A DNA stretch of 64,000 bases from a virus. The stretch is taken from the IMG/VR virus record IMGVR_UViG_3300017917_004998, positions 59,064-123,063 of that record. One strand, given 5' to 3'. The position numbers and the translations under genes are program-made. Shown here in pieces: positions 1-64,000 of this stretch; positions within the stretch are counted from its first letter, which is position 1; every line of letters starts with the position of its first letter. The notes under the pieces were generated by a model. That model had not been told where the DNA came from and ran no database searches. It saw nothing but the letters and a program-made list of their open reading frames with translations.

Positions 1-2
1 TG

Positions 3-293
3 TTCTTTCAGCATCTAATGACAATTAAAGATGCAATCGACGATCTCCTTCAAATGGATAGAGAAAAAGTCGATATGATTTTATCAGATGGCCACGCATG
101 GGCTAACGACCACATTACAACATCAGCAGATGATATCGAAGAGGTATACCATTTCATGAAGAACACTATGGCTGAAATGGGTCACTCGTCGCATGGCGAA
201 GAAATGCAGGTTTCTCCAATGAACATCGAAATTCTAGGTAGCAACGATAAAGTTGAAATCGAGGATGAAGATGGAGAAGGCGAAGACGAATAA
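3..293 (+). CDS. Hypothetical phage protein, probably 5'-truncated by the window edge
   Basis: The frame is open from base 3 (FFQHL) into the ORF-track start at 18. It has a GHAWANDHITTSADDIEEVYHF motif and an acidic tail. Confidence 0.6.
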   Translation, partial: FFQHLMTIKDAIDDLLQMDREKVDMILSDGHAWANDHITTSADDIEEVYHFMKNTMAEMGHSSHGEEMQVSPMNIEILGSNDKVEIEDEDGEGEDE

Positions 294-297
294 AATT

Positions 298-1158
298 ATG
301 CAACCCTTAGATCCAAATATTCCAGGTTCGGCAGAGCCTCAGGTAGGATATGGACCTGAGGTCATCAACATATACCCATTTCTAAATTCACTTTCGAATC
401 TTAAAAAGGTTTTATTTGTTACGACTAGCAACAGAAGTCCGTATGTTGCTAAACAAGGAGAAAAGGCTAAATCTTCACAACTTGCGGATTATTTAGCATA
501 TCTACTAAAACAAAAAGGATGTGACGTTGAAGTAATCGATGCATCTTCACTTACAATCCACAATTGCTTAGGTTGCGTAAGCGAATTGCACGGAAATCAA
601 TGCGGTGTAAAAGCTTCTAAAGTAAAGGACGAAAAGAAAAACCCAACCGGACATTTAAGGTGTTGGGCTAGTCACGATTTTGAAGATGACGAGCTTTGGA
701 AAATAGTTAACCCGTTGTACGAAAGCGAAGCGGTTGTTTTCTTTGCTTCCCAAAGATGGGGAAATGCAAATGCAATTTACCAGAAACTGATCGAAAGATT
801 AGATTGGATCGAAAACATGCATTATTCTATGGGCGAGCCAAGTACAATCTCTGGAAAGAAAGCAGGATTTGTATTGATTGGTCAGAACTGGAGAGTTCAG
901 CAAACAGTTGAAACGCAGAGGGAAGTTCTTGCATTTTATGGTTTTGACGTACCAGAGGAACTTTACATGGGTTGGCAATTTACAAGAGACGTTGAAGACG
1001 AAAGTGAAGAATCTTACAAAGAGGCACCTTACACATTTGAGCAAAGCTGGAATATGCAATTATTCATTCCCACGTTAAAAGAGTCGGAATCACAAAGAGA
1101 ACAGTCTACCTTTAAGGTAAAAGATTTTAACAGCTTTATATCAAGGTTATCCTGGTAG
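298..1158 (+). CDS. Flavodoxin-like / iron-sulfur flavoprotein (NADPH-dependent FMN reductase family)
   Basis: Motifs TTSNR, CLGC..QC..C cysteine cluster and VVFFASQRWG, KKAGFVLIG. ATG 298 is preferred over 253, which overlaps the upstream gene. Confidence 0.7.
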   Translation: MQPLDPNIPGSAEPQVGYGPEVINIYPFLNSLSNLKKVLFVTTSNRSPYVAKQGEKAKSSQLADYLAYLLKQKGCDVEVIDASSLTIHNCLGCVSELHGNQCGVKASKVKDEKKNPTGHLRCWASHDFEDDELWKIVNPLYESEAVVFFASQRWGNANAIYQKLIERLDWIENMHYSMGEPSTISGKKAGFVLIGQNWRVQQTVETQREVLAFYGFDVPEELYMGWQFTRDVEDESEESYKEAPYTFEQSWNMQLFIPTLKESESQREQSTFKVKDFNSFISRLSW

Positions 1159-1160
1159 GA

Positions 1161-1370
1161 TTAACCCTTTTTAGCTTCTTCGAAATCTTCTTCTGATAAT
1201 TTCCAACCTTTAATTTCTCCGCCAATGTATTCCTTAGCTTCAGAAAAAGTTGCTTTTGGATTTTCCTTTATGTAGTTAACCAATTTTTCTCTAATCGCCG
1301 GGTGAATTCCTTCACCTTCAGATAAGTTTGATTCGTTTACGAAGGTTTCAAAATCTGTAAGGTTTCTCAT
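1161..1370 (-). CDS. Small putative head-internal protein
   Basis: N-terminus MRNLTDFETFVNE resembles the T4 capsid-targeting sequence. GATATATA lies upstream at 1392-1399 on the minus strand. Confidence 0.55.
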   Translation of the reverse strand: MRNLTDFETFVNESNLSEGEGIHPAIREKLVNYIKENPKATFSEAKEYIGGEIKGWKLSEEDFEEAKKG

Positions 1371-1443
1371 ATCTGTTATTAATTTTCAATCTATATATCT
1401 AGATTATTTTTTTTGATCGTCTAGAGTAATTACATTTGGACAG

Positions 1444-1980
1444 ATGTTAAAATATTTTATCAACTATTCAAAGGAAAGCTTTCTAAAAACCTTAGCTATT
1501 TCTGCGGTCTGTTTGTTTTCTTATTTTGTAGCATGGCTTGTAGTCATATTTACCGGGGATGCAGATTTTGCTTTAAGGCTTCCGTTTATTTCGCCGTGGA
1601 TACATTCAGATCTTTCTCACTTTTTGATAAACATAATTCCTCTATTCGTTTTAATGCTCAGTGAAAAAAACAGATTTAAGATTTCGTGTCTGTTAATTAT
1701 ACCAATCTTAATCGAAGTGGCTTTTCTGCCATTAATTTTTTTTGGCACAGCCACAGTTATTGGGCTTTCTAAATTCATTTTCTTCTTGTTTGCGAGATTT
1801 ATGCTAACGAGAGAAAACAATAAAGTAATTCATCAATCCGTATTTGTGTTCATATTTACTTTGGAACTGTTACAAATCGGATCGGGTGACCTTATAAGTC
1901 ACGAAGGACACATTTTCGGTAGCATCCTTGGAATCATTTCAATTTATGCGGAGAAAAAAGGTCTCTTAAAGAGATGCTAA
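1444..1980 (+). CDS. Rhomboid-family intramembrane protease
   Basis: Multiple hydrophobic segments with HSDLSHFLIN, GLS and SHEGHIFG motifs. Confidence 0.65.
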   Translation: MLKYFINYSKESFLKTLAISAVCLFSYFVAWLVVIFTGDADFALRLPFISPWIHSDLSHFLINIIPLFVLMLSEKNRFKISCLLIIPILIEVAFLPLIFFGTATVIGLSKFIFFLFARFMLTRENNKVIHQSVFVFIFTLELLQIGSGDLISHEGHIFGSILGIISIYAEKKGLLKRC

Positions 1981-2544
1981 AAATTCTTTAAGAACCGACA
2001 TAATATCCTCGACGTTCCCAATCTCTTCTTTTCTATATCCAACGTTTCTATATTTGTCAACAAACTCTTCAAAACTTTTATAAAGGTCTTCGGCTAATTC
2101 TTTGTCTAATTCAGTAACCATAGAATTTTTAAAGCCCTCCATTCCCTTTCCAGTTCCAGATTCTCTAGCTTTATCTGTCGTAAAAGCTTCAATTGCATAT
2201 TTGTCTGGAGACTTGTATTCATACTCATATTCTTCCATTCCCTCTTCATCCTTACCAGCTGGAATCTTTTCGAATTCAACGTAGTCTTCCATTTCATTGG
2301 GTTCGAATGCAACAACGAACATTTTGCCAGTTGCTTTTTCTTTTAGTATAGCATATTCTGAGTAATCTGAAGCAACCAAATCAAATTTGATGTCAGACTG
2401 ATTCATAGAGATGTTTCTATCTGTTTCCGAATCCTCTTTATTCCAAGGAGACATCGGATCACTTGCTGTACCCGCTGGGTAGTTCTCTTCGCTTTCTGAA
2501 GTATTCCCGTTGAAATAATCTTCAAATGTTTTTATTACTCTCAT
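1966..2544 (-). CDS. Acidic hypothetical protein, putative head-internal
   Basis: Long ORF with N-terminus MRVIKTFEDYF. Confidence 0.6.
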   Translation of the reverse strand: MRVIKTFEDYFNGNTSESEENYPAGTASDPMSPWNKEDSETDRNISMNQSDIKFDLVASDYSEYAILKEKATGKMFVVAFEPNEMEDYVEFEKIPAGKDEEGMEEYEYEYKSPDKYAIEAFTTDKARESGTGKGMEGFKNSMVTELDKELAEDLYKSFEEFVDKYRNVGYRKEEIGNVEDIMSVLKEFLASL

Positions 2545-2561
2545 ATGATTTTTCTTTGTTT

Positions 2562-3074
2562 TTAACGCTTAAGTGTAAGTAAATAATTGATCTTATCCAA
2601 TAAAGATAAAATTTCGTCTAACTGGTTTAAAATCTCAGGATCTTTGTCAAATAAAGCTTTACAATCAACTGCATAGCATTTATAAACAGCTTTCATATAT
2701 GAATTAAGCCCATCCGGAGAATCCGGGTTCATATAATTCATAACGCTCATGGTGCATTCTTTGTCAGATAATTCAGGCCTGCAATATTTTCCCATTGCAG
2801 ATTCAACCAAATCGTCAGTCAAAGAAATAAAAGTATTAAAAAGCTCATCCAAAGCCTTGTGCTCTGAGAAGGATCTTGTCTGCCAATGTAATAACTTAAT
2901 TTGTGCAGTGTTTTTTAACACGCTGTGTGTTAAAAAATTCACTTTGTCCATATTGCCGTTTTCTGGCATATCGCTCATAGTTTTTCTGAATGAATTGAAT
3001 GTATAATCACCTCCAGCTGTTCCTGGTTTTTCGATTACGTCTCCGAAAGCACTCAAATTTAAAACTTTATCCAC
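2562..3074 (-). CDS. Ferritin/Dps-like four-helix protein (DUF5856-like)
   Basis: AQIKLLHWQT..SEHKALDELF...DDLVE motif. GATATATA lies upstream at 3092-3099 on the minus strand. Confidence 0.65.
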   Translation of the reverse strand: MDKVLNLSAFGDVIEKPGTAGGDYTFNSFRKTMSDMPENGNMDKVNFLTHSVLKNTAQIKLLHWQTRSFSEHKALDELFNTFISLTDDLVESAMGKYCRPELSDKECTMSVMNYMNPDSPDGLNSYMKAVYKCYAVDCKALFDKDPEILNQLDEILSLLDKINYLLTLKR

Positions 3075-3202
3075 TTTAATTTTTTTTCTTCTATATATCT
3101 AAAGTATAAAATTTTTGTGCTTCAGGATTTAGATAAAACAAGGTCTCTATAAAAGATTTGGTGAAAAACTTATTTACATATATAAGGGATCAGAGTAAAA
3201 TC

Positions 3203-3670
3203 ATGGAAGCACTTAAAAACTGGAAAAGTCTTTCCGATAGACAGCCCATCGATCTGGAGACTTATTTAAAAGATTGGATAAAAAAGAACCCAATACATAA
3301 ATTGTACATCGGTTGCGACTCGCACAACGAGTTAAAAAACACAACATTTGCGACTGTGATAGTTCTGCATTATGGGATCGGTGGTGGAGGTCACGTTCTA
3401 TATTCCAGAGACACATATCCTTTAGTTAAGGATCGTTACGAAAGATTGTGGAAGGAAGTTGAGTTGAGTGTTACTGTTGCTCAGAACCTAATTGACTTCG
3501 GATTGGGAAAACCTGACTACATTGACATAGATCTTAATCCAGATCCTAGGTTTAAGTCAAATTCTGTTTTAAGATCTGCTGTTGGGATGATAGAGTCTCT
3601 GGGAATAACACCAAGATACAAAACGAAATCACCATGGGCTATTTCAATTGCTGATTGCATTTGTAAATAA
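3203..3670 (+). CDS. RNase H-like YkuK/DUF458 family protein
   Basis: LYIGCDSH, FATVIVLH, RLWKEVELS, IDIDLN and IADCICK motifs. ATG 3203 is in frame with the ORF-track start at 3158. Confidence 0.75.
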   Translation: MEALKNWKSLSDRQPIDLETYLKDWIKKNPIHKLYIGCDSHNELKNTTFATVIVLHYGIGGGGHVLYSRDTYPLVKDRYERLWKEVELSVTVAQNLIDFGLGKPDYIDIDLNPDPRFKSNSVLRSAVGMIESLGITPRYKTKSPWAISIADCICK

Positions 3671-3700
3671 AGACTTGCGTGGAAATTAAAAATGTAATTT

Positions 3701-3955
3701 ATGGAAGAACAGGTCGAAGTAATAAATCCTGGCTTGGAAGACATTTCCAAACAGGCAAACCAAATAAAGGATTCAATCAGGAACCTAGAAAGGGAACTTG
3801 ACGCATTGCAAAATAATTGCAATCACCCGGAATATGACATAAAAAACTGTCCTACACAATCGTGCTGTTTCCAATTGAAAAGGGTCTGCAAAAAATGCTT
3901 AAGTGAAATAGGATATCCAACATCGGAGGAGACTGAAGCCTGGGTTTCTTCGTAA
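3701..3955 (+). CDS. Small coiled-coil/zinc-binding hypothetical protein
   Basis: Coiled-coil N-terminal half followed by CNH...CxxC. Confidence 0.55.
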   Translation: MEEQVEVINPGLEDISKQANQIKDSIRNLERELDALQNNCNHPEYDIKNCPTQSCCFQLKRVCKKCLSEIGYPTSEETEAWVSS

Positions 3956-4028
3956 TTTTTTTTATTGTTCAAATTGCGAAAACTTAAAGTTTTGACTTCA
4001 TATAAGATCTGTGTTAAATCCTAATGAT

Positions 4029-6146
4029 ATGGAAGAAAATTTGAAAAAATCGCTAGACAATCTATCTGGTGAGATGGGACCTAGTAAGATATCAGCAAGC
4101 AGAAGAAGTATGCCAGAAGACGATGACGATGATCTTGGCGGTGAATTTAAAAATTCTTCATCGAACTCAAAAACACCTGCTCTCGATAACTTTACTCGAG
4201 ATCTAACCGAGATGGCGATAAAGGGCGAGCTTGATCCAATCGTTGGCAGAGACGAAGAGATTGAAAGGGTATCACAGATTTTGGCAAGAAGGAAGAAAAA
4301 CAACCCAGTTCTAATTGGTGAACCTGGTGTTGGTAAATCTGCAATTGCTGAAGGACTTGCACTTAGAATTATTCAAAGGAAGGTTTCAAAGAATCTTTTA
4401 AACAAGAAAATCCTTACCCTGGATATGGGATCTGTTGTAGCAGGTACAAAATACAGAGGTCAATTTGAGGAGAGGATCAAGACGATTCTCGACGAACTAA
4501 AGAAGAATAAAGATATCATTATCTTCATAGACGAATTACATACCATAGTCGGTGCAGGCGGATCATCTGGATCATTGGATGCATCTAATATGTTTAAGCC
4601 AGCCTTGGCCAGAGGAGAGATCCAGTGTGTAGGTGCAACTACTTTAAACGAATATAGAACAAACATTGAGAAAGACGGTGCACTGGAGCGTAGATTCCAA
4701 AAGATCATAGTTGACCCGCCAACACCAGCAGAGACTCTCACGATCCTCAGAAACATTAAATCAAAATATGAGGATCACCACAATGTTGAATATACAGACG
4801 AAGCAATTGAGGTATGCGTCAAGCTCACAGAAAGGTTTATAACAGATCGCAATTTTCCTGATAAGGCCCTGGATGCTTTGGATGAAGCGGGCAGTAGAGC
4901 ACAGCTTACTCAGGTTAAAGTTCCAGATAGCCTAATCAAGCTGGAGCAGAACCTGGAAAAGATCAAAGCAGACAAGAAGGAATCTGTAACAAAACAGGAT
5001 TATGAAGCTGCAGCTAAATTCAGGGATCTCGAGAGGAAAGTTAATCTTAGCATTGAGATTGAAACTAAATCATGGGAGCAAAAATTAAAGGAGAAAAGAA
5101 AGATTGTTGATGCTGAAAGAGTTGCTGAAGTAGTTTCAATGATGACCGGGGTTCCTCTAAATAAAGTCACACAGTCAGAAAACCAAAAACTTGCACAGCT
5201 TGAAGAAACCCTGAAAGCAGAAGTAATAGGTCAATCTGTTGCAGTCACCAAAATCTCCAAAGCTATCCTCAGAAATAGACTTGGGTTAAAAGATCCAAAC
5301 AGACCAATAGGATCGTTTATTTTTATGGGTCCAACTGGGGTTGGAAAAACAGAGCTTGCGAAGAAACTGGCAGAAAACATATTTGGAGATAGAGATGCTT
5401 TAATCCGAATTGATATGTCGGAATACATGGAGAAATTCAATTCAACCAAATTAATCGGAGCTCCTCCGGGATACGTAGGACACGAAGATGGAGGTCAGTT
5501 AACAGAAAAGGTTCGCAGAAAACCATATTCTGTTGTTCTGTTTGATGAAATTGAAAAAGCACACCCCGACATTTTCAATTCTTTGCTTCAAATATTGGAT
5601 GAAGGATTTATTACAGATAGCTTAGGTAGAAAGATCAACTTTAAGAACTGTTTGATTATTCTAACATCTAATGTTGGACAAAGGAAAGCTTCTGAATTTG
5701 GTACAGGCGTTGGTTTTAACTCAGCAGATTCACAACAAAAAAAGAACGAGGAATCTTCTTCAATTATCAGAAAGGAATTAGCTAAAACATTCTCACCTGA
5801 GTTTTTGAATCGTGTTGACGAAGTAATCTATTTCAATTCATTAACTAAAGACGATCTGCTTAAAATTATCGAGGTTGAACTTAAAAAGATGTACCCGAGG
5901 TTTGAAGAAATAGGATATAAGATTTCCATATCGAAAGATCTTAAGGAGAAAATAGCAGAGATTGGGTATGATCCTAAATATGGTGCTAGACCGCTCAAAA
6001 GACTTTTGCAGAAATATGTAGAAGATACTATAGCTGAATTGGCAATCCAGCAAAAAATTCAGATTGGATCTAAGATTACATTATCACTAGATCCAAAAAA
6101 GAATCCAGATGAAGAAAATCCGGTTAAGGTAAAAATAGTCTTTTAA
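4029..6146 (+). CDS. clpC: ClpC-like AAA+ chaperone ATPase lacking the Clp-N domain
   Basis: Two Walker A motifs (GEPGVGKS, GPTGVGKT), Walker B motifs FIDELH and LFDEIEK, a UVR-like QDYEAAAKFRD segment, a GVGF ClpP-docking loop and GARPL. Confidence 0.9.
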   Translation: MEENLKKSLDNLSGEMGPSKISASRRSMPEDDDDDLGGEFKNSSSNSKTPALDNFTRDLTEMAIKGELDPIVGRDEEIERVSQILARRKKNNPVLIGEPGVGKSAIAEGLALRIIQRKVSKNLLNKKILTLDMGSVVAGTKYRGQFEERIKTILDELKKNKDIIIFIDELHTIVGAGGSSGSLDASNMFKPALARGEIQCVGATTLNEYRTNIEKDGALERRFQKIIVDPPTPAETLTILRNIKSKYEDHHNVEYTDEAIEVCVKLTERFITDRNFPDKALDALDEAGSRAQLTQVKVPDSLIKLEQNLEKIKADKKESVTKQDYEAAAKFRDLERKVNLSIEIETKSWEQKLKEKRKIVDAERVAEVVSMMTGVPLNKVTQSENQKLAQLEETLKAEVIGQSVAVTKISKAILRNRLGLKDPNRPIGSFIFMGPTGVGKTELAKKLAENIFGDRDALIRIDMSEYMEKFNSTKLIGAPPGYVGHEDGGQLTEKVRRKPYSVVLFDEIEKAHPDIFNSLLQILDEGFITDSLGRKINFKNCLIILTSNVGQRKASEFGTGVGFNSADSQQKKNEESSSIIRKELAKTFSPEFLNRVDEVIYFNSLTKDDLLKIIEVELKKMYPRFEEIGYKISISKDLKEKIAEIGYDPKYGARPLKRLLQKYVEDTIAELAIQQKIQIGSKITLSLDPKKNPDEENPVKVKIVF

Positions 6147-6185
6147 AGCTCTTTTTTCTTTGTCAATCTAGTAAATATATAAAAG

Positions 6186-6383
6186 ATGCTTCATATAGAT
6201 TTGTCAAAAGAAAAAAACCTAGACTCTGCTTTAAAAAAGCTAAAGACTAAATTTGATAAGGTTGGGACAAAAAAAGAACTCCTTGCTAGGAAGGAGTTCG
6301 TTAAACCGTCGGTTTTAAAAAGAGAGCTTAGACTTAAAGCATCGTATATCCAACAATTAAGATCTGAAGAGGAAAGAGATTAA
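6186..6383 (+). CDS. rpsU: Ribosomal protein bS21
   Basis: LDSALKKLKTKF...ELLARKEFVKPSVLKR...KASYIQQL matches the bS21 pattern (Bacteroidota-like). Confidence 0.85.
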   Translation: MLHIDLSKEKNLDSALKKLKTKFDKVGTKKELLARKEFVKPSVLKRELRLKASYIQQLRSEEERD

Positions 6384-6700
6384 CTCAAAGGAACCCCCGG
6401 GATCTCAATCTTTTTAATCGCACCTAAAGCTTTATCAATTACCGTTCCCTTACCTTCGCTGGGCCAATTTCCTGCGAATGCTAACATTGAAGTAGCCTTT
6501 TTCCTTACATCTTTTTCAGGAACTATCTTTGCTTTTTTAACGGCAACTAAAAGATCGTGTGCTAGTTCTTCGCCACTTTTATAAACACTTTCGATCTTCT
6601 CTTCTGGTTTGACCCCAAGTAATTTGTGCATCAAACCTTTGGAAGCCTTAGCTTCGTTGATCTCATCTACAAAGCTTTCGTAAATTTTAATATTTTCCAT
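6380..6700 (-). CDS. Small putative head-internal protein
   Basis: N-terminus MENIKIYESFVDEINE. GATATATA lies upstream at 6725-6732 on the minus strand. Confidence 0.6.
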   Translation of the reverse strand: MENIKIYESFVDEINEAKASKGLMHKLLGVKPEEKIESVYKSGEELAHDLLVAVKKAKIVPEKDVRKKATSMLAFAGNWPSEGKGTVIDKALGAIKKIEIPGVPLS

Positions 6701-6748
6701 TTTTTGGTTTTTATTTCTTTTGATTATATATCTAAAGTGAATCCTTGT

Positions 6749-6931
6749 ATGGAAGATAAAGAAAATGTAGAATCGAAGAAAATTGAATATGCACTAGGTG
6801 TATTAGAAACTACTAATATCCTGCTAAATTCACAAAGCAAAGAAATACTTCTTTGCAACATAGAGCATCTAAAAAAGATTCTACCTATTGCAATCGACGA
6901 GATAAAGCCAGATTCTAATCTCCAACTTTAA
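6749..6931 (+). CDS. Small hypothetical protein
   Basis: 3' part of the ORF-track frame 6626-6931 from ATG 6749. It fills an otherwise empty gap. Confidence 0.4.
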   Translation: MEDKENVESKKIEYALGVLETTNILLNSQSKEILLCNIEHLKKILPIAIDEIKPDSNLQL

Positions 6932-7472
6932 TCGTTTTGACTACAGCATCCATGTAGCCTTCTGCTTCTTTTGCTAATTTAAGATTGTCGTCGTTGTCGT
7001 CAAAAAAGACAAGATTTTTAAACCCTAGATCTATCAGGTCTTTAATTGCTAGCTTCTTTCTTTCTGGTATCGTTCCCTTGTGTTTAAACTGCGGGTCATG
7101 AATTGCGATTACCAATTCTGGGTGTATGTCAATCCCATTTATCAGAAAAAATTCTCTGACTAGCTCGCTTGACGACCTTGCTGTTAAAATAGCAACCGGG
7201 ATTTTTTTGTGGTAAGCACCCTTAAGTATGTCGAATATTTCGTGGATTATCTCTCCTCTCCTTAGAACATCTGGGCTTTCGAAATCGTCAAAATTTAAAA
7301 GGTGATTTTTCTTTTTTGTAAAGTTGCTGAATTCATGTGGAGTTAACTCTTTTATAACCTCGTGAGTACCTTTGCTTAGAATCTTTATCTTAGCATCGGT
7401 CTTAACTAGTGTGTCGTCAAGGTCGAAAATTATCAATTTGTCCGGCTTTTCTATTCCTTTAATCTTAATCAC
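6915..7472 (-). CDS. HAD-superfamily phosphatase
   Basis: IFDLDDT motif I, ILTAR motif II and FFDDNDDN motif IV. Confidence 0.8.
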   Translation of the reverse strand: MIKIKGIEKPDKLIIFDLDDTLVKTDAKIKILSKGTHEVIKELTPHEFSNFTKKKNHLLNFDDFESPDVLRRGEIIHEIFDILKGAYHKKIPVAILTARSSSELVREFFLINGIDIHPELVIAIHDPQFKHKGTIPERKKLAIKDLIDLGFKNLVFFDDNDDNLKLAKEAEGYMDAVVKTIKVGD

Positions 7473-7487
7473 CTTTGAGTTTTCTTG

Positions 7488-8159
7488 TTAGATCCTAACC
7501 TTTATTAAAGTAGCTTTTTCACTAAATTTTTTAGTATCCAAGACTTCGTAAGTAAGATTTGTTATTCCATCAGAATCTATCTTCTTAATTATATCTTCTA
7601 GACTGGCACCATTTTTAAACTCAAAGAATTTTCTGAGGTTCTCGTTGTACAGATCTTGCGTAATAATTCTTTCGTGAGACAAAGAAGAGTATCTTCCAAT
7701 TTTTCTAAGTGGCTTTATTCCTTTTGCGATGCACCTAAACATAATGTCATCATCCTCCGCTCCCCATCCCCAGTAGTCATTCGAGTAACCGTTAACCTTA
7801 AAAATTGAATGCTTATCAAAAAGTGTAACACCACCAAAATATCCTGGATAAGGTAGCGTAAAATTGAATTGCTCAGCCTCTGATGCTAAATGTGTTGGCG
7901 TATTAACATAGGAATAGTCTGAAGATATCGGTAGCATATCTACATCATGGAAACAATAATATGTCGAATTCTCTGCGTGTACAGCACCTATATTCAATAT
8001 CTTACCACGATTAAAAGGTTTTCCTTCCTCCTGTTCAACAATCAATATCTCGTAATTTATACCTTCCAAAAAATTACCACTCTCCATAGCTGGCAGGAAT
8101 TTATCCAGGTGATCCTGTCTGTCACGATATGGAACAACGATAGTTAATTTTTCATCCAT
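7488..8159 (-). CDS. GT7 (beta-1,4-galactosyltransferase-like) glycosyltransferase
   Basis: IVVPYRDR, FNRGKILNIG, FHDVD, GGV and NGYSNDYWGWGAEDDD motifs. Confidence 0.85.
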   Translation of the reverse strand: MDEKLTIVVPYRDRQDHLDKFLPAMESGNFLEGINYEILIVEQEEGKPFNRGKILNIGAVHAENSTYYCFHDVDMLPISSDYSYVNTPTHLASEAEQFNFTLPYPGYFGGVTLFDKHSIFKVNGYSNDYWGWGAEDDDIMFRCIAKGIKPLRKIGRYSSLSHERIITQDLYNENLRKFFEFKNGASLEDIIKKIDSDGITNLTYEVLDTKKFSEKATLIKVRI

Positions 8160-8227
8160 TTCAATTTTACGGCACTTTTTTAGAAAGTTTCTGAAATTCC
8201 CGCCCTTTCATAAACTACAATTGATTA

Positions 8228-9073
8228 ATGATATCTTTTAGATCAATTGGTTATATGGGAAGACTTGGGAACCAGATGTTCCAGTTTGCATCTTCTGTTG
8301 CAATTGCAAAAAGACTTGGTTATGATGTATTTTTTCCTATTGAAAATTGTTTTTCCGTTTATCCAAATGGTCCAATTGATCCTAAGACAAATTTACACAT
8401 CCCGGTCAAATGTGACCTATTAGATTGCTTCGATATTCCGCTATCTTTTTTTAGAAAATCCGGCGAGATCTCAACACAATCAACTGTACAAGAGAGAACG
8501 TTTACTTTCGATCCAGATATGTTTAACATCAGCGATGGATCGGATCTATCAGGATATTTCCAGACTGAAAAATACTTCAAATCTATCAGGGAAGATATCT
8601 TAGAATATTTTTCATTCAAATCTGAAATTTCAGAGAGAGCTTCAGAATACTGGACAGAAAACATTGGAGTTTTTTTGGACAACTCTAAATCTGTTTCTGT
8701 ACACGTTAGAAGAGGTGATTATACTCTATATCCTGGACATCACCCAGTTTGTTCTGATGAATATTACACCGAGGCTATTTCCAGATTTGACACAGGTCAC
8801 AAGTTTATTGTTTTCTCTGATGACCTTGATTGGTGCAAAGAGAAATTTGGGTCAGATCAATTTTTTGTAGTTGATTCTGGTAGCCCCTTTGTCGATCTCA
8901 TGTTGATGTCGATGTGTGATCATCACATTAATGCTAATAGCTCTTTTAGTTGGTGGGGATCCTGGCTAAATCGGAATGAAGACAGGATAACTATTTGTCC
9001 TTCTAATTGGTTTGGTCCCATGATAGATAAAAATACTAAGGATGTATACTGCACAGGATGGGAGATAATTTAA
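8228..9073 (+). CDS. GT11 alpha-1,2-fucosyltransferase-like
   Basis: GRLGNQMFQ, GYFQTEKYF, SVHVRRGDY, FSDD and NSSFSWWG motifs. Confidence 0.85.
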   Translation: MISFRSIGYMGRLGNQMFQFASSVAIAKRLGYDVFFPIENCFSVYPNGPIDPKTNLHIPVKCDLLDCFDIPLSFFRKSGEISTQSTVQERTFTFDPDMFNISDGSDLSGYFQTEKYFKSIREDILEYFSFKSEISERASEYWTENIGVFLDNSKSVSVHVRRGDYTLYPGHHPVCSDEYYTEAISRFDTGHKFIVFSDDLDWCKEKFGSDQFFVVDSGSPFVDLMLMSMCDHHINANSSFSWWGSWLNRNEDRITICPSNWFGPMIDKNTKDVYCTGWEII

Positions 9074-9819
9074 AAAATAACTTTTTTAGCATTACGATCA
9101 ATACTTTCAACCACGAGGATTGGATTGAAAATTGTTTATTGAGTTGCTTAAATCAGGACTATGATAATTTTGAGGTAATTGTTATAGACGACATTTCAAA
9201 CGACAGTACTTTTGAGATATGCAAAAGTGTCCAGGAGAGATTTCCGGACAGACTGATTGCAATTCAAAACAAAGAAAAAATATACTCACAGGTTAGAAAC
9301 ATACTGGAACTTACCAGATTATCAAAGCCAGGCTCTATCGTTATCTCCGCTGATGGAGACGATTGTTTAAAAAACGATCAGGTTTTAAACAAGCTTAATT
9401 CTGTTTATAACAGTGGTGAAGTTTGGATGACGTACGGAAGATACGAAGAGTTTCCATATCGTGACGTCTCGTCTAGCTATTATGCTTATCCTGACATTGT
9501 TGTTGAAAAAAATCTTTTCAGAGAACATAGATGGATGGCTTCACATTTAAGATCTTATAAAAGGGAGCTTTTTTTAAAAATTGACGAGAATGATTTTAAA
9601 TTACCTGATGGTCAGTGGCTAGACGTTACTGGAGACCAGGCTTTTATGCTACCAATGTTGGAAATGTCATCTGAAAGAAGCCGGTTTATTGCTGACATTC
9701 TTTACGTTTATAATGTTGCAAACCCAACTAGAGACGGAGCAACAAAGGTAGCTAGGCAAGAAGAGGTTGCAAGGTACATCAGATCTAAACAAAAATACTC
9801 AAGATTACAATCACTTTAA
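9058..9819 (+). CDS. GT2 glycosyltransferase
   Basis: ITINTFN..NQDYDNFEVIVIDD and DGDD motifs. Confidence 0.8.
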   Translation: MGDNLKNNFFSITINTFNHEDWIENCLLSCLNQDYDNFEVIVIDDISNDSTFEICKSVQERFPDRLIAIQNKEKIYSQVRNILELTRLSKPGSIVISADGDDCLKNDQVLNKLNSVYNSGEVWMTYGRYEEFPYRDVSSSYYAYPDIVVEKNLFREHRWMASHLRSYKRELFLKIDENDFKLPDGQWLDVTGDQAFMLPMLEMSSERSRFIADILYVYNVANPTRDGATKVARQEEVARYIRSKQKYSRLQSL

Positions 9820-10531
9820 GATGGACAAAAAATTTTTTATTGCGATCCTCTCTCACTCCAAAAGTATCCATAGAGAAACGCAAAAGACATTACTCTTTGA
9901 AACGAATAGGGATAGATTTATAATTTATTACTTCATCGGTGATCCCACGTTAGAATGTGAGTACAAGGTTGATGCAGAAAATAATATCGTTTATCTCAAC
10001 GTCCCTGATAATTATGAGTCCCTACCATACAAAACATACGGAGCAATAAAATTTGCTTATGATAATTTTTCTGACCAGATACACGGGGTTCTAAAAACAG
10101 ACGACGACATTGCATTGGATTTAGATAAGGTGCACACGTACCTGGAGGAAAATAAGGATACAGCATACTGCGGGATTGCAACGGTAATTTCGGATCCTCA
10201 CAATCTATCAAGATGGCACATGGGAAAATGTGAATCGCCAATTCTTAATGCTACACCGCAAAGGATTCCATTAACTGTCTATTGTGCGGGAGGTGGATAT
10301 TATCTTAATCTGAGTTCTATGCAAAAATTTGTCTGGTCTAAGGACTTGTTAAACGGTATGATCTTCGAAGATGCTGCAACAGGTTATGTTTTGAATTCGA
10401 ATGGCATATTTCCAAAGTCGATAAATCTAATGGAGCATGGCTTTTATTGGGAAGGCATATCGCCGCCAAGAAATTACCAAGTAGTAGCAAGCAGTCAAAG
10501 TAACACAGAGGGACCACTGGGATTAAAATGA
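9785..10531 (+). CDS. GT31/Fringe-like galactosyltransferase
   Basis: DNYESLPYKT, LKTDDD, YCAGGGYYL and FEDAATG motifs. The start is uncertain (ORF frame begins at 9767; an ATG at 9821 is a likely alternative). Confidence 0.7.
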   Translation, partial: LNKNTQDYNHFKMDKKFFIAILSHSKSIHRETQKTLLFETNRDRFIIYYFIGDPTLECEYKVDAENNIVYLNVPDNYESLPYKTYGAIKFAYDNFSDQIHGVLKTDDDIALDLDKVHTYLEENKDTAYCGIATVISDPHNLSRWHMGKCESPILNATPQRIPLTVYCAGGGYYLNLSSMQKFVWSKDLLNGMIFEDAATGYVLNSNGIFPKSINLMEHGFYWEGISPPRNYQVVASSQSNTEGPLGLK

Positions 10532-11214
10532 TGATATCAATTTGCATACCATGCTATGAGATGGGAGGTAAAGGGCAGGAATTGCTCAAAAAATCCTTCG
10601 ATAAAATTAAAGATCAGACTCATAAAGATTTTGAGGTTGTAATTTCAGACCACAGCCTGGACGATAGAATCAAGGATCTTTGTGAAGAGTATTCTGTATT
10701 TTTTAATATATCATACTTCAGAAATACAAAGGACAGGGGTAACTTTTCAAGTAATTTAAATAACGCTATCCGCAATGCATCTGGTGAAATAATTAAGCTA
10801 CTAATGCAGGACGATTACATTATGGACACGGCATTTTTAGAATCAACAGATCTGATTTTCGCAGACCCTTCAGTGTATTGGTCTGCTTGTGGATGTTTTT
10901 CAGGGTGGAATGAAAACGATTACAAAACACTAATTCCTAGATATGAAGATTTTCCAATCTCCAGATGTGTGAATACTATAGGCAGTCCAAGCGTAATAAC
11001 TATAAGAAATAAAGATGTACAATACTTTGACGAAGGATTAAGCTGGGTAGTTGACCTAGACTATTACAAGAAGATGTACTCAGTCTTCGGAGAACCGCAC
11101 GTGCTACCACATTATTCCATTTTCGTGCAAAGACACCCAGACCAGATAACAAACACTCTCTCTGATGCTGAAAAAACTGTCGAGGAGCTAGAACTTAGAA
11201 GAAGATATGCTTGA
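10528..11214 (+). CDS. GT2 glycosyltransferase
   Basis: ISICIPCYE, EVVISD, NLNNAI and LMQDD motifs. Confidence 0.8.
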   Translation: MMISICIPCYEMGGKGQELLKKSFDKIKDQTHKDFEVVISDHSLDDRIKDLCEEYSVFFNISYFRNTKDRGNFSSNLNNAIRNASGEIIKLLMQDDYIMDTAFLESTDLIFADPSVYWSACGCFSGWNENDYKTLIPRYEDFPISRCVNTIGSPSVITIRNKDVQYFDEGLSWVVDLDYYKKMYSVFGEPHVLPHYSIFVQRHPDQITNTLSDAEKTVEELELRRRYA

Positions 11215-11866
11215 TTTAAAAAACGTAACACTTATTGCTTTAACTAGTGTGAGAATACCACAAACAGTTAAAGCACTCGAATACAGCTGTCGTGGGATTA
11301 ACTTCGGATCTGTTAAATTGGCTTCCGATGTTAAGCCAGACTTTTTACCTGATTATATCACTCACGAGTTCACAGAGAAAAGCTCTAATATCGACGAGTG
11401 GAACTATAACATAATTTACAATTTATCCAAACACATTGAAACCGACTATGCTATTCTGATTCATGACAATGGATTTATAGTTAACCCTGAATCCTGGAGA
11501 GACGAATTTCTTAATTATGATTATATTGGTGCTCCCTGGCCTCTCCCATCAGACGATTTTTCATACAGAGATATAAATGGAGAAATCATTAGACAAGGAA
11601 ATAGCGTTTCTTTAAGGAGTAAAAAACTAATAGATGTTCCAAATAAGCTAGATCTCGAATGGAAAGATTTCCACGGGTTTACGAACGAGGACGGGTTTAT
11701 CTGTGTGAATTATAGACACAGGTATATAGAGGAGGGTTGCAAATTTGCAGATCTTGACGTTGCAAAATATTTTTCACACGAGACACAGCTGGAAGAAATC
11801 AAGGGCATAAAGCCTTTTGCATTCCATAACTATTACGGGAATAACAGCAATTACCCTAAATTCTGA
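11207..11866 (+). CDS. DUF5672-like putative glycosyltransferase
   Basis: LIHDNGF..W.DEFLNYDYIGAPW, SLRSK, NED and FAFH motifs. Confidence 0.7.
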   Translation: MLDLKNVTLIALTSVRIPQTVKALEYSCRGINFGSVKLASDVKPDFLPDYITHEFTEKSSNIDEWNYNIIYNLSKHIETDYAILIHDNGFIVNPESWRDEFLNYDYIGAPWPLPSDDFSYRDINGEIIRQGNSVSLRSKKLIDVPNKLDLEWKDFHGFTNEDGFICVNYRHRYIEEGCKFADLDVAKYFSHETQLEEIKGIKPFAFHNYYGNNSNYPKF

Positions 11867-11869
11867 CAA

Positions 11870-12508
11870 ATGAAAAAAACAAAGCCATTTTTTGTAATCT
11901 CTAGATACTCGGAGGATCCTTCGTGGGTAAAAGATATAACAGACAACTATATCATCTATAACAAAGGGAACGAGCTATCACCAGAATTTAAACAAAAATT
12001 GCTCCCTAATTTTGGAGGAAACCAATACGACATATTTAGCTTTATTCACGAGAACTATAACGATCTTCCAGAGTTAATGATTTTTGTACAGGGTGACCCT
12101 TTCGACCACTGTCTAAAAGAAAGATTTGACATGTTGATTAAAAACGATTCTTACACCCAGCTTTTTGGTGACGTGAACTATCCAGATGGTGAATATGATG
12201 AACCCAATAACAATTGGTATATAGATCCAGTGCAGAGAGACAAAAATATCAAATCAAGCATCGGTAGTTTTGACGAGTATGCACAGATGATTTTTGGAGA
12301 TTACACACCACTGGACAGACTTAAATTTCCTCCAGGGTCTCAGATATTAGTAGAAAAAGACAGATGCAGATTTTACAGCAGAGAGTTTTGGGAAAAGCTC
12401 ATGTCTTTAATCCCCAAGGAAATAGGTTTGAACGGTGGTGTAGAAGCCCACATTATAGAAAGATCTATTGACCTAATTTTCCAAAATAAATATAAAGAGA
12501 AAATATAA
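11870..12508 (+). CDS. DUF3431-like putative glycosyltransferase
   Basis: VISRYSED.SW, IYNKG, Y.DLP....FVQGDPFDH and AHIIER motifs. Confidence 0.65.
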   Translation: MKKTKPFFVISRYSEDPSWVKDITDNYIIYNKGNELSPEFKQKLLPNFGGNQYDIFSFIHENYNDLPELMIFVQGDPFDHCLKERFDMLIKNDSYTQLFGDVNYPDGEYDEPNNNWYIDPVQRDKNIKSSIGSFDEYAQMIFGDYTPLDRLKFPPGSQILVEKDRCRFYSREFWEKLMSLIPKEIGLNGGVEAHIIERSIDLIFQNKYKEKI

Positions 12509-12510
12509 AT

Positions 12511-13563
12511 ATGACAGAAAATAAAAAAGTCGAGGGTAGAAGCTTTACCAGCAATTCAGTTAAGCTACTTAAGCATCTAGATAAACTAAAAAGAATTCAA
12601 GATAACGAATCGCCTTCACCTGTGATGGCACACATATCTCTGATCAATGCTTGCAACCTAACTTGTTCTTTTTGTTGCTTTGCTAATAGGGATTTATCAG
12701 ATAGACTTTCTTTAGAAAAAGTAAAACAAGCATTAGATTCTTTTAGAAAGATTGGAGTAACTGGTGTGGAATTTACTGGCGGTGGGGAGCCAACTCTACA
12801 TCCAGACTTTCCAGAGATTGTAGATTATGCACATTCTTTAGGATTTAAACTTGGACTTTGTACCAACGGAAAAAACCTTGGTACAAAAATTAAAAAAGAC
12901 ACCGTTTCAAAATTCAGTTGGATCAGACTTGGCCTTTATGGCTTTTACGAAAACTATGAATATGATCTTAGTGTATTCGAGGGTACTGAAACTTCAATTT
13001 CTGCAGCATATGTTTGGGACGAAGCTGTAGAAACATCAAGTAATCCAAATATTACTGGAAATTGGTCAGATCCCAAGAAAAAGATTTTGGCTAAGAATTT
13101 TCAGAAAAGGGAGAATTTTTTAAGAATGATAGATTGGGTTGAGAATAATAAGATACCAACAAGAATCGCATTTAATGCAATTAAAAATGTAGAAGAGGTA
13201 GAAAAGGACATTGCAACAATTCGTGAGGTCTTAGCACAGCATGATCTAAGTTACGCTTTTCTATCAGATTTTAATTTTAAAGGAAGCAGAAGAAACGATC
13301 ACTGCTACATGCACATGGTTAAGCCATTTCTTTTTACCGATGGTTATATTTATGCTTGTCCTTCTGCAGAGCTATCTCTCGAAAACAATTACAACTATGT
13401 TCCAGAATCACAATTCATGGTTTGTGACATTGATGGGATAGAAGAATTTTATAGCAAACCACCATCACTAAGACACCATGCCTGCAAATATTGTAAATAT
13501 GCGATTCAGAACGAGCTGATAGACGACATAATTACACCAACTTCGCACAACGAGTTTGCTTAA
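12511..13563 (+). CDS. Radical SAM protein with C-terminal SPASM/Twitch-like cysteines
   Basis: CNLTCSFC (CxxxCxxC) and FTGGGEPTLHP motifs, with C-terminal C...C...CKYC. Confidence 0.85.
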   Translation: MTENKKVEGRSFTSNSVKLLKHLDKLKRIQDNESPSPVMAHISLINACNLTCSFCCFANRDLSDRLSLEKVKQALDSFRKIGVTGVEFTGGGEPTLHPDFPEIVDYAHSLGFKLGLCTNGKNLGTKIKKDTVSKFSWIRLGLYGFYENYEYDLSVFEGTETSISAAYVWDEAVETSSNPNITGNWSDPKKKILAKNFQKRENFLRMIDWVENNKIPTRIAFNAIKNVEEVEKDIATIREVLAQHDLSYAFLSDFNFKGSRRNDHCYMHMVKPFLFTDGYIYACPSAELSLENNYNYVPESQFMVCDIDGIEEFYSKPPSLRHHACKYCKYAIQNELIDDIITPTSHNEFA

Positions 13564-13599
13564 TGTGTGTAAGAACAGATTTTTTTGAAACGAAATAAG

Positions 13600-14232
13600 A
13601 TGAAAAAGAAAAATAATTTATTTGACCATGACTATTACGAGAATGGTGTAAAACAAGGAATAAGCGGTTATGAGAATTATAAATGGATTCCGACAAGAAG
13701 TATTCCAGAAGCTATTACAATCTGCGAAAAAATCGAATTTACTTCTGCTTTAGATTTTGGATGCGCAAAAGGATTTTTGGTTCATGCTTTAAGATTAATT
13801 AGCGATAAGCCAATCTATGGTGTAGATATAAGTGAATATGCAATAGAATCAAGCATCCCTCAAGTAAGAGATAGCCTATTTTTAATGGATGGAAAGCTTT
13901 CAGATTTATCAATTAACGTGGATCTAATTATTGCTAAAGATGTTTTAGAGCACATTCCTGAGGAAGACATAGATGATGTTTTTGCTGAATTCTATAAAAC
14001 CTGTAATAAAGCTTTTTTAGTAATCCCGTTGGGCGACAACGACTCTTTTAGAATTAGAGAGTATGAAATGGACAGGACACACGTCACCAAAAAAGATGAA
14101 GAGTGGTGGTTTGATAAAATAAGAAAGTCTGGATTCAAACTTAAATTTTTTGATTATTCATTGGGTAATATCAAAGAAAAATGGATTGGCCCACACAAAT
14201 ACGGTAACGGATTTTTTATTATAGAAAAATGA
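13600..14232 (+). CDS. Class I SAM-dependent methyltransferase
   Basis: LDFGCAKG, GVDISEYA and DVLEHIP motifs. Confidence 0.85.
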   Translation: MKKKNNLFDHDYYENGVKQGISGYENYKWIPTRSIPEAITICEKIEFTSALDFGCAKGFLVHALRLISDKPIYGVDISEYAIESSIPQVRDSLFLMDGKLSDLSINVDLIIAKDVLEHIPEEDIDDVFAEFYKTCNKAFLVIPLGDNDSFRIREYEMDRTHVTKKDEEWWFDKIRKSGFKLKFFDYSLGNIKEKWIGPHKYGNGFFIIEK

Positions 14233-15140
14233 TTACCACGAATTTAACAGGTAATCTCGGGAACCACATGTGGCAATATGCCGTGTGTAGAGCGGTAGCT
14301 GAAAAGGTTGGTTTTGAGTGGGGTATTAATCCTACACCAACACACGATTACCACAATGGTATGAATCAGATGTATTTTATGGATGTGGATTTTGGTAAAA
14401 TTCCAGCTGGTGATTTTACAGATTTTCACGAAAGATGGATATCATACAAGCACATAGATGATGTGAATATAACTTTGTTGGATCCAAGAGTTTATGAGAT
14501 AGCAGACAACACAAGGCTAATCGGTCATAACGGTGCTTTTGGTGGAATCTATCAATGCGAGGATTACCTAATCGAAAGAAAAGATGAAATTTACAATTGG
14601 TTTAAGATTGGTGATAGTTACAGAAATAAATATTCGGATGAAATTAAAAATCTAGGGTTTACGACAGATGAAAATCTTTGCATCATTAATTTTAGAGGTG
14701 GGGAATATGTTGGTTTAACAAACGTAATTCTCAGAAAAGAATATTGGAGAGATGCTATTAACAGTATGCTTTCGTTAAACCCTAATATGAAATTTCTGGT
14801 TGTGACTGATGATGTCAATGCTTCAAAAATGTACATGCCTTTTGATATTCCGACTATCCACGGAGAAATTGGTTTTGATTTTTTTGTCATCAACGAAGCA
14901 CATTGGTTGATAATTTCCAACTCCACATTTGGCTGGTGGGGTGCTTGGCTAAACAGAAAAGCAAAGAAAATTATAGCACCCAAATTCTGGGCAAGACACA
15001 ACGTTAGCGATGGATATTGGGCAACTGGAGAATCCTACACCAGAGGATTTACATATTTAGATAGAAATGGTGAAGAATTCGATTACGAAACCTGCAAAGC
15101 AGAAGCTCTATCTTATTATAAATCAAAACAAATTTTATGA
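14229..15140 (+). CDS. Second GT11 fucosyltransferase-like protein
   Basis: GNLGNHMWQY, NFRGGEY, VTDD and SNSTFGWWGAWL motifs. Confidence 0.8.
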   Translation: MITTNLTGNLGNHMWQYAVCRAVAEKVGFEWGINPTPTHDYHNGMNQMYFMDVDFGKIPAGDFTDFHERWISYKHIDDVNITLLDPRVYEIADNTRLIGHNGAFGGIYQCEDYLIERKDEIYNWFKIGDSYRNKYSDEIKNLGFTTDENLCIINFRGGEYVGLTNVILRKEYWRDAINSMLSLNPNMKFLVVTDDVNASKMYMPFDIPTIHGEIGFDFFVINEAHWLIISNSTFGWWGAWLNRKAKKIIAPKFWARHNVSDGYWATGESYTRGFTYLDRNGEEFDYETCKAEALSYYKSKQIL

Positions 15141-16066
15141 AATTAAATCTATTGGAATATGAAGAGCTGCAGAGAATCGTAGATTACTCTTTTGGCGACC
15201 AGTCGGGGGTTCTTGGCAACGTTCCGAATGCTTATATGAAGAAAGCAAATTCAAGCAATAACGAATTTGTAGAAGCTGTAAATCTGCACAACGGAAAAGT
15301 AATGACTTTGTTCATAGACAACATCAGACTGTATAGGAGAAAGATAGATTATTCTGATTGGCTGCACAAAAAACCAATATCAGTGCAAGACAAGAATTGG
15401 CTATCTCAATTTGATGACGAGGATCTTCTCGAGCTTTGTTCTAAATTTCCAACTAAGGAATTTGCAATCTTTACTGCATTTGAGGATACGCCTCTGGACC
15501 ATTTTATTGAAGGCAGGATTCCAAAGAACGTAAGATCGATTAATGCAACTAATGCTGTTTATCTTTGCGACAAGATTTTTCCAATGCCACACGGGCTGGA
15601 GAGAATAATGAGACCAGGTTACGATCACCACGAGATACTCAAAAGGTATATCGATATAGATACACCTGCTACAAAGCTAATGTATGTCAACCATAGGGAC
15701 GACACTGGAGAAAGAGGTGGTCTTAGAGATATGTTCAGAGGATGGGCAACAATTTCTGAAAGGTTAACTTATGAACCATACATATCTTCACTAAAGGATC
15801 ACAAATTTGTTCTATGTCCAAGTGGCAATGGAATTGGTTCAGCTAGAAATTGGGAAACACTCTATATGAGAAGGGTTCCTGTTTTGGAATGGCATCCTTA
15901 CAAAGAGGTTGTGTTCAACGGATTCCCTGTTCTTTATGTAGAGAGTTATTCGGAGGTTACCCAGGATTTGCTTGAAAAAAATATACATCTTTACGAAACT
16001 GCTTTAAATATGGATATGCAAAAACTAGATCTATTAAAAATTTACAACGAAAGGATCTTAATATGA
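15137..16066 (+). CDS. Exostosin/GT47-like glycosyltransferase
   Basis: HKFVLCPSGNG...RNWETLY...VPV motif. Confidence 0.65.
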   Translation: MKLNLLEYEELQRIVDYSFGDQSGVLGNVPNAYMKKANSSNNEFVEAVNLHNGKVMTLFIDNIRLYRRKIDYSDWLHKKPISVQDKNWLSQFDDEDLLELCSKFPTKEFAIFTAFEDTPLDHFIEGRIPKNVRSINATNAVYLCDKIFPMPHGLERIMRPGYDHHEILKRYIDIDTPATKLMYVNHRDDTGERGGLRDMFRGWATISERLTYEPYISSLKDHKFVLCPSGNGIGSARNWETLYMRRVPVLEWHPYKEVVFNGFPVLYVESYSEVTQDLLEKNIHLYETALNMDMQKLDLLKIYNERILI

Positions 16067-16806
16067 TTTACGATTGCTTTACATTTTTTAACGAGCTTGA
16101 TTTGCTCGAGATACGACTCAACATCCTCGATGAGCATGTTGATTATTTCGTTTTAGCTGAATGCGAAGAGACTTTTAGCGGGCTTAAAAAACCTCTGTAC
16201 TATAGCGAGAACAAAAGCAGATTTTCTAAATGGAACCATAAGATAATACACCACGTTAACGATAAACTTGAAACCACAAATTCTTTCGAAAGGGCTTTTC
16301 ACCAAAAGGAAAATATAATTAAATCAATTGGTCATCTTGACGATAACGATATAGTTTATTATGGAGATCTTGATGAGATATGGAAACCACAGGATGTTGA
16401 CGATAAAGTTTATAAATTGCACCAATTGAATTACGCTTACTATTTGAATTATAGATCAAGTGAAAAATGGATAGGAACTTTAGTTGGTAGATACAAAAAC
16501 ATCAAAGACCCGGGATTCAATCATTTAAGAGCAAATCCAACCAATTTCAAGCAAGACGGCGGATGGCATTTTACAAGCATGGGTGGTCCAGACCAAATTA
16601 GAAAGAAATTAGAATCGTACGATCACCAGGAATACAACCTGTCTTGGATCAAGGAAACAATAGAGCAAAGAATGGAATCTGGACAAGATTTTGTGGGCAG
16701 ACCTCATGATTGGCAAGGAAAGCCGTTTTCATTTAGAGTGGACGAGACCGATCTACCAGTTTACATTTTAGAAAACAGAGAAAGATATTCAAGTTATTTC
16801 AAATGA
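16063..16806 (+). CDS. GT17 (beta-1,4-GlcNAc transferase-like) glycosyltransferase
   Basis: IYDCFTFFNELDLLEIRL, VDYFVL.E...TF, DLDEI and GWHFT motifs. Confidence 0.8.
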   Translation: MIYDCFTFFNELDLLEIRLNILDEHVDYFVLAECEETFSGLKKPLYYSENKSRFSKWNHKIIHHVNDKLETTNSFERAFHQKENIIKSIGHLDDNDIVYYGDLDEIWKPQDVDDKVYKLHQLNYAYYLNYRSSEKWIGTLVGRYKNIKDPGFNHLRANPTNFKQDGGWHFTSMGGPDQIRKKLESYDHQEYNLSWIKETIEQRMESGQDFVGRPHDWQGKPFSFRVDETDLPVYILENRERYSSYFK

Positions 16807-16851
16807 AACTATTTAGATAATAATTCTACTAATCATGATAAAACTAAGTAA

Positions 16852-18138
16852 ATGGTAAACACTGAAAATATTAAGGGATTAGTAGGTAATCACGTTTCTC
16901 CTTACATCTACAATGCTAAAGAATTCCAGCCAGGTAAGACACCGATCTATTATTCTGGACCTTATTGGGACAACAGAGAAACTGAAGCAGCAATCGACTC
17001 AATTCTAAACGGTAAGTGGATTACCTCTGGAGAAAAGGTTTTTCTCTTTGAAAAATATTTCAGTAATAAATTCAACTGCAAACACTCGCTGATGGTGAAT
17101 TCTGGATCATCAGCAAATTTAGTCATGATTACTGCTCTGAAGAAAAGATTCGGATGGCAGGATGGTGACGAGATTATAGTTTCTCCTGTCGGGTTCCCGA
17201 CAACAATTTCTGTCTTATATCAGAATAGACTGAAACCTGTTTTCATTGACATCGAATGGGAAACTTTGAATTTTGATGTCGACCAGATTGAGGATAAAAT
17301 AACTCCAAGAACCAAAGGAATATTTGTTTCTCCTGTTTTGGGTAATCCTCCAGATTTCGATAAGTTGATTGCAATTTGCGAAAAGCACAACATTAAGCTT
17401 ATCGGCGACAACTGCGATAGCTTAGGTTCCAAGTGGAATGGAAAATATCTAAATGAATATTATGTTGCTTTTTCCAACTCGTTTTATCCTGCACACCACA
17501 TTTCTACTGGAGAGGGAGGCATGGTATGTACAGACGATGCAGAGCTTAAGAAGCTTCTGGTTAGCATTGCTTGGTGGGGTAGGGATTGCTATTGTGTTGG
17601 CTCTGCAAATCTTTTATCTTGTGGAACATGCGGTAGTAGATTTGACAATTGGTTGGAAACCTACGACGGTGTAGTAGATCACAAGTATGTTTTTTCCAAC
17701 ATGGGCTATAACTTAAAGCCATTGGATTTACAGGGTGCAATTGGTCTAATCCAGCTAGAGAAGTTCGATGAGATTGAGAGAAACCGTAAGCACTCCAAAA
17801 GCACAATCGAAAAGATATTTACAGACAACATCCAAGGCATTAAAGGTATTAAATCTCTTGAAGGATCAGACGTTAGCTGGTTTGGAACTCCTTTTGTCTG
17901 CGAGGAACCAGGCATGAAGCATAGACTGGTTCAATATCTCGAGGACAATAAGATACAGACCAGAAATTATTTTGCCGGCAATATCCTTATCCATCCTGGA
18001 TATAGCTTCCTTGGAGATTACAAGGAATTTCCTGAAGCAAACAAGGTTTTGGATCGCGTCTTCTTCATAGGAGCTGCTCCACACTACACAGAGCCAGTTT
18101 TTGAGTATATTGAAGAAATCGTAAAAGGGTTCAAATGA
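16852..18138 (+). CDS. PLP-dependent DegT/DnrJ family, RfbH/DdhC-like 3-dehydratase
   Basis: VNSGSSANL, DNCDSLGS, SFYPAHHISTGEGG (His at the catalytic position) and WGRDCYC motifs. Confidence 0.85.
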   Translation: MVNTENIKGLVGNHVSPYIYNAKEFQPGKTPIYYSGPYWDNRETEAAIDSILNGKWITSGEKVFLFEKYFSNKFNCKHSLMVNSGSSANLVMITALKKRFGWQDGDEIIVSPVGFPTTISVLYQNRLKPVFIDIEWETLNFDVDQIEDKITPRTKGIFVSPVLGNPPDFDKLIAICEKHNIKLIGDNCDSLGSKWNGKYLNEYYVAFSNSFYPAHHISTGEGGMVCTDDAELKKLLVSIAWWGRDCYCVGSANLLSCGTCGSRFDNWLETYDGVVDHKYVFSNMGYNLKPLDLQGAIGLIQLEKFDEIERNRKHSKSTIEKIFTDNIQGIKGIKSLEGSDVSWFGTPFVCEEPGMKHRLVQYLEDNKIQTRNYFAGNILIHPGYSFLGDYKEFPEANKVLDRVFFIGAAPHYTEPVFEYIEEIVKGFK

Positions 18139-18821
18139 TAGCTATCCTGGGAGACGGGATACTTGGTACAGAACTTAAATCGCAGAGTGGTTGGAACCAG
18201 ATTAGTAGGTCCAGGAATGGATTTGATCTGACTGATACAAACACCTGGGGAAATCTTTTAAAAGGGTACCAATGTATCGTGAACTGTATTGCTTACACAA
18301 ACACATACGGTACAAGTTTTGATCCGAATTGGCATGTTAATGTTCAAGGTGTAAAAAATCTAATCGACTATTGCAATCTCAATAACGTTAAATTGGTTCA
18401 CATTTCTACAGATTACGTCTATGCAAATTCAGTATCAAAAGCTAGCGAAGCAGATGTACCGGTACACCTTCGTACATGGTACGGCTATACGAAATTAGTT
18501 GGAGATGCGCTGGTTCAGCTCGAAAGCAAAAACTACCTAATCTGCAGGGAATCACATAAACCATTTCCATTTCCGTACGAGAAAGCATGGAACGATCAAT
18601 TTACTAATGGCGATTATGTTACAACAATTTCTGAGATCATCATTAAACTAATAAAGAACGGAGCATCTGGTGTTTTTAACGTCGGAACTGATGTTAAGAC
18701 GTGGTCAGGTCTTACCGGTTCAGAGCCAATAGAAAGACCCGCGGACACACCAGGAGATGTTACGATGGACATTTCAAAATTAAAAGATTTTTTGAATTCA
18801 GAGAAAGATCTTTCTAAATAG
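18135..18821 (+). CDS. RmlD-like dTDP-4-dehydrorhamnose reductase (SDR)
   Basis: GDGILG, NCIAYT, HISTDYV and YGYTK motifs. Confidence 0.8.
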   Translation: MIAILGDGILGTELKSQSGWNQISRSRNGFDLTDTNTWGNLLKGYQCIVNCIAYTNTYGTSFDPNWHVNVQGVKNLIDYCNLNNVKLVHISTDYVYANSVSKASEADVPVHLRTWYGYTKLVGDALVQLESKNYLICRESHKPFPFPYEKAWNDQFTNGDYVTTISEIIIKLIKNGASGVFNVGTDVKTWSGLTGSEPIERPADTPGDVTMDISKLKDFLNSEKDLSK

Positions 18822-18863
18822 AACAAAATTTCGTAATTTTGCTTTACCATCTTAAGAAGCATC

Positions 18864-19712
18864 ATGGCAAGAACTTTAATAAGACTAAACACCAACTCTC
18901 TTGGAGATACAATTGGTGCTTCTCCTTACTTTGAAAAGTATAGAGCTAAAACATCCGATGAAGTTTTCGTTTCGTGTAATCACCATGATCTATTTGCGTC
19001 AGTATATCCAAAAATAGATTTCTTACCAAACTCTCAAAATCCAGGCGGAAAGTTTGATAATTACTTCAATCTGGACTTTAGATTTGACGTCCCGTTGCAA
19101 AAAGGTTTTTCTGACCAATTGGGATTGGAGTACGAAGAGATTAGGCCGAAAGTTGCTTTTTCGCCTTCATTAAGACCATTTGGCAGAAGGTATGTTTGTG
19201 TTGCAATGCAATCAACTTCTCAATGCAAATATTGGAACCACGATGGCGGATGGGATATTCTTTTTGAGAAATTGAAACGGAGAGGACTGACTCCGATCTG
19301 CGTGGATCTATACAATAGTTTTGGAATAGATGGACATTTCAACAACACACCAGATTCTTGTATAGACAAGACAGGTCTTTCTATTTCCGATGTAATGCAA
19401 TATTTACACCACTGTGAATTCTTTATTGGATTGAGCTCTGGACTTAGCTGGCTTGCGTATGCTATGCAAAAGCATGTTGTATTAATATCTGGTTCAACAC
19501 ATGCCTGGTGCGAGCCGAAAAACGATCTAACCAGGATCATAGATAAATCTGTCTGCCACGGATGTTTTAATGAGCCTGCAACCACGCCATTCAATCCTTC
19601 AGATTGGCTATGGTGTCCAAGGAATGCAGGAACATCTGACCAATTTATCTGTACCAAGGCAATTACACCAGATTCAGTTTGGAACGAAATGAAGGAAGTC
19701 AAACTTGTATGA
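18864..19712 (+). CDS. Aah/TibC-like (autotransporter heptosyltransferase, GT9-like) glycosyltransferase
   Basis: SLGDTI, YVCVAMQSTSQCKYW, FIGLSSGLSWLA and the metal-binding CHGCFN...WCP...FIC motif. Confidence 0.75.
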   Translation: MARTLIRLNTNSLGDTIGASPYFEKYRAKTSDEVFVSCNHHDLFASVYPKIDFLPNSQNPGGKFDNYFNLDFRFDVPLQKGFSDQLGLEYEEIRPKVAFSPSLRPFGRRYVCVAMQSTSQCKYWNHDGGWDILFEKLKRRGLTPICVDLYNSFGIDGHFNNTPDSCIDKTGLSISDVMQYLHHCEFFIGLSSGLSWLAYAMQKHVVLISGSTHAWCEPKNDLTRIIDKSVCHGCFNEPATTPFNPSDWLWCPRNAGTSDQFICTKAITPDSVWNEMKEVKLV

Positions 19713-20089
19713 TGGTAGAAATTTCAAACGGAGATTTGCTGGACAAGCTTAGCATTCTAAGAATCAAGGAGATGTTTATAACAGACACAAAAAAATCTTT
19801 GAATATAAAGTCAGAAATCGATACACTTGCTCCCCTGTGCTCAGATCTTCTTTCAGACGAAAGAATTTCTCAACTTTATCTTAATCTGGTTTCTATCAAC
19901 ACAAATTTGTGGGAAGTTGAGGACCGAATAAGAGCGAAGGAAAGATTAAACGAGTTTGATGCAGAATTTATAGAACTTGCAAGATCTGTTTATTACACCA
20001 ACGATAACAGGTCAGCAATTAAAAGGGAAATAAATCTGATTAGTGGATCTCGTATTATAGAGGAAAAAGATTACCCAGATTACCGATAG
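19709..20089 (+). CDS. DUF6165-like protein
   Basis: VEISNGDLLDKLSIL.IK...LWEVED.IR..E...F..EFIELARSVY..ND.R..IK..IN...GS.IIEEK.Y. The ATGA start overlaps the upstream stop. Confidence 0.7.
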   Translation: MMVEISNGDLLDKLSILRIKEMFITDTKKSLNIKSEIDTLAPLCSDLLSDERISQLYLNLVSINTNLWEVEDRIRAKERLNEFDAEFIELARSVYYTNDNRSAIKREINLISGSRIIEEKDYPDYR

Positions 20090-20118
20090 ATTCTACTTTC
20101 TTTTCACTTTCTGTGCTC

Positions 20119-20126
20119 GATATATA
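20119..20126 (+). promoter_or_regulatory. GATATATA candidate late promoter (representative site)
   Basis: The same octamer occurs sense-oriented upstream of starts at 1392(-), 3092(-), 6725(-), 31195, 32893, 41415, 48349, 48401, 54535, 59133 and 61572. Variants occur at 6174, 38346, 51992 and 61537. Confidence 0.75.
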
Positions 20127-20146
20127 GAGAAAAAAGTTTCTATATA

Positions 20147-22048
20147 ATGAGAGTTTTAAATTTTGATGATTTTAGTAGGGTATATGAGGCAGAGACTGGC
20201 GAACCGCTTTCGGAAGATGCACAATCAATATTGTTGCAGATCGGTGTCTTGTTTTTCAATGCATATGGTTATATGCTTGCTCTTACCAAAGATTATCCAG
20301 ATACAGCAAAAGATTTCCAGAGCGTAGTTGCTGCGGGCGCAGATGAAAAATCAGCAGAATTAAAAAAGATCGCTAATAATGTTGCTGCACAGGTTAGGGA
20401 AGAATTTAAAAAGGATGGTGTTGACAAACTGTGGCTTCAGGCTGCGGTTCTTTCAGCTGATGCTCTTAGTGCTATAATGGCGCAGTTTAAGGATAACAAG
20501 GAGGCTCAAGATCTAGCGTCAACTTTATTAAACAAGAAGATTACTGGCTATCTAGATCAACTTAAAAAATCAAAGGAAGAAATTAAGAAAGAATCTGATT
20601 CTTCTGTTGAAGGTGATCAGATATTCGAAGGATTTTTCACTACCAAGAGAGGTAGCGTTAACAATCTGATTAAACAGGGTGTAGTCGTAGATTCTTTACT
20701 TAAGGCAGAAAGTGAAAACGAAGACATCAAACCAGAGGTTCAAAGACTTCAGACAGAACTTGATGGCATACTTGCTAATCTGGCAAAACTATCAAGAGCT
20801 AAAAAGGATGACATCGACCAAAGTCAATTGGATCCTATTGCTGATAGACTAACTGAAATACCTTTAGATTTAAATAGAAAGAAAGAAGCACTTGCTAAGA
20901 CTAACAAATCTTTTGCTGAAGCTAGCACTCTTTTCGTAAAGGCTTTAAATGCTGCGAATAAAGCGATTGCTAAGGAGAAAGAAGTTAAGGACAGACTTGC
21001 TGCTGAAGGTGCAAAGACTAAAGAGGACGAAGAAAAAGCTGGACAGAGCACAATTAGGTTACCAAGAAACATCACAAGAGCAGCAGTTGGCTCAAAAGAG
21101 GATGAAACTGTTGGAAAGGTTCAGCAATTGATAATTGACAAGTTCAAGGACAATCCGGATGTTAATACAGTAGAGCTATTCAAAAAGTTCATGAGGTTTG
21201 GAGCAGATAAAAGATTTGGTGGAACAACCGCTGGTATGATCGTAGCTCTTAAGGCTGGATTTGGATTGGATGACACATCACCAGATATCACGCAGGAATT
21301 ATTGGACGAATTAACAAAGGTTAAACTTAAGGAATCTGAAAATGTTATTTCTGACTTTAGTGTGTTCTCATCAGTCTTTGAGGACTTCAATCCAGAAGCT
21401 TTTAAAAAGGCATCATTGGGTGCAAATCCAATGGCAAAGACAGATTTGAAAATCTCTGACATCAACAGATCTGCTGGTAACAAGCAGGGAGGACAGAAGG
21501 AGGTTGGAAAGGACACTGCAGCAGAAATTGAGAAATTGGTTAACAAGAAATTTGACGAGGAAAAGAAAGCTAGAGTTAAACAGCAGCTGATAGATCTAGG
21601 GGCTAAAGAATTAACTGACGCTAAGGATGGGGCAATCGCTTATTACGGAACAATGAGATTCTATCCGAATGGAATATTCTGGAGATCTACAACCGGAAAA
21701 AAAGGTAAGTTCCCAAGCGATCTTTCTAAGGGATTGGATACTATTATTACCGACGAGGCAGGCAAAGAATCAACTTTGGGCAGAGAGATGAAAAATCCTT
21801 TGGGACCTTTGGCTCAAATAGTAAAGAGTGTTTACCGTGACATCAATAGCATGGGATCTAGAAACAAGGAGCTTTACACCGAGATTTTGCCTTCGTTATC
21901 AAGAAGAGAGCTCGCAACTGTATTAAGAGCTTACAAGGCACAAAGTAAGAGAGGTCTTTTGGATGATCTTGACAACGAATGGACAGATACCAAAGAGATC
22001 AGAGAATTCACTAGAAAATTCGAGGATCTACTTAAAGCAGAAAATTAA
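20147..22048 (+). CDS. Large helical putative head-internal/ejection protein with a possible peptidoglycan-binding module
   Basis: N-terminus MRVLNFDDF..VYE. The segment VGKVQQLI...DKRFGGTTAGMI resembles PG_binding_1. GATATATA lies at 20119-20126. Confidence 0.5.
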   Translation: MRVLNFDDFSRVYEAETGEPLSEDAQSILLQIGVLFFNAYGYMLALTKDYPDTAKDFQSVVAAGADEKSAELKKIANNVAAQVREEFKKDGVDKLWLQAAVLSADALSAIMAQFKDNKEAQDLASTLLNKKITGYLDQLKKSKEEIKKESDSSVEGDQIFEGFFTTKRGSVNNLIKQGVVVDSLLKAESENEDIKPEVQRLQTELDGILANLAKLSRAKKDDIDQSQLDPIADRLTEIPLDLNRKKEALAKTNKSFAEASTLFVKALNAANKAIAKEKEVKDRLAAEGAKTKEDEEKAGQSTIRLPRNITRAAVGSKEDETVGKVQQLIIDKFKDNPDVNTVELFKKFMRFGADKRFGGTTAGMIVALKAGFGLDDTSPDITQELLDELTKVKLKESENVISDFSVFSSVFEDFNPEAFKKASLGANPMAKTDLKISDINRSAGNKQGGQKEVGKDTAAEIEKLVNKKFDEEKKARVKQQLIDLGAKELTDAKDGAIAYYGTMRFYPNGIFWRSTTGKKGKFPSDLSKGLDTIITDEAGKESTLGREMKNPLGPLAQIVKSVYRDINSMGSRNKELYTEILPSLSRRELATVLRAYKAQSKRGLLDDLDNEWTDTKEIREFTRKFEDLLKAEN

Positions 22049-23178
22049 TGAGAAAGATTACTAGCTACCGGGACTTCGTTTCTCTTAACGAGGAGGATTC
22101 AACACTATTGTCGAAATTGGATCAATATCGTCCAATTGCGTCTGGTATTGCTGAAGCCTTTGCTTTGTACGGCTACTTTATTTCATTGGCCGAGGAGAAT
22201 ATAGATTCTGAAGATTGGCAGAGACTGATCTCAGAAATTACCGGTGCTAAAGCTTACGATCAGAAATGGAGTAAGATAATTTCTCTCTCGAAAAGCTTGC
22301 ACAATAACCTTAAGCAGTATTCAGCAGAAAGAAATAGGTCTGTAGGTAACAGGTACATGGAAATTAAGGACCTTGGTGCAGAAGCCATCGGTATTACTGA
22401 AGCTTTAGAAAAGTTCAAAACAGCATCGGACCTCCTGGTTAAAAACATGGAGCCAGCAAAGGTGCAGACTAGATTAAATATGATAGACAATGCGGTCAAG
22501 GGTGTTCAGCCTTTTGGGATCAGCGAGTCTATCTTAAACGAGTCACAGGAAAGACCGGCACCTGCTGAAGCTGCTGTTCTTTATTTTGCAGATAATCTGG
22601 CTTCACAGGTTGTCAACATGAGACTGACTCTTAGAAACCTGGGTGACGTTTACCCTGCTTCAAGATCTTCTGTAGAAGCTACAGAGAACAACATTATAAA
22701 CCCTTTAGCAGATGACATAAAGGGTATATTGGACATGGGAATCAAACACAAGGAAAATCTTCCGCTGTCAAAGTCTGTTAAAAAGGCTTATGCAGATAAA
22801 GGCTGGAGCGTAGAAAACCAGTTCCAAAAATATATGGTGGATGCTTTTGAAGAACTATCTTCAATCGAAGCAAGAATCATTGCAGTATATAAAAAGATTG
22901 AGGAATACAAAGGAACTATTGTCGACAAATATCAGACAAGGACAGATGCTGGTGAATTCATAGAAGCAGGCAACAGAATTCTTAAGGGTGTAAAAGACAA
23001 GATATTGAAACAGCTTCAGATAAAAAGACTAGAAAAGAAATCAGGTCAGATAATTGCTGGCAGCTATGATAGACAAATGAAGAGATCTTTGGACTCTGAA
23101 GATCTCAAAACACAAAGTTCTTTGGTCAATGCAGACCAGCTTAGGGACTACCTAAAGAAGAAATATCAGGTAAATTAA
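22048..23178 (+). CDS. Helical putative head-internal protein, distantly similar to the upstream gene
   Basis: N-terminus MRKITSYRDFVSLNEE. AFALYGYFI parallels FFNAYGYML in the upstream ORF. Confidence 0.5.
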   Translation: MRKITSYRDFVSLNEEDSTLLSKLDQYRPIASGIAEAFALYGYFISLAEENIDSEDWQRLISEITGAKAYDQKWSKIISLSKSLHNNLKQYSAERNRSVGNRYMEIKDLGAEAIGITEALEKFKTASDLLVKNMEPAKVQTRLNMIDNAVKGVQPFGISESILNESQERPAPAEAAVLYFADNLASQVVNMRLTLRNLGDVYPASRSSVEATENNIINPLADDIKGILDMGIKHKENLPLSKSVKKAYADKGWSVENQFQKYMVDAFEELSSIEARIIAVYKKIEEYKGTIVDKYQTRTDAGEFIEAGNRILKGVKDKILKQLQIKRLEKKSGQIIAGSYDRQMKRSLDSEDLKTQSSLVNADQLRDYLKKKYQVN

Positions 23179-23282
23179 ATTTTTTTTCAATTTTCCGAAA
23201 CAAAAAGGCCAAAAGGGGGCTAAAATAATTATCTATGTTACCCCTGGTTAAGAATATATAGTAACCTATCATCTTAGTGGGC

Positions 23283-23454
23283 CTTAACCAAATCTTTAAT
23301 TCTTAAGGTTCTTAACCCAAACTTTAGTTCTTAGAGTGCTTAATCCCAAACTTTAATTTCTAATTAGCTTAATCCCAAACTTTAATTTCTAATTAGCTTA
23401 ATCCCAAACTTTATTATCTAGAGTGATTAGTCCCAAACTTTATTAATTAAAGAA
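23283..23454. repeat. Intergenic tandem array of about six 28-29-nt units
   Basis: Units start at 23283, 23311, 23339, 23368, 23397 and 23426 with core cttaatcccaaacttta. Units 3 and 4 are identical (cttaatcccaaactttaatttctaattag). Confidence 0.9.
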
Positions 23455-23563
23455 GTTTGATAAGATATCACTTTGCCCAAGCTTTATTGATTGTTTAATA
23501 AAGCATTACTTGGGAAACATCCATTTGCACCAACAGTATGATTATTAAAAATAATTAATAATT

Positions 23564-23851
23564 ATGGCAAAGACAACTAAGGAATTTTCATTTTTGGATT
23601 TAGACAAGGAACTATCAAAAATTACTGGGTTTGAAACTGGATCGATTTTAGCAGACAACACTTTTAGTGAGGTTGATGAATGGATCCCAACAGGCAACTA
23701 TTTATTGAATGCACAATTATCTGGAACCTTATTTGGTGGGATCCCAAACACAAGATCCCTCGGTTTGATGGGAGATCCAGGGTGTTTACGAAAAACCCAA
23801 AAGGTTAGGGTGTATGTATTAAAAACACAAGGTGAGTCGGATAGGACCTAA
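23564..23851 (+). CDS. uvsX: UvsX/RecA-like recombinase, part 1 (73-aa N-extein plus 22-aa IntN)
   Basis: IPTGNYLLNAQLSG..FGGIP...GDPG ends just before the second half of Walker A, followed by CLRKTQKVRVYV and a stop. Confidence 0.85.
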   Translation: MAKTTKEFSFLDLDKELSKITGFETGSILADNTFSEVDEWIPTGNYLLNAQLSGTLFGGIPNTRSLGLMGDPGCLRKTQKVRVYVLKTQGESDRT

Positions 23852-24369
23852 TTATAATCAAAATAGAAAAGTTAAGGATTAATAAAAATATGATGGATAG
23901 AATTCAAATAATTGAAGAGCTTAAGGCTTACCCAGATTTTTACAGCGATGTTGATCTAGAGAAATTGACAGAATCTGAAATTTCAGAATTGTTCAATAAA
24001 CACTGTGAGGAATTTTCGGAAGAGATTGAGATTGGGACTGTTTTCAATGATATGAAAGCACAAAGAATTCTGGCAGACACCCCAGATGGATGGATCGAAG
24101 TTGGTAAATTCGTAAAAAAGACACCAAGGGATATACACAGAGTTATTCTAAACGATGGATCTTTAGTTGAAGCTTCGTGCGATCACATGTTTGAAACTTC
24201 TAGAGGATGGGTGATGTCTAAAGATCTTCAAGATGAAGAACTTATCTTAACAAAAAACGGGTTCGTTGGGGTTAAGGAAAATGAAATTATAGCAAACGAA
24301 GAAGTTTATGATTGGGAGATCCTACACGAGAATCACCGATACTGGGTTGGTAATATGTCTTCACACAAC
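23783..24369 (+). mobile_element. Atypically split intein 1 in UvsX (IntN 23783-23848, IntC 23890-24369)
   Basis: Cys1 follows GDPG. IntC has TPDGW, block B EASCDHMF, block F VYDWEI and block G SHN followed by Thr(+1). Splicing restores GDPG-TGKS. Confidence 0.85.
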
Positions 24370-25074
24370 ACCGGTAAATCTTTCGTTTGCCTGAACGTTG
24401 CAAGAGAAGCTCAGAAAAAAGGATATGATGTAATCTATTGTGATACCGAGGGAGCGATCGATAAAAGCTCTGCTATTAAATTTGGTATTGATGCTAACAA
24501 GGTAAGATATCAGCCAATCAAGACTGTAACTGAATTCCAGACCTTTGTAGCTAACCTTTTGGAGCTAGTTAAGAAAGCAAAGGCAAACGGAGCTAATCCT
24601 AAGATATTGCTGATTCTGGACTCTTTGGGTATGTTAAGCACTGATAAGGAATTAAGAGATGCGATCGAAGGTAAGAATGCTGCTGACATGGGAGCTAAAG
24701 CTAAGGAATTAAGAAAGTTATTCCGTGTTATCACGTTGGATCTGACTGCTGCTAAGATTCCACTGGTTTGTACGAATCACGTTTACTGTCTTACAGCAGG
24801 TCACAAAATCTTAATGTCCGATGACACATATAAAAACATCGAGGATATTGTAGTTGGTGATGTTGTTAAAACATTGGCCGGCGATAGAAACGTTTGTTCG
24901 ACTTCTGAGTTTGAAGATAAGGAGGTTATTAAATTGACTCTTGAAAACGGTCAAACCATCGAGTGCACTCCCAACCATAAATTTTTGGTTGAAAACGAAT
25001 GGACCAACGAACAATCATGGAAATGCTCCGATGATTTGGTAGAGGGAGATTACATTTTAAGAACCAGCGAATAA
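23890..25074 (+). CDS. uvsX: UvsX part 2: IntC1 + 139-aa middle extein + IntN2
   Basis: SHN|TGKSFVCL..YCDTEG..LDSLG (Walker B)..NHVY|CLTAGH..ECTPNHKF, then a stop. Confidence 0.85.
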   Translation: MMDRIQIIEELKAYPDFYSDVDLEKLTESEISELFNKHCEEFSEEIEIGTVFNDMKAQRILADTPDGWIEVGKFVKKTPRDIHRVILNDGSLVEASCDHMFETSRGWVMSKDLQDEELILTKNGFVGVKENEIIANEEVYDWEILHENHRYWVGNMSSHNTGKSFVCLNVAREAQKKGYDVIYCDTEGAIDKSSAIKFGIDANKVRYQPIKTVTEFQTFVANLLELVKKAKANGANPKILLILDSLGMLSTDKELRDAIEGKNAADMGAKAKELRKLFRVITLDLTAAKIPLVCTNHVYCLTAGHKILMSDDTYKNIEDIVVGDVVKTLAGDRNVCSTSEFEDKEVIKLTLENGQTIECTPNHKFLVENEWTNEQSWKCSDDLVEGDYILRTSE

Positions 25075-25264
25075 TTAAACCGATTGATGTGGTATATGCA
25101 CACAAAAGCATATACCATGTTTTCTGTAGAATAACTAATATAAAATCATGAAAAAAATAAAGATAATCAAAAAAGAAGTACTAGAGGAAAGAAAGAAAGT
25201 TTATGACGTAACTGTAGAGGGAGCACATCATTATTTCCTAGAAAATGGAGTAATCTCTCATAAT
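24787..25264 (+). mobile_element. Conventionally split intein 2 in UvsX (IntN 24787-25071, 95 aa; IntC 25148-25264, 39 aa)
   Basis: CLTAGHKILMSD..KNIEDI.VGD.V and TPNHKF (block B). IntC is VYDVTVEGAHHYFLENGVISHN followed by Thr(+1). Confidence 0.9.
25087..25125 (+). other. Stem-loop between UvsX part 2 and part 3
   Basis: tggtatatgc (25090-25099) and gcatatacca (25108-25117) form a perfect 10-bp stem, followed by gttttct. Confidence 0.6.
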
Positions 25265-25798
25265 ACAGGGAGTGGATATATGCCAACTAAAGAATCTTCA
25301 GGTGGTGACGGACCTATTTTTGCAATGTCTGTAATCTCTTTCCTTTCTAAAGCACAGTTAAAAGAAGGTAATAGCACAACTAAGACTGGTATCGTTGTTA
25401 CATCAAATCTTAAGAAAAGCAGATTCACAATCCCAGAGCCTGTTAAGTTTCACATCTCATTCCTAAACGGTATGAACCCTTATGTTGGTTTGCAAGATTT
25501 CGTTTCTTGGGAAGCTTGCGGAATTGGCAAAGGAAAGTTTGAAGAAGTGAAAAACGAAAGCGGAGTCAAAGAAACTGTCTTTATACCAAGCGAAAGTGCA
25601 CAAGCCAGATGGGCGGTTAAACACTTGGGAAAAACTATTACGTCATCACAGCTATTCACACCTGAAGTTTTCACCGATGAGGTTCTCAGACAACTTGACG
25701 AGAATGTTATTAAGAAGCATTTCATATTGCCAACAATGGGAAACAATGATGAGATTGCAAACGCTTTGGAAGCTGATTTAGAAGATGAACAGGAATAA
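25148..25798 (+). CDS. uvsX: UvsX part 3: IntC2 + 177-aa C-extein
   Basis: SHN|TGSGYMPTKESSGGDG..SVISFLSK..KSRF..GMNPYVGL matches the UvsX C-terminal region. Confidence 0.85.
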   Translation: MKKIKIIKKEVLEERKKVYDVTVEGAHHYFLENGVISHNTGSGYMPTKESSGGDGPIFAMSVISFLSKAQLKEGNSTTKTGIVVTSNLKKSRFTIPEPVKFHISFLNGMNPYVGLQDFVSWEACGIGKGKFEEVKNESGVKETVFIPSESAQARWAVKHLGKTITSSQLFTPEVFTDEVLRQLDENVIKKHFILPTMGNNDEIANALEADLEDEQE

Positions 25799-26081
25799 GA
25801 TCAAGTTTAAGTATCTAATGAATCTGTGGAAGTCCCTTCCTTCATACCCTACCCAGGAAGATGTCATTTTTGAACTGACCTCTTACCTGGAAAAGGATGG
25901 TAGACCAAATGGAGAATTTTCGCTGCAAACCTTTAATTCTATACTAGGTTCTAAATGGATGGAAACCAAACATTATGAACTAGTACAAAATATGATTTCT
26001 TCCGGGCAATTTATTGAAGTGTCTGGGCAAGGAACGAATAAGGTAAAATATAAACTAAAGGAAAAACCAGAATACATTTAA
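25785..26081 (+). CDS. Hypothetical protein
   Basis: ORF packed between uvsX and the helicase with overlapping boundaries. Confidence 0.6.
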   Translation: MNRNKIKFKYLMNLWKSLPSYPTQEDVIFELTSYLEKDGRPNGEFSLQTFNSILGSKWMETKHYELVQNMISSGQFIEVSGQGTNKVKYKLKEKPEYI

Positions 26082-26082
26082 G

Positions 26083-27384
26083 ATGGATTTATCACATTCG
26101 GAGAATATAATTCTAAGATACATTATCACACAGCCTGCCTATCTTGAAACATGCAGAGCGGAATATTTCAAGAATAGTGGATTTCAGGAGGTGTTTGTCA
26201 TGTCTAAGAAGTTCTGGGAGAGATACCATGAAGTACCTACTCCAGACCAGCTCAAGGAAAATGTTAAATTGGAGGGTAAGACAGACAAAGTATCGCCGGG
26301 AGAAATACAAGCGATCTTTGATGTTGATCTTGCAAAATATCAGGATGATTGGCTTACGGAAACGACTGAACTCTTTATTGAATACAAAAATCTTGTAACA
26401 AGTGCTGTAGATGGTGTTAAATATATCCAGGCAACACCAGTCACTTCTGATAACATCAAAGAGGTTATTAACACCTTTAAGAATATTGTTGTTGAGAGAA
26501 ATAATATAGATTTCTCGTTCGATGAGGGCTTGGATTTTTTCCATCCTGATAACCACAAACAGCTTACACACACAACATTCTCTTCTGGCTATCCTTTTAT
26601 TGATACAGTATTGGGTGGAGGTTTTTCTGCCAAGTCACTGTACGTCTTTATGGGGATGCCAAAAGTTGGTAAATCGCTATGGCTTGGTAATCTTGCAGCT
26701 CAAGCAGTAAAGTCAGGACACAACGTAGCAGTTATTTCACTAGAGATGAACGACAGAAAGTATGTCAAGAGGCTAGGTGCAAACCTGCTTGGTATTCCTG
26801 TCAATGAGTATGGCAACACAGCGGAGGATGAACAGAAGATGAAAAAGAAGATCAGTTCTCTTACATATTCAAATCTAAGTGTTCCTGGTAGACTGTTTGT
26901 AAAAGAATTCCCGACTTCTCAAGCTTCTGCTCTTGATGTTGAACGATATCTTAGAAAAGTTGAAGAGCAGAATGGAATTAAATTCAAGGTAGTTGTCATA
27001 GACTACATCAACATCATGAAAAACTGGAGGAATCCAAACTCGGAAAACACCTATATGAAGATTAAACAGCTTGCCGAGGATATTCGCGGTGTGGCGATGC
27101 TTAACGGCTGGGCAATTTTGACTGCAACACAGACTAAGCAAAGCGATTTTGACTCCACAGATCTTAGCATTAACTCGGCAGCAGAATCGTCCGGTCTAGT
27201 TGCAACTGTAGATGGACTTTTCGGAATCATACAGGATCCAATGATGTATGCAAACAGAGAATATAAACTCAAACTGATTGCGAACCGAGACGATGGATAT
27301 AAAAATGCATACAAAATGTTTAATGTAGATTATACATACATGAGGATCATTGAAAACGGAGTTCCGATGCACGCAGAGGGTTAA
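26083..27384 (+). CDS. DnaB-like replicative helicase (T4 gp41-like)
   Basis: GMPKVGKS (Walker A), SLEM, IDYINIM, TATQ, AESSGL and KLIANRD motifs. Confidence 0.9.
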   Translation: MDLSHSENIILRYIITQPAYLETCRAEYFKNSGFQEVFVMSKKFWERYHEVPTPDQLKENVKLEGKTDKVSPGEIQAIFDVDLAKYQDDWLTETTELFIEYKNLVTSAVDGVKYIQATPVTSDNIKEVINTFKNIVVERNNIDFSFDEGLDFFHPDNHKQLTHTTFSSGYPFIDTVLGGGFSAKSLYVFMGMPKVGKSLWLGNLAAQAVKSGHNVAVISLEMNDRKYVKRLGANLLGIPVNEYGNTAEDEQKMKKKISSLTYSNLSVPGRLFVKEFPTSQASALDVERYLRKVEEQNGIKFKVVVIDYINIMKNWRNPNSENTYMKIKQLAEDIRGVAMLNGWAILTATQTKQSDFDSTDLSINSAAESSGLVATVDGLFGIIQDPMMYANREYKLKLIANRDDGYKNAYKMFNVDYTYMRIIENGVPMHAEG

Positions 27385-27400
27385 AAAAAATAACAAAAAA

Positions 27401-27892
27401 ATGGAAGAAGAAATTGACAATAATATCGAAGAGAATGTAGACTCTGGTGGTGAAAAAAAACAGCAACTTGGAGACAAGATCTTTGGTGCACACAACAATC
27501 CAACATCAGACAACGACTTCAGAGAGAACTTTGAACTTGATACGCAGCACAAATTTCTGGAGGATAGCTTTGATGAGGAAGAGTATTTGCATAGAAAAAA
27601 ATTAGAGGAAACTGTTTTTGCAGCATTCCAAAGCTCTAGGTGGTATCCACTGTCTTACAAAAAGAAGATACCAAAAGATCTAATACCTCATTTGTTTCAG
27701 GATGTGCTTGAGAAACTTGAGGACACTGAATTTGGATTCTCTGAGAAATTTGTAGTCATCTGTGATTTTGTTTCCATTCCGTATACGAAGGCGTACGAGC
27801 TAATCCCTGCCAAATACAAGGAAATAATTATTAACGAGCTAGAAATAAAGTTTGGCATTCTTTCGCGTAGAAAGATTAAAAGATTATTTTGA
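27401..27892 (+). CDS. Hypothetical protein
   Basis: ATG 27401 follows an A-rich leader. The protein has an acidic N-terminus. Confidence 0.65.
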   Translation: MEEEIDNNIEENVDSGGEKKQQLGDKIFGAHNNPTSDNDFRENFELDTQHKFLEDSFDEEEYLHRKKLEETVFAAFQSSRWYPLSYKKKIPKDLIPHLFQDVLEKLEDTEFGFSEKFVVICDFVSIPYTKAYELIPAKYKEIIINELEIKFGILSRRKIKRLF

Positions 27893-29010
27893 TGGAATCT
27901 GTTTTTCCTAGCATAAAAAACGAAAAAGCAAAGAGAGTATGGTTAATAACCGATACCCATTTGGGCGTAAAAAATAGCTCAAATGAATGGATAGAAATCA
28001 TCGATACCTATTTCAAGGATTTCTTTTTTCCACTGGTTAAAAAGCACTACAGACCTGGGGATGTTCTTATCCACTTAGGTGATTGGTACGATTCTAGACA
28101 GAGCGTCAATCTAAGAGTATTAAATCTAGGTGTTGAGATTGCAGAGAAGATGTCGCTCACGTTTCCAGATGGCATTTGGATTCTAATCGGCAACCATGAC
28201 ATATTTGGGAAAAACACAAACGATGTGAATTCGTTAAAAAGCATCAAATGGATTCCTTCTATTACAATTTGCGAAGAACCTGCCAGCATCCAATTGGGAG
28301 AAAAGTCATTCTTTATGATGCCATGGAGAAAAGACTCAGAGACCGAAGAGTCCTGCTTGGATAGTGCAGAATACCACGACTATCTTTGTTGTCACTCTGA
28401 TATCAGAGGACTTAAGTTTAACAGGTACGTGAACGTTGAGCACGGCTCAGATTCAACTAAGTTTAGAAAATTTGGCAGGGTTTATTCCGGACACATTCAT
28501 TATGCACAAGAGTCTGGAAATATAAAAATGCTTGGCTCACCTTATGAGCTAACTAGATCTGATATGGACAATCCGAAGGGTATTACTCTTTTGGATTTAG
28601 AAACCGGGCAAGAAACGTTCTTTGAAAATGATATTTCTCCGAAGTTCAAAAGATATCAGTTTGAAGAAATTCTAGAGAAAACCATAGATGATGTCAATTC
28701 AGATTTCGAGAACAACTTTGTTGATATCATGATAGATCCAAGAATGGCTTTAAAGGCACCACTGAACATTCTAACGGACTCTATAGTAAATCCAAGAAAG
28801 ATATCTTTCCATCCCTACGATCCTAATCAGGCTTCTTCGCTAGAGGAAAGAATGAGATCTACCGACGAGAGACAATTCGATGTGCTTGACTTCATCGAGG
28901 AATATGTCTCACAGATGGATCATGACAAGGAAACCAGAGATAGAATACTTTCAACAATCAATAAATTGCATTCAATTGTAATTACACAGGATCAGGACAA
29001 AAAGATATGA
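27889..29010 (+). CDS. Recombination nuclease subunit (T4 gp47/SbcD/Mre11-like)
   Basis: Phosphoesterase motifs TDTHLG, HLGDWYD, GNHD, CHSD and SGHIH, GSPYE. Confidence 0.9.
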   Translation: MMESVFPSIKNEKAKRVWLITDTHLGVKNSSNEWIEIIDTYFKDFFFPLVKKHYRPGDVLIHLGDWYDSRQSVNLRVLNLGVEIAEKMSLTFPDGIWILIGNHDIFGKNTNDVNSLKSIKWIPSITICEEPASIQLGEKSFFMMPWRKDSETEESCLDSAEYHDYLCCHSDIRGLKFNRYVNVEHGSDSTKFRKFGRVYSGHIHYAQESGNIKMLGSPYELTRSDMDNPKGITLLDLETGQETFFENDISPKFKRYQFEEILEKTIDDVNSDFENNFVDIMIDPRMALKAPLNILTDSIVNPRKISFHPYDPNQASSLEERMRSTDERQFDVLDFIEEYVSQMDHDKETRDRILSTINKLHSIVITQDQDKKI

Positions 29011-29201
29011 AAATAACAAAAATTGAGTGGAGAAATTTTTCCTCTTACGGAAACAGAACCCAGGAATTAAATCTGGGTAATGAATCAAGTCTATTTCAGA
29101 TAAACGGAGAAAATGGTACGGGTAAGTGTCTTTATCCCGATACAATTCTAAAAGTTAAGGTATCCAAAGAAACTTTAGCCAAAATAAACAACTTACGTTA
29201 A
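29007..29201 (+). CDS. gp46/SbcC/Rad50-like ATPase part 1 (40-aa N-extein plus 24-aa IntN)
   Basis: MKITKIEWRNFSSYG...INGENGTGK|CLYPDTILKVKV, then TAA. Confidence 0.85.
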   Translation: MKITKIEWRNFSSYGNRTQELNLGNESSLFQINGENGTGKCLYPDTILKVKVSKETLAKINNLR

Positions 29202-29624
29202 CCACTTCAGGGAACACCAATATACTTAGAATTTTTTAAGAACTGACAAATGGAGGAAATTGAAATCACTATTAAGGATCTGCATGATTTTTTAACACTA
29301 CACCCAGAAGAGAAGGGAAATATTTTAATCGAAGGAAAGGATGGATGGTGCGAGATTGATGAATCTGCAATCACTGCTCCAGATTCAGTTTTTTACACTA
29401 TTCGAACTGAGAATGGAAAGGAAGCAAAGTGTTCTCCTGATCACCAGTTCTATAATGACACCTGGATTAAATGTAAATACCTAAATGTTGGCTATCCAAT
29501 TCTAACCGATCTTGGATATTCTAAAATAACACATCTGGAGTTAGAAAAAGAAAAAGCAGACCTTTATGATATTGAAGTGAGAGATTCCCACAATTATTAT
29601 GGAAATGGAATACTCTCCCACAAC
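29127..29624 (+). mobile_element. Atypically split intein in gp46 (IntN 29127-29198, IntC 29250-29624)
   Basis: Cys1 follows GTGK. IntC has KCSPDHQF, LYDIEV and SHN followed by Ser(+1). Two in-frame stops (TAA 29199, TGA 29244) separate the halves. Confidence 0.88.
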
Positions 29625-31169
29625 TCATCCATCTCGCATGCTATTTCGTATGGCCTATATGGAAAGGTTGAAGGAAAAAAACTAAAAGATATACCAAACA
29701 GGATCAATGGTAATGCCTGGGTAAGAATAACACTAGATCATCTGGGATCTTCCGTTGTAATAGAAAGAGGAATAGATCCGAATCTTTTCAGGCTTTTTAT
29801 CGATGGCAAGGAGTTTGATCAAGCAGGAAGCAGATCACTCCAGGATTATCTTACTGATGATATTCTCGGTATTCCATATTACGTGTTCAACAACACGATA
29901 TCTCTTTCCATCAACGACTTCAAGAGCTTTATTAAAATGACACCTCAGGATAAAAGAGGAATCATAGATAAAATATTCGGATTCCACATCCTGAATCAGA
30001 TGAGGGAGATCCTTAAATCCGAGACCAAGAAGATAAAGGAATCACTTGATACACTTTCAGGGAAACTTATTTCACTAGACAGCTCAATCAAGAGCTCTTC
30101 AGCCGAAATGGAATCCCTAATTAATGAAATAGAGGAGGAATCTGTAGCCCTAATCGAAGATCTTACATCTAAGATTACAACATTCGAAAATCTACAAACA
30201 CTCCACAATCAGAAGATGTCTGAATTCAGAATCGGAGAAAGTGAGCTAAATCAGAAAACCAGAAACACCAATTCTCTTTTGATAAATGCGCAGTCCAAAT
30301 TGAGAGATCTGGAGAGAAAGCTAAAACTTTATGATCAGAACATTTGTCCGACTTGTGAGGGATCCCTGGAAACCGATTTTCACGCCAATATGAAATCGTC
30401 TATGTTATCTGAAAAAAAATCTATTGATGACAACATAGCAGAGATAGAGAAAACGCTAGGAGAACTTAGAATTCTCGAATTAAATTGCGTTACAACCAGA
30501 AACGAACTTGTTGAAAAGGGAATGAAAATAAAGAATAAGCTTGATTCAATCCATCAAGAATTAAAGCTTCTAAAATCTAAAAAGGGAGACAAACAGGCAC
30601 AGTCTTTACAAAGAATCATAGATTCTCTTACTTCAGATCAGGAAAATACAATCTCGATCAAATTCAAAGAGGAAGAAAAACACAATTGGCTTAAAACTAT
30701 CGACGAAATACTTGGCGAGAAGGGTGTTAAACAGATGGCGATTAGAACCATTCTACCTTCTCTAAATTCAGAAATTCTAGAGCTTCTGAGAAAGATGAAT
30801 CTAAGCTACCAGGTAGTTTTTGACGAGGAATTTAATGCCATGATATATCAGATGGGAATTGAGGTTCCGTCGCAGACATTAAGCACTGGTGAAATGAAAA
30901 AAATAGATTTCGTTGTTCTGGTTGCGATTATGAAGCTTATGAAGCTTAAATTTAGCTCGATAAATCTTCTTTTCCTCGATGAGCTTTTCAGCTCTGTTGA
31001 TCCAGAAGGTGTTCATTCGATCCTTGGGATTCTCAAAAATTCCTGCTCTGAACTTGGACTAAATATATTCGTCATTAATCACGCACCTATGCCACATGAG
31101 ATATTTGATTGGAAAATAGATGTTCAGAAAAAGAACAACTTCTCGTCTTTTACACTCGAGAAAATTTAA
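29250..31169 (+). CDS. gp46-like ATPase part 2 (IntC + C-extein)
   Basis: After SHN come SSISHAISYGLYGK, a coiled coil, the zinc hook CPTC, signature LSTGE and Walker B LFLDELF. Confidence 0.9.
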   Translation: MEEIEITIKDLHDFLTLHPEEKGNILIEGKDGWCEIDESAITAPDSVFYTIRTENGKEAKCSPDHQFYNDTWIKCKYLNVGYPILTDLGYSKITHLELEKEKADLYDIEVRDSHNYYGNGILSHNSSISHAISYGLYGKVEGKKLKDIPNRINGNAWVRITLDHLGSSVVIERGIDPNLFRLFIDGKEFDQAGSRSLQDYLTDDILGIPYYVFNNTISLSINDFKSFIKMTPQDKRGIIDKIFGFHILNQMREILKSETKKIKESLDTLSGKLISLDSSIKSSSAEMESLINEIEEESVALIEDLTSKITTFENLQTLHNQKMSEFRIGESELNQKTRNTNSLLINAQSKLRDLERKLKLYDQNICPTCEGSLETDFHANMKSSMLSEKKSIDDNIAEIEKTLGELRILELNCVTTRNELVEKGMKIKNKLDSIHQELKLLKSKKGDKQAQSLQRIIDSLTSDQENTISIKFKEEEKHNWLKTIDEILGEKGVKQMAIRTILPSLNSEILELLRKMNLSYQVVFDEEFNAMIYQMGIEVPSQTLSTGEMKKIDFVVLVAIMKLMKLKFSSINLLFLDELFSSVDPEGVHSILGILKNSCSELGLNIFVINHAPMPHEIFDWKIDVQKKNNFSSFTLEKI

Positions 31170-31221
31170 CCATCATAAGCGAACAGCTACTCTGGATATA
31201 TAAAAGAAATATCCAGAGGGT

Positions 31222-32100
31222 TTGAAACCGTTACCAAAGCTTAGTAGACAGAAGAACTTGCAGATCAATAGGGTAAACCTTAATGATAAGGGTTTGCCTG
31301 GAGTTGCTTCAACCTTGATAGTTCCAGAAACACAAGGACTGGGTTTACTTGGAATCGGCAAGCTTGCTCCTCTGCCGGTTAAGGTTCCTGGCTATGATCC
31401 AGTTGTAAACGATAAAAACAAACCTGTAATTTCAACCAGAACTATATTAACTTATTCTTATCTGTTTGTACAGTATGAAAATACATACATACCTGCAGGT
31501 GACGAAAAATTGTACTCTTTTGCAGTAATACTTCCTTTGCAGCCGATGACGGTCAACGAATGTGCATCACAGCTTGGGGTTTTAGCAAAAAACGTCACAG
31601 GACTGACATTAGATCAATATCAAACTGGAACCTTTCAGCATCCTGTTTACACTAATCAAAACAACACACCTTTGGTTTTAAGGTATTCTGAACTTCCTGT
31701 TGTTCCGCAAACAACACCAGGTAGACTCGATAACGTTCCTCTTGGCTATCCGAATTTCATCTATCAGAAATCTCCAATCACCACCCAACAAGGACCTATA
31801 CCTTCCCCACCACTCCCTGATTTTATTACGAGCAGAGGAAATACTGGAGCGACAGCAATCAATGTTGGCGGAACAGTAGGATTTATCGATGCATCGGTAA
31901 GGAATCCGTATTCATGGAGACCCACTGCTTGGTCTTGGGATTTTGGTGGAACAGGAGCCAGTGCAGGTGCAACCGGATTAACTGCAGAAAATCCAATAGT
32001 TCTTTTCTTGTCTACTGGAACGTACACAGTTACTCTAACAGCAAGTAACGCATACGGTTCTGCAAGCATCACAAAAAATAGCTTTGTTACTGTCACATAA
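31222..32100 (+). CDS. Virion structural protein with C-terminal PKD domain
   Basis: VGFIDAS..PTAWSWDFG...NPIV.F...GTYTVTLTASN PKD motif. GATATATA lies at 31195-31202. Confidence 0.7.
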   Translation: MKPLPKLSRQKNLQINRVNLNDKGLPGVASTLIVPETQGLGLLGIGKLAPLPVKVPGYDPVVNDKNKPVISTRTILTYSYLFVQYENTYIPAGDEKLYSFAVILPLQPMTVNECASQLGVLAKNVTGLTLDQYQTGTFQHPVYTNQNNTPLVLRYSELPVVPQTTPGRLDNVPLGYPNFIYQKSPITTQQGPIPSPPLPDFITSRGNTGATAINVGGTVGFIDASVRNPYSWRPTAWSWDFGGTGASAGATGLTAENPIVLFLSTGTYTVTLTASNAYGSASITKNSFVTVT

Positions 32101-32103
32101 TTT

Positions 32104-32850
32104 ATGGCACAATTCTTAGAAAAATATAATATTGACGAGGTCTTCCTAAGGAATGTCATTGTCGGAATGCTGAAAACATTAAACGACAAACTAACCTACA
32201 CACAGATCAACGAACAGCAGGAAGTCCTTGAAGTTTTTGTACCATTTTTCTATTCTATGTCTGGCGATGAGAGTTTTCTACAGGATTTCTATATGGACTA
32301 TATAGACTGTGATGGACAATCGCCTTTTGCAGAGGGAAACTATGACGTTGTACCAAGAGGAATTCTAAACCTAAATGGCGTAAATATAGAAACGAATGCC
32401 ATAACGAATGGCTTTGTTAGAGCAACGTACAACACTGAGGATCTTCAGGGCCAAATGAAAGCCCTTTCTGCATATACAAATTTTATTCCTCTTTCTCTAA
32501 GCTTTGATATTACTATTAGGACAGATACACTCTTAGACACGTTCAAGATATTCCAATCATCAATTCAATCTTTTTATAAGGTCTACTCCTTCTCTGTTGA
32601 ATTTGGTGGTATGAGAATCCCTGTTCAAGTTGGATTTCCTGAGCAATATCCAAACGATAAACAAATAGAATTTTCTTATGGCTCAACCCAGAAATGGATT
32701 GAAACTAAGTTTTCTATTACCGTTGAAACATACTTCCCTCAGAAAAATCTAAACACAGAAAGATTCAGAGGCAATCTCATGCAAGCTGGCATTAGATTAC
32801 AGATCAACATTGACGATCCTATTCCGAGAAACGACAGCTCTTTATTCTAA
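32104..32850 (+). CDS. Tail terminator/completion protein (T4 gp15-like)
   Basis: FLRNVIVGM..LN, VPFFYS, VPR and PLSLSFDITI pattern, in a structural gene context. Confidence 0.6.
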   Translation: MAQFLEKYNIDEVFLRNVIVGMLKTLNDKLTYTQINEQQEVLEVFVPFFYSMSGDESFLQDFYMDYIDCDGQSPFAEGNYDVVPRGILNLNGVNIETNAITNGFVRATYNTEDLQGQMKALSAYTNFIPLSLSFDITIRTDTLLDTFKIFQSSIQSFYKVYSFSVEFGGMRIPVQVGFPEQYPNDKQIEFSYGSTQKWIETKFSITVETYFPQKNLNTERFRGNLMQAGIRLQINIDDPIPRNDSSLF

Positions 32851-32926
32851 TCCTGCAATTGGCTTACAAGCAGATTTTGGTTTTCGGCTATCGATATATA
32901 GTTGAAAGAAATCCTGATTTTTTGCT

Positions 32927-33241
32927 ATGCCTAACAATTATCCAAATAGTCCTATTATAGATCCCGGATTAAGCGTTAGAATTATCGACGGATCAACAAG
33001 CCAGACCTTAGATCAGCTCTATTTCATCGGAACTGCTAACAATTACGTTACTAAAACTAGCAAGACTGAAATACAGAACTATTCAACATTTGGCAATTTC
33101 TGGCTGAAAGAAGCAAACTACATAGATTCTTTCAGAGACATCCTAGACGGTGGTGATTCTGAGAACACTACAGCCCAATTTACCGGACCGATAATAGGTG
33201 GTGAATTCCCAACAAAAACATCACTGTTAAATCAGATTTAA
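32927..33241 (+). CDS. Hypothetical structural protein
   Basis: GATATATA at 32893-32900. It leads the fibre gene cluster. Confidence 0.55.
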   Translation: MPNNYPNSPIIDPGLSVRIIDGSTSQTLDQLYFIGTANNYVTKTSKTEIQNYSTFGNFWLKEANYIDSFRDILDGGDSENTTAQFTGPIIGGEFPTKTSLLNQI

Positions 33242-33244
33242 GAT

Positions 33245-33427
33245 ATGGCTTTTAGAATACAAATAAGAAGAGACACCACAATAAATTGGGCAGCAGTTAA
33301 CCCAATTCTGCTGGAAGGAGAAATGGGACTAGATACCACACTAAACTGCCTGAAGATAGGCGACGGAGTTACCTCATGGAATAGTCTACCTTATTTCATG
33401 TGTCAAGGAGCAACCGGACCGGCATAA
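33245..33427 (+). CDS. Stand-alone Mtd_N/hyaluronidase-N-type fibre attachment domain
   Basis: RIQIRRDT..NW...NPILLEGEMGLDT....KIGDG.T.WN.LPY motif. Confidence 0.7.
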   Translation: MAFRIQIRRDTTINWAAVNPILLEGEMGLDTTLNCLKIGDGVTSWNSLPYFMCQGATGPA

Positions 33428-33451
33428 ATACAAAAAGAATCAAAAGAGAAA

Positions 33452-34174
33452 ATGGCTTTTAGAATACAAATAAGAAGAGATTCAGCATTAAACTGGCAAA
33501 TCAACAACCCAGTACTTTTGCAAGCAGAAATGGGATACGTTACTGATACCAATCAAGCAAAGTTTGGTGATGGTATGAGCCCATGGAATGATCTTGATTA
33601 CTTCACACCAGAGGGAAATCCTGGACCAACCGGAGCAACAGGACCCAGCCTAGCAGTACTTGATAATGGCGTACAGATAGTAACCGGTGCAACAGGTATA
33701 GATTTTTCGGGTCCTGGATTTACCGTAACAAATGTCGGATCAAAAGCAACAGTTACATTGGATGGAAATGTACCAACTACTGCAACACCTACATATGTAC
33801 TAAAAGTAAAATATTCATCAGGTATTATAGATTCATCTGAACCCTTTCCTGCAGCACAAGGTCCTACTGGTGCAAGTCTAATCGGAGCATCAGGATGGAC
33901 ATTTACTAGAAATTCAACATCTGAATTAACGATTAACCATCCTTTAAATAATTTTGCTGTTAATTTAATGACACATGCTGAGACTAGCTCAGGTACTTAT
34001 ATCTCCAGATCTATAAGCGGGGTTACAGCAGGAAATTATATAAATCAACTATCGTCTCTCGGTACTATAAATATAAAAGGATTAGATGGAACAAATACAG
34101 GTATAAATACGAACAGTGGGCCATTTTACATGTTCTTAACATGGCAATTTCCAACAGCTAGTATATTTATATAA
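33452..34174 (+). CDS. Tail fibre/adhesin with Mtd_N-type domain and short collagen-like segment
   Basis: Same N-terminal domain, then GNPGPTGATGP and a beta-rich C-terminus. Confidence 0.7.
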   Translation: MAFRIQIRRDSALNWQINNPVLLQAEMGYVTDTNQAKFGDGMSPWNDLDYFTPEGNPGPTGATGPSLAVLDNGVQIVTGATGIDFSGPGFTVTNVGSKATVTLDGNVPTTATPTYVLKVKYSSGIIDSSEPFPAAQGPTGASLIGASGWTFTRNSTSELTINHPLNNFAVNLMTHAETSSGTYISRSISGVTAGNYINQLSSLGTINIKGLDGTNTGINTNSGPFYMFLTWQFPTASIFI

Positions 34175-34345
34175 TTTTTTTGCTCACTTTAAAATAGATT
34201 TCTTGAATTTCTTAAATTATAGTTAAATTTAAAATTAAGATTTTCGCATTTAGTTAACATATTGTTTTATCTTTTCGTGTGGAACAATCCATAGTGATTT
34301 GTTCTAAAAAGAACTAGCCTAATAGTTTTTTAGAACATCCATTAT

Positions 34346-35002
34346 ATGCGCAAAGTTTTAATTGGAACACCTTCGTATGACGGAAAGATAGATGTCTGGT
34401 TTGCAAACTCTTTGGTTTCAACCGTCAAAGAGTCCATAGAAAAAGATATCCACGTTCATGCTATATACACAAGTTATGACTCTCTAGTACAGAGAGCAAG
34501 GAATTCCCTTGTGAAACTAGCTCTTGATGGTGGATATGACGATCTGTTTTTCATAGATGCAGACGTTGAATGGGAAACCGAATGGTTCTTCAATCTTTTG
34601 GAAAGACCCGAACCGGTAGTAGGTGGTGCTCTAGTTAAGAAAACAGATAAGGAAGGTTACACAGTAAAACTTGTAGACAAGGATCTTAAATGGTCAAACG
34701 ATGGAAAAATCTTAGAAGTCGACGGTGTCGGAACTGGATTTCTAAAAATCTCTCGTTTTGCACTTGAAAAACTCTGGGAGATGTCAGAAGAGTACGAGAG
34801 CGAGAAAGAAAAGCATCGAATGGTTTTCGACATTAAGGTTGAGAATGGTGATCTAATTAGTGAAGACTATATAATGTGCAACAAGTGGAAGAGTCTAGGA
34901 TATAAAGTATGGCTAGATCCAACTATTACCTGCAATCACGTTGGTATAAAAAAATTCAAAGGAAATTTCTCACAATACATTAAACAAAATGGATACATTT
35001 GA
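34346..35002 (+). CDS. GT-A fold glycosyltransferase (phage type)
   Basis: VLIGTPSY, SLVQRARN, LFFIDAD, GTGFL and SEDY motifs. Confidence 0.75.
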   Translation: MRKVLIGTPSYDGKIDVWFANSLVSTVKESIEKDIHVHAIYTSYDSLVQRARNSLVKLALDGGYDDLFFIDADVEWETEWFFNLLERPEPVVGGALVKKTDKEGYTVKLVDKDLKWSNDGKILEVDGVGTGFLKISRFALEKLWEMSEEYESEKEKHRMVFDIKVENGDLISEDYIMCNKWKSLGYKVWLDPTITCNHVGIKKFKGNFSQYIKQNGYI

Positions 35003-35927
35003 TAGACCCCTCGGAGGTACCGAACTGATGTTCGATGAGCTCCAATCCAGATTAACTGAAGAACATAAAGAAACGTTCAGCATCTTCAATTACCTGCCTG
35101 ATGCTGACTTCAGTAAATTTACAATATTTTGGAATCAGCTTTCTTATGACCAAGAGGCAGTATCTTTTTTGAAAGATCCTGAGATGGTAGAGAAGATCGG
35201 ACATTTCGTTTTCGTTAGCCATTGGCAAGCGGAAAAGTTCAGACAGATCTTTAGTATACCTGGTTACAAAACAAGCGTAATCAAAAATGCTGCTCTACCA
35301 ACAGTAAGAAGACAGACTGGAAAAAGAGAAGTTGTGAAGCTTTGCTATACCTCAACACCTTGGAGAGGATTAAATGTGTTGCTTGCAGCTTGGGAAACAC
35401 TACAGCCAAAAGATGCTGAATTACATGTTTTCTCTTCTTGCAACATTTACGGTCCAGAGTTTGCAAAAAATGACGAAAGCTATCAAGAACTTTACGATAA
35501 ATGCAACGAGCTGGAAGGTGTAGTATACAGAGGAAGCGTTAGCAATTTCAATCTTAGAAAAGAATTGCCAGCATTCGATATTTTAGCTTATCCAAGCACA
35601 TTCGAAGAAACCTCGTGCATATCTGTAATCGAAGCATTATCATGTGGTCTTAAAGTAGTTACCAGCAATATTGGTGCTTTGCCTGAAACAACAGAGGGCT
35701 GGGCACGAATGTACCCGATCCTGAATTCTCCCGAATTGCACGCAATGAGGTTCGCAAACATCTTGAACGACGAGATCCAAAAAATCAGAAACAACGAAGA
35801 GGAACAACATCTAACATCACAGACGAAAATCTATAACCAACGTTGGACCTGGGATTTTAGAATTAAAGAATGGAACGAATTACTGGATGAATTATCAGCA
35901 GCTGTTCTTGCAAGTCAACCCCAATAA
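34989..35927 (+). CDS. GT4 (GT-B) glycosyltransferase
   Basis: YTSTPWRGL and AYPSTFEETSCISVIEALSCG motifs. Confidence 0.8.
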   Translation: MDTFDRPLGGTELMFDELQSRLTEEHKETFSIFNYLPDADFSKFTIFWNQLSYDQEAVSFLKDPEMVEKIGHFVFVSHWQAEKFRQIFSIPGYKTSVIKNAALPTVRRQTGKREVVKLCYTSTPWRGLNVLLAAWETLQPKDAELHVFSSCNIYGPEFAKNDESYQELYDKCNELEGVVYRGSVSNFNLRKELPAFDILAYPSTFEETSCISVIEALSCGLKVVTSNIGALPETTEGWARMYPILNSPELHAMRFANILNDEIQKIRNNEEEQHLTSQTKIYNQRWTWDFRIKEWNELLDELSAAVLASQPQ

Positions 35928-36501
35928 CTTTTTAGACATTGGAGCTCACGTTGGTGATTTCACTCTAAATGTCAAAAAAGCATTTCCTCAATGCCAAACC
36001 GTAATGGTTGAGGCAAACCCTTTCTGTGAAGAGCACCTGCAAAAGCTTGGGTTACCGTATGAAATGATTGCACTATCTAGTTTTGCCGGCAGTTCGGAAT
36101 TGTTTATCGAAACGAGAAATAGAATAGGCAGCGGAGCTTCGATTTTTAAAGAGAATACCGAATGGTACTCTGAAAATAATTTCGAAAAAGTCTCAGTGTC
36201 AACGGATACTCTAGACAATAGAAACTATTTCGCAGATCAGATGATAGATCTTGTCAAAATTGATGTTCAGGGTTCTGAACTTGAGATATTGAATGGAGGG
36301 AGAAAAACAATAAGACGATCTAAATTTGTTCTACTTGAGGTATCAACTTTACAGTACAATCTGAATGCCCCTCTCATGGATAAGATAGTAGAAAAGATGA
36401 AGGAATACGAATTTAAGATCGACGAAATTCTTGACTACAACAGATTGAGCAACGGCCAAATTTTCCAAATGGACATACTTTTTAAAAATACCTACGCATA
36501 A
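35887..36501 (+). CDS. FkbM-family methyltransferase
   Basis: LDIGAHVG, MVEANP and KIDVQGSE motifs. The start is uncertain. Confidence 0.8.
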   Translation: MNYQQLFLQVNPNNFLDIGAHVGDFTLNVKKAFPQCQTVMVEANPFCEEHLQKLGLPYEMIALSSFAGSSELFIETRNRIGSGASIFKENTEWYSENNFEKVSVSTDTLDNRNYFADQMIDLVKIDVQGSELEILNGGRKTIRRSKFVLLEVSTLQYNLNAPLMDKIVEKMKEYEFKIDEILDYNRLSNGQIFQMDILFKNTYA

Positions 36502-37322
36502 TGATAAAAAAAATATTCTACAATAGCTCGATGCCAAGGTCTGGATCGACGCTAATGCAAAACATATTGGGACAAAACCCTGATATGTTTACCACTCCGA
36601 CTTCGGGACTGTTCGAGATGTTAGCAGCATCAAGAACCATCTTTACCGACGGTTTAGAATTTAAAGCACAGGACGAACAGCAAATGCTTGCTGGATTTAA
36701 AGGATACCTAAAATCAGGACTTTATGGATTCTACAGCAACATTACGGATAAACCATACGTTGTTGATAAGTGTAGAGGATGGAATTCCGAATGGGAATTT
36801 GTAAATGCTTTCGATCCAAATCCAAAGATGATCTGTATGATCAGAGACATTAGAGCAGTCTACGCATCTCTTGAGAAGAAATTCAGAAAGAATCCACTGT
36901 TAGACCACCACTTGGCAAACTGGGGTAATTTATCTGGTACCACAACAGATAAGAGAGTTGATGTTTGGAGTGCAAATCCACCGATCGGACCCAGCATGGA
37001 CAGGATCTACCAAGTACTTGTACAAGGCCTGCACAAAAATATTCTGTTCGTTAAATTCGAGGATCTAACAACGAATCCCGAGCAAGAGATGAAAAGGGTC
37101 TATGACTACCTGGAACTCCCATATTATCAACACGACTTTAATAATATAAACCAGGTAACACACGAGGATGATAAATGGTATGGAATTTTTGGTGACCATA
37201 TTATCCGCAAAGAGATAAAGCCAGTGAAAGAAGATTTCAGAGAAGTTTTGGGAGTTAACGCGTGTCGTTTAATCGAACAGAACTATGCTTGGTTTTTTAA
37301 CGATTTCGAATACAAAATTTGA
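36501..37322 (+). CDS. Sulfotransferase
   Basis: SMPRSGSTL PAPS-binding loop, RDIRAVYAS and VKFEDL motifs. Confidence 0.8.
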   Translation: MIKKIFYNSSMPRSGSTLMQNILGQNPDMFTTPTSGLFEMLAASRTIFTDGLEFKAQDEQQMLAGFKGYLKSGLYGFYSNITDKPYVVDKCRGWNSEWEFVNAFDPNPKMICMIRDIRAVYASLEKKFRKNPLLDHHLANWGNLSGTTTDKRVDVWSANPPIGPSMDRIYQVLVQGLHKNILFVKFEDLTTNPEQEMKRVYDYLELPYYQHDFNNINQVTHEDDKWYGIFGDHIIRKEIKPVKEDFREVLGVNACRLIEQNYAWFFNDFEYKI

Positions 37323-38335
37323 TTATGAAAGTAGGACACAAAATAAACAAACCAGAAGAATTTAAATCTGTCACAACACCAGAGGGAAATGCATCTCCAG
37401 TTGTGGTATCAGTAGCACAAGCAAACGAGACAAATCCAGTTGATTCTTTCCTTGTGTGGCACATCGAGGGCGGTCTTGGAAAAAACATTGCAGCAACTGG
37501 ACTAATAAGCTCTCTTGCAAAAAAATACAAAAACAGAAAGATCGTTATTGTTGCTTCTTATCCTGAGGTATTTCTAAACCACCCAGATGTTTACAGAGTG
37601 TATCGTGTTGGTATGACCTCTTATTTTTATCACGATTACATCTTAGGAAAGGATACTATTGTATTCCGTCAAGAACCTTATTTTCAATCTGGACATATCA
37701 TGAGGAAAAAGCATTTGATAGAAAACTGGTGCAATCTTCTTGATATTGAATACCAAAACCAAAAGCCAAGTCTCCATATGAACATGGTTCAAAATCAATT
37801 GACCGGAATTTGGAACAGAGAGAAGCCAATCCTTCTGATTCAAACCAACGGTGGACCTTTCCAGGGACAGAATTTGAATTACACCTGGACACGTGATATG
37901 CCAATAGATCTAGCTCTTCATATTGCTGAGAAATTCAGAAAAGATTTCCACATCATTCAATTAACCCGTGAAGGATCTTATAAATTACAAGGAGTTGAAG
38001 TTGTCGATTATCAAATGACCAATATGGAATTAATTGGACTTCTAATGTCTTCTAATAAAAGGTTCTTAATTGACTCGTCATTACAACACGCAGCTTCAGC
38101 TTTCAATTTGCAATCTGTTGTATTTTGGATTGGAACAGCATCTGAGAATTTTGGCTACGATTCGCACATCAACATCAATGCACTACCACCAAAAGGAAAC
38201 GTGAAAATGATTGATTCTTATCTGTTCGACTATTCTTTTGATGGAGCGATTCACGAATGCCCATACAATAGCGTTAACGAAATGTTCGATGCTCAAGAAT
38301 TGGATAAAATTATCTACAGATATTCAAAAAACTAA
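37319..38335 (+). CDS. GT9-like glycosyltransferase
   Basis: IEGGLGKNI and IDSSLQHAASA..SVVFW..FGY motifs. Confidence 0.7.
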   Translation: MIMKVGHKINKPEEFKSVTTPEGNASPVVVSVAQANETNPVDSFLVWHIEGGLGKNIAATGLISSLAKKYKNRKIVIVASYPEVFLNHPDVYRVYRVGMTSYFYHDYILGKDTIVFRQEPYFQSGHIMRKKHLIENWCNLLDIEYQNQKPSLHMNMVQNQLTGIWNREKPILLIQTNGGPFQGQNLNYTWTRDMPIDLALHIAEKFRKDFHIIQLTREGSYKLQGVEVVDYQMTNMELIGLLMSSNKRFLIDSSLQHAASAFNLQSVVFWIGTASENFGYDSHININALPPKGNVKMIDSYLFDYSFDGAIHECPYNSVNEMFDAQELDKIIYRYSKN

Positions 38336-38369
38336 AAAAAAGAAAAATATATATAAAAAAAATTAACAT

Positions 38370-38750
38370 ATGTCACATAAATTAGTTTCAAACAGTTCCG
38401 TTGTTTATAACGCACAAACTCTTCAGTCTTCAATCTTGACGATTGTTTCAAAACAGGTTAACTTCATGGACAACGATCAAATGGGCCCATTCGGTGGCGG
38501 TGGTGGTGAAATGCACCAGGTACAGATTAGTGGTGCTTTATTCGCTGATTATGCAACCAACACACAATCACGTTTGGAGGGATTCAACTACACTTTGACC
38601 GAAGAAGAGTGGGACACCTTCTACAATGCACAAACTTTTGAAGGAACTACTCCTTACGACAAAGTGATGGAATGCAGCTTGATGTACATCAAATCTAATT
38701 TGCAGAACATGTTCGGATTAACTCCAAGCGATTGGGATTACGAAGAATAA
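38370..38750 (+). CDS. Hypothetical protein
   Basis: Own upstream AATATATA (38346-38353) and a downstream terminator. Confidence 0.65.
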   Translation: MSHKLVSNSSVVYNAQTLQSSILTIVSKQVNFMDNDQMGPFGGGGGEMHQVQISGALFADYATNTQSRLEGFNYTLTEEEWDTFYNAQTFEGTTPYDKVMECSLMYIKSNLQNMFGLTPSDWDYEE

Positions 38751-38776
38751 TTAACACAAAATATTCAACATATAAG

Positions 38777-38805
38777 AAACCCCGTGCAGGAGCATGGGGT
38801 TTTTT
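38777..38805 (+). terminator. Intrinsic terminator
   Basis: aaaccccgtgc-agga-gcatggggttttt stem followed by a U-tract. Confidence 0.75.
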
Positions 38806-38883
38806 GTGCTCAACCGGATAATTCTAAAATTTGCATCAGTACTAGGAATATTTCGGTACTGATGCTATATAAAGAACTAAACT

Positions 38884-39156
38884 ATGGAAAAGAACGTAAC
38901 ACTAACTAAAGAAGAGATGGATAGCATTATCCAACTTAGAGGTGAGATCAGAGAAAATACTGCTGAGTCTGGCCGTTTAAACATCCAAAAACATTTCATT
39001 CAGGCAGAATTGGATGTGATCAATTTGAGATTGTCTGAAGTTTACAAAAATGCGGAACATCTCGATGCAAGAGAAAAGGAAAAGATCGATGAGATTGTTG
39101 CAAAATACGGAGAAGGCCAATTGGATTTCGCTACCGGGATCTACCAGGTTAACTAA
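38884..39156 (+). CDS. Small coiled-coil protein
   Basis: ORF ending KYGEGQLDFATG, preceded by a TATATA box. Confidence 0.65.
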   Translation: MEKNVTLTKEEMDSIIQLRGEIRENTAESGRLNIQKHFIQAELDVINLRLSEVYKNAEHLDAREKEKIDEIVAKYGEGQLDFATGIYQVN

Positions 39157-39161
39157 TCAAT

Positions 39162-40229
39162 ATGGAAGAAATTGATTCTCTGAGGAGAGCTTCATTTTCT
39201 TTACAAAGAGCCTTATTTGATGTAAAGAGTGCAATAAACAAATCCAATGGATCAAAGCCTAGGATATTGTTTGTTGCACCACATCTTTCGACTGGAGGTA
39301 TGCCCCAGTACTTATTTAAGAAGATCGAATGCCTTCTCAACGAAGCTGAAATCTATTGTATAGAGTTCAATAATATCTCCGATCTCTATGTAGTACAGAG
39401 AAACAGAATTAAAGGACTGATCGGGGAGAGATATTATCAGCTTGGTGCTGATAAAAACCAAATACTGGAAATTGTAGAAAGTGTCTGCCCTGATGTGATT
39501 CACTTTGATGAATTTGTAGAGTCGTTTATCAGCGATGAAATCTGCGAAAAGATATTTGCACCAAATAGACCATACTTCATTTTTGAAACCTGTCACTCTA
39601 ATAACGCCAAACCACAAGACAAACTTTGGGCACCTGATAAATTTGTGATGGTAAACGAGTGGATGGTGGAAAGATTCAAGGATCTTGGTGTACCACTTGA
39701 CATTCTTGAATATCCGATTGATGATTTTAAAAGACCAGACAGAATCGAAGCTTTGCAAAAACTAGGACTCGATCCTGCCAAAAAACACGTTTTAAATGTC
39801 GGGCTGTTCACAAGAGGTAAAAACCAGGCAGAATTGATCGACTACGCTAGACAGCTTGAGCATCTTCCTGTTGAATTTCATTTCATAGGTAACCAAGCAC
39901 CAAATTTTCAGGATTATTGGGAACCTCTCTTAAAAGACCTTCCAAGTAATTGCAAAATCTGGGGAGAAAGAAACGACACAGATGATTTCTATGCTGCCGT
40001 AGATCTTTTCGTTTTTACCTCCACGTGGGAGCTAAACCCAATAGTAATAAAAGAGTGTCTTTCATGGAAGCTACCAATTCTAATGAGAAAACTTGATTCT
40101 TACAAAAACTCTTATGATGGCAATCCATTTGTTTCATATCTTTCTGAAAACAAATTCTATAATGCTGATTACAACATAACAAGCATCAAAAAAATTCTTA
40201 AATTAGATGATGAAATCCCGCGGTATTAG
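39162..40229 (+). CDS. GT4 glycosyltransferase
   Basis: PHLSTGGMPQY, NVGLFTRGKNQ and DLFVFTSTWELNPIVIKE motifs. Confidence 0.8.
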   Translation: MEEIDSLRRASFSLQRALFDVKSAINKSNGSKPRILFVAPHLSTGGMPQYLFKKIECLLNEAEIYCIEFNNISDLYVVQRNRIKGLIGERYYQLGADKNQILEIVESVCPDVIHFDEFVESFISDEICEKIFAPNRPYFIFETCHSNNAKPQDKLWAPDKFVMVNEWMVERFKDLGVPLDILEYPIDDFKRPDRIEALQKLGLDPAKKHVLNVGLFTRGKNQAELIDYARQLEHLPVEFHFIGNQAPNFQDYWEPLLKDLPSNCKIWGERNDTDDFYAAVDLFVFTSTWELNPIVIKECLSWKLPILMRKLDSYKNSYDGNPFVSYLSENKFYNADYNITSIKKILKLDDEIPRY

Positions 40230-41391
40230 TGTTTATCTTGACGTAAAGAAAAACGATCTCGTTAAGTTTGACCGACCTTTGAAGTTCAAGTTTACCTTCG
40301 ATTACTTTCCAAAAGTTGACACTACAGGAAACGATAAAAGAAAAAGAGCGACAATCAAATTCAAGGATAAAATAAGCTCTGCGTACACGTACTCTGGTGA
40401 AACATCACCTGGTCTCTACACTTCGCTTTACAGAAAATGGTATACCCCATGGGTTGCTGAAGCCTATGAAGAAGATCAAAAAATATGGGAGCATGATTTC
40501 GAGGAAGGCCTATACGAATCTAAGATATGTGTTTCCATCGATAGTAAATCCTTGGGGGATACACTAGCATGGCTTCCCGTAATAGACCTGTTTAGAGAGA
40601 AGTTCAATACTAAACTTTACGTAACCTCTTTTTGGAATCCACTAGTTTCTGCAATGTTTCCTAAAATAGCATTTCAGCCTCCGGGATACAGAGATCCAAG
40701 CACGTATGCAACATTTGGGGTTGGCTGGTATGAAGAAAAAGACAGAAATGTACACAGAAGAGATCCAAGATCTGTTTCATTGCAACAGGTCGCTGGAGAT
40801 ATACTAGGAATCAATATAGACACAGACGTTCTGCCACCAAACATTCCACAGCATGTTTTAAATTCAGAACCAACAATCTCAGGAAAATATGTTTGTATAG
40901 CAACACAATCAACAGCAAACGCAAAGCATTGGCATTTTCCTGGTGGATGGCAAACGATAGTCGATTATCTCAATACGATAGGTTATAAGGTTGTCATCAT
41001 ACAGGAACAGCCAAATACACTAGATAATGTAATCGACAAATCTGGCAGCATCGACATCATGGAAAGAGCAGTAGATATCTACCATGCAGATTTTTTGATC
41101 GGACTCGGTTCTGGCCTTTCTTGGCTTGCCTGGGCATTAAAAAAACCAGTTGTTATGATCTCTGGTTTCTCTCTGCCCCATTGCGAGTTTACAGAAAAAA
41201 ACTATCGTGTCATAAACCAGTCTGTCTGCCACGGATGCTTCAATGATTCAGCACATAAATTTGACAAGGGCAATTGGAACTGGTGCCCTAGACTGGAAGG
41301 AACCAATAGAGCGTTCGAATGCTCCACCGCAATCACGCCTCAGATGGTTATAGATAAAATACAGGATCTGATCTCAACCGAAGTCCTTTAA
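40207..41391 (+). CDS. Second Aah/TibC-like heptosyltransferase
   Basis: SKSLGDTLAW, YVCIATQSTANAKHW, IGLGSGLSWLAW and CHGCFN..WCP..FEC motifs. Confidence 0.78.
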   Translation: MMKSRGISVYLDVKKNDLVKFDRPLKFKFTFDYFPKVDTTGNDKRKRATIKFKDKISSAYTYSGETSPGLYTSLYRKWYTPWVAEAYEEDQKIWEHDFEEGLYESKICVSIDSKSLGDTLAWLPVIDLFREKFNTKLYVTSFWNPLVSAMFPKIAFQPPGYRDPSTYATFGVGWYEEKDRNVHRRDPRSVSLQQVAGDILGINIDTDVLPPNIPQHVLNSEPTISGKYVCIATQSTANAKHWHFPGGWQTIVDYLNTIGYKVVIIQEQPNTLDNVIDKSGSIDIMERAVDIYHADFLIGLGSGLSWLAWALKKPVVMISGFSLPHCEFTEKNYRVINQSVCHGCFNDSAHKFDKGNWNWCPRLEGTNRAFECSTAITPQMVIDKIQDLISTEVL

Positions 41392-41464
41392 TCCCGCCGG
41401 GAGAAGTTGTTTTAGATATATAAGTCAAAAGAACACAGTTCTTAGCACATACATCTAAAACGAC

Positions 41465-44011
41465 ATGGCTATTCCACCAAACAAAGCACCCTTCGAGGGC
41501 CTTCCTGTTTATAACGGGAACGGACAACAGAGGAATCTATCCGATCCAAGATACAGGTATCAGGACGACATTCCGAATACGTCCAAGGTAATCGATTCAA
41601 GTACTAATAATCTTTATAGTACTTCTGAAGCTGCACTAGCAAGAGCTATCCAAATCGGATGCAATGGCTATCACACAATACTCGCTTCTGACGGTGTTTA
41701 CTACTATGCTCCTTGCGAAAACGAGGGATGGCTTGTACAGAGACTGGAGCAGCTGGACAGTGCTCTCAATTTCACGTACATAGGAAATTATAGAGTACTC
41801 ACGTACGATTCGCCATTCAGATACGCCAGTTCTTTCAATGGCTGGATTATAGATACAAATGGTGCAGTAAATAACTACCCGATCGATCTCGATAGCGTTG
41901 CTAACGCAACATACTCAAACGACATTGCAATCGATTTCAGATATAGCGTAGACGGAAATAGCTGGTCACTCTGGACAAATGTAGGAACAGCCCTCACTGG
42001 ATTCAACCCATCCAAAACATCGAACGAGAGGGCAGAGATATTTTCCATCCCCCTAGATCCAGAAAAGCCTTTTTATCCAGAATTTAGATTCACATCAGTA
42101 ATCATAAATCCAGATGGCAGCATAGCTTACCAAAGTGATGAACCAATAGATCCAAATGTCGTGATCGTTGACTTTGGTCTAGATCTAACCTATGACACAA
42201 ACATCCCAGGTGGTCCAGATAGTACAATCATCAGACAACCTATACCAAAGTGCTCTCCAGAAAAATCAAACAGACCAGTCGTTTTCAATGATTGCGGACC
42301 ATTAACATTCAACCCATACAACATCAACAAAGCACTAAATCTATATCAAGATCTAAGTCTTATCGTCAATAAAATGTTTGGGTTTGAAACAAATTATTAT
42401 TCAGTACAACCGCAGTCTAGATCAAAAGATGTTGTTCTAAAGGAATGGACACTCTTCGATGTTGTTGAAGAGCAGTGCGTGAAAGTAATGGTGCCACAGA
42501 ACCAATTCCCAGACAACAAAGTCAACTATGATTCATTTGGGATAAATTTTGAAGAGCCCTTCGAGATCCAAATCGATAAAGTGTACTTCGAAAGCATCTT
42601 CGGCAAAGGTTCTCAGCCCAGAAAAAGAGACATCATCTATTTTCCTTTAACCAACAGAATCTATGAAATCAATTCAACCTATCTATTCAGGGATTTCATG
42701 TATTCTCCGGTTTACTTCAAAATCGAGCTTAAGAAATACAATCCGAAATCAAACACTTACTTCAGAGATCCTGCTTATAAGGAAGAGCTTGACGGAATTG
42801 CTATAACATCTCAGGAGTTATTTGGCGCTCAGACCAGAGATCAGGAAATCCAGATCACAAAACCACAACAGTACGCAACTTCTACAAACGACAGAGGAAC
42901 AGATCCTACACGAACCTACGTCTACGAGAATCTACCAATCGTTGGCTACGATCTGAACAACAACTGGACAATCGTCTTCAACAACTACTACGATCTAAAC
43001 GATGCATTCATAACCAACAGCGAATTTCCTTTCGAACCAAACCAATACAGAAACGGTGTAGTCTACGCAAATCTGCCAAAGCTTGAAGCGGACGGAGAGA
43101 TCTCGTACACCTGCTGGTTTGGCATGAAGAACTACGTCAATGAATCAAGTCTAACCAAGAAACCGTTCTCACCTGCCCCAATAGTTAAAGAAGCAGAAAC
43201 TCCAACCAGAATAGTTTACAATTCTTATCCCTATAAGCACGGACTAAGTGCTTGGCAAGGCTTCTCTGACAACCCGAACGGGTACGTTGCAATCCAATCC
43301 GACATCAACCACAGCGGTGGATTCGAGGTGACATCTGTTATCGACGATTACAGATTCTCCGTTGCAAATCCAAATCTTCCATATTCGCTAAATAGTCAGA
43401 CACTTAAAATGCAGAAAGCACAGGCTAGAAACCTGATCTCTGGTTATTACATAGACTCTAGCGGAAATAGAAAAGGTCTAAGAATAGATCTGATTCATTC
43501 TGGAGTTCAGGAACCAGGCAACACAAACTTTATCCAGCAGGGAAGCATCGAAGTCAGACTGAACGATCTTGTTTACAATTCAAGACTTGAGTTTGTGCCA
43601 GAATACGGAGAATGGTACGGTGTAGTCGTCAACATCTCCAATAAGTACAAACAAATGGGTATCAACTTCTGGAAGCTTTCATACGATCCAAACAATCCAC
43701 AAGAGCAATCTAGCAATCTGATAAAGGTTCAGGAATCGTACCGCACTCTCACGCAGACATATACCTTTGATCTGCCTGCTGATATAGAAACCAATCCTCT
43801 AAACCCGCTCTACGGAACAGACAACAATTCTTATCGAATCTACACATCGCCAATCCTGCTAAGCAATATTAGAATATTCAAGCAAATGATAGATATAGAT
43901 AAGCAATCAATAGTTCTAAACCAAAATATAGTAAGAGACTCACAGTTAGCCCATATTATCGATAACGCCAAGCCCACACTTGCTGTACCGAAAATATCTA
44001 GAAAAGGCTAA
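41465..44011 (+). CDS. Large virion protein containing a T4 gp14-like neck/head-closure domain
   Basis: Central QPRKRDIIYFPLTNRIYEIN resembles gp14 and is flanked by beta-rich domains. GATATATA lies at 41415-41422. Confidence 0.55.
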   Translation: MAIPPNKAPFEGLPVYNGNGQQRNLSDPRYRYQDDIPNTSKVIDSSTNNLYSTSEAALARAIQIGCNGYHTILASDGVYYYAPCENEGWLVQRLEQLDSALNFTYIGNYRVLTYDSPFRYASSFNGWIIDTNGAVNNYPIDLDSVANATYSNDIAIDFRYSVDGNSWSLWTNVGTALTGFNPSKTSNERAEIFSIPLDPEKPFYPEFRFTSVIINPDGSIAYQSDEPIDPNVVIVDFGLDLTYDTNIPGGPDSTIIRQPIPKCSPEKSNRPVVFNDCGPLTFNPYNINKALNLYQDLSLIVNKMFGFETNYYSVQPQSRSKDVVLKEWTLFDVVEEQCVKVMVPQNQFPDNKVNYDSFGINFEEPFEIQIDKVYFESIFGKGSQPRKRDIIYFPLTNRIYEINSTYLFRDFMYSPVYFKIELKKYNPKSNTYFRDPAYKEELDGIAITSQELFGAQTRDQEIQITKPQQYATSTNDRGTDPTRTYVYENLPIVGYDLNNNWTIVFNNYYDLNDAFITNSEFPFEPNQYRNGVVYANLPKLEADGEISYTCWFGMKNYVNESSLTKKPFSPAPIVKEAETPTRIVYNSYPYKHGLSAWQGFSDNPNGYVAIQSDINHSGGFEVTSVIDDYRFSVANPNLPYSLNSQTLKMQKAQARNLISGYYIDSSGNRKGLRIDLIHSGVQEPGNTNFIQQGSIEVRLNDLVYNSRLEFVPEYGEWYGVVVNISNKYKQMGINFWKLSYDPNNPQEQSSNLIKVQESYRTLTQTYTFDLPADIETNPLNPLYGTDNNSYRIYTSPILLSNIRIFKQMIDIDKQSIVLNQNIVRDSQLAHIIDNAKPTLAVPKISRKG

Positions 44012-44027
44012 CCATTAAATCAAATAT

Positions 44028-44801
44028 ATGGCAAGAAGCAAACCAAAACCAGAAAAGATAGTACAGGAGCAGATCAAGGCTTCTCTAGACTCAATTCTAC
44101 TCGATGAGATGCTGGATATAGAATCAGTAAGGCCTCACGAATTACCTAGGATGAAGACCACAGATGTCATGAATTTTACTGAGGTCACCCAATCAACGGG
44201 AACCGATGCAAAATCCCTGATGGATTCTATAGTTAAGTTCTATCTGGACGAAAATCTCATCGACCAAACATCCTACGTCGATTACAAGAAAAAGATAGAT
44301 TCGATGAACATCTCGTCGATGATGCTACAGCTAAAAACAGCTCAGCATGCTATCACAAAGTTGCTTGAAGAGATAGATCTCGGGATGGCAAATCCAAGGA
44401 TGTTCGAGGTCCTAGCACAGCTGCAGTCGCAAATCATGCAGATGCCTAAAGACTATCAGAACTACATGGAAAAGATGGAGGAAAGCTACAAAAGAATAGG
44501 CAAGGAAATGGAGTCTAAAACCAATTCCGGTGCGATAGCTTTAGATTCCCCTAGTGGAGATGTTTACTCTGGTGTCAAACCTGGTGTGACCGAATCTGGT
44601 GGGATCAAAGTCAGAGGCACAAAAAGTCTCATGGAGGGTTTAAGAGACATTCTGGGTGCTGAGATCGAAGATATCAAACCGATCGAAGAGAACGAAAATT
44701 CTGTGGTGAACGCGAAGAAGAAAACTGAGATTGATGCTTCTAGAAACGTTTTAATACAGGATGATGATAAGCTAGAGATTGACGAGGACCTATTCTTATG
44801 A
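44028..44801 (+). CDS. Hypothetical protein, candidate terminase small subunit
   Basis: Helical ORF directly upstream of, and overlapping, the terminase. The assignment rests on position only. Confidence 0.4.
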   Translation: MARSKPKPEKIVQEQIKASLDSILLDEMLDIESVRPHELPRMKTTDVMNFTEVTQSTGTDAKSLMDSIVKFYLDENLIDQTSYVDYKKKIDSMNISSMMLQLKTAQHAITKLLEEIDLGMANPRMFEVLAQLQSQIMQMPKDYQNYMEKMEESYKRIGKEMESKTNSGAIALDSPSGDVYSGVKPGVTESGGIKVRGTKSLMEGLRDILGAEIEDIKPIEENENSVVNAKKKTEIDASRNVLIQDDDKLEIDEDLFL

Positions 44802-45289
44802 GTGTAGAAATAGAAGAAGGACTGATAGACTCCAATTATTGGTCCACGAAAAGAGTCGAAGAATTACTTTGGAGAGTCGAAGAAGAAGGTCTGGATTACA
44901 AATCTGTAGACAACCCTTTCCATGATGGCGATCCTGAACTGAAGAGAAGTAATCTCTTATGGGAATATACCAATGACGAATTACTGGAAATGCAAAAGTG
45001 TGCGAAAGATGTAATCTATTTCGCTAAATATTGCAGGGTAATGACTGACGACGGATTGGTCTATGTGAAGCTTAGAGACTACCAGCAATCTGTGTTAAGA
45101 GAGTATCAGGTAAACCGCTTTAATGTTTTTTTGGCCCCGCGACAGGTGGGCAAATGTCTCTTACCCACAACTTATATAGTAGATAAAAACAATAAAAAGG
45201 TTTCTATAAAGTCCTTAAAAAAACAAAAAAACAAAGATATTTATTCATTTGTGAAATCTTTTTTGTATAAGCTATACAATTTCTTGTAA
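44798..45289 (+). CDS. terL: Large terminase (gp17) part 1 (119-aa N-extein plus 44-aa IntN)
   Basis: KCAKDVIYFAKYC..LRDYQ..RFNVFLAPRQVGK|CLLPTTYI, then a stop. Confidence 0.88.
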   Translation: MSVEIEEGLIDSNYWSTKRVEELLWRVEEEGLDYKSVDNPFHDGDPELKRSNLLWEYTNDELLEMQKCAKDVIYFAKYCRVMTDDGLVYVKLRDYQQSVLREYQVNRFNVFLAPRQVGKCLLPTTYIVDKNNKKVSIKSLKKQKNKDIYSFVKSFLYKLYNFL

Positions 45290-46884
45290 CGTCTGCCATA
45301 GTGTCAGATACATACATAGACTATATAAAATAGATTAAAAATGAAACAAAGAGAAAAAAAAGAATTTTTGTGTAAAAATTGTGGAACAAACTACACCTCT
45401 AGCTCAATGAACAGCCAATTCTGTACAATTGACTGCAGGAAAGAATTTAAGGTAAAAGACGGGAAAGAACCAGATAAAGATTATGTGATCTGTAAAATCT
45501 GCAGCAGGGCAACATCAAACGTTACTGGTGTGCACCTTAGAAACCATCCGGGCTGGACAGCTGAGAGATACAAAAAAGAATTCCCAGGAATTCCTGTTAT
45601 AGCTTCTAACGTGCTTGAAAGAATAACAGAGGGCTCTAAAAAAGCAGGTGCACTAATGAGCGAGCCACACCATAGAGAAAGACAAAGCAAGATGATGCTT
45701 GGAGAAAAAAACCCAATGCACAAATCGAATACCACTGACGAAGAAAGAAGATCAGTGTCTCCGTTTTCTCCAGATTTCTACCTCAAAAAATTTCCCAATA
45801 TTACCCAGGAAGAAGCAGAAGCCATGGCTAAAGATAAGCTTTCAGAAAACGCAATCATCTCGTGGGTTAAAAAAGAATATTGGATGAATAAGGGCTACAC
45901 TGAGGAGGAAGCAATCAAAATTATTTCAAAAAAGCAGGCGACATTTTCTTTGGAGAAGTGCATCGAGAAATACGGAAAGCAAGAGGGGATTAAAAAATGG
46001 GAGGAAAGACAAAAGAAATGGAAGTATAAAGTCTTTAATGATACAACCCACATCTCAAGAGGATATTCTAAAATTAGCGAAGAATTCATAGGTTCTTTGC
46101 TTGATGTTTTAAATAAAATGGGCTATCCCAATTCTGACATCCTACATGGTAAAAATGAAAAATTCATCAGGACTAAAGAAGGTAATGTTTATAAATATGA
46201 TTTGGTTTTTTCTAATCTAAAGAAAATAATCGAATTTAATGGGGATTTTTGGCATGCAAACCCAAATTTGTTTGAATCAAATTATCTAAATAAGCCAAAA
46301 AATATGACCGCAAAAGAGATATGGGAATATGATGCGGAAAAGAAAAAAACAGCAGAGTCTCACGGATATACAGTTTTTACTTTGTGGGAGGGAGACTATA
46401 GACAAGATAAAACAATGGCAATTAAAAAGTGCCTAGATTACTTACTGATATGAGAGTAAAACTTAAAAAATTAATACTAAGATTAATCTCCCTGATAGAA
46501 AGATTTGAATTCAGGCATCTGGATCTTGACCAGAACGATCACAACAAAAAAATCATAAATGAATCAGACATCGATGTTCAGGTTCTGTCTGATACTGGAT
46601 TTGTTAAAGCTTATAAATATCTAGAAACTCAGCCCTATGACGTTTGGTTTCTAGAACTGGAAAATGGTGATTTTATAGACTGCGCAGACATTCACATTGT
46701 ATATGACCAGGATCTGAACGAAGTCCTCGTCAAAGACCTTCAAATAGGAGATCTTGTGATAACATCAAAAGGTACGAGCAAAGTAAAGTTCTTAGAGAAT
46801 ACCGGTATCCCAGTTTCGATGGTCGATTTATCGATAGATCATCCAAATCACAGATATTACACAAACGATATACTTTCTCACAAC
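45155..46884 (+). mobile_element. Split intein in TerL (IntN 45155-45286, IntC 46450-46884) with an intervening endonuclease gene
   Basis: Cys1 follows RQVGK. IntC has SDTGF, DCADIHI, MVDLSI and SHN followed by Ser(+1). Splicing restores Walker A RQVGK-S. Confidence 0.88.
45341..46453 (+). CDS. Free-standing homing endonuclease, Vsr-like/PD-(D/E)XK with Zn-finger and NUMOD3-like DNA-binding modules
   Basis: CKNC..CTIDC, CKIC..HLRNH, RQSKMMLGEKNPM and YDLVFSNLKKIIEFNGDFWH motifs. Confidence 0.8.
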   Translation: MKQREKKEFLCKNCGTNYTSSSMNSQFCTIDCRKEFKVKDGKEPDKDYVICKICSRATSNVTGVHLRNHPGWTAERYKKEFPGIPVIASNVLERITEGSKKAGALMSEPHHRERQSKMMLGEKNPMHKSNTTDEERRSVSPFSPDFYLKKFPNITQEEAEAMAKDKLSENAIISWVKKEYWMNKGYTEEEAIKIISKKQATFSLEKCIEKYGKQEGIKKWEERQKKWKYKVFNDTTHISRGYSKISEEFIGSLLDVLNKMGYPNSDILHGKNEKFIRTKEGNVYKYDLVFSNLKKIIEFNGDFWHANPNLFESNYLNKPKNMTAKEIWEYDAEKKKTAESHGYTVFTLWEGDYRQDKTMAIKKCLDYLLI

Positions 46885-48333
46885 AGTATCACGTCTGCGA
46901 TTATTCTTGTTTGGTATCTGCTTTTCAACCACGATAAAAATGCTATGATCCTAGCAAACGTTGGTTCTACTGCGGAAGAATTGATGGACAAGATCAAAGC
47001 GATAGTGAAAGGCCTTCCGTGGTTTTTGAAACCCGGAATTATTGTGAATAACGTTATGTCAATGAAATTTGACAATGGCTGCAGGGCAATTGCTAAAACG
47101 ACAACCAAAACATCAGCGATTGGTTTTACCATCCACTTTTTGTATATGGATGAGTTTGCACACATCCATCCCAATTTTATTGAAAGCTTTTTTAGATCTA
47201 CGTATCCGACAGTTTCCTCGTCAAAGGTTTCCCGTATTATCATAACCTCGACACCCAACGGAATGAACAAATTCCATGACATCTACCAGGATGCAGTCAC
47301 AGGAGAAAACAGTTTTAACCCGATTAGAGTTGACTGGTGGCAGGTTCCTGGCAGGGATGACGAATGGAAAAAAGAGGAGATTGCCAACCTGGGCAGTGAG
47401 GAATTGTTCAATCAGGAATACGGAAACCAATTCTTAAGTTCTTCCACGTTGCTATTGGGATCTAACGAGCTCAAAAAAATTAAAAGCAACGAGGCAGAGT
47501 ATGTGTGGCGTGAGATTGATGCTCTTGGAGATGCCGGGGTCAAGTACGAAAATCTGAGATGGCATCCGAAATTTTCACCGGACGGCAGGGATCTTGATTT
47601 AATGTCCAAATCATTTGTGCTGTCTGTAGACCTTGCTGGTGGTAGCAAAGGTGACTATACAGTCCTGAACATTTTCAAAATAATCCCGTTGCCAAGAAAG
47701 ATCATAGAAGCTATGGACGATTTCTCTGACGAGGCAGATTTTTTCGGTCTTCTTCAGGTTGGAATCTTCAGAGACAATGAGATCCAGATTGAGGACTTTA
47801 AAAAATTCCTTGAGATCCTGGTAACTAAATTCTTCGACAAAGAGAAGATAAAAATTCTGCTGGAGGTCAATTTCAAGGGTGATCTTCTTCTGGACAAGCT
47901 TACACTAAACGACAACATCCCACCTGAGGTCTTTTTGTACACTAAACACACTGAATCTGCAAGAACCGCTAAACCAGGTATTAAGTACAACGAGAAAAAC
48001 AAGGAAAAATACTGTGAGATGCTTAGAATCCTGACTAGATCTAACAGGATCATTCTGAATGAAAAATTGTGGACAATCCCAGAGCTTTTCTCATTTGGTC
48101 TTACTGGAAAGGGAACTTATGCTAGTCAATCCGGACACGATGATGTTGCGATGACTGTTGTTAATCTGTCTGCATTATTTGAAGGCAATGCCTTTTTTGA
48201 CCTGATCAGCGAAATATACGATCAGCTTGATGAGTCTTACAGAGAATTAATTGAAAGCAAACTTGATGATAGCGACGAAGAAGGCGGTACCAAAGAGGGA
48301 GGTTTCTATGGTTCGTTCAGTAAACTCCTTTAA
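46450..48333 (+). CDS. terL: Large terminase part 2 (IntC + C-extein)
   Basis: After SHN come Walker B LYMDEFAH, IITSTPNG, FNQEY, LSVDLAGG and GHDDVAM. ATG 46450 overlaps the endonuclease TGA. Confidence 0.9.
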   Translation: MRVKLKKLILRLISLIERFEFRHLDLDQNDHNKKIINESDIDVQVLSDTGFVKAYKYLETQPYDVWFLELENGDFIDCADIHIVYDQDLNEVLVKDLQIGDLVITSKGTSKVKFLENTGIPVSMVDLSIDHPNHRYYTNDILSHNSITSAIILVWYLLFNHDKNAMILANVGSTAEELMDKIKAIVKGLPWFLKPGIIVNNVMSMKFDNGCRAIAKTTTKTSAIGFTIHFLYMDEFAHIHPNFIESFFRSTYPTVSSSKVSRIIITSTPNGMNKFHDIYQDAVTGENSFNPIRVDWWQVPGRDDEWKKEEIANLGSEELFNQEYGNQFLSSSTLLLGSNELKKIKSNEAEYVWREIDALGDAGVKYENLRWHPKFSPDGRDLDLMSKSFVLSVDLAGGSKGDYTVLNIFKIIPLPRKIIEAMDDFSDEADFFGLLQVGIFRDNEIQIEDFKKFLEILVTKFFDKEKIKILLEVNFKGDLLLDKLTLNDNIPPEVFLYTKHTESARTAKPGIKYNEKNKEKYCEMLRILTRSNRIILNEKLWTIPELFSFGLTGKGTYASQSGHDDVAMTVVNLSALFEGNAFFDLISEIYDQLDESYRELIESKLDDSDEEGGTKEGGFYGSFSKLL

Positions 48334-48435
48334 ATTACAAAACGTATTGATATATAAAGTTAAGATTGGTGAACCGTGCATAAATGTACGCCTTCCGATC
48401 GATATATAGAATGTAAAAATATCTTCTGAACAATA

Positions 48436-51400
48436 ATGGCAAAGAAAATCAAACTTGATTTATCCCAATTTAAAGCCTCTGGTGTTTACACGTTAGAGTT
48501 TGATGCTACGGAAAACGTCATCCTTACGTCCCAGACAATCAGATTGGTGGTGGGATTTTCGAATAAAGGTCCTTTCAACGCACCAGTCTATATCCCAGAC
48601 ATTACAACTGCAGTTGCTATCTTTGGTGAAATTGACAAGACACTGGAAGCACAGGGATCTTATTTCCAAAGATCAATTTTAACCTGTTTGCAAACTGGAC
48701 CTGTATTTGCCTTAAATCTTCTTAAGCTGAACGACGACGAAACAAGTCCAACTGTAGATAAGGTCGACTATTTCGGATTCTCTGTAGCAACAGACGAACC
48801 AAACGGAGTTCTTACATCAAGACTTTACTCTTCTTTCTATAATAAGGAAAGATTCTGGTTTGCTGATGTTGATTATTTCTTGGCTACTATGTCGGTAGTT
48901 GATCAGGGAAGAATTTTCAACCTTGTTAATCTTGGTCAGTCACCTATGAGTGTGATTGTAAGAAAATCAACTGATGCAGTTCCTCCTTTGCAAGGTTATG
49001 ACGTATTTGCTATTGATTGGTATGGAGCAAACAACGTACCTAGCTATGTTCACCCATACGATTACATTTCTGATTGGTTTATTGATGTAATCTCGGTTTC
49101 TGGCGATTGGACAGATTATGTAGCTCTTTCAGAAGATCCAGAGTGGAGTGCATACTTTACTAGAAATGGTTTCATTAAAGATCAAATCAACAATTTCTTA
49201 AGCCAACAGAACGTAAATATCATTGGTCAGGTTACAGGATGTTTAATTCCTAACTTTGTAGATCTTAACGGAAACAACCAATATATTGAAACGTTAATTA
49301 ACAACAATACTCCTTCTACAGGTTTATTCTGTGCTGTTGATGAAGAAGCATTGGATTACCTATGCCAAAATAGATTCAAAGTCGATTTAGTTGGTAACTT
49401 CTTAATTGATGAATTAACCGGAGATAGAGACTTGCAAGATCCTAAACTTAATTTCTTGAGTTACGATCAGCAATTAATTCAGGATTATCTTTATACACAG
49501 AATGTAACAGGAATAACTGGTGCATCAGGATCTGCTGGAGGAACCAACGTTGGAAGCTTATTCCATACAGTTGAAAACGAGGGAGGCACAGCGGGTGTAT
49601 CTGCTGTAGCATTCGACGCTTTCAGTCCTAGTGCAACATTCGGAGGTCTTCATTATCTACAAACAAACACTGGTGTAGCAACTGGTGGTGTGGTAAAGGT
49701 AACAATCACAAACGGTGGTACTGGATATACTTCTTCACCGACAGTTATTTTTAATAATACTGCAGGTACAGGAGCTTCTGCTACAGCAACAGTTACTGCT
49801 GGTGCAGTTTCTTCGATCACTCTTACCAACGTAGGAAATGGCTATTCTGCAGTTCCGTCTATTTCATTCTCCGGTGGTGGTACAGCTGCAACTGGTGCTG
49901 CAGCTTTTGCTGTTATTAGAAGTGGTGCATCCTTAACCTCTGCAGAAAAATTAAGACTAAAAGATTACCTTACCCCCTCAGCTTCTAGCGCACCTTTTAT
50001 ATTAGGACAAGTTGGAATACCTACCGGATTAACTGGCACTGTAATTAATCAGTTTAATAACGGGGATCTTGTAAAACTTAAAGTTGTTGGTGTTTCTGAG
50101 GTAGCTCAGAATTTGATTATTACCTACAGTCACCCATTAGACAACGCAGTTTATGCTTCTCAGGGTATTACTGTTACTCCAACATTTGATACACAGGGAA
50201 CTACTGCAAATGGCGTTGTAAATTACTTCTACAACTTTGGAGCCTCTGATTATTTAAACATTGAAAACGTTACTGCTATAACTGGTGGAGCATCTTCAAA
50301 TGCTTTAGCTGGTCTTATCTCGACTAATTTGTACCAAAATATACTTTATCAAGAAGTAGCTGATGGTGATGTAATCTGGCTAAGTGCAGATGGAGTATCT
50401 AAGTATTATTTGGACACTCAGCTTACAGTTGACAGAGACCAATACAACATTTCATACGTTAGAGCATTTAACGATATAACAAGGATCAACCCTTCATCAC
50501 TTGTAAACTACCCAGCTTTCTCAAACGGAACAGTTGGTCCGTATGCAAGTGACAATATTGGTTTGCCTGTTGCAGCTGGAAAAACGGACATCGTGTCGAC
50601 AGTTTCTTCAATTAACCAATACTTAGACGTTGTTTTGAAGATCGATAGCACAAGCTTTAATTTTGCGCCAGACCCTGTTAATAATCTTATCATTTCAGTT
50701 GGTGATTATTTAGTTTCTACAGATCTTTCACTTTGTGAAACTGTAGGTGCTAATAGACAAGGCAGACTTACTAAAGTTACTTCTGTAGCACAGACTGCAA
50801 CTTCTGGTGTAGTTAGAGTCACAACTGCAAGACCAATTTTATACTACGCAGGAAACACAATTCAAGTACAGAAGTTCAAATCTATCCCTCAGTTTACAAG
50901 ATCGTTTGATTTCATTTACCTTGCTGGTTATACAATGAGAAATGATCAAAGACCTAATAACACTGATGCTAGAGTTTCTGAGATTCTTGATGTTATGTAC
51001 AATACAAACATAGCAGCAACACTTGCAGCTAAAGATGTAATTTCGTTCAGATACATCATCGATACTTTCAGCGGTCAGATTTTGCCAAATTCAAAATACC
51101 AATTGAGCAAATTGGCTATGATGAGACAGAAGGCTTTGGCTTTCATCAATGCTCCTTCAATGGCACAATTTAGAGCAAGTACTGATCCTAGATTTACTGC
51201 AGCACCTACAAACGTTAATCCATACCCACCTTTGCAAGCTCAATATATTGCAGAAGGAGGTAACCTTTCGTTGAATCCTAGTTATACCTTTAGCTTGCCA
51301 ACGGAGGATCTCGGAGCATCGTATGCAGCTTTCTATACCCCGTATATTACTGTCAGAGAGAACAACAAAAACGTAAACGTTCCACCAGCAGCATTTGTAT

Positions 51401-51966
51401 CTAATAATTTTGTTAGAAAATTTGCAAACGGAGAACCTTATAATATTATCGCTGGTCAAAAGCGTGGTACTATTTCAGGTGGTAACATCGTAGGAGTTGA
51501 ATATGACTTTACTGACTCAGATAGAGGTTGGTTGGAACCTTTTGGACTTAACCCAATCATTAAGAAAAGAGGCTTTGGTGTGGTTATCTTCGGTAACCAA
51601 ACTGCTTACCAAACAGTAAGTTCAGCATTTGGATTAGTTCACGTTAGGGATCTACTCATTAGCGTAGAAAATGACGTTGAAGAAATCCTATCAAATTACC
51701 TTTTCGATTTCAACGAGGATTCAATCCGATTGGAAATCAAAACATTGGTTGATACCTACTTAGATGGCGTTAGAGCCGGAGGTGGAATCTATGCTTACCA
51801 GGTAATTATGGATGCTTCGAATAACACTCCAGCAATTATCGATCAGAACATTGGAATCATCGATGTAATAATCGAACCTGCTAGAGGCATTCAGAAATTC
51901 ATCAATAGAATTACTGTAACAAGAACAGGCGGTATCGCTGCAGGAGGGTTCATCAATTTCGTTTAA
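48436..51966 (+). CDS. Contractile tail sheath (T4 gp18-like) with large insertions
   Basis: SGVYTLEFD, GFSNKGPFNAPV, FYTPY, PPAAFVS, IIAGQKRG, LNPI and VRDL motifs. Two GATATATA boxes lie upstream (48349, 48401). Confidence 0.9.
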   Translation: MAKKIKLDLSQFKASGVYTLEFDATENVILTSQTIRLVVGFSNKGPFNAPVYIPDITTAVAIFGEIDKTLEAQGSYFQRSILTCLQTGPVFALNLLKLNDDETSPTVDKVDYFGFSVATDEPNGVLTSRLYSSFYNKERFWFADVDYFLATMSVVDQGRIFNLVNLGQSPMSVIVRKSTDAVPPLQGYDVFAIDWYGANNVPSYVHPYDYISDWFIDVISVSGDWTDYVALSEDPEWSAYFTRNGFIKDQINNFLSQQNVNIIGQVTGCLIPNFVDLNGNNQYIETLINNNTPSTGLFCAVDEEALDYLCQNRFKVDLVGNFLIDELTGDRDLQDPKLNFLSYDQQLIQDYLYTQNVTGITGASGSAGGTNVGSLFHTVENEGGTAGVSAVAFDAFSPSATFGGLHYLQTNTGVATGGVVKVTITNGGTGYTSSPTVIFNNTAGTGASATATVTAGAVSSITLTNVGNGYSAVPSISFSGGGTAATGAAAFAVIRSGASLTSAEKLRLKDYLTPSASSAPFILGQVGIPTGLTGTVINQFNNGDLVKLKVVGVSEVAQNLIITYSHPLDNAVYASQGITVTPTFDTQGTTANGVVNYFYNFGASDYLNIENVTAITGGASSNALAGLISTNLYQNILYQEVADGDVIWLSADGVSKYYLDTQLTVDRDQYNISYVRAFNDITRINPSSLVNYPAFSNGTVGPYASDNIGLPVAAGKTDIVSTVSSINQYLDVVLKIDSTSFNFAPDPVNNLIISVGDYLVSTDLSLCETVGANRQGRLTKVTSVAQTATSGVVRVTTARPILYYAGNTIQVQKFKSIPQFTRSFDFIYLAGYTMRNDQRPNNTDARVSEILDVMYNTNIAATLAAKDVISFRYIIDTFSGQILPNSKYQLSKLAMMRQKALAFINAPSMAQFRASTDPRFTAAPTNVNPYPPLQAQYIAEGGNLSLNPSYTFSLPTEDLGASYAAFYTPYITVRENNKNVNVPPAAFVSNNFVRKFANGEPYNIIAGQKRGTISGGNIVGVEYDFTDSDRGWLEPFGLNPIIKKRGFGVVIFGNQTAYQTVSSAFGLVHVRDLLISVENDVEEILSNYLFDFNEDSIRLEIKTLVDTYLDGVRAGGGIYAYQVIMDASNNTPAIIDQNIGIIDVIIEPARGIQKFINRITVTRTGGIAAGGFINFV

Positions 51967-52022
51967 GGATTTGATGAATTCTCGTAGCAGAGATAAATAT
52001 AAAAAAAAAATAAAATGAATTA

Positions 52023-52577
52023 ATGGCTGGTTTACCACATTACCAAAATTCACTATATTCGATAAACAAATACGAACCTGTTTATCTTAACCAGTTCGAA
52101 GTTGCTGTTATTCCACCAGCCGCAGTAGCAGGTGGACAAATTTTACTTGAGCAGGTAGTAAACGTGGCTGGTTTAGATGTGGATAAAAATCCTGGGTTTG
52201 TTTTCCAAAAGTACAAATTTGCAAAAAGAAACTATGCAGGAGGTAAACCAGATAAAACTTCTTTGGACCTTGGCGTAAGATTTACGGTTAACCTTGACGA
52301 CGCAAATTCAATGTATGTTTTTAAGACGCTAAGACAATGGACTGACCTTATCTACAATCCTCTAACAGGAGCAATGGGTATTAAGCAGGATTACACAGGT
52401 ACAATAGTCATTTCTGTATTCAATAAAAACGGTAATGTTTTTAGAAGAATAACTTGCAAAGATTGCTTCCCTCTTAAAGCTATAGACCCGATGGAACTTG
52501 ATTATCTAAACGGTACTACCCTTTATGAGATCAATATGGTTTGGGCGGTAGATTATTGGGAAGATCTATTTGTATAA
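52023..52577 (+). CDS. Tail tube protein (gp19-like), copy 1
   Basis: Follows the sheath. EPVYLNQFEV..WTDLIYNP.TG..DY.G.IVISVFNK..RRIT...CFP pattern. Confidence 0.8.
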   Translation: MAGLPHYQNSLYSINKYEPVYLNQFEVAVIPPAAVAGGQILLEQVVNVAGLDVDKNPGFVFQKYKFAKRNYAGGKPDKTSLDLGVRFTVNLDDANSMYVFKTLRQWTDLIYNPLTGAMGIKQDYTGTIVISVFNKNGNVFRRITCKDCFPLKAIDPMELDYLNGTTLYEINMVWAVDYWEDLFV

Positions 52578-52593
52578 AATAAAAGTATATTAA

Positions 52594-53175
52594 ATGGCAG
52601 GTTTACCACACTATAACAACTCAAAAGCAGCTAGGAATAACTACGAACCAGTTTTTCTTAACCAGTTTGAGGTTCTTATTACCCCACCTTCTTCAGTTAC
52701 TCTTGCGAATACTAGATTCAACGGAGAATCTATCATGACCCAGCAGGTTAAAAGCGTAACTGGTAGCTTAGCAGTTGATATTCAACCTGGCGCACCGGTT
52801 ACACAATACTACAAATTTGCAGAAAGAAGATATGCAGGCGGTGAGCCTTCAACTTCTGATGTGCAGTTTAGTGTAGCTTTTGAGGTTAACCTAGACGAGA
52901 ATAATTCTATGACCATGTACAAAATCTTAAGACAATGGTCAGATTTAATCTATAATCCTTTAACCGGAGCGATGGGTTTAAAGAGAGATTATGTTGGACA
53001 GATGGTAATTTCTGTATTTAATAAGCAGGGAGATGTATTCAGAAGAATCACTCTCAACAATTGCTTTCCAATTGAGCCGTTAACTCCTATGAATCTAAAC
53101 TACGAAAGCGGAGACGCTCTTTACGTATTAGATACCACTTGGAAGTCTGATTACTGGCAAGACCAGTTTCTATAA
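52594..53175 (+). CDS. Tail tube protein (gp19-like), copy 2
   Basis: Paralogue of the previous ORF (MAGLPHY...DYWQDQF). Confidence 0.8.
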   Translation: MAGLPHYNNSKAARNNYEPVFLNQFEVLITPPSSVTLANTRFNGESIMTQQVKSVTGSLAVDIQPGAPVTQYYKFAERRYAGGEPSTSDVQFSVAFEVNLDENNSMTMYKILRQWSDLIYNPLTGAMGLKRDYVGQMVISVFNKQGDVFRRITLNNCFPIEPLTPMNLNYESGDALYVLDTTWKSDYWQDQFL

Positions 53176-53204
53176 ACTGGAACTTTACTTTATTTTATTT
53201 ATAT

Positions 53205-53231
53205 AAAACTTACACTGTTTGTAAGTTTTTA
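53205..53231 (+). terminator. Intrinsic terminator after the tube genes
   Basis: aaaacttaca-ctgtt-tgtaagttttt. Confidence 0.6.
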
Positions 53232-53262
53232 CGGCATGTGTTATATAAAGTAAATATAAGCT

Positions 53263-54339
53263 ATGTCAGGACCAAACCTTTCCCCAGAAGAGATTCTAAG
53301 AAAAAAAGAGCAGATCGGAGGAATTTCCTATGATGATCAAATCTCAGATCTACCCACAGTTTCTCCTGAGAAATCGAGAATAGACCAAGAAGTTGAATCG
53401 CTGGAAAGAAAGCAAACTGGTGTAATAGATTCTCCTTTAGCTGAAGAATTTAAAAAAGTTGAAAAAGCCGTTGCAGAATCTTCTTCTCTAGAACCACCAC
53501 AAGCAATTCAAATCGGCTGGAAAAATTTACCTGTACTTATTTTGCCTTCAAAGGGCGATTTTTATCCAGAGGGAACCCAGATAGCAATTAGACCAGCGGA
53601 GGTAAAAGAGATTAGACATTTCTCTACAATCGACGAGAGTGATATGCTTGATATTGATGCAAAACTCAATATGATCTTAAATTCTTGCTGCGTAGTCAAA
53701 TTTCCTAAAGAAGGAGTAGTTTCATACAAAGATCTAAAGCAGGAGGACAGGTTCTTTATCATAATGACAATTAGAGATCTAACTTTTGTTAAGGGAGAGA
53801 ATAGAATAGTTCTTACCCCAGAATTGACATGTAAGAAAGAGAATTGCCAATTCAAATATGGGATTGAATTAAGAACTGGTGTATTAACAAATTACCAGAT
53901 TGATGATAGGATAATGAGATACTATTCAAAAGCGGATAGAAAATTTGTTTTTCCTGTTAGCAAAATTGGAAAATCTATTAGCATCTCCATTCCTTCAATT
54001 GGAGTAATTGATGCTGTTTCTAATTACGTTAAAAATTCTGTTCGTCTAGGCAGGGAAGTTGACGAAAGCTTTATAAAAATTGCCCCGTTTTTATTTGATG
54101 ACTGGAGGGGTCTTAACGATCAGAAAATCCAAAAAGCATCTTTTGATTCTGAAGGGTGGTCTAAAGAAGAATTTTCAATTTATTATCAGCTTTCTGAAGA
54201 AATTAAGATTGGTACCAAATTAGAGGTTAGTTTGTCTTGTCAAACTTGCGGTGCGTCGGAGGTCACCGCACCAATATCATTTCCCGGAGGGTTCAGATCC
54301 CTTTTCGTTATTTCAGATATCTTTGGAGAACTTCTTTGA
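53263..54339 (+). CDS. Baseplate hub / tail assembly chaperone (T4 gp26-like)
   Basis: LILPSKG.FY, IRPAEVKE, DRFFI...IR.LT, CxxxxC and CQTC motifs, in the post-tube position. Confidence 0.65.
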   Translation: MSGPNLSPEEILRKKEQIGGISYDDQISDLPTVSPEKSRIDQEVESLERKQTGVIDSPLAEEFKKVEKAVAESSSLEPPQAIQIGWKNLPVLILPSKGDFYPEGTQIAIRPAEVKEIRHFSTIDESDMLDIDAKLNMILNSCCVVKFPKEGVVSYKDLKQEDRFFIIMTIRDLTFVKGENRIVLTPELTCKKENCQFKYGIELRTGVLTNYQIDDRIMRYYSKADRKFVFPVSKIGKSISISIPSIGVIDAVSNYVKNSVRLGREVDESFIKIAPFLFDDWRGLNDQKIQKASFDSEGWSKEEFSIYYQLSEEIKIGTKLEVSLSCQTCGASEVTAPISFPGGFRSLFVISDIFGELL

Positions 54340-54511
54340 TGTTAAATTTAGAATGTGGAAGGAACACGGTATAGATCCAAATTGGATTGAATCTATACCT
54401 TTCTATGAATATCAAATTTGGATTGATAAGCTCAATCTGACTATAGAGAAAGAAAACAAGCAAGTCCTGGAGGATTCCGGACAAGTTGAGGTCTTCAATT
54501 TCAAAAAATAA
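54323..54511 (+). CDS. Small overlapping ORF (gp51-like / gpT-like chaperone extension)
   Basis: LENFFDVKF...IESIPFYEYQIWIDKL overlaps the end of the gp26-like gene in the +1 frame. It has either a TTG start at 54323 or is reached by a frameshift. Confidence 0.55.
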   Translation: MENFFDVKFRMWKEHGIDPNWIESIPFYEYQIWIDKLNLTIEKENKQVLEDSGQVEVFNFKK

Positions 54512-54546
54512 TTTTCCGGGCCTTACCCATTTTGGATATATAAGGT

Positions 54547-55935
54547 ATGAATGATACCTCTAAAATCCTGAAAGAACTGTCTAATCTAAGTACGAACTTT
54601 GATGTTCTTGCAAAAGAACTTAAAGAGTCGAATAGGCTTTCACAGGATACTAACAAAGAATTATCTTCATTAGTTAAAGAAAACAGGAAGACTGGTAGTA
54701 AAGAAAAAACAGCAGAGAATTCTGCAGAAGAAAAAAGCTTCAAGAACTTTTCTGATTCTATAATTAAAACATTTTCTAAACAGAACGAAAGTCTTTTTGC
54801 AGGTTTAGAAAAAAGTCTGAAAGGTGGATTCCCAGAGATTGCTAAAGCAGAGGTTAAACCTGCAGGAGTCGAAAAAGAATCTGTTGTAAAAACTGGTTTA
54901 TTTCAGAAAGATATAATTAGTGCAGTAGCAGAAAGTCTTGCTAATGTACCTAAGTTAGAAGACGGTGGCAGGATTAACAAAAGTGGGGTAGCTCTAGTTG
55001 GAGAAAAAGGTCCAGAACTAGTTGAACTCCAGAAAGGTAGCGTTGTCAATTCAACAGATAGAATTGCAGAGCTTTTAAAGATGGAGATGGACGATAGAAA
55101 GCGTTCGGAAACCAAGAAAGAAACCACAGAAAATAAAAAGCAAGAAGTTTCTAAAATCGTTAGCGGCGGTCCTAATCTAGATGAGTCGGTAACAAATTCT
55201 TCTGGTGTTAAGGTACCCAAGTCCGAAATAGATGCATATAGAAAAGAAATCTATAACGAGTTCAAAAAAGAGCCATCCCTTCTGGAAGACGAGGTGAAGC
55301 AGTTTATTGAGGGATATCGTCAAACAGTTCCGATTTCAGATATACAGAAATTGTCTGAGGTAACACAGCCAAAAGAGATTAAGAAGTCAGAGGAGCAGTT
55401 GCAAAATTCAACACAGACATCTAAATCAGAAAGAGATAGAACCAAACTTAAAGATCTTATATCTTTACCCAAATTGAATTCTCTACCAGGATTAAAAGGT
55501 GAAGAAATCAAATTGTCCGAAAAATTTAGAGTAAATCAGCAGAATATTCCACAAAAGGAACTAGAACCAGAAAGCTTTTCGTCCGGGAATGTTTCTACCA
55601 AAGATATACAGGCTCTTACTGAAAGGCTAAAACAGAGTAGCAAACTCACTAAAGAAGCACAGACTTTAAAAGTAGGTGAAAAAAAGACACCAACACCTGC
55701 TGCAACTGCAGAAGGAATAAGCGCAACTTCTTATGTAGAGAAAAGTGCAGGAGCAAAGCCTGACATTCAGACAGTAAAACCAGAAAAGCAAATGCCAGTA
55801 AATACACAGCCGGAAATAACTGAGCAAGACATTAAGGAAATTAAAGGTCTGCTTGCTGGCATTTACAAGTCACTAAATGGTCCTTTGTCTATTGCTTCTG
55901 ACCGACCATATAGACCGAATTCAAACACGTTTTAA
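54547..55935 (+). CDS. Tape-measure/baseplate-hub-like protein
   Basis: LEDGGRI....ALVGEKGPELV motif typical of tape-measure-associated proteins, with charged low-complexity sequence. GATATATA lies at 54535-54542. Confidence 0.5.
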   Translation: MNDTSKILKELSNLSTNFDVLAKELKESNRLSQDTNKELSSLVKENRKTGSKEKTAENSAEEKSFKNFSDSIIKTFSKQNESLFAGLEKSLKGGFPEIAKAEVKPAGVEKESVVKTGLFQKDIISAVAESLANVPKLEDGGRINKSGVALVGEKGPELVELQKGSVVNSTDRIAELLKMEMDDRKRSETKKETTENKKQEVSKIVSGGPNLDESVTNSSGVKVPKSEIDAYRKEIYNEFKKEPSLLEDEVKQFIEGYRQTVPISDIQKLSEVTQPKEIKKSEEQLQNSTQTSKSERDRTKLKDLISLPKLNSLPGLKGEEIKLSEKFRVNQQNIPQKELEPESFSSGNVSTKDIQALTERLKQSSKLTKEAQTLKVGEKKTPTPAATAEGISATSYVEKSAGAKPDIQTVKPEKQMPVNTQPEITEQDIKEIKGLLAGIYKSLNGPLSIASDRPYRPNSNTF

Positions 55936-56006
55936 ACAATTTTCAGGAAACATTTTTTTTATGCATTCCAAAAGGCTATATTTGTTCAGAACATTTGGTT
56001 TTTTGA

Positions 56007-56588
56007 TTGCACATGGATATTCATAAAGATATATTGGTTCACTATTCTGATAATTTTTTCAGTGAACCTAAACTAATTACAAGTAAATCGTGGGTTGCTA
56101 AGCCTAATTTGAAACAGGTTTTCCAATTTAACGATCCCAACGATCTTCCTGGCGAAACTTTATATCTTACAAAGGATAAGAAAGTCGATCTCGTCTATCT
56201 AAAAATGGCTGAGATATGGGCTACGAATTCTTATTGTAAGAGAATGCAAGTTGGAAGTTTAATAGTAAAGAACAAATCCATTATTTCCGATGGATATAAC
56301 GGTTCTCCTACAGGATTCCCAAATGAGTGCGAAGACGAAGATAACGTAACCCTGAATTATGTCTTACACGCAGAAGCAAACGCAATAACTAAATTGTCTA
56401 AAAGTACTCAAAGTTCGGATGGCTCTACTCTATATGTTACGGTTTCCCCTTGTTTTGAATGCTCCAAATTGATTATCCAGGCTGGCATTAAAAGATTGGT
56501 TTTCGAAGATGTGTACAGAAAACCAGAATCCCTAAAATTCCTCTTTGATGCAGGAATAGAAATAGTCAGGCTGGAAAAAACATTTTAA
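56007..56588 (+). CDS. dCMP deaminase
   Basis: SYCKRMQVG, GYNG, HAEANA and PCFEC motifs. Confidence 0.9.
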   Translation: MHMDIHKDILVHYSDNFFSEPKLITSKSWVAKPNLKQVFQFNDPNDLPGETLYLTKDKKVDLVYLKMAEIWATNSYCKRMQVGSLIVKNKSIISDGYNGSPTGFPNECEDEDNVTLNYVLHAEANAITKLSKSTQSSDGSTLYVTVSPCFECSKLIIQAGIKRLVFEDVYRKPESLKFLFDAGIEIVRLEKTF

Positions 56589-56608
56589 AAAAATCTAGGG
56601 TTAAACTA

Positions 56609-57226
56609 ATGGCAAAAGAAAAGAATATCCAGGTATTAGCAGAGAATTTCATACAACAAAGAGATGATAGATCTTTCAAACTATTATACGAAAGAGTAAA
56701 GCCTGGAGTCCTCAATCACTGTTACACCATACTTAAAGACTTGGAACTAGCAGAGGATGCTTTCCTTAATGCGATGTCCAAGGTGTGGCAAAAAATAGAC
56801 CAGTACGATTCAACAAGAGGAAATTTTTCAACCTGGTGTTACAACATCGCTAGAAATGAATCTCTTTTGCTCCTTAAGAGTAGAAAGAGGTTTGTCTCAA
56901 AATCGTTGGAAGAGATGGAGCTCGAGTCTTCTAAAGCAGAAGAAAGAAATCCAGCTTATGAAATTGAAGACGATCCACTCTGGAATTTTCTTTCCGGTGG
57001 ATCTGATATTGATGATGTGTATGAACAGGTAATAGATGAAATAAGAGAGCTTCCGATTCTATACCGAGATATTATGATTGATCGAGAAATACATGGAATG
57101 AAGTACAAAGACATAGCAGACAAGTATGGAATTAAGAAAAGATCAATCGCAACAAGAATACGTAGGGCCAGAACAAAGATACGTAAAAAGATGGAGGACA
57201 TCACTCAAAAGCAAAACTTAAAATAA
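56609..57226 (+). CDS. RNA polymerase sigma factor (sigma70/ECF-like, regions 2 and 4)
   Basis: AEDAF..VWQKIDQYD..FSTWCYNIARN (region 2) and LP..YR....R...MKYKDIA....I..RI.RAR (region 4). Confidence 0.85.
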   Translation: MAKEKNIQVLAENFIQQRDDRSFKLLYERVKPGVLNHCYTILKDLELAEDAFLNAMSKVWQKIDQYDSTRGNFSTWCYNIARNESLLLLKSRKRFVSKSLEEMELESSKAEERNPAYEIEDDPLWNFLSGGSDIDDVYEQVIDEIRELPILYRDIMIDREIHGMKYKDIADKYGIKKRSIATRIRRARTKIRKKMEDITQKQNLK

Positions 57227-57227
57227 C

Positions 57228-57707
57228 ATGGGCATATTATCAAGAATTTTCGTTTCACTTAGGTTAATTTCCATTTTTAAAGACCTTAAATTATATTCAG
57301 ATTTTCTTTCTATCACAAAGAAAGAATCTATAGATTCTCCTGATTGGAATAGATTAAAACTCAGAAGAGATTGGTTTGGAAGAATCTATACCGTTGTTAA
57401 TCTTCCTCCAGAGGTAACTCAATCAAGAGACTTCCCAGTCGAAGCCAGACCTGCATGGGTGTTTGAAGAGATTAGACCAGTAAACGAATACCTGACACGT
57501 TTAAATCTGCAAGAAATAATTGCTCCACTTCTTAGACCCTTACCAGAAGCAAACGGAGATTCTTTCCTGGTGATCTATTATTTTATATTTCGTGAGCTAA
57601 GCTGGATCTGGATTATCAGATTTATCCTAGAGGTTTCGTTGCTAGTCTACGTTTATTTTAACTGGTCTTTTTTATTGGAATTGTTAGCTGCGAATGGATT
57701 GGGATAA
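57228..57707 (+). CDS. Membrane-anchored hypothetical protein
   Basis: C-terminal hydrophobic segments. Confidence 0.6.
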   Translation: MGILSRIFVSLRLISIFKDLKLYSDFLSITKKESIDSPDWNRLKLRRDWFGRIYTVVNLPPEVTQSRDFPVEARPAWVFEEIRPVNEYLTRLNLQEIIAPLLRPLPEANGDSFLVIYYFIFRELSWIWIIRFILEVSLLVYVYFNWSFLLELLAANGLG

Positions 57708-58497
57708 GATAAAGGAGGAATACAACCAAAAGCTTGAATTTTTTAAAGATCCAAGGTTTATTTTTGAAGAAGAAAGTCACTCGTACACCTTTAGCGGTGT
57801 AAAATACGATTCAGTAACCACGTTTCTTAAAAGATTCAAGGTTCCTTTTGATAGAGATTATTGGATTAAGAGAAAGTCAAAAGAACTCGGGATTGATCCA
57901 ACTATTCTACAAAATGAATGGGAAGAAAAGGCAACCACTGCAAATAAACTTGGTACCAGGGTCCACAAATGGATTGAAGATTTCTGGATGGGACTTGACC
58001 CGGAGATGCCAGAAGATCCCATCGATAAATTAAGAATAGAAAAGTTTTTGGAGCTTTATGAATTAAGGTTTAAAAAATTGGTTCCACTGAAATCTGAACT
58101 CAAGGTTTTCTCTAAGAAATGGAGATTAGCTGGAACTGTCGACCAACCTTTTTTGATGTGGGACGAGAAAAGAGAAGAGATCATATTTCTTGTTGGAGAC
58201 TGGAAAACTAATAAAGAGTTTAAAGACGACAATCACCCAAAGGGAAGATATAAAAAGTTGCTTCATCCTTTTAACGATCTGTACGAAAACTCTCATAACG
58301 AGTACTCAATTCAGATTAGTTTATATAGACTTATAATTGAAGAAGAGCTGGGTATAAAAACACATGGAGGTTTTTTGGTCCACATCGGTCCGGATTCTAA
58401 TGCTAAAATATATCCAATAAAAGATCTGAGAGAAAGACTAAAGGTGTATCTTCAGCACAATCGGGAAGAGGAGAAAGATGTTTTTGACATCTCTTGA
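57694..58497 (+). CDS. PD-(D/E)XK exonuclease (lambda-exo/Cas4-like superfamily)
   Basis: LGTRVHKWIE, SELKV..LAGTVD, VGDWKT and YSIQISLY motifs. Confidence 0.75.
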   Translation: MDWDKIKEEYNQKLEFFKDPRFIFEEESHSYTFSGVKYDSVTTFLKRFKVPFDRDYWIKRKSKELGIDPTILQNEWEEKATTANKLGTRVHKWIEDFWMGLDPEMPEDPIDKLRIEKFLELYELRFKKLVPLKSELKVFSKKWRLAGTVDQPFLMWDEKREEIIFLVGDWKTNKEFKDDNHPKGRYKKLLHPFNDLYENSHNEYSIQISLYRLIIEEELGIKTHGGFLVHIGPDSNAKIYPIKDLRERLKVYLQHNREEEKDVFDIS

Positions 58498-58541
58498 TGA
58501 AACAAACTTGAATCGTTTTCTAAAATAGTAAAAAGATTATT

Positions 58542-59060
58542 ATGGCAAAGAAACCAACCAAAGAAAAAGTGATTACATTAGATGCTGCCGACGTAGCTAA
58601 AGAATTTGCTGATGAAGATTTCGTAGCGAAATTGGACCAGAATAGAATCGATCGATGCGAGAAAAATCTTGCAGATGCAAAGGATCGAATTTCTAAAAAG
58701 GTTTATGCTGTCAAGTTCGACACTAAGGAGGATTTAGAAAATTTCTTTTTGTTTATGGCAAACGATGCTGAATGGAGAGAAAAGGAAGCACTTGGTGTTA
58801 TCGAAATTAATAAAGTGCTGGAAAAAGCAAAAGCAGATGGCATCAAGCAGGATACACTTTATATGAGTGCTTTACCTCTTGAAGCTTCTCATTATTTTCT
58901 TTCTAAGTTAACCGGTAAAGGACTTGGCGATGCTAAGAAATTTATTGGGATGCTTAAGCCATTTAGTCAATCTCTCGAATCAACTAAAGCTGATGCAGCG
59001 GAAATCCAGGGTCTTGAAAAAGAACTTGCTGCAGCCCAACAAGGTTTGGATATAGCATAA
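58542..59060 (+). CDS. Hypothetical helical protein
   Basis: ORF with its own promoter-like leader and terminator. Confidence 0.7.
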   Translation: MAKKPTKEKVITLDAADVAKEFADEDFVAKLDQNRIDRCEKNLADAKDRISKKVYAVKFDTKEDLENFFLFMANDAEWREKEALGVIEINKVLEKAKADGIKQDTLYMSALPLEASHYFLSKLTGKGLGDAKKFIGMLKPFSQSLESTKADAAEIQGLEKELAAAQQGLDIA

Positions 59061-59070
59061 ATTAAAACAC

Positions 59071-59112
59071 ATAAACAAAAAAGCACTCTTTGATGGGTGC
59101 TTTTTTGTTTAT
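59071..59112 (+). terminator. Intrinsic, possibly bidirectional, terminator
   Basis: ataaacaaaaaagcac...gtgcttttttgtttat inverted repeat. Confidence 0.75.
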
Positions 59113-59168
59113 GCATGATTTCAAAATAAGATGATATATACTGAGTAAAATTTTAAATCGAAAAAAGC

Positions 59169-59447
59169 ATGTTACAAAAAATCAAAGACAATTTCTCAAT
59201 CATCGTGTTAGTTCTATTGGTGATCGTTTTTCTTAGACAGTGTGGAGTGAATAGTGAAATCAGTAAGATTAAGAAAGAGAATGCTAGAATCTCTGCTAAT
59301 TTAGATTCATCTGTTACCAAAAAGGAGATGAAGCACGAAATGAGACAGGTTATGTATGAATTTTTAATTTTTGAAGATGATTTCGACAACGGAAAAGCAT
59401 CTTTGTCTGACATCCGTAATAAAATAGAATCTCAAAATGGAAAGTAA
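59169..59447 (+). CDS. Small membrane protein (N-terminal TM, Cys after RQ; possible lipoprotein/spanin)
   Basis: IIVLVLLVIVFLRQCG followed by a coiled coil. GATATATA lies at 59133-59140. Confidence 0.55.
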   Translation: MLQKIKDNFSIIVLVLLVIVFLRQCGVNSEISKIKKENARISANLDSSVTKKEMKHEMRQVMYEFLIFEDDFDNGKASLSDIRNKIESQNGK

Positions 59448-60297
59448 ATCCAAAATTATAAGTGGATTTATTATTGGAACTTTTGTTACCCTTTACCTTA
59501 TGGTATCGGTAATATCCACAATCCACGTTATTGATTTTTTTAAGCTGTCTAATCCAACGTGGCTGGCTATTTCTTTGGCTATAGCTTTTGAAGTTGGTGC
59601 TGCAGCATCTTTAGCTTCTCTGATTGCTCTTAAAAAAATGAACAAAGGATTAGTTTGGATGCTATTCTTTCTATTGACTGCCATGCAAGCTATGGGTAAT
59701 ACCTATTATGCTTACGTTAATCTGAGTGATTTTACTGCGTGGAGCGAATTATTCGGAATTATAGAAGAGGATATTATATTTCAAAAAAGAGTCCTAAGTA
59801 TAGCATCAGGTGCTATCTTACCTATAGTTGCATTGGGATTTATTAAGTCATTAGTTGATTACATTAAGCCACAAGAAGAAATCGACCAAGAGGCCAGTGA
59901 AGAAAAAGAAGAACCAAAATTGGATGTTGAGAAGGAGCCAGCAACAGAAATTGCTCCTGATTCAGAAGATACAGATGAAATAAGATCTGGAGATATTTCA
60001 CCAGAATACACCAGCCTGAACGAGCCATTAATCCATAATTTTGAAACTAGCGAGCTTATAACTGATAGTGCTCCCGACGATAAAGAGGAAGAGGAAGAGC
60101 ATGAAGTTAGAGAAGATATCGCTGAACTTGAAAATTCTACTGAGCTGGAAGATGCTACGTATAATGAATCTCCGCAAAGAGAAGAGATCAAAAGATCTGA
60201 AAGCGAACATAATGGAAGAATAGTTGTTGAGGAAAGAAGAGTTTTACCAAAGGTGGTAGAACAACCTTCAGCATCTATGAATCCAACCAGACTATAA
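59437..60297 (+). CDS. Four-TM membrane protein with acidic tail (possible holin-type)
   Basis: Four hydrophobic segments followed by a Glu/Asp-rich tail. Confidence 0.55.
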   Translation: MESKSKIISGFIIGTFVTLYLMVSVISTIHVIDFFKLSNPTWLAISLAIAFEVGAAASLASLIALKKMNKGLVWMLFFLLTAMQAMGNTYYAYVNLSDFTAWSELFGIIEEDIIFQKRVLSIASGAILPIVALGFIKSLVDYIKPQEEIDQEASEEKEEPKLDVEKEPATEIAPDSEDTDEIRSGDISPEYTSLNEPLIHNFETSELITDSAPDDKEEEEEHEVREDIAELENSTELEDATYNESPQREEIKRSESEHNGRIVVEERRVLPKVVEQPSASMNPTRL

Positions 60298-60298
60298 T

Positions 60299-60973
60299 AT
60301 GACAAACGTAACAGGTGGTGATTTAGATATTTACGGTGGAGATTCCGGTGCTAGTTCTACCGGAATTAATTCTTTTTTTGGCCTTGGCAGTGCATCTGTT
60401 GGGTTGGATCCTGGATTAACTGCATCATTCGATACTCAATATACCTTAGTTGCCTTAAACGAAGCTGGATTAAATAGAGTAAATCTTACATTCTCCGATT
60501 TCAACGATCCTCACTATATTAGTTTCTACAACACTAATATGAACGTGTCGTGGCAAGCTGAAACACTTGCTAAACTGAATCTTTCTGATTTCTTCTATCC
60601 AGTACAAAGTTTTTCTGGTTACCAGATGCAAACTTTTGTTATGGCTCCAAATACGTCAATCAATCTAGATCAAGGTGACTTCGACACCACTTTAGGTGAG
60701 GTTGGGCTTTTAGTAGCAAGAGCAGAATTCTATGCAGATGCAACAGAAAATCAGCGCATGTTATATTGGGAATATGGTGGATCTAATAGATACATCATGG
60801 CAGATTTCATGATGCTGACAGGTCAGGTTAAAGAAGGACAGGTTTGGAAAGGCTGGCAAACATCTAACGACGTAAGCGAAGAAGTAGGATATACCGGTGC
60901 AGCAACAGGAGGATTTATTTTCTCTAACCCAACCGAATATCAAGTAAAATTAATGGTTCTCACCGCAAGCTAA
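60299..60973 (+). CDS. Hypothetical beta-rich structural protein
   Basis: YWEYGG..YIMADFMMLTG...W...GFIFSNPT.YQVKLMVL, shared with the next ORF. Confidence 0.6.
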   Translation: MTNVTGGDLDIYGGDSGASSTGINSFFGLGSASVGLDPGLTASFDTQYTLVALNEAGLNRVNLTFSDFNDPHYISFYNTNMNVSWQAETLAKLNLSDFFYPVQSFSGYQMQTFVMAPNTSINLDQGDFDTTLGEVGLLVARAEFYADATENQRMLYWEYGGSNRYIMADFMMLTGQVKEGQVWKGWQTSNDVSEEVGYTGAATGGFIFSNPTEYQVKLMVLTAS

Positions 60974-60974
60974 A

Positions 60975-61517
60975 ATGGCAACAAGACCAATTATATGCCC
61001 ACCAGTTCCAGCAAATGGCTGGATATTTTTTAAAAGTAATTTTGGATTGGAAGAGGATTACGCAAACACAACATTCTTCAATTTAAAAGATCTTGCTTTT
61101 GGTGTAGTTGCATATTCTCGACTGAGGATAACACTAAAGGCAACAAAGAGTATTAAATTAAGCCAGACCGACATTGGGACTGAGGGATTTGTTAGGTGGA
61201 TAGCAGTAAAAGTACAGTATCCAGCTCCAAAAAACCCAATTCTATATGCTGCTCAAACCCCGATTATTCCTGGAGTTCCAACCCCAACAAACGGAACACC
61301 ACAGACACAAAAGTATATCTATTGGACATATGGTGGGCAAACACACAATTTGGGTGAGATGATGGTATTGACTGGAAATCCACTAGGATCCACAGATTCT
61401 GAAGTAACTGGTTGGAATTTAAGCGAAGATAGATTCGTTTATCTTCCTGGCGGAATCATATTCCAAAACCCACATACCGACTTCGACGTTAAGTTGGAAG
61501 TTCTTGTTGCTAAGTAA
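60975..61517 (+). CDS. Hypothetical beta-rich structural protein, paralogue of the previous gene
   Basis: YWTYGG..HNLGEMMVLTG...W...GIIFQNPH.DFDVKLEVL. Confidence 0.6.
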   Translation: MATRPIICPPVPANGWIFFKSNFGLEEDYANTTFFNLKDLAFGVVAYSRLRITLKATKSIKLSQTDIGTEGFVRWIAVKVQYPAPKNPILYAAQTPIIPGVPTPTNGTPQTQKYIYWTYGGQTHNLGEMMVLTGNPLGSTDSEVTGWNLSEDRFVYLPGGIIFQNPHTDFDVKLEVLVAK

Positions 61518-61602
61518 AAAAACGAACTTGTTCGTGAATATATAAAAGTAAAGTTTCAAATTATATCTAGAGATATATAGAAAGCAAAAAAACAAAAGTA
61601 AA

Positions 61603-64000
61603 ATGGATTTACTCACACAACTAAAAACTCTAAGAGATACAACTAAGTCTCCAGAAGTTAGATCTATCTGCGAATCGAATATTCAAAAAATTGAAAAAGG
61701 CGATTCAAACGTTAGCTCAACTGCAATTTTGGAATCAATCCAAACTGCTGAAACACAGGCTGTCCAGCAGACACAGAAAGATCCACACGAAATGCTCAGA
61801 GAGCAGGAAATGGAGAAATCAAAATCTATTGCAAATAGATTGATGGAATCTTGGGGTGGAATTGGTAATAGCAAAACCTCAAAAAATTCTGGCGCTTATG
61901 TTGACGGAATTAAAGATGAAAAAGCATCGTTTGACGTTTCTTCAATTAACGAAAGCCTAGCGGAACTTGTTGATAAAGATCCTTCAGCAGCTTCTTTTGT
62001 TAAGTCTCAAGGTGTTAACAATCTTGGAATTTTTGAAGCTATTCTTACAATTAAGGGTAGTTCAATTTATGAGCATCCTTCAGTTAAAGTTGTGTGCGAA
62101 AAATATGCCCATAATTTAAAGAACAAAAACATTCCTGAATTTTTAGTTGCTGAACACTTTATTGCAGATATGCAAAATTTCAGCTGGGATTCAAAGGTAA
62201 AATCTTTGGTAGAAAGTATCGAAGAAAAAACACAATCTCTTAAAGCTGAAATCGAAGTTTCGAAAGCTCTTTATACAATTCAATCTAATGCTGGTTCTGA
62301 TTTCTATTCTCCAGTAACCGAATCTTTGAACAAGTGGTTGGTTTCTGAAAATAAATCAGTTTCTTTGCTTTCTAAAGAATTGACCAGATGGCAATTCAAT
62401 CCAGCAGTAAGAAATCTTATTAACACGTTGGGAGTGTTGGAAAGTAACTCTGACAAATTGAACATCCCAATTCATTCTGGTAATTCCTCTGTTAAGAGAC
62501 TTTTCTCACCTGTTTTAGTTAGTGGTGGAAAGACAATCTTCACAATTGGTAATAACGTTTTTGAAGGAAACTCTACAGGTCTTAGAAAATTAAACAGAGA
62601 TGAGATCTCTTCTCTACCTTCAGATTTCTTGAAGCTTTTAGAATCTTTCTATACATCTTACGTAAAAGTAAATGAGCAAGGATTAAACGTTTTCATCGGT
62701 AAAAACAAATATTCAATCATCGAAGAAAATGATTCTAAGGCTATCTTCAATAACGGAACTAAGATTAACTTCAACGATCTTAACCAACTTTCTAAAGCTT
62801 TAGCGTTGGAAATTTCAGGTAGCTTTGGTGTTAACGAGAATAAAGCAATTTTTGACATCATCAATCTTTACGAGAATTTTGATAAAGTTGTAGAACTTGA
62901 CTTTGCTAAAAAGATCGAGTCAACTCTTTACGAAGGTGCTTCAGTAAACTTGATCAAATGGCAAGGAAGTATTTTCTTGAACAGAATCAACGAGTCTATG
63001 AAAGACAATTCACTTTTCAAAGTGAATGGAACACAGGCTTCTTCAATGGTTAAAGAATTTTTGAAATATGATATTTCAGAAGGACTTACAGAATTTTTAG
63101 AAGGCGAATCACGTGTTAGGTCTATTATGCTTAATGACAGAAGCAAATTGATGGAAAATATCTCTATCGTTGAAACTGAAATTAACAAATTGGAATCTAA
63201 GATGAATAGCAATCCAATTTTCTATAACTCTGCAGAAATCAAAAGAGCACATTTCATGCTTGAGCAAGAGCTTAAGTCTCTAAGAGATAAGTGGAGAGTA
63301 GTTAACGAGGAGCTTGAGAAAATCGAAGGATCTGCTTTCGAAATTAATGTAAACGAAGACAGTAACTTCAACGTTGGTGAATACATCAAAGTTAAAGAAT
63401 CTGGCAACACCGGTAAAATCATCTCTATCGACGGAACATCTGGATCTTACACAGTCCTTATGGACAATGGAAAAACTGGAGATTTTAGAGTGGATGAAAT
63501 AGTTAACCTTGATGATGCTTTGGCAGCAGCAGGTGACGAAAACGAAGCAGACGCTGAAACTCAAGAAGAATTGAAAGAAGGACAATCTTTAGCAACAGCT
63601 CCTGGCAAGGATAAAGAAGCTAAAACAGATAAAAGCATTCTTGCTACTCAAAAGAAAGGCACAGTAACTGCACCATCTGGAAAAGACGAGGATAAAGACG
63701 GAAAGAAAGACGTTGAGAATCTTAAAGATGCCAATTTGGTTGAAGCTCCTGAAGGTGAAAAATTGACCAAATACAAAGCAAACAAAGAGGCTGGTTACAA
63801 TATCACAGAAAGCTCTGATGCTGGTCTAGCTTCTGCCCCAGAAGGCAAACCCGCTGGAACCAATATGGCAACAGAATGGGAAAAGTCTGGTATTAAGAAC
63901 ATGAACCTTGCTACTGCGCCAGGTAAAGAAGAAGGTGATGCAGATTACGACGTAAAAGTTGTAACAGCTAAAGCCAAAAACCCAGAAGTAATGGATATAG
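61603..64000 (+). CDS. Large prohead core/scaffold-like protein, 3'-truncated (absent from the ORF track)
   Basis: Open frame from ATG 61603 (MDLLTQLKTL) to the window end, at least 799 codons. It has many (I/L/V)xE(S/G) sites, an SH3/KOW-like VGEYIKVKESGNTGKII segment and xAPxGK repeats. GATATATA lies at 61572-61579. Confidence 0.65.
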   Translation, partial: MDLLTQLKTLRDTTKSPEVRSICESNIQKIEKGDSNVSSTAILESIQTAETQAVQQTQKDPHEMLREQEMEKSKSIANRLMESWGGIGNSKTSKNSGAYVDGIKDEKASFDVSSINESLAELVDKDPSAASFVKSQGVNNLGIFEAILTIKGSSIYEHPSVKVVCEKYAHNLKNKNIPEFLVAEHFIADMQNFSWDSKVKSLVESIEEKTQSLKAEIEVSKALYTIQSNAGSDFYSPVTESLNKWLVSENKSVSLLSKELTRWQFNPAVRNLINTLGVLESNSDKLNIPIHSGNSSVKRLFSPVLVSGGKTIFTIGNNVFEGNSTGLRKLNRDEISSLPSDFLKLLESFYTSYVKVNEQGLNVFIGKNKYSIIEENDSKAIFNNGTKINFNDLNQLSKALALEISGSFGVNENKAIFDIINLYENFDKVVELDFAKKIESTLYEGASVNLIKWQGSIFLNRINESMKDNSLFKVNGTQASSMVKEFLKYDISEGLTEFLEGESRVRSIMLNDRSKLMENISIVETEINKLESKMNSNPIFYNSAEIKRAHFMLEQELKSLRDKWRVVNEELEKIEGSAFEINVNEDSNFNVGEYIKVKESGNTGKIISIDGTSGSYTVLMDNGKTGDFRVDEIVNLDDALAAAGDENEADAETQEELKEGQSLATAPGKDKEAKTDKSILATQKKGTVTAPSGKDEDKDGKKDVENLKDANLVEAPEGEKLTKYKANKEAGYNITESSDAGLASAPEGKPAGTNMATEWEKSGIKNMNLATAPGKEEGDADYDVKVVTAKAKNPEVMDI

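Follow-up and report, generated by a model that had tools for sequence, protein, structure and literature searches.

A phage uvsX gene in three pieces, predicted to be rejoined as protein by two different split inteins

How might a large, uncultured phage make a working recombinase from a gene that lies in three pieces? The window studied here, a stretch of 64,000 nucleotides from the viral record IMGVR_UViG_3300017917_004998 (positions 59,064 to 123,063), contains three ORFs, all on the same strand, that encode UvsX in pieces. Split inteins are the chief tools for joining proteins after translation, and a three-segment assembly calls for two pairs without cross-reaction between them; to our knowledge such pairs have hitherto been picked and tuned by hand. 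We conclude that here two split inteins, independent of each other, have very probably cut a functional uvsX into three genes of the same orientation.

A preliminary description had read the locus as a three-chain UvsX with two inteins of different split architecture, and ORF anatomy together with HMM and structure matches bears this out to the residue (Table 1). Intein 1 is divided into 22 + 160 aa, the latter length being missing from that description, and intein 2 into 95 + 39 aa. The exteins add up to 73 + 139 + 177 = 389 aa, and joining them in silico gives a 389-aa product that regains the Walker A motif GDPG-TGKS, as anticipated. The ORFs are separated by 38 nt (ORF1-ORF2) and 73 nt (ORF2-ORF3).

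Table 1. Features of the three-piece uvsX locus, in window coordinates.
Feature	Position	Strand	Content or support
ORF1	23564..23851	+	73-aa extein to GDPG, then 22-aa tail starting CLRKTQ
Extein 1, UvsX residues 1-73, ending with Walker A first half GDPG	23564..23782	+	93% identity to P0061 residues 1-75 (intein-free UvsX); 97% to nearest intein-free alleles
IntN1, 22 aa + TAA stop; N-fragment of atypically split VidaL-family intein; Cys1, then basic beta-hairpin motif	23783..23851	+	Conserved core; contiguous relatives
ORF1-ORF2 spacer, 38 nt	23852..23889	+	Five stops in ORF1 frame; AAGGA ~11 nt 5' of ATG
ORF2	23890..25074	+	160 aa to SSHN, 139-aa extein from TGKS to NHVY, 95 aa from CLTAGH
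IntC1, 160 aa, C-fragment of intein 1	23890..24369	+	VidaL 6vgv sequence and Foldseek matches
Extein 2, UvsX residues 74-212, from TGKS (Walker A second half) to CTNHVY	24370..24786	+	PDB UvsX 7z3m, E 2.4e-25; 100% identity to many intein-free UvsX
IntN2, 95 aa + stop; N-fragment of conventionally split mini-intein; Cys1, block B TPNH	24787..25074	+	Pfam Intein_splicing, E 3.4e-14
Hairpin, 14 bp, then UUUUCU, within ORF2-ORF3 spacer (25075-25147)	25086..25121	+	-19.5 kcal/mol, z = -4.6
ORF3	25148..25798	+	39 aa to ISHN, then 177-aa extein from TGSG
IntC2, 39 aa, C-fragment of intein 2; basic N-terminus, block F (VYDVTVEGAHHYF), block G (ISHN)	25148..25264	+	Pfam Intein_splicing positions 122-155, E 3.8e-6
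Extein 3, UvsX residues 213-389 + stop, starting at +1 Thr (TGSGYMPTKE)	25265..25798	+	86% identity to P0061 residues 213-389

The joined exteins align with the intein-free UvsX proteins P0045 and P0039 over residues 1-389 on 1-389 at 94% identity with zero gaps, a fit that we judge to be far beyond chance, and junction 1 (GDPG|TGKS) is identical between them. Two syntenic intein-free loci (L001, L002) read GDPGTGKS and NHVYTGGG. The product has a RecA-fold ATPase core, carries the Walker A motif GxxxxGK[ST] as GDPGTGKS, and resembles solved UvsX/RecA proteins, the middle extein matching PDB entries 7z3m, 9gbg (E 1.3e-21) and T4 UvsX 3io5 (E 2.5e-11). An initial scan of viral_contigs returned intein-free relatives only, a degenerate DNA pattern for GLMGDPGC had no match in viral_contigs, and blastn against phage records found nothing close.

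Could this be a decaying, non-functional uvsX, with recombination left to another gene or to the host? We find this scarcely credible. The record covers about half of the genome, which would leave room for such a gene, but the exteins share 90-100% identity with intact UvsX and contain 0 frameshifts and 0 internal stops, and all segments are strongly constrained. When the window is compared with L007, an independent 57-kb contig that carries all three genes, pN (0.07-0.35) lies far below the saturated pS (0.63-0.78) in each of the seven segments, the four intein fragments among them; because synonymous sites are saturated we use pN against pS and leave out dN/dS ratios. The same layout is retained in relatives down to 46% identity. 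An intact uvsX elsewhere, with these ORFs decayed, had been named beforehand as one finding that would speak against a functional three-piece gene; no second uvsX is present in the 123-kb record, which is ~52% complete.

The first of the two inteins sits in the P-loop. Its splicing residues are in place and do not vary (alignments A1, A2, A3): C74 of ORF1; H99, D141, S157, S158, H159 and N160 of ORF2, which are invariant in 24 sequences; and Thr at +1. Behind an N-terminal helical extension of ~55 aa, IntC1 has its beta core, in which block B reads SCDH, block F VYDWEILHENHRYW and block G SSHN. It matches VidaL (6vgv) over 104 residues (60-163) at 31% identity (E 4.9e-9), and both VidaL and IntC1 are followed by the [ST]GK of a P-loop. 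For IntC1 in the predicted model of ORF2 the top Foldseek match is again 6vgv (rmsd 1.4 A), many other inteins being matched as well; pLDDT is 81-95 over residues 1-140 and lower in the final two blocks (69, 83). Published atypically split inteins have an IntN of ~15-37 aa and a long IntC, with the S1 split site after the first beta-hairpin (PMC13014065). The 22 and 160 aa of intein 1 conform to this, its split point being mapped on contiguous relatives; IntN1 aligns with the start of two of these (P0012 and the PhoH intein of L011). The IntN1 core C-L-x-K-x-x-K-V-x-[IV]-Y is kept in ~40 ORF1-type clusters, whose tails are mostly 22-35 aa; that IntN1 belongs to the shortest of the family is a point against our reading. 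The preliminary description had called intein 1 atypically split and had named VidaL among known split inteins; the likeness to VidaL goes further than a general one, as the sequence and structure matches assign intein 1 to the VidaL family itself, at the same kind of P-loop site.

The second intein carries blocks A, B, F and G as CLTAGH, TPNH, VYDVTVEGAHHYF and ISHN|T. A check of the ORFs against intein profiles, which had been proposed at the outset, gave Pfam Intein_splicing (PF14890) matches in IntN2 (E 3.4e-14) and IntC2 (E 3.8e-6), alongside the VidaL match of IntC1. IntN2 and IntC2 align with the contiguous 138-aa inteins of P0026 and P0011, inserted at the same site, and the break falls in a loop that is continuous in both. 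This loop lies between blocks B and F, where endonucleases are usually inserted. Its 95 and 39 aa are close to what is expected of a conventional split (IntN ~100 aa, IntC ~35-50 aa), and ORF2 C300, P361 and H363 are invariant across the middle-chain clusters. We thus classify intein 2, from its blocks and split position, as a conventionally split class 1 mini-intein. It has a weak match to a gp41-1 chain (E 0.0087); Foldseek matches to gp41-1 are not assignable to intein 2, because the IntN2 part of the ORF2 model is of low confidence (pLDDT 41-81) and the hit ranges were not reported.

Do the intein halves splice, or do they just serve as docking domains that hold three chains together with no peptide bond formed? 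Split-intein halves do bind one another, and a fragmented phage ribonucleotide reductase reportedly comes together by way of interaction domains that stem from a mobile element (PMC3045599). Three features nevertheless make non-covalent assembly very unlikely here. Both inteins keep Cys1, the His of block B, the terminal His-Asn and a nucleophile at +1 without variation across 8-24 sequences. Among relatives we found 37 clusters of the IntC2-extein-3 type, and at site 2 37/37 intein-bearing clusters have Ser, Thr or Cys in the +1 position, against Ala in 82 of 87 intein-free ones; a switch that occurs only with the intein present can be understood only if the nucleophile takes part. Lastly, an unspliced P-loop would be broken by ~180 residues. 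We infer splicing by both inteins.

The layout was first described as at least rare. It is indeed a natural three-piece layout, but it is not unique: the IntC1-extein-IntN2 middle chain occurs in eight clusters formed at a 90% identity threshold (the window and 7 others, 46-80% identical), and the recurrence is seen at the DNA level in L007. This bears on whether an assembly or sequencing error split intein 1, or both inteins, in a phage whose real inteins are contiguous. Upstream of the ORF2 ATG the same frame stays open for 15 codons (from 23845), so one indel near 23842-23848 could fuse ORF1 and ORF2, and both inteins have contiguous forms in relatives. Set against this, ~40 independent ORF1-type clusters end 22-35 aa past Cys1, the nearest ORF1 relatives (93-94% identity, from other assemblies) stop at most 2 codons from the window's stop, and 28 IntC1-type proteins begin with Met at equivalent positions. 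The three genes of L007 are differently spaced, ORF1 and ORF2 lying 122 nt apart and a DUF7487 ORF of 341 aa separating IntN2 from IntC2, and the 38-nt spacer of the window holds five stops in the ORF1 frame. An artefact is accordingly highly improbable, and from the recurrence, invariant catalytic residues, constraint and +1 residue pattern we take the layout to be real.

The relatives occupy a range of states: intein-free, with either intein alone, with contiguous forms, and split with an endonuclease-like gene between the halves. In L008 a 419-aa ORF, related to an ORF in the terminase gap of the window, lies between IntN1 and IntC1. A third intein site is found in relatives, 13 residues past site 2. 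Since intein-free alleles with identical exteins are common, the inteins are dispensable for this phage type. We propose that each is, in evolutionary terms, a separate mobile element.

A middle chain with an IntC at one end and an IntN at the other raises the question of which fragments pair. Net charge is +4 for IntN1 and -19 for IntC1, and -11 for IntN2 and +2 for IntC2, a pattern kept across the family. Because the split sites differ, so that mismatched fragments overlap and do not complement each other, and because the two pairs are charged in opposite senses, mis-pairing within the middle chain or between the two outer chains is likely disfavoured, and the two inteins are probably orthogonal. 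Cyclisation of ORF2 alone is unlikely, as IntC1 holds blocks B, F and G and IntN2 would add A and B, and as each of these fragments is strongly acidic. The same genome carries four split inteins, in DNA-metabolism and packaging genes, with gp46 and TerL fragments besides those of uvsX. Three of them are atypically split and of the same charge polarity, so some cross-reaction is conceivable, and the question arises of how four split inteins in one phage escape cross-splicing.

Assembly would then begin with three chains of predicted mass 10.5 kDa (A: UvsX 1-73 and IntN1), 44.7 kDa (B: IntC1, UvsX 74-212 and IntN2) and 24.0 kDa (C: IntC2 and UvsX 213-389). The acidic, near-complete HINT fold of IntC1 would take up the basic 22-aa hairpin of IntN1, a VidaL-type split after beta-strand 2, and Gly73 would be spliced to Thr74 through Cys1, the His of block B, the terminal Asn and Thr+1. 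This would rebuild the P-loop GDPGTGKS, so ATPase activity is expected only after intein 1 has spliced. The acidic IntN2 and basic IntC2 would pair conventionally, linking Tyr212 with Thr213 where the DNA-binding loop region begins. The end product would be an ordinary UvsX of 389 aa and 42.5 kDa.

The neighbouring positions of the genes and the absence of a predicted terminator suggest that the three ORFs may be co-transcribed: our scan for sigma-70 and terminator signals, in itself of little informative value, called no plus-strand terminator-like site between them. The ORF1-ORF2 spacer lacks stable RNA structure (z = +0.9). The hairpin in the second spacer, which 0 of 200 shuffles folded equally well, was likewise not called as a terminator; it is a candidate partial terminator or stabiliser, or the scar of a lost endonuclease gene, and might reduce expression of ORF3. 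It is also one of the points that could favour conditional splicing, an extension of our reading in which one or both inteins act as a post-translational switch, through redox at Cys1 or fragment stoichiometry, that times the recombinase in infection. Activity would be strictly splice-dependent with intein 1 in the P-loop, and the presence of four split inteins in DNA-metabolism and packaging genes of one genome would fit. We found no sign of regulation, however; intein-free alleles with identical exteins would do without such a switch, and the endonuclease-like genes of relatives fit selfish elements. We therefore regard a switch as unlikely.

We lean, by a little over even chances, towards the fuller view that the locus represents natural, selected tandem protein trans-splicing, as yet unreported, in which three products become one enzyme through two co-resident split inteins that owe their orthogonality to unlike split positions and to charges of reversed polarity. 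In that case the family would keep a series from intein-free through contiguous and endonuclease-bearing to doubly split genes, and would supply orthogonal pairs (IntN ~22 aa, IntC 39 aa) for three-segment assembly. Nature appears to have made such pairs repeatedly within one essential phage enzyme; in these candidate co-evolved pairs the fragments borne by the two outer chains are small, a very short IntN on one and a short IntC on the other. The origin of splits could be studied on both inteins, as each occurs in contiguous and in split form, and the gain and loss of inteins could be followed at the population level, as alleles that lack them have identical exteins.

Among known systems, intein 1 is closest to VidaL (PDB 6vgv/6vgw), a natural, atypically split intein that likewise uses Cys1 as its nucleophile, has a very short IntN and is split after the first beta-hairpin (S1; PMC13014065). 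VidaL is inserted at the same kind of site, before the [ST]GK of a P-loop, its crystallised chain ending SHA|SGK. Intein 1 differs in its IntN (22 aa, against 16 aa in VidaL), in ~35 extra N-terminal helical residues of its IntC, in Thr at +1 where VidaL has Ser, and in sharing its gene with a second split intein. The host gene of VidaL is presumably uvsX too.

Fractured genes with conventional split inteins include gp41-1 to gp41-9, NrdJ-1, IMPDH-1 and others (Dassa et al. 2009, PMC2677866). They share with the window a phage DNA-metabolism gene broken by a split intein, halves on one strand, and opposite fragment charges; a free-standing endonuclease-like gene between the halves, as described for them, is found also in L007 and L008. 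The 38- and 73-nt spacers of the window itself contain no ORF, and hence no homing endonuclease gene. The window differs further in having two split inteins in one gene, with an IntC-extein-IntN middle chain, and in that uvsX, which figures in that paper just as a neighbour gene, is the host.

Genes with several contiguous inteins resemble uvsX in that several conserved sites are occupied, but they still yield one polypeptide, whereas both uvsX inteins are split and three chains must meet. The literature that we searched described no natural gene with two split inteins, only engineered systems, an absence that is not proof. In engineered tandem trans-splicing, or protein transposition, two mutually orthogonal split inteins link three polypeptides into one (PMC11185735; PMC12707363; PMC7210297). 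The Muir design places VidaL or Cat (atypical) on the N-terminal side and Cfa (conventional) on the C-terminal side of an IntC-insert-IntN donor, which is the topology of ORF2. Those systems are man-made, whereas the uvsX arrangement is natural, recurrent and, judged from its sequences, under selection.

We found uvsX divided among three neighbouring ORFs that carry two split inteins of different types, which confirms what the preliminary description had observed and supports its interpretation; its figures were all correct. Intein 1 consists of the end of ORF1 (IntN1) and the start of ORF2 (IntC1), and intein 2 of the end of ORF2 (IntN2) and the start of ORF3 (IntC2); spacers read from the window are 38 nt (ORF1-ORF2) and 73 nt (ORF2-ORF3). 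Pfam Intein_splicing recognised the proposed intein segments towards the C-terminus of ORF2 (E 3.4e-14) and at the N-terminal end of ORF3 (E 3.8e-6), Pfam RecA matched mid-ORF2, and the middle extein matched solved phage UvsX structures (7z3m, E 2.4e-25; 9gbg, E 1.3e-21; T4 UvsX 3io5, E 2.5e-11). Joined in silico, the exteins form 389 residues (42.5 kDa) that align gaplessly, 1-389 on 1-389 and at 94% identity, with intein-free UvsX proteins of exactly 389 residues, bearing out the predicted RecA/UvsX product. Walker A is regained as claimed, with junction 1 (GDPG/TGKS) identical to intein-free UvsX, and junction 2 (NHVY/TGSG) is conserved except at the +1 residue. In two syntenic viral contigs uvsX is unbroken, with GDPGTGKS and NHVYTGGG, and is followed in both by a small gene and a DnaB-like helicase, as in the window.

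Features of the three-piece uvsX and related loci (window coordinates unless a contig is named; / marks a splice junction)
Feature	Position	Strand	Description
Tandem array	23283-23454		CCCAAACTTTATT-like core repeated; long intergenic region directly upstream of ORF1
A/T-rich gene leaders	23540-23563, 23852-23889, 25122-25147		Clear AAGGA for ORF2 only
ORF1	23564-23851	+	95 aa: 73-residue recombinase N-terminus up to GDPG, then 22-residue tail, first residue Cys
ORF2	23890-25074	+	394 aa: 160 residues to SSHN, 139 residues TGKS..NHVY, 95 residues from CLTAGH
Hairpin	25086-25121		ORF2-ORF3 spacer; perfect 14 bp, 8-nt loop, then UUUUCU; -19.5 kcal/mol, z = -4.6
ORF3	25148-25798	+	216 aa: 39 residues to ISHN, 177 residues from TGSG
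gp46/Rad50-like ATPase	29007-31169		Walker A broken (GENGTGK/C) by atypically split intein; IntN 24 aa, IntC 125 aa to LSHN/S
Terminase large subunit	44798-48333		Split intein; IntN 44 aa after QVGK/C, IntC 152 aa
Endonuclease-like ORF	45341-46453		370 aa, in terminase gap
L007 endonuclease-like gene	923-2446	-	Weak REase_MTES_1575 match
L007 endonuclease-like gene	4199-5224		DUF7487, E 7e-39
L011 (contig) PhoH-like protein	2758-3903		Contiguous 148-aa VidaL-family intein in P-loop (GPAG/CLTKNEKLRVYVL ... SSHN/TAKT)

By itself, intein 1 is another member of the VidaL family. The N-terminal part of ORF2 matches VidaL, a natural atypically split intein (PDB 6vgv), with E 4.9e-9 across 104 residues, and the crystallised VidaL chain ends SHA/SGK, a P-loop junction of the same sort. 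When ORF2 was modelled with AlphaFold (input alignment of 24 sequences), IntC1, mostly at high confidence, began with four short helices and continued into a beta core; the model is structurally closest to 6vgv (rmsd 1.4 A), with gp41-1 and numerous other inteins ranking next, the extein core matches UvsX, and the IntN2 part has low confidence. Contiguous relatives place both split points and uphold the assignment of one atypical and one conventional split. Alignment to the 188-aa relative in a UvsX protein (P0012) and to the L011 intein identifies IntN1 as the first beta-hairpin, the break preceding a helical segment of IntC1. In natural atypical splits the break follows either strand beta-2 (as in VidaL and PolB16) or the first helix (as in AceL and GOS TerL), and IntN fragments are 15-37 aa long (PMC13014065); intein 1 fits the beta-2 type. 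The PhoH-like host protein in L011 indicates that the VidaL family moves among P-loops of different phage ATPases.

Intein 2, taken alone, is another conventionally split mini-intein: alignment to contiguous 138-aa mini-inteins at the same site in two proteins (P0026, P0011) places its break between blocks B and F. The +1 residue here is Ser, Thr or Cys in all 37 intein-bearing clusters and Ala in 82 of 87 intein-free clusters, which is what use of the nucleophile would predict and which points to function; this residue may mark the alleles able to accept intein 2. A third uvsX intein site occurs in some relatives (proteins P0278 and P0280), in which IntC2 leads into a 13-residue mini-extein, then a contiguous intein of ~135 aa and then the remainder of extein 3.

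The architecture is recurrent. Protein clusters returned by the ORF2 search comprised 91 without inteins, 16 with only intein 1 split, 8 with only intein 2 split, 8 (window included) with both split in the same IntC-extein-IntN chain, 4 with intein 1 split and intein 2 contiguous, and one each with contiguous intein 2 only and with contiguous intein 1 plus split intein 2; ORF1 and ORF3 searches returned ~40 extein-1 + IntN1 and 37 IntC2 + extein-3 clusters. The complete three-gene layout is also present at the DNA level in L007, an independent 57-kb metagenome contig with an IntN1 of 29-30 aa, a first spacer of 122 nt and Ser at +1 of site 2. Between the window and L007, pS is 0.63-0.78 (saturated), and non-synonymous differences are 0.07-0.35 in each segment, the four intein fragments included; the catalytic residues do not vary in either intein across the alignments. 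The weak point is that a lone indel in this assembly could mimic the split of intein 1 by separating a fused ORF1 and ORF2, as the ORF2 frame has no stop in the 15 codons before its ATG, but the nearest ORF1 relatives come from other assemblies and terminate no more than two codons away from the same position. An intact uvsX elsewhere beside decayed ORFs had been raised as a further alternative; no second uvsX was found in the 123-kb virus record, itself only about half complete, and all segments are constrained. We reject assembly artefact and decay on the recurrent architectures, the L007 layout, the invariant catalytic residues, the low non-synonymous change and the +1 switch.

We propose that expression of the adjacent genes yields the three chains, which two splicing reactions then assemble. 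No plus-strand terminator-like site was called by scan between the ORFs, yet a strong 14-bp hairpin and U-run precede ORF3; this hairpin occupies the place of an endonuclease-like gene in L007. Net charges are +4 for IntN1 and -19 for IntC1, and -11 for IntN2 and +2, with a very basic start, for IntC2, polarities kept across the family. Because of these polarities correct pairs would attract, and the wrong pairs, IntC1-IntN2 on the same chain and IntN1-IntC2, would repel. In addition, blocks B, F and G are already present in IntC1, and IntN2 supplies A and B, an overlap rather than one completed fold, and the inteins are only about 20% identical. For these reasons orthogonal splicing, without cyclisation of ORF2, is expected from sequence. 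The first splice would rebuild the P-loop, and ATPase activity is therefore predicted to be strictly splice-dependent; the second would join the chain immediately after NHVY.

Besides the two in uvsX, the record holds an atypically split intein in the gp46/Rad50-like gene and a further split intein in terminase, four in total. The gp46/Rad50-like IntC is 27% identical to IntC1 and the pair has the same polarity (+3 and -13). Because the three atypical inteins of the record share charge polarity, and their IntC parts are 27-32% identical, they may not be mutually orthogonal. The helicase adjoining uvsX is most similar, at about 40%, to Lak megaphage helicases; from this affinity and the gene leaders we would guess only that the host relies weakly on Shine-Dalgarno sequences and may belong to Bacteroidota.

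The exteins of the window are nearest to intein-free alleles (97%, 100% and 90% for exteins 1, 2 and 3), IntC1 to a phage with intein 1 only (72%), and IntN2 to phages with intein 2 only (96%). This mosaic of relationships is consistent with the two inteins having moved independently and recently. Relatives match the layout of fractured genes (Dassa et al., 2009): L007 has a 341-aa DUF7487 ORF between IntN2 and IntC2, and the contig L008 a 419-aa ORF between, and overlapping, IntN1 and IntC1; the L008 ORF shares 33% identity (E 1e-25) with the one in the window's terminase gap. In L007 the uvsX locus is flanked and interrupted by a pair of endonuclease-like genes in which KYGD motifs recur. 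In contrast to fractured genes, neither uvsX spacer in the window holds an endonuclease gene, and the locus looks like a state in which that gene was lost or never acquired.

What stands out is the combination of two split inteins in one gene, rather than either intein; our literature search turned up no description of a natural gene carrying two of them. The three-piece uvsX is of clear interest for intein biology and protein engineering. Engineered tandem trans-splicing and protein transposition (PMC11185735; PMC12707363) use a donor with the topology of ORF2, IntC at its N-terminus and IntN at its C-terminus, and the protein transposition design likewise has its atypically split intein (VidaL or Cat) on the N side and a conventional intein on the C side.

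Follow-up and report, generated by a model that had tools for sequence, protein, structure and literature searches.

Split inteins at four sites in UvsX, gp46 and TerL of an uncultured T4-like phage: probable fractured genes in successive stages

In the 64,000-nt stretch analyzed here (the window), an uncultured, T4-like phage encodes UvsX in three pieces, and gp46 and TerL in two each. The pieces carry four split inteins (UvsX-1, UvsX-2, gp46 and TerL), that is, eight intein halves (IntN and IntC) on seven polypeptides, all on the + strand, where a preliminary description had counted eight fragments. It is highly probable, judging from the sequence, that the four loci are "fractured genes" of the selfish kind described by Dassa et al. 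(2009; PMC2677866), repaired by protein trans-splicing, and the pieces are most likely rejoined by the four split inteins. The loci are new cases of this already known arrangement and bring no new principle. We infer that selfishness, and not regulation, accounts for the persistence of the inteins, although a secondary regulatory role would be compatible with this.

Translations of the open reading frames bore out the anatomy that had first been proposed. Cys1, the block B His, the terminal SHN and a Thr or Ser at position +1 are complete in all four inteins. Block B reads SCDH in UvsX-1, TPNH in UvsX-2, SPDH in gp46 and ADIH in TerL, the Thr of TxxH being substituted in three of the four (by Ser in UvsX-1 and gp46, by Ala in TerL), and the +1 residue is Thr at both UvsX sites and Ser in gp46 and TerL. 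PHROGs assigned the exteins to UvsX, an SbcC-like protein and TerL, while Pfam Intein_splicing (PF14890) matched the middle and C-terminal pieces of UvsX (UvsX-M, UvsX-C) and the C-terminal piece of gp46 (gp46-C). For all three inteins with a short IntN (UvsX-1, gp46 and TerL) the closest solved relative is VidaL (PDB 6vgv); these early-split inteins combine a basic short IntN with an acidic IntC, and the polarity is reversed in UvsX-2. An eight-intein HMM, run unfiltered against all six-frame ORFs of the 123-kb contig, returned no further intein (next match, E = 0.5). The earlier statement that no contiguous intein is present applies to this contig alone, which is ~52% complete by CheckV and covers about half a genome.

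At the UvsX locus, the first piece (UvsX-N, 23564..23851; PHROG 97, UvsX-like) consists of a 73-aa N-extein (23564-23782) ending GDPG and the 22-aa IntN of UvsX-1 (23783-23848, with the Cys1 codon at 23783), followed by a stop. After a 38-nt gap, UvsX-M (23890..25074) comprises the 160-aa IntC of UvsX-1 (23890-24369), a 139-aa RecA core (24370-24786) and the 95-aa IntN of UvsX-2 (24787-25071), as delimited by Pfam matches to PF14890, PT-HINT and RecA; the IntC junction reads SSHN/TGKS, the core ends NHVY and the second IntN begins CLTAGH. The UvsX-1 IntC matched VidaL 6vgv with E = 6e-8, and its first ~42 aa are predicted to be a helical N-domain (AF2: helices 4-12, 15-18, 28-42 and 48-54 ahead of the HINT core). 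UvsX-C (25148..25798) opens with the 39-aa IntC of UvsX-2 (25148-25264; PF14890, positions 122-155) ending ISHN, and its C-extein starts TGSG. UvsX-2 has the canonical layout (~95-aa acidic IntN, 39-aa basic IntC), shares ~25-30% identity with the other inteins of the window and lies outside Walker A, two residues past the NH that is conserved in the RecA core. In the 73 nt that separate UvsX-M from UvsX-C there is a hairpin with a 14-bp stem (25086..25121, + strand; folding energy -19.5 kcal/mol, z = -4.1). No counterpart was found in the corresponding gap of L124, the other gaps of the window yielded no significant RNA structure, and a scan of 23300-31300 for sigma-70 promoters and terminators gave matches at shuffle level only. 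The order IntC, core, IntN is repeated in P0028 and in P0002-P0006, the last five being the nearest UvsX homologues with a double split, and middle-piece alleles of this kind occur in several diverged phages (L121, L124 and L125 in addition to the former). We found no published description of a natural three-piece UvsX.

The SbcC/Rad50-like gp46 begins with gp46-N (29007..29201), whose start overlaps the gp47 stop (ATGA) and which, by translation and PHROG assignment, combines a 40-aa extein ending GENGTGK with a 24-aa IntN (29127-29198). Beyond a 48-nt gap, gp46-C (29250..31169; Pfam PF14890 and SbcC Walker B) starts with a 125-aa IntC (29250-29624) ending LSHN and continues with a C-extein starting SSIS. 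This IntC matched VidaL with E = 4e-7, its residue 3 aligning to VidaL residue 23. As had been proposed, the UvsX-1 and gp46 inteins are split early and at the same position, with basic IntN of 22 and 24 aa, respectively, and acidic IntC. Judging from the contiguous alleles P0012 and L127, the break falls after the first 12-14 residues; with the strand placed by homology, the break in both inteins follows immediately on the second beta strand and leaves a short IntN, which is the S1-type split of VidaL and PolB16. We detected 18 clusters of split gp46 homologues, and the gp46/Rad50 Walker A intein family spans at least 50 diverged clusters; we found no published description of this family.

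The third host gene is divided into TerL-N (44798..45289; PHROG terminase large subunit), with a 119-aa extein ending PRQVGK and a 44-aa IntN (45155-45286), and TerL-C (46450..48333, ATG start; Pfam Terminase_6N), with a 145-aa IntC (46450-46884) ending LSHN and a C-extein starting SITS. Pfam misses this IntC, and PDB matches to the IntC were VidaL (E = 1e-4) and gp41-1 (E = 8e-4). TerL-C homologues form >200 clusters, nearly all with the IntC at the N terminus. The AF2 model of a contiguous TerL relative (pLDDT 90.5) adopts the HINT fold, and its top Foldseek matches were all inteins, with VidaL the best (E = 3e-9). The IntN tail is a conserved hydrophobic helix, and homologues keep the IntN length. 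Ahead of residue 44, where the break lies, the model places two strands (7-10, 15-17), a first helix (18-21) and an extra helix (28-42), so that the break appears to fall in an inserted helical hairpin and not directly after helix 1, with a predicted helix-turn-helix shared out between the IntN tail and the IntC head.

Between the TerL halves lies a gene that the earlier inventory had left out: a 370-aa, putatively Vsr-like, free-standing homing endonuclease gene (HEG; 45341..46453, + strand), whose stop codon runs into the start codon of TerL-C (ATGA, 46450-46453). TerL is the only locus of the window at which a HEG stands between the intein halves, as in a fractured gene, and the UvsX-1, UvsX-2 and gp46 gaps contain none. 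The gene is kept in L007, L009, L010/11, L014 and L017. A single-sequence PDB search with the HEG gave no useful match, and Vsr was reached by profile alone: a six-sequence profile matched Vsr 1cw0/1vsr weakly (E = 0.009) across the catalytic D...FWH...D columns. In Pfam, three of the six family members match Vsr (E = 0.01) and NUMOD3 (5.5e-5) and five match MTES_1575; DUF559 was also matched. The HEG had a pN of 0.2 against a saturated pS of 0.8.

Two related contigs (G001 and G002) hold intein-less alleles of all three genes, which makes the junctions exact (GDPG/TGKS, NHVY/TG, GxGK/S and RQVGK/S); the uninterrupted sequences read GDPGTGKS, NHVYTGGG, GENGAGKSSIS and PRQVGKSITS. As observed earlier, three of the sites split Walker A, UvsX-2 being the exception. 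At all four sites, relatives show contiguous inteins, split inteins with a free-standing HEG, and split inteins with a HEG remnant or none. Among the best 120 clusters for UvsX, 81 were intein-less; site 1 was split in 26 and contiguous in 2, and site 2 was split in ~15 and contiguous in 3 (P0011 and P0026 have contiguous alleles). A Vsr-like HEG stands between the site-1 halves in L120-L125, and at site 2 the halves flank an HNH HEG in L121 and a 99-aa remnant in L125. For gp46, the Vsr-like HEG is complete in G005, reduced to a 126-aa remnant in G004 and G006, and the intein is contiguous in L127. For TerL, seven IMG/VR loci have the HEG, L013 lacks it and L008 is contiguous. HEGs at the UvsX-1, UvsX-2 or gp46 sites of relatives were seen in L120-L125, L121, L132 and PA5oct. 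The same layouts exist in cultured phages (PA5oct gp276/gp275/gp274; uvsX_2/ORF/uvsX_1 of Salmonella phage CF-SP2, a Gelderlandvirus), which speaks for their viability. Split alleles in relatives far outnumber contiguous ones and related records hold several inteins each, which agrees with the lineage-wide tendency to fracture inteins suggested at the outset; with HEGs between the halves at all four sites in relatives, and at TerL in the window, the cause of the fracturing can be named.

The preliminary description had reasoned that intact alleles in relatives might expose the breaks as recent inactivating mutations. Intact alleles do exist, both contiguous and intein-less, yet the splits are ancient and widespread. 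Many independent contigs repeat the split architecture, at identities of 42-86%, and homologues with the IntC at residue 1-8 were found for UvsX, gp46 and TerL. dN/dS, calculated for TerL, was 0.07-0.14 for the IntC and 0.28-0.39 for the IntN, and selection on the UvsX and gp46 inteins was gauged by protein-level conservation of the catalytic motifs. Split alleles are therefore old, common and under purifying selection, and not recent inactivating breaks. A reading of the four loci as assembly or sequencing errors, or as recent pseudogenization of contiguous inteins (known for all four sites), is rejected as wholly improbable, given halves that are out of frame at three sites, the TAA and TGA stops in frame between the gp46 halves, this recurrence in independent contigs, purifying selection on IntN and IntC, and the essentiality of TerL for a tailed phage.

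Taken in sequence, the events would have begun with class-1 inteins inserting into three ATPases that the phage needs, each time at a conserved site: Walker A in UvsX, gp46 and TerL and, again in UvsX, the strand that follows the conserved NH. Entry of a free-standing HEG would then have divided every intein between two genes. This phage would have kept the HEG only in TerL and lost it from the other three sites, leaving the gaps of 38, 73 and 48 nt. The contiguous alleles of relatives may predate the splits or stem from re-fusion once a HEG was lost. The halves are predicted to pair by charge, IntN being basic and IntC acidic in the early-split three and the polarity being opposite in UvsX-2, to fold as a HINT domain and to ligate the exteins by a peptide bond, and the products would restore GDPGTGKS, NHVYTG, GENGTGKS and PRQVGKS. 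Because the UvsX middle piece would be joined on both sides, this locus would amount to a natural three-piece ligation. One uncultured T4-like lineage displays, over four sites, all stages of the fractured gene (intein-less, contiguous, split with HEG, split with remnant, and split without), and with every stage of the cycle visible the origin of early-split ("atypical") inteins becomes directly readable. The HEG appears to enter either at the loop that follows strand 2 or within a helical hairpin inserted behind helix 1, and not at the classical endonuclease-domain site.

Could the splits serve the phage instead? Cys1-dependent trans-splicing, responsive to redox state, metal or temperature, might have been exapted as a checkpoint that holds the recombination, end-processing and packaging ATPases inactive until circumstances are favorable. 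Judging from the motif positions, a P-loop split at three sites would leave the unspliced fragments unable to form an ATP site; Cys1 is present in all four inteins, and conditional splicing of P-loop ATPase inteins has been proposed (PMC4760082, PMC11766414). However, preference for P-loops is a general trait of selfish inteins (PMC4760082), the inteins travel together with HEGs, and we found no sensor-diagnostic sequence feature in the four inteins. Moreover, intein-less UvsX alleles exist whose core is 90-95% identical to that of the window, and the two related contigs do without inteins at all three genes, which argues that the inteins are dispensable mobile elements. The evidence here gives no support to a regulatory checkpoint, which we consider improbable and which is not a demonstrated control switch.

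Still less probable is that the intein halves merely dock the fragments, the enzymes acting as unligated complexes. A fragmented phage NrdA is reported to work in this manner (PMC3045599), and candidate docking modules exist in the accessory helices around the TerL break and in the helical domain of the UvsX-1 IntC. Against this, all splicing catalytic residues are kept across diverged homologues, ATP binding is improbable for a P-loop that holds an intein of 150-190 aa, and the literature describes splicing as proven for the closest relatives, VidaL and gp41-1.

Returning to fractured genes repaired by trans-splicing, the four inteins may be orthogonal, as their co-residence reasonably suggests. 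The extra helical modules (~40 aa on the UvsX-1 IntC and the split helix-turn-helix of TerL) might, tentatively, act as affinity and specificity clamps, letting three early-split inteins of the same polarity and one canonical intein coexist without UvsX/gp46/TerL chimeras. If so, the phage would carry a naturally selected orthogonal set, including a ready-made three-piece ligation cassette.

Comparison with known systems places each intein. VidaL (6vgv/6vgw; PMC13014065) has its S1 split just past the second strand, like UvsX-1 and gp46. The construct crystallized for VidaL terminates in SH(A) SGK, which is what remains of a Walker A motif, and the PA5oct UvsX IntC matches VidaL with E = 5e-37; UvsX-1 therefore probably occupies VidaL's own insertion site. 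The inteins of the window have low sequence identity to VidaL (26% for the TerL relative as aligned by Foldseek), the gp46 and TerL inteins reside in other host proteins, and UvsX-1 joins a 22-aa IntN to an IntC opening with the ~40-aa helical domain that VidaL and PA5oct lack. AceL-TerL, GOS-TerL and Cat (PMC11766414, PMC13014065) likewise have a TerL host and a short IntN (25-37 aa, against 44 aa here). Their S2-type split follows the first helix; in the model for the window's TerL intein the break also comes after that helix, though past the extra one, in the turn of the added helix-turn-helix. They have Cys at +1, whereas the TerL intein of the window has Ser at +1 and a site within Walker A. 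Similarity in sequence is weak: Cat (6dsl) gave no sequence match to the TerL IntC and ranked only 46th by fold in the Foldseek search with the contiguous relative.

The loci of PMC2677866, which include split inteins with free-standing Vsr-like or GIY-YIG endonucleases, share with ours the order host-N+IntN, HEG, IntC+host-C, apparently the Vsr-like endonuclease family, the phage setting and a terminase host. Unlike those, three of our four loci are at the HEG-less stage, and in three the break lies close to the N-terminus of the intein; among the eight host enzyme types described there, gp46 is absent and UvsX appears only as a neighboring gene. The canonical phage split inteins gp41-1, NrdJ-1 and IMPDH-1 have the same layout as UvsX-2 but a different host site.

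Split inteins with a short IntN are scarce and valued in protein engineering. The locus adds three, with splicing predicted, and UvsX-M is a natural IntC-cargo-IntN cassette of a kind now built by hand. In the engineered tandem trans-splicing, or protein transposition, of PMC11185735, the donor is IntA-C/insert/IntB-N, the split intein being atypical at its N side and canonical at its C side. This is exactly the layout of UvsX-M, except that the cassette was designed, whereas UvsX-M is a natural allele in several diverged phages.

The record runs to 123,063 bp and is ~52% complete by CheckV; the window, its final 64 kb, carries on the + strand a T4-like module of UvsX, a 98-aa ORF, a gp41-type helicase, gp47 (SbcD-like), gp46 (SbcC-like), a 257-aa ORF standing, by position only, at the place of the T4 small terminase, TerL and tail sheath. 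On this strand UvsX is divided into three ORFs (23564-23851, 23890-25074 and 25148-25798), gp46 into two (29007-29201 and 29250-31169) and TerL into two (44798-45289 and 46450-48333), the last pair enclosing a 370-aa ORF (45341-46453, +), and intein halves border every break. The first UvsX intein (UvsX-1) has an IntN of 22 aa and an IntC of 160 aa, with junctions GDPG/C and SSHN/TGKS; the corresponding values are 95 and 39 aa for UvsX-2 (NHVY/C, ISHN/TGSG), 24 and 125 aa for gp46 (GTGK/C, LSHN/SSIS) and 44 and 145 aa for TerL (RQVGK/C, LSHN/SITS). Alignment with contiguous relatives bore out the preliminary description's Cys1, His-Asn and +1 Thr or Ser in all four, each of which also has the block B His and block F, with SHN preceding the Thr/Ser. 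Pfam Intein_splicing matched the middle and C-terminal UvsX pieces and the C-terminal gp46 piece; the TerL IntC had no match to this family, and a PDB search matched it to VidaL and gp41-1 inteins. The atypically split intein VidaL (6vgv) was the closest solved structure to all three long IntC pieces, and an AF2 model of a contiguous TerL allele (L008; pLDDT 90.5) matched inteins in Foldseek, with VidaL on top (E = 3e-9). Across the ORFs in all six frames of the 123-kb contig, an HMM search run unfiltered found only the known pieces and no further inteins, so that the claimed lack of contiguous inteins is true for the available half-genome. The gp41-type replicative helicase (26083-27384), a classic phage split-intein host (gp41-1 to gp41-8), has no intein interruption.

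Because intein-less relatives are uninterrupted across these sites, splicing at the predicted junctions would exactly restore the native proteins. Two related contigs (G001 and G002) have uninterrupted UvsX, gp46 and TerL, reading GDPGTGKS, NHVYTGGG, GENGAGKSSIS and PRQVGKSITS, and of the 80 closest loci for TerL, ~66 also lack an interruption. Three of the four insertion sites lie inside Walker A, as first described; the UvsX-2 site instead falls in the RecA core, two residues past its conserved NH, the His of which is presumably the T4 UvsX allosteric-switch residue His195.

The breaks are not recent inactivating mutations, given the selection on the halves, their frames and stops, and equivalent layouts in cultured phages. 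In comparisons of the window with relatives L007 and L014, where synonymous sites are saturated (pS 0.6-0.96), TerL intein dN/dS was low (0.07-0.14 for IntC and 0.28-0.39 for IntN), and pN of the endonuclease between the TerL halves was ~0.2. The intein halves are out of frame with each other at three sites, and the gp46 halves are parted by two different stops. Among cultured phages, PA5oct encodes a 17-aa IntN, an endonuclease gene and then an IntC, and Salmonella phage CF-SP2 is annotated uvsX_2 / ORF / uvsX_1. Trans-splicing would be the most economical route by which these essential proteins get made.

These loci are arranged like the fractured genes of Dassa 2009 (PMC2677866), in which an endonuclease gene separates the two host-intein halves. 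L007, L009, L010/L011, L014 and L017 conserve the ORF that separates the TerL halves, as does L012 going by gap length. Its profile aligned with Vsr endonuclease (E = 0.009) over the catalytic D...FWH...D columns, and members of its family gave matches to NUMOD3, DUF559 and an REase family; on sequence grounds it probably belongs to the Vsr-like family described in Dassa et al. 2009. Homologues (E = 1e-15 to 1e-22) lie between the UvsX-1 halves of L120/L122, L121/L123, L124 and L125, and PA5oct gp275, between halves at the same site, has by reading the same C-terminal FWH core. Between the UvsX-2 halves, L121 carries an HNH gene and L125 a 99-aa remnant; between the gp46 halves, G005 carries a full Vsr-like gene and G004 and G006 a 126-aa remnant; and the split TerL of L013 has a 46-nt gap without endonuclease. 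Endonuclease-bearing, remnant, endonuclease-less and contiguous alleles thus occur in relatives, and the whole cycle is therefore represented at all four sites. In the window itself, TerL is at the endonuclease-bearing stage and UvsX-1, UvsX-2 and gp46 are endonuclease-less. An extra free-standing Vsr-like gene (L122, reverse complement, 8961-10223) lies just downstream of uvsX in G005, outside any intein, and is 41% identical to the window's over the C-terminal half. The TerL intein of the window is closer to that of L014 than are the exteins (IntC 74% vs C-extein 68%), and the order is reversed for L007 (72% vs 80%), a hint that the intein cassette may have moved between TerL backgrounds.

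The UvsX-1 and gp46 inteins do share a split position, as first noticed: both break right after the first 12-14 residues, a position named S1 in the literature, and gp46 IntC residue 3 aligned to VidaL residue 23. UvsX-1 groups with VidaL; the VidaL construct terminates in SGK, the PA5oct UvsX IntC matches VidaL at E = 5e-37, and the UvsX-1 insertion site is, as far as sequence tells, VidaL's own. The first ~42 residues of the UvsX-1 IntC (23890-24015) are modelled as a small helical domain of ~40 aa (pLDDT 83-90), kept in split and contiguous alleles of the subfamily with an invariant His38 and absent in VidaL and PA5oct. In TerL, an inserted helix-turn-helix (modelled in L008 as helices 28-42 and 47-64) comes after the first helix, and the break falls at its turn; every relative keeps both the IntN tail, xLYKxYxxL, and the IntC head, KKxILRxISLIE. 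These segments (45236-45286 and 46450-46510) are conserved amphipathic helices, packed as a hairpin in the model of the contiguous relative, and are so alike that MAFFT aligns one to the other. The TerL intein is similar to AceL-TerL and GOS-TerL by host protein and layout, though not close in sequence, UvsX-2 is like canonical phage split inteins, and the natural UvsX middle piece mirrors the layout of engineered tandem trans-splicing donors (IntC-insert-IntN). No description of a split intein in gp46/SbcC/Rad50 turned up in the limited literature searched. The 73-nt gap between the middle and C-terminal UvsX pieces holds a 14-bp perfect stem-loop (25086-25121; -19.5 kcal/mol, z = -4.1) with UUUUCU after it and no counterpart in the L124 gap; a terminator-like or processing signal is one possibility, and a relic of the hairpins that Dassa 2009 places ahead of endonuclease genes is another.

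The survey of relatives proposed at the outset found both split and contiguous alleles. Of the 120 best UvsX clusters (90% identity), 81 have no intein, many of these having a core 90-95% identical to that in the window; 16 are split at site 1 alone, 6-8 at site 2 alone, and 6-8 have the window-type double split at 45-80% identity; contiguous inteins are few (P0012 and P0030 at site 1; P0011, P0024 and P0026 at site 2), and P0037 and P0112 have an intein at a third site, after GGG. For gp46, 18 clusters, each of 633-643 aa, have the IntC from residue 1, and a search without filters over 1.84 billion representatives found 615 matching proteins at E ≤ 1e-3. Seventy of the 150 best matches were full-length; in 53 the match begins no later than residue 8 (split), and in 17 it is internal (contiguous). 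In nearly all, the Rad50/SbcC sequence SxxxDAIxFALFGK comes next, and L127 has a contiguous allele at this site. For TerL, >200 clusters matched, nearly all with an N-terminal IntC; the contiguous TerL intein of L008 equals the window's in total length, 189 aa. Records G004-G006 have 4-9 Intein_splicing matches apiece, and a heavy intein load is therefore a lineage trait. In G005 and G006 extra matches fall in other genes, such as a 600-aa ORF at G006:76347-76757, and there are split-looking pairs at G006:55548/56906 and G005:90076/91206.

Pairwise identity among the four inteins is 24-33%. UvsX-1, gp46 and TerL, the early-split inteins, have a common charge polarity (IntN +3 to +8, IntC -9 to -19), opposite to that of UvsX-2, and UvsX-1 and gp46 are therefore inseparable by charge alone. 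Their IntN signatures are kept apart in genomes with both families (C-[LV]-x-K-[TN]-[QE]-[KR]-[VI] for UvsX-1 and C-L-[YD]-[PK]-[DES]-T for gp46), and discrimination between their halves is plausible. The idea that splicing acts as a post-translational checkpoint found no support: the inteins are dispensable in relatives, are carried with selfish nucleases and occupy the sites where inteins are usually located (PMC4760082).

Downstream of TerL, the tail sheath (48436-51966) is unusually long at 1176 aa; one stretch of it, residues 393-496, has matches to virion structural and head-closure families, suggesting an inserted domain there.
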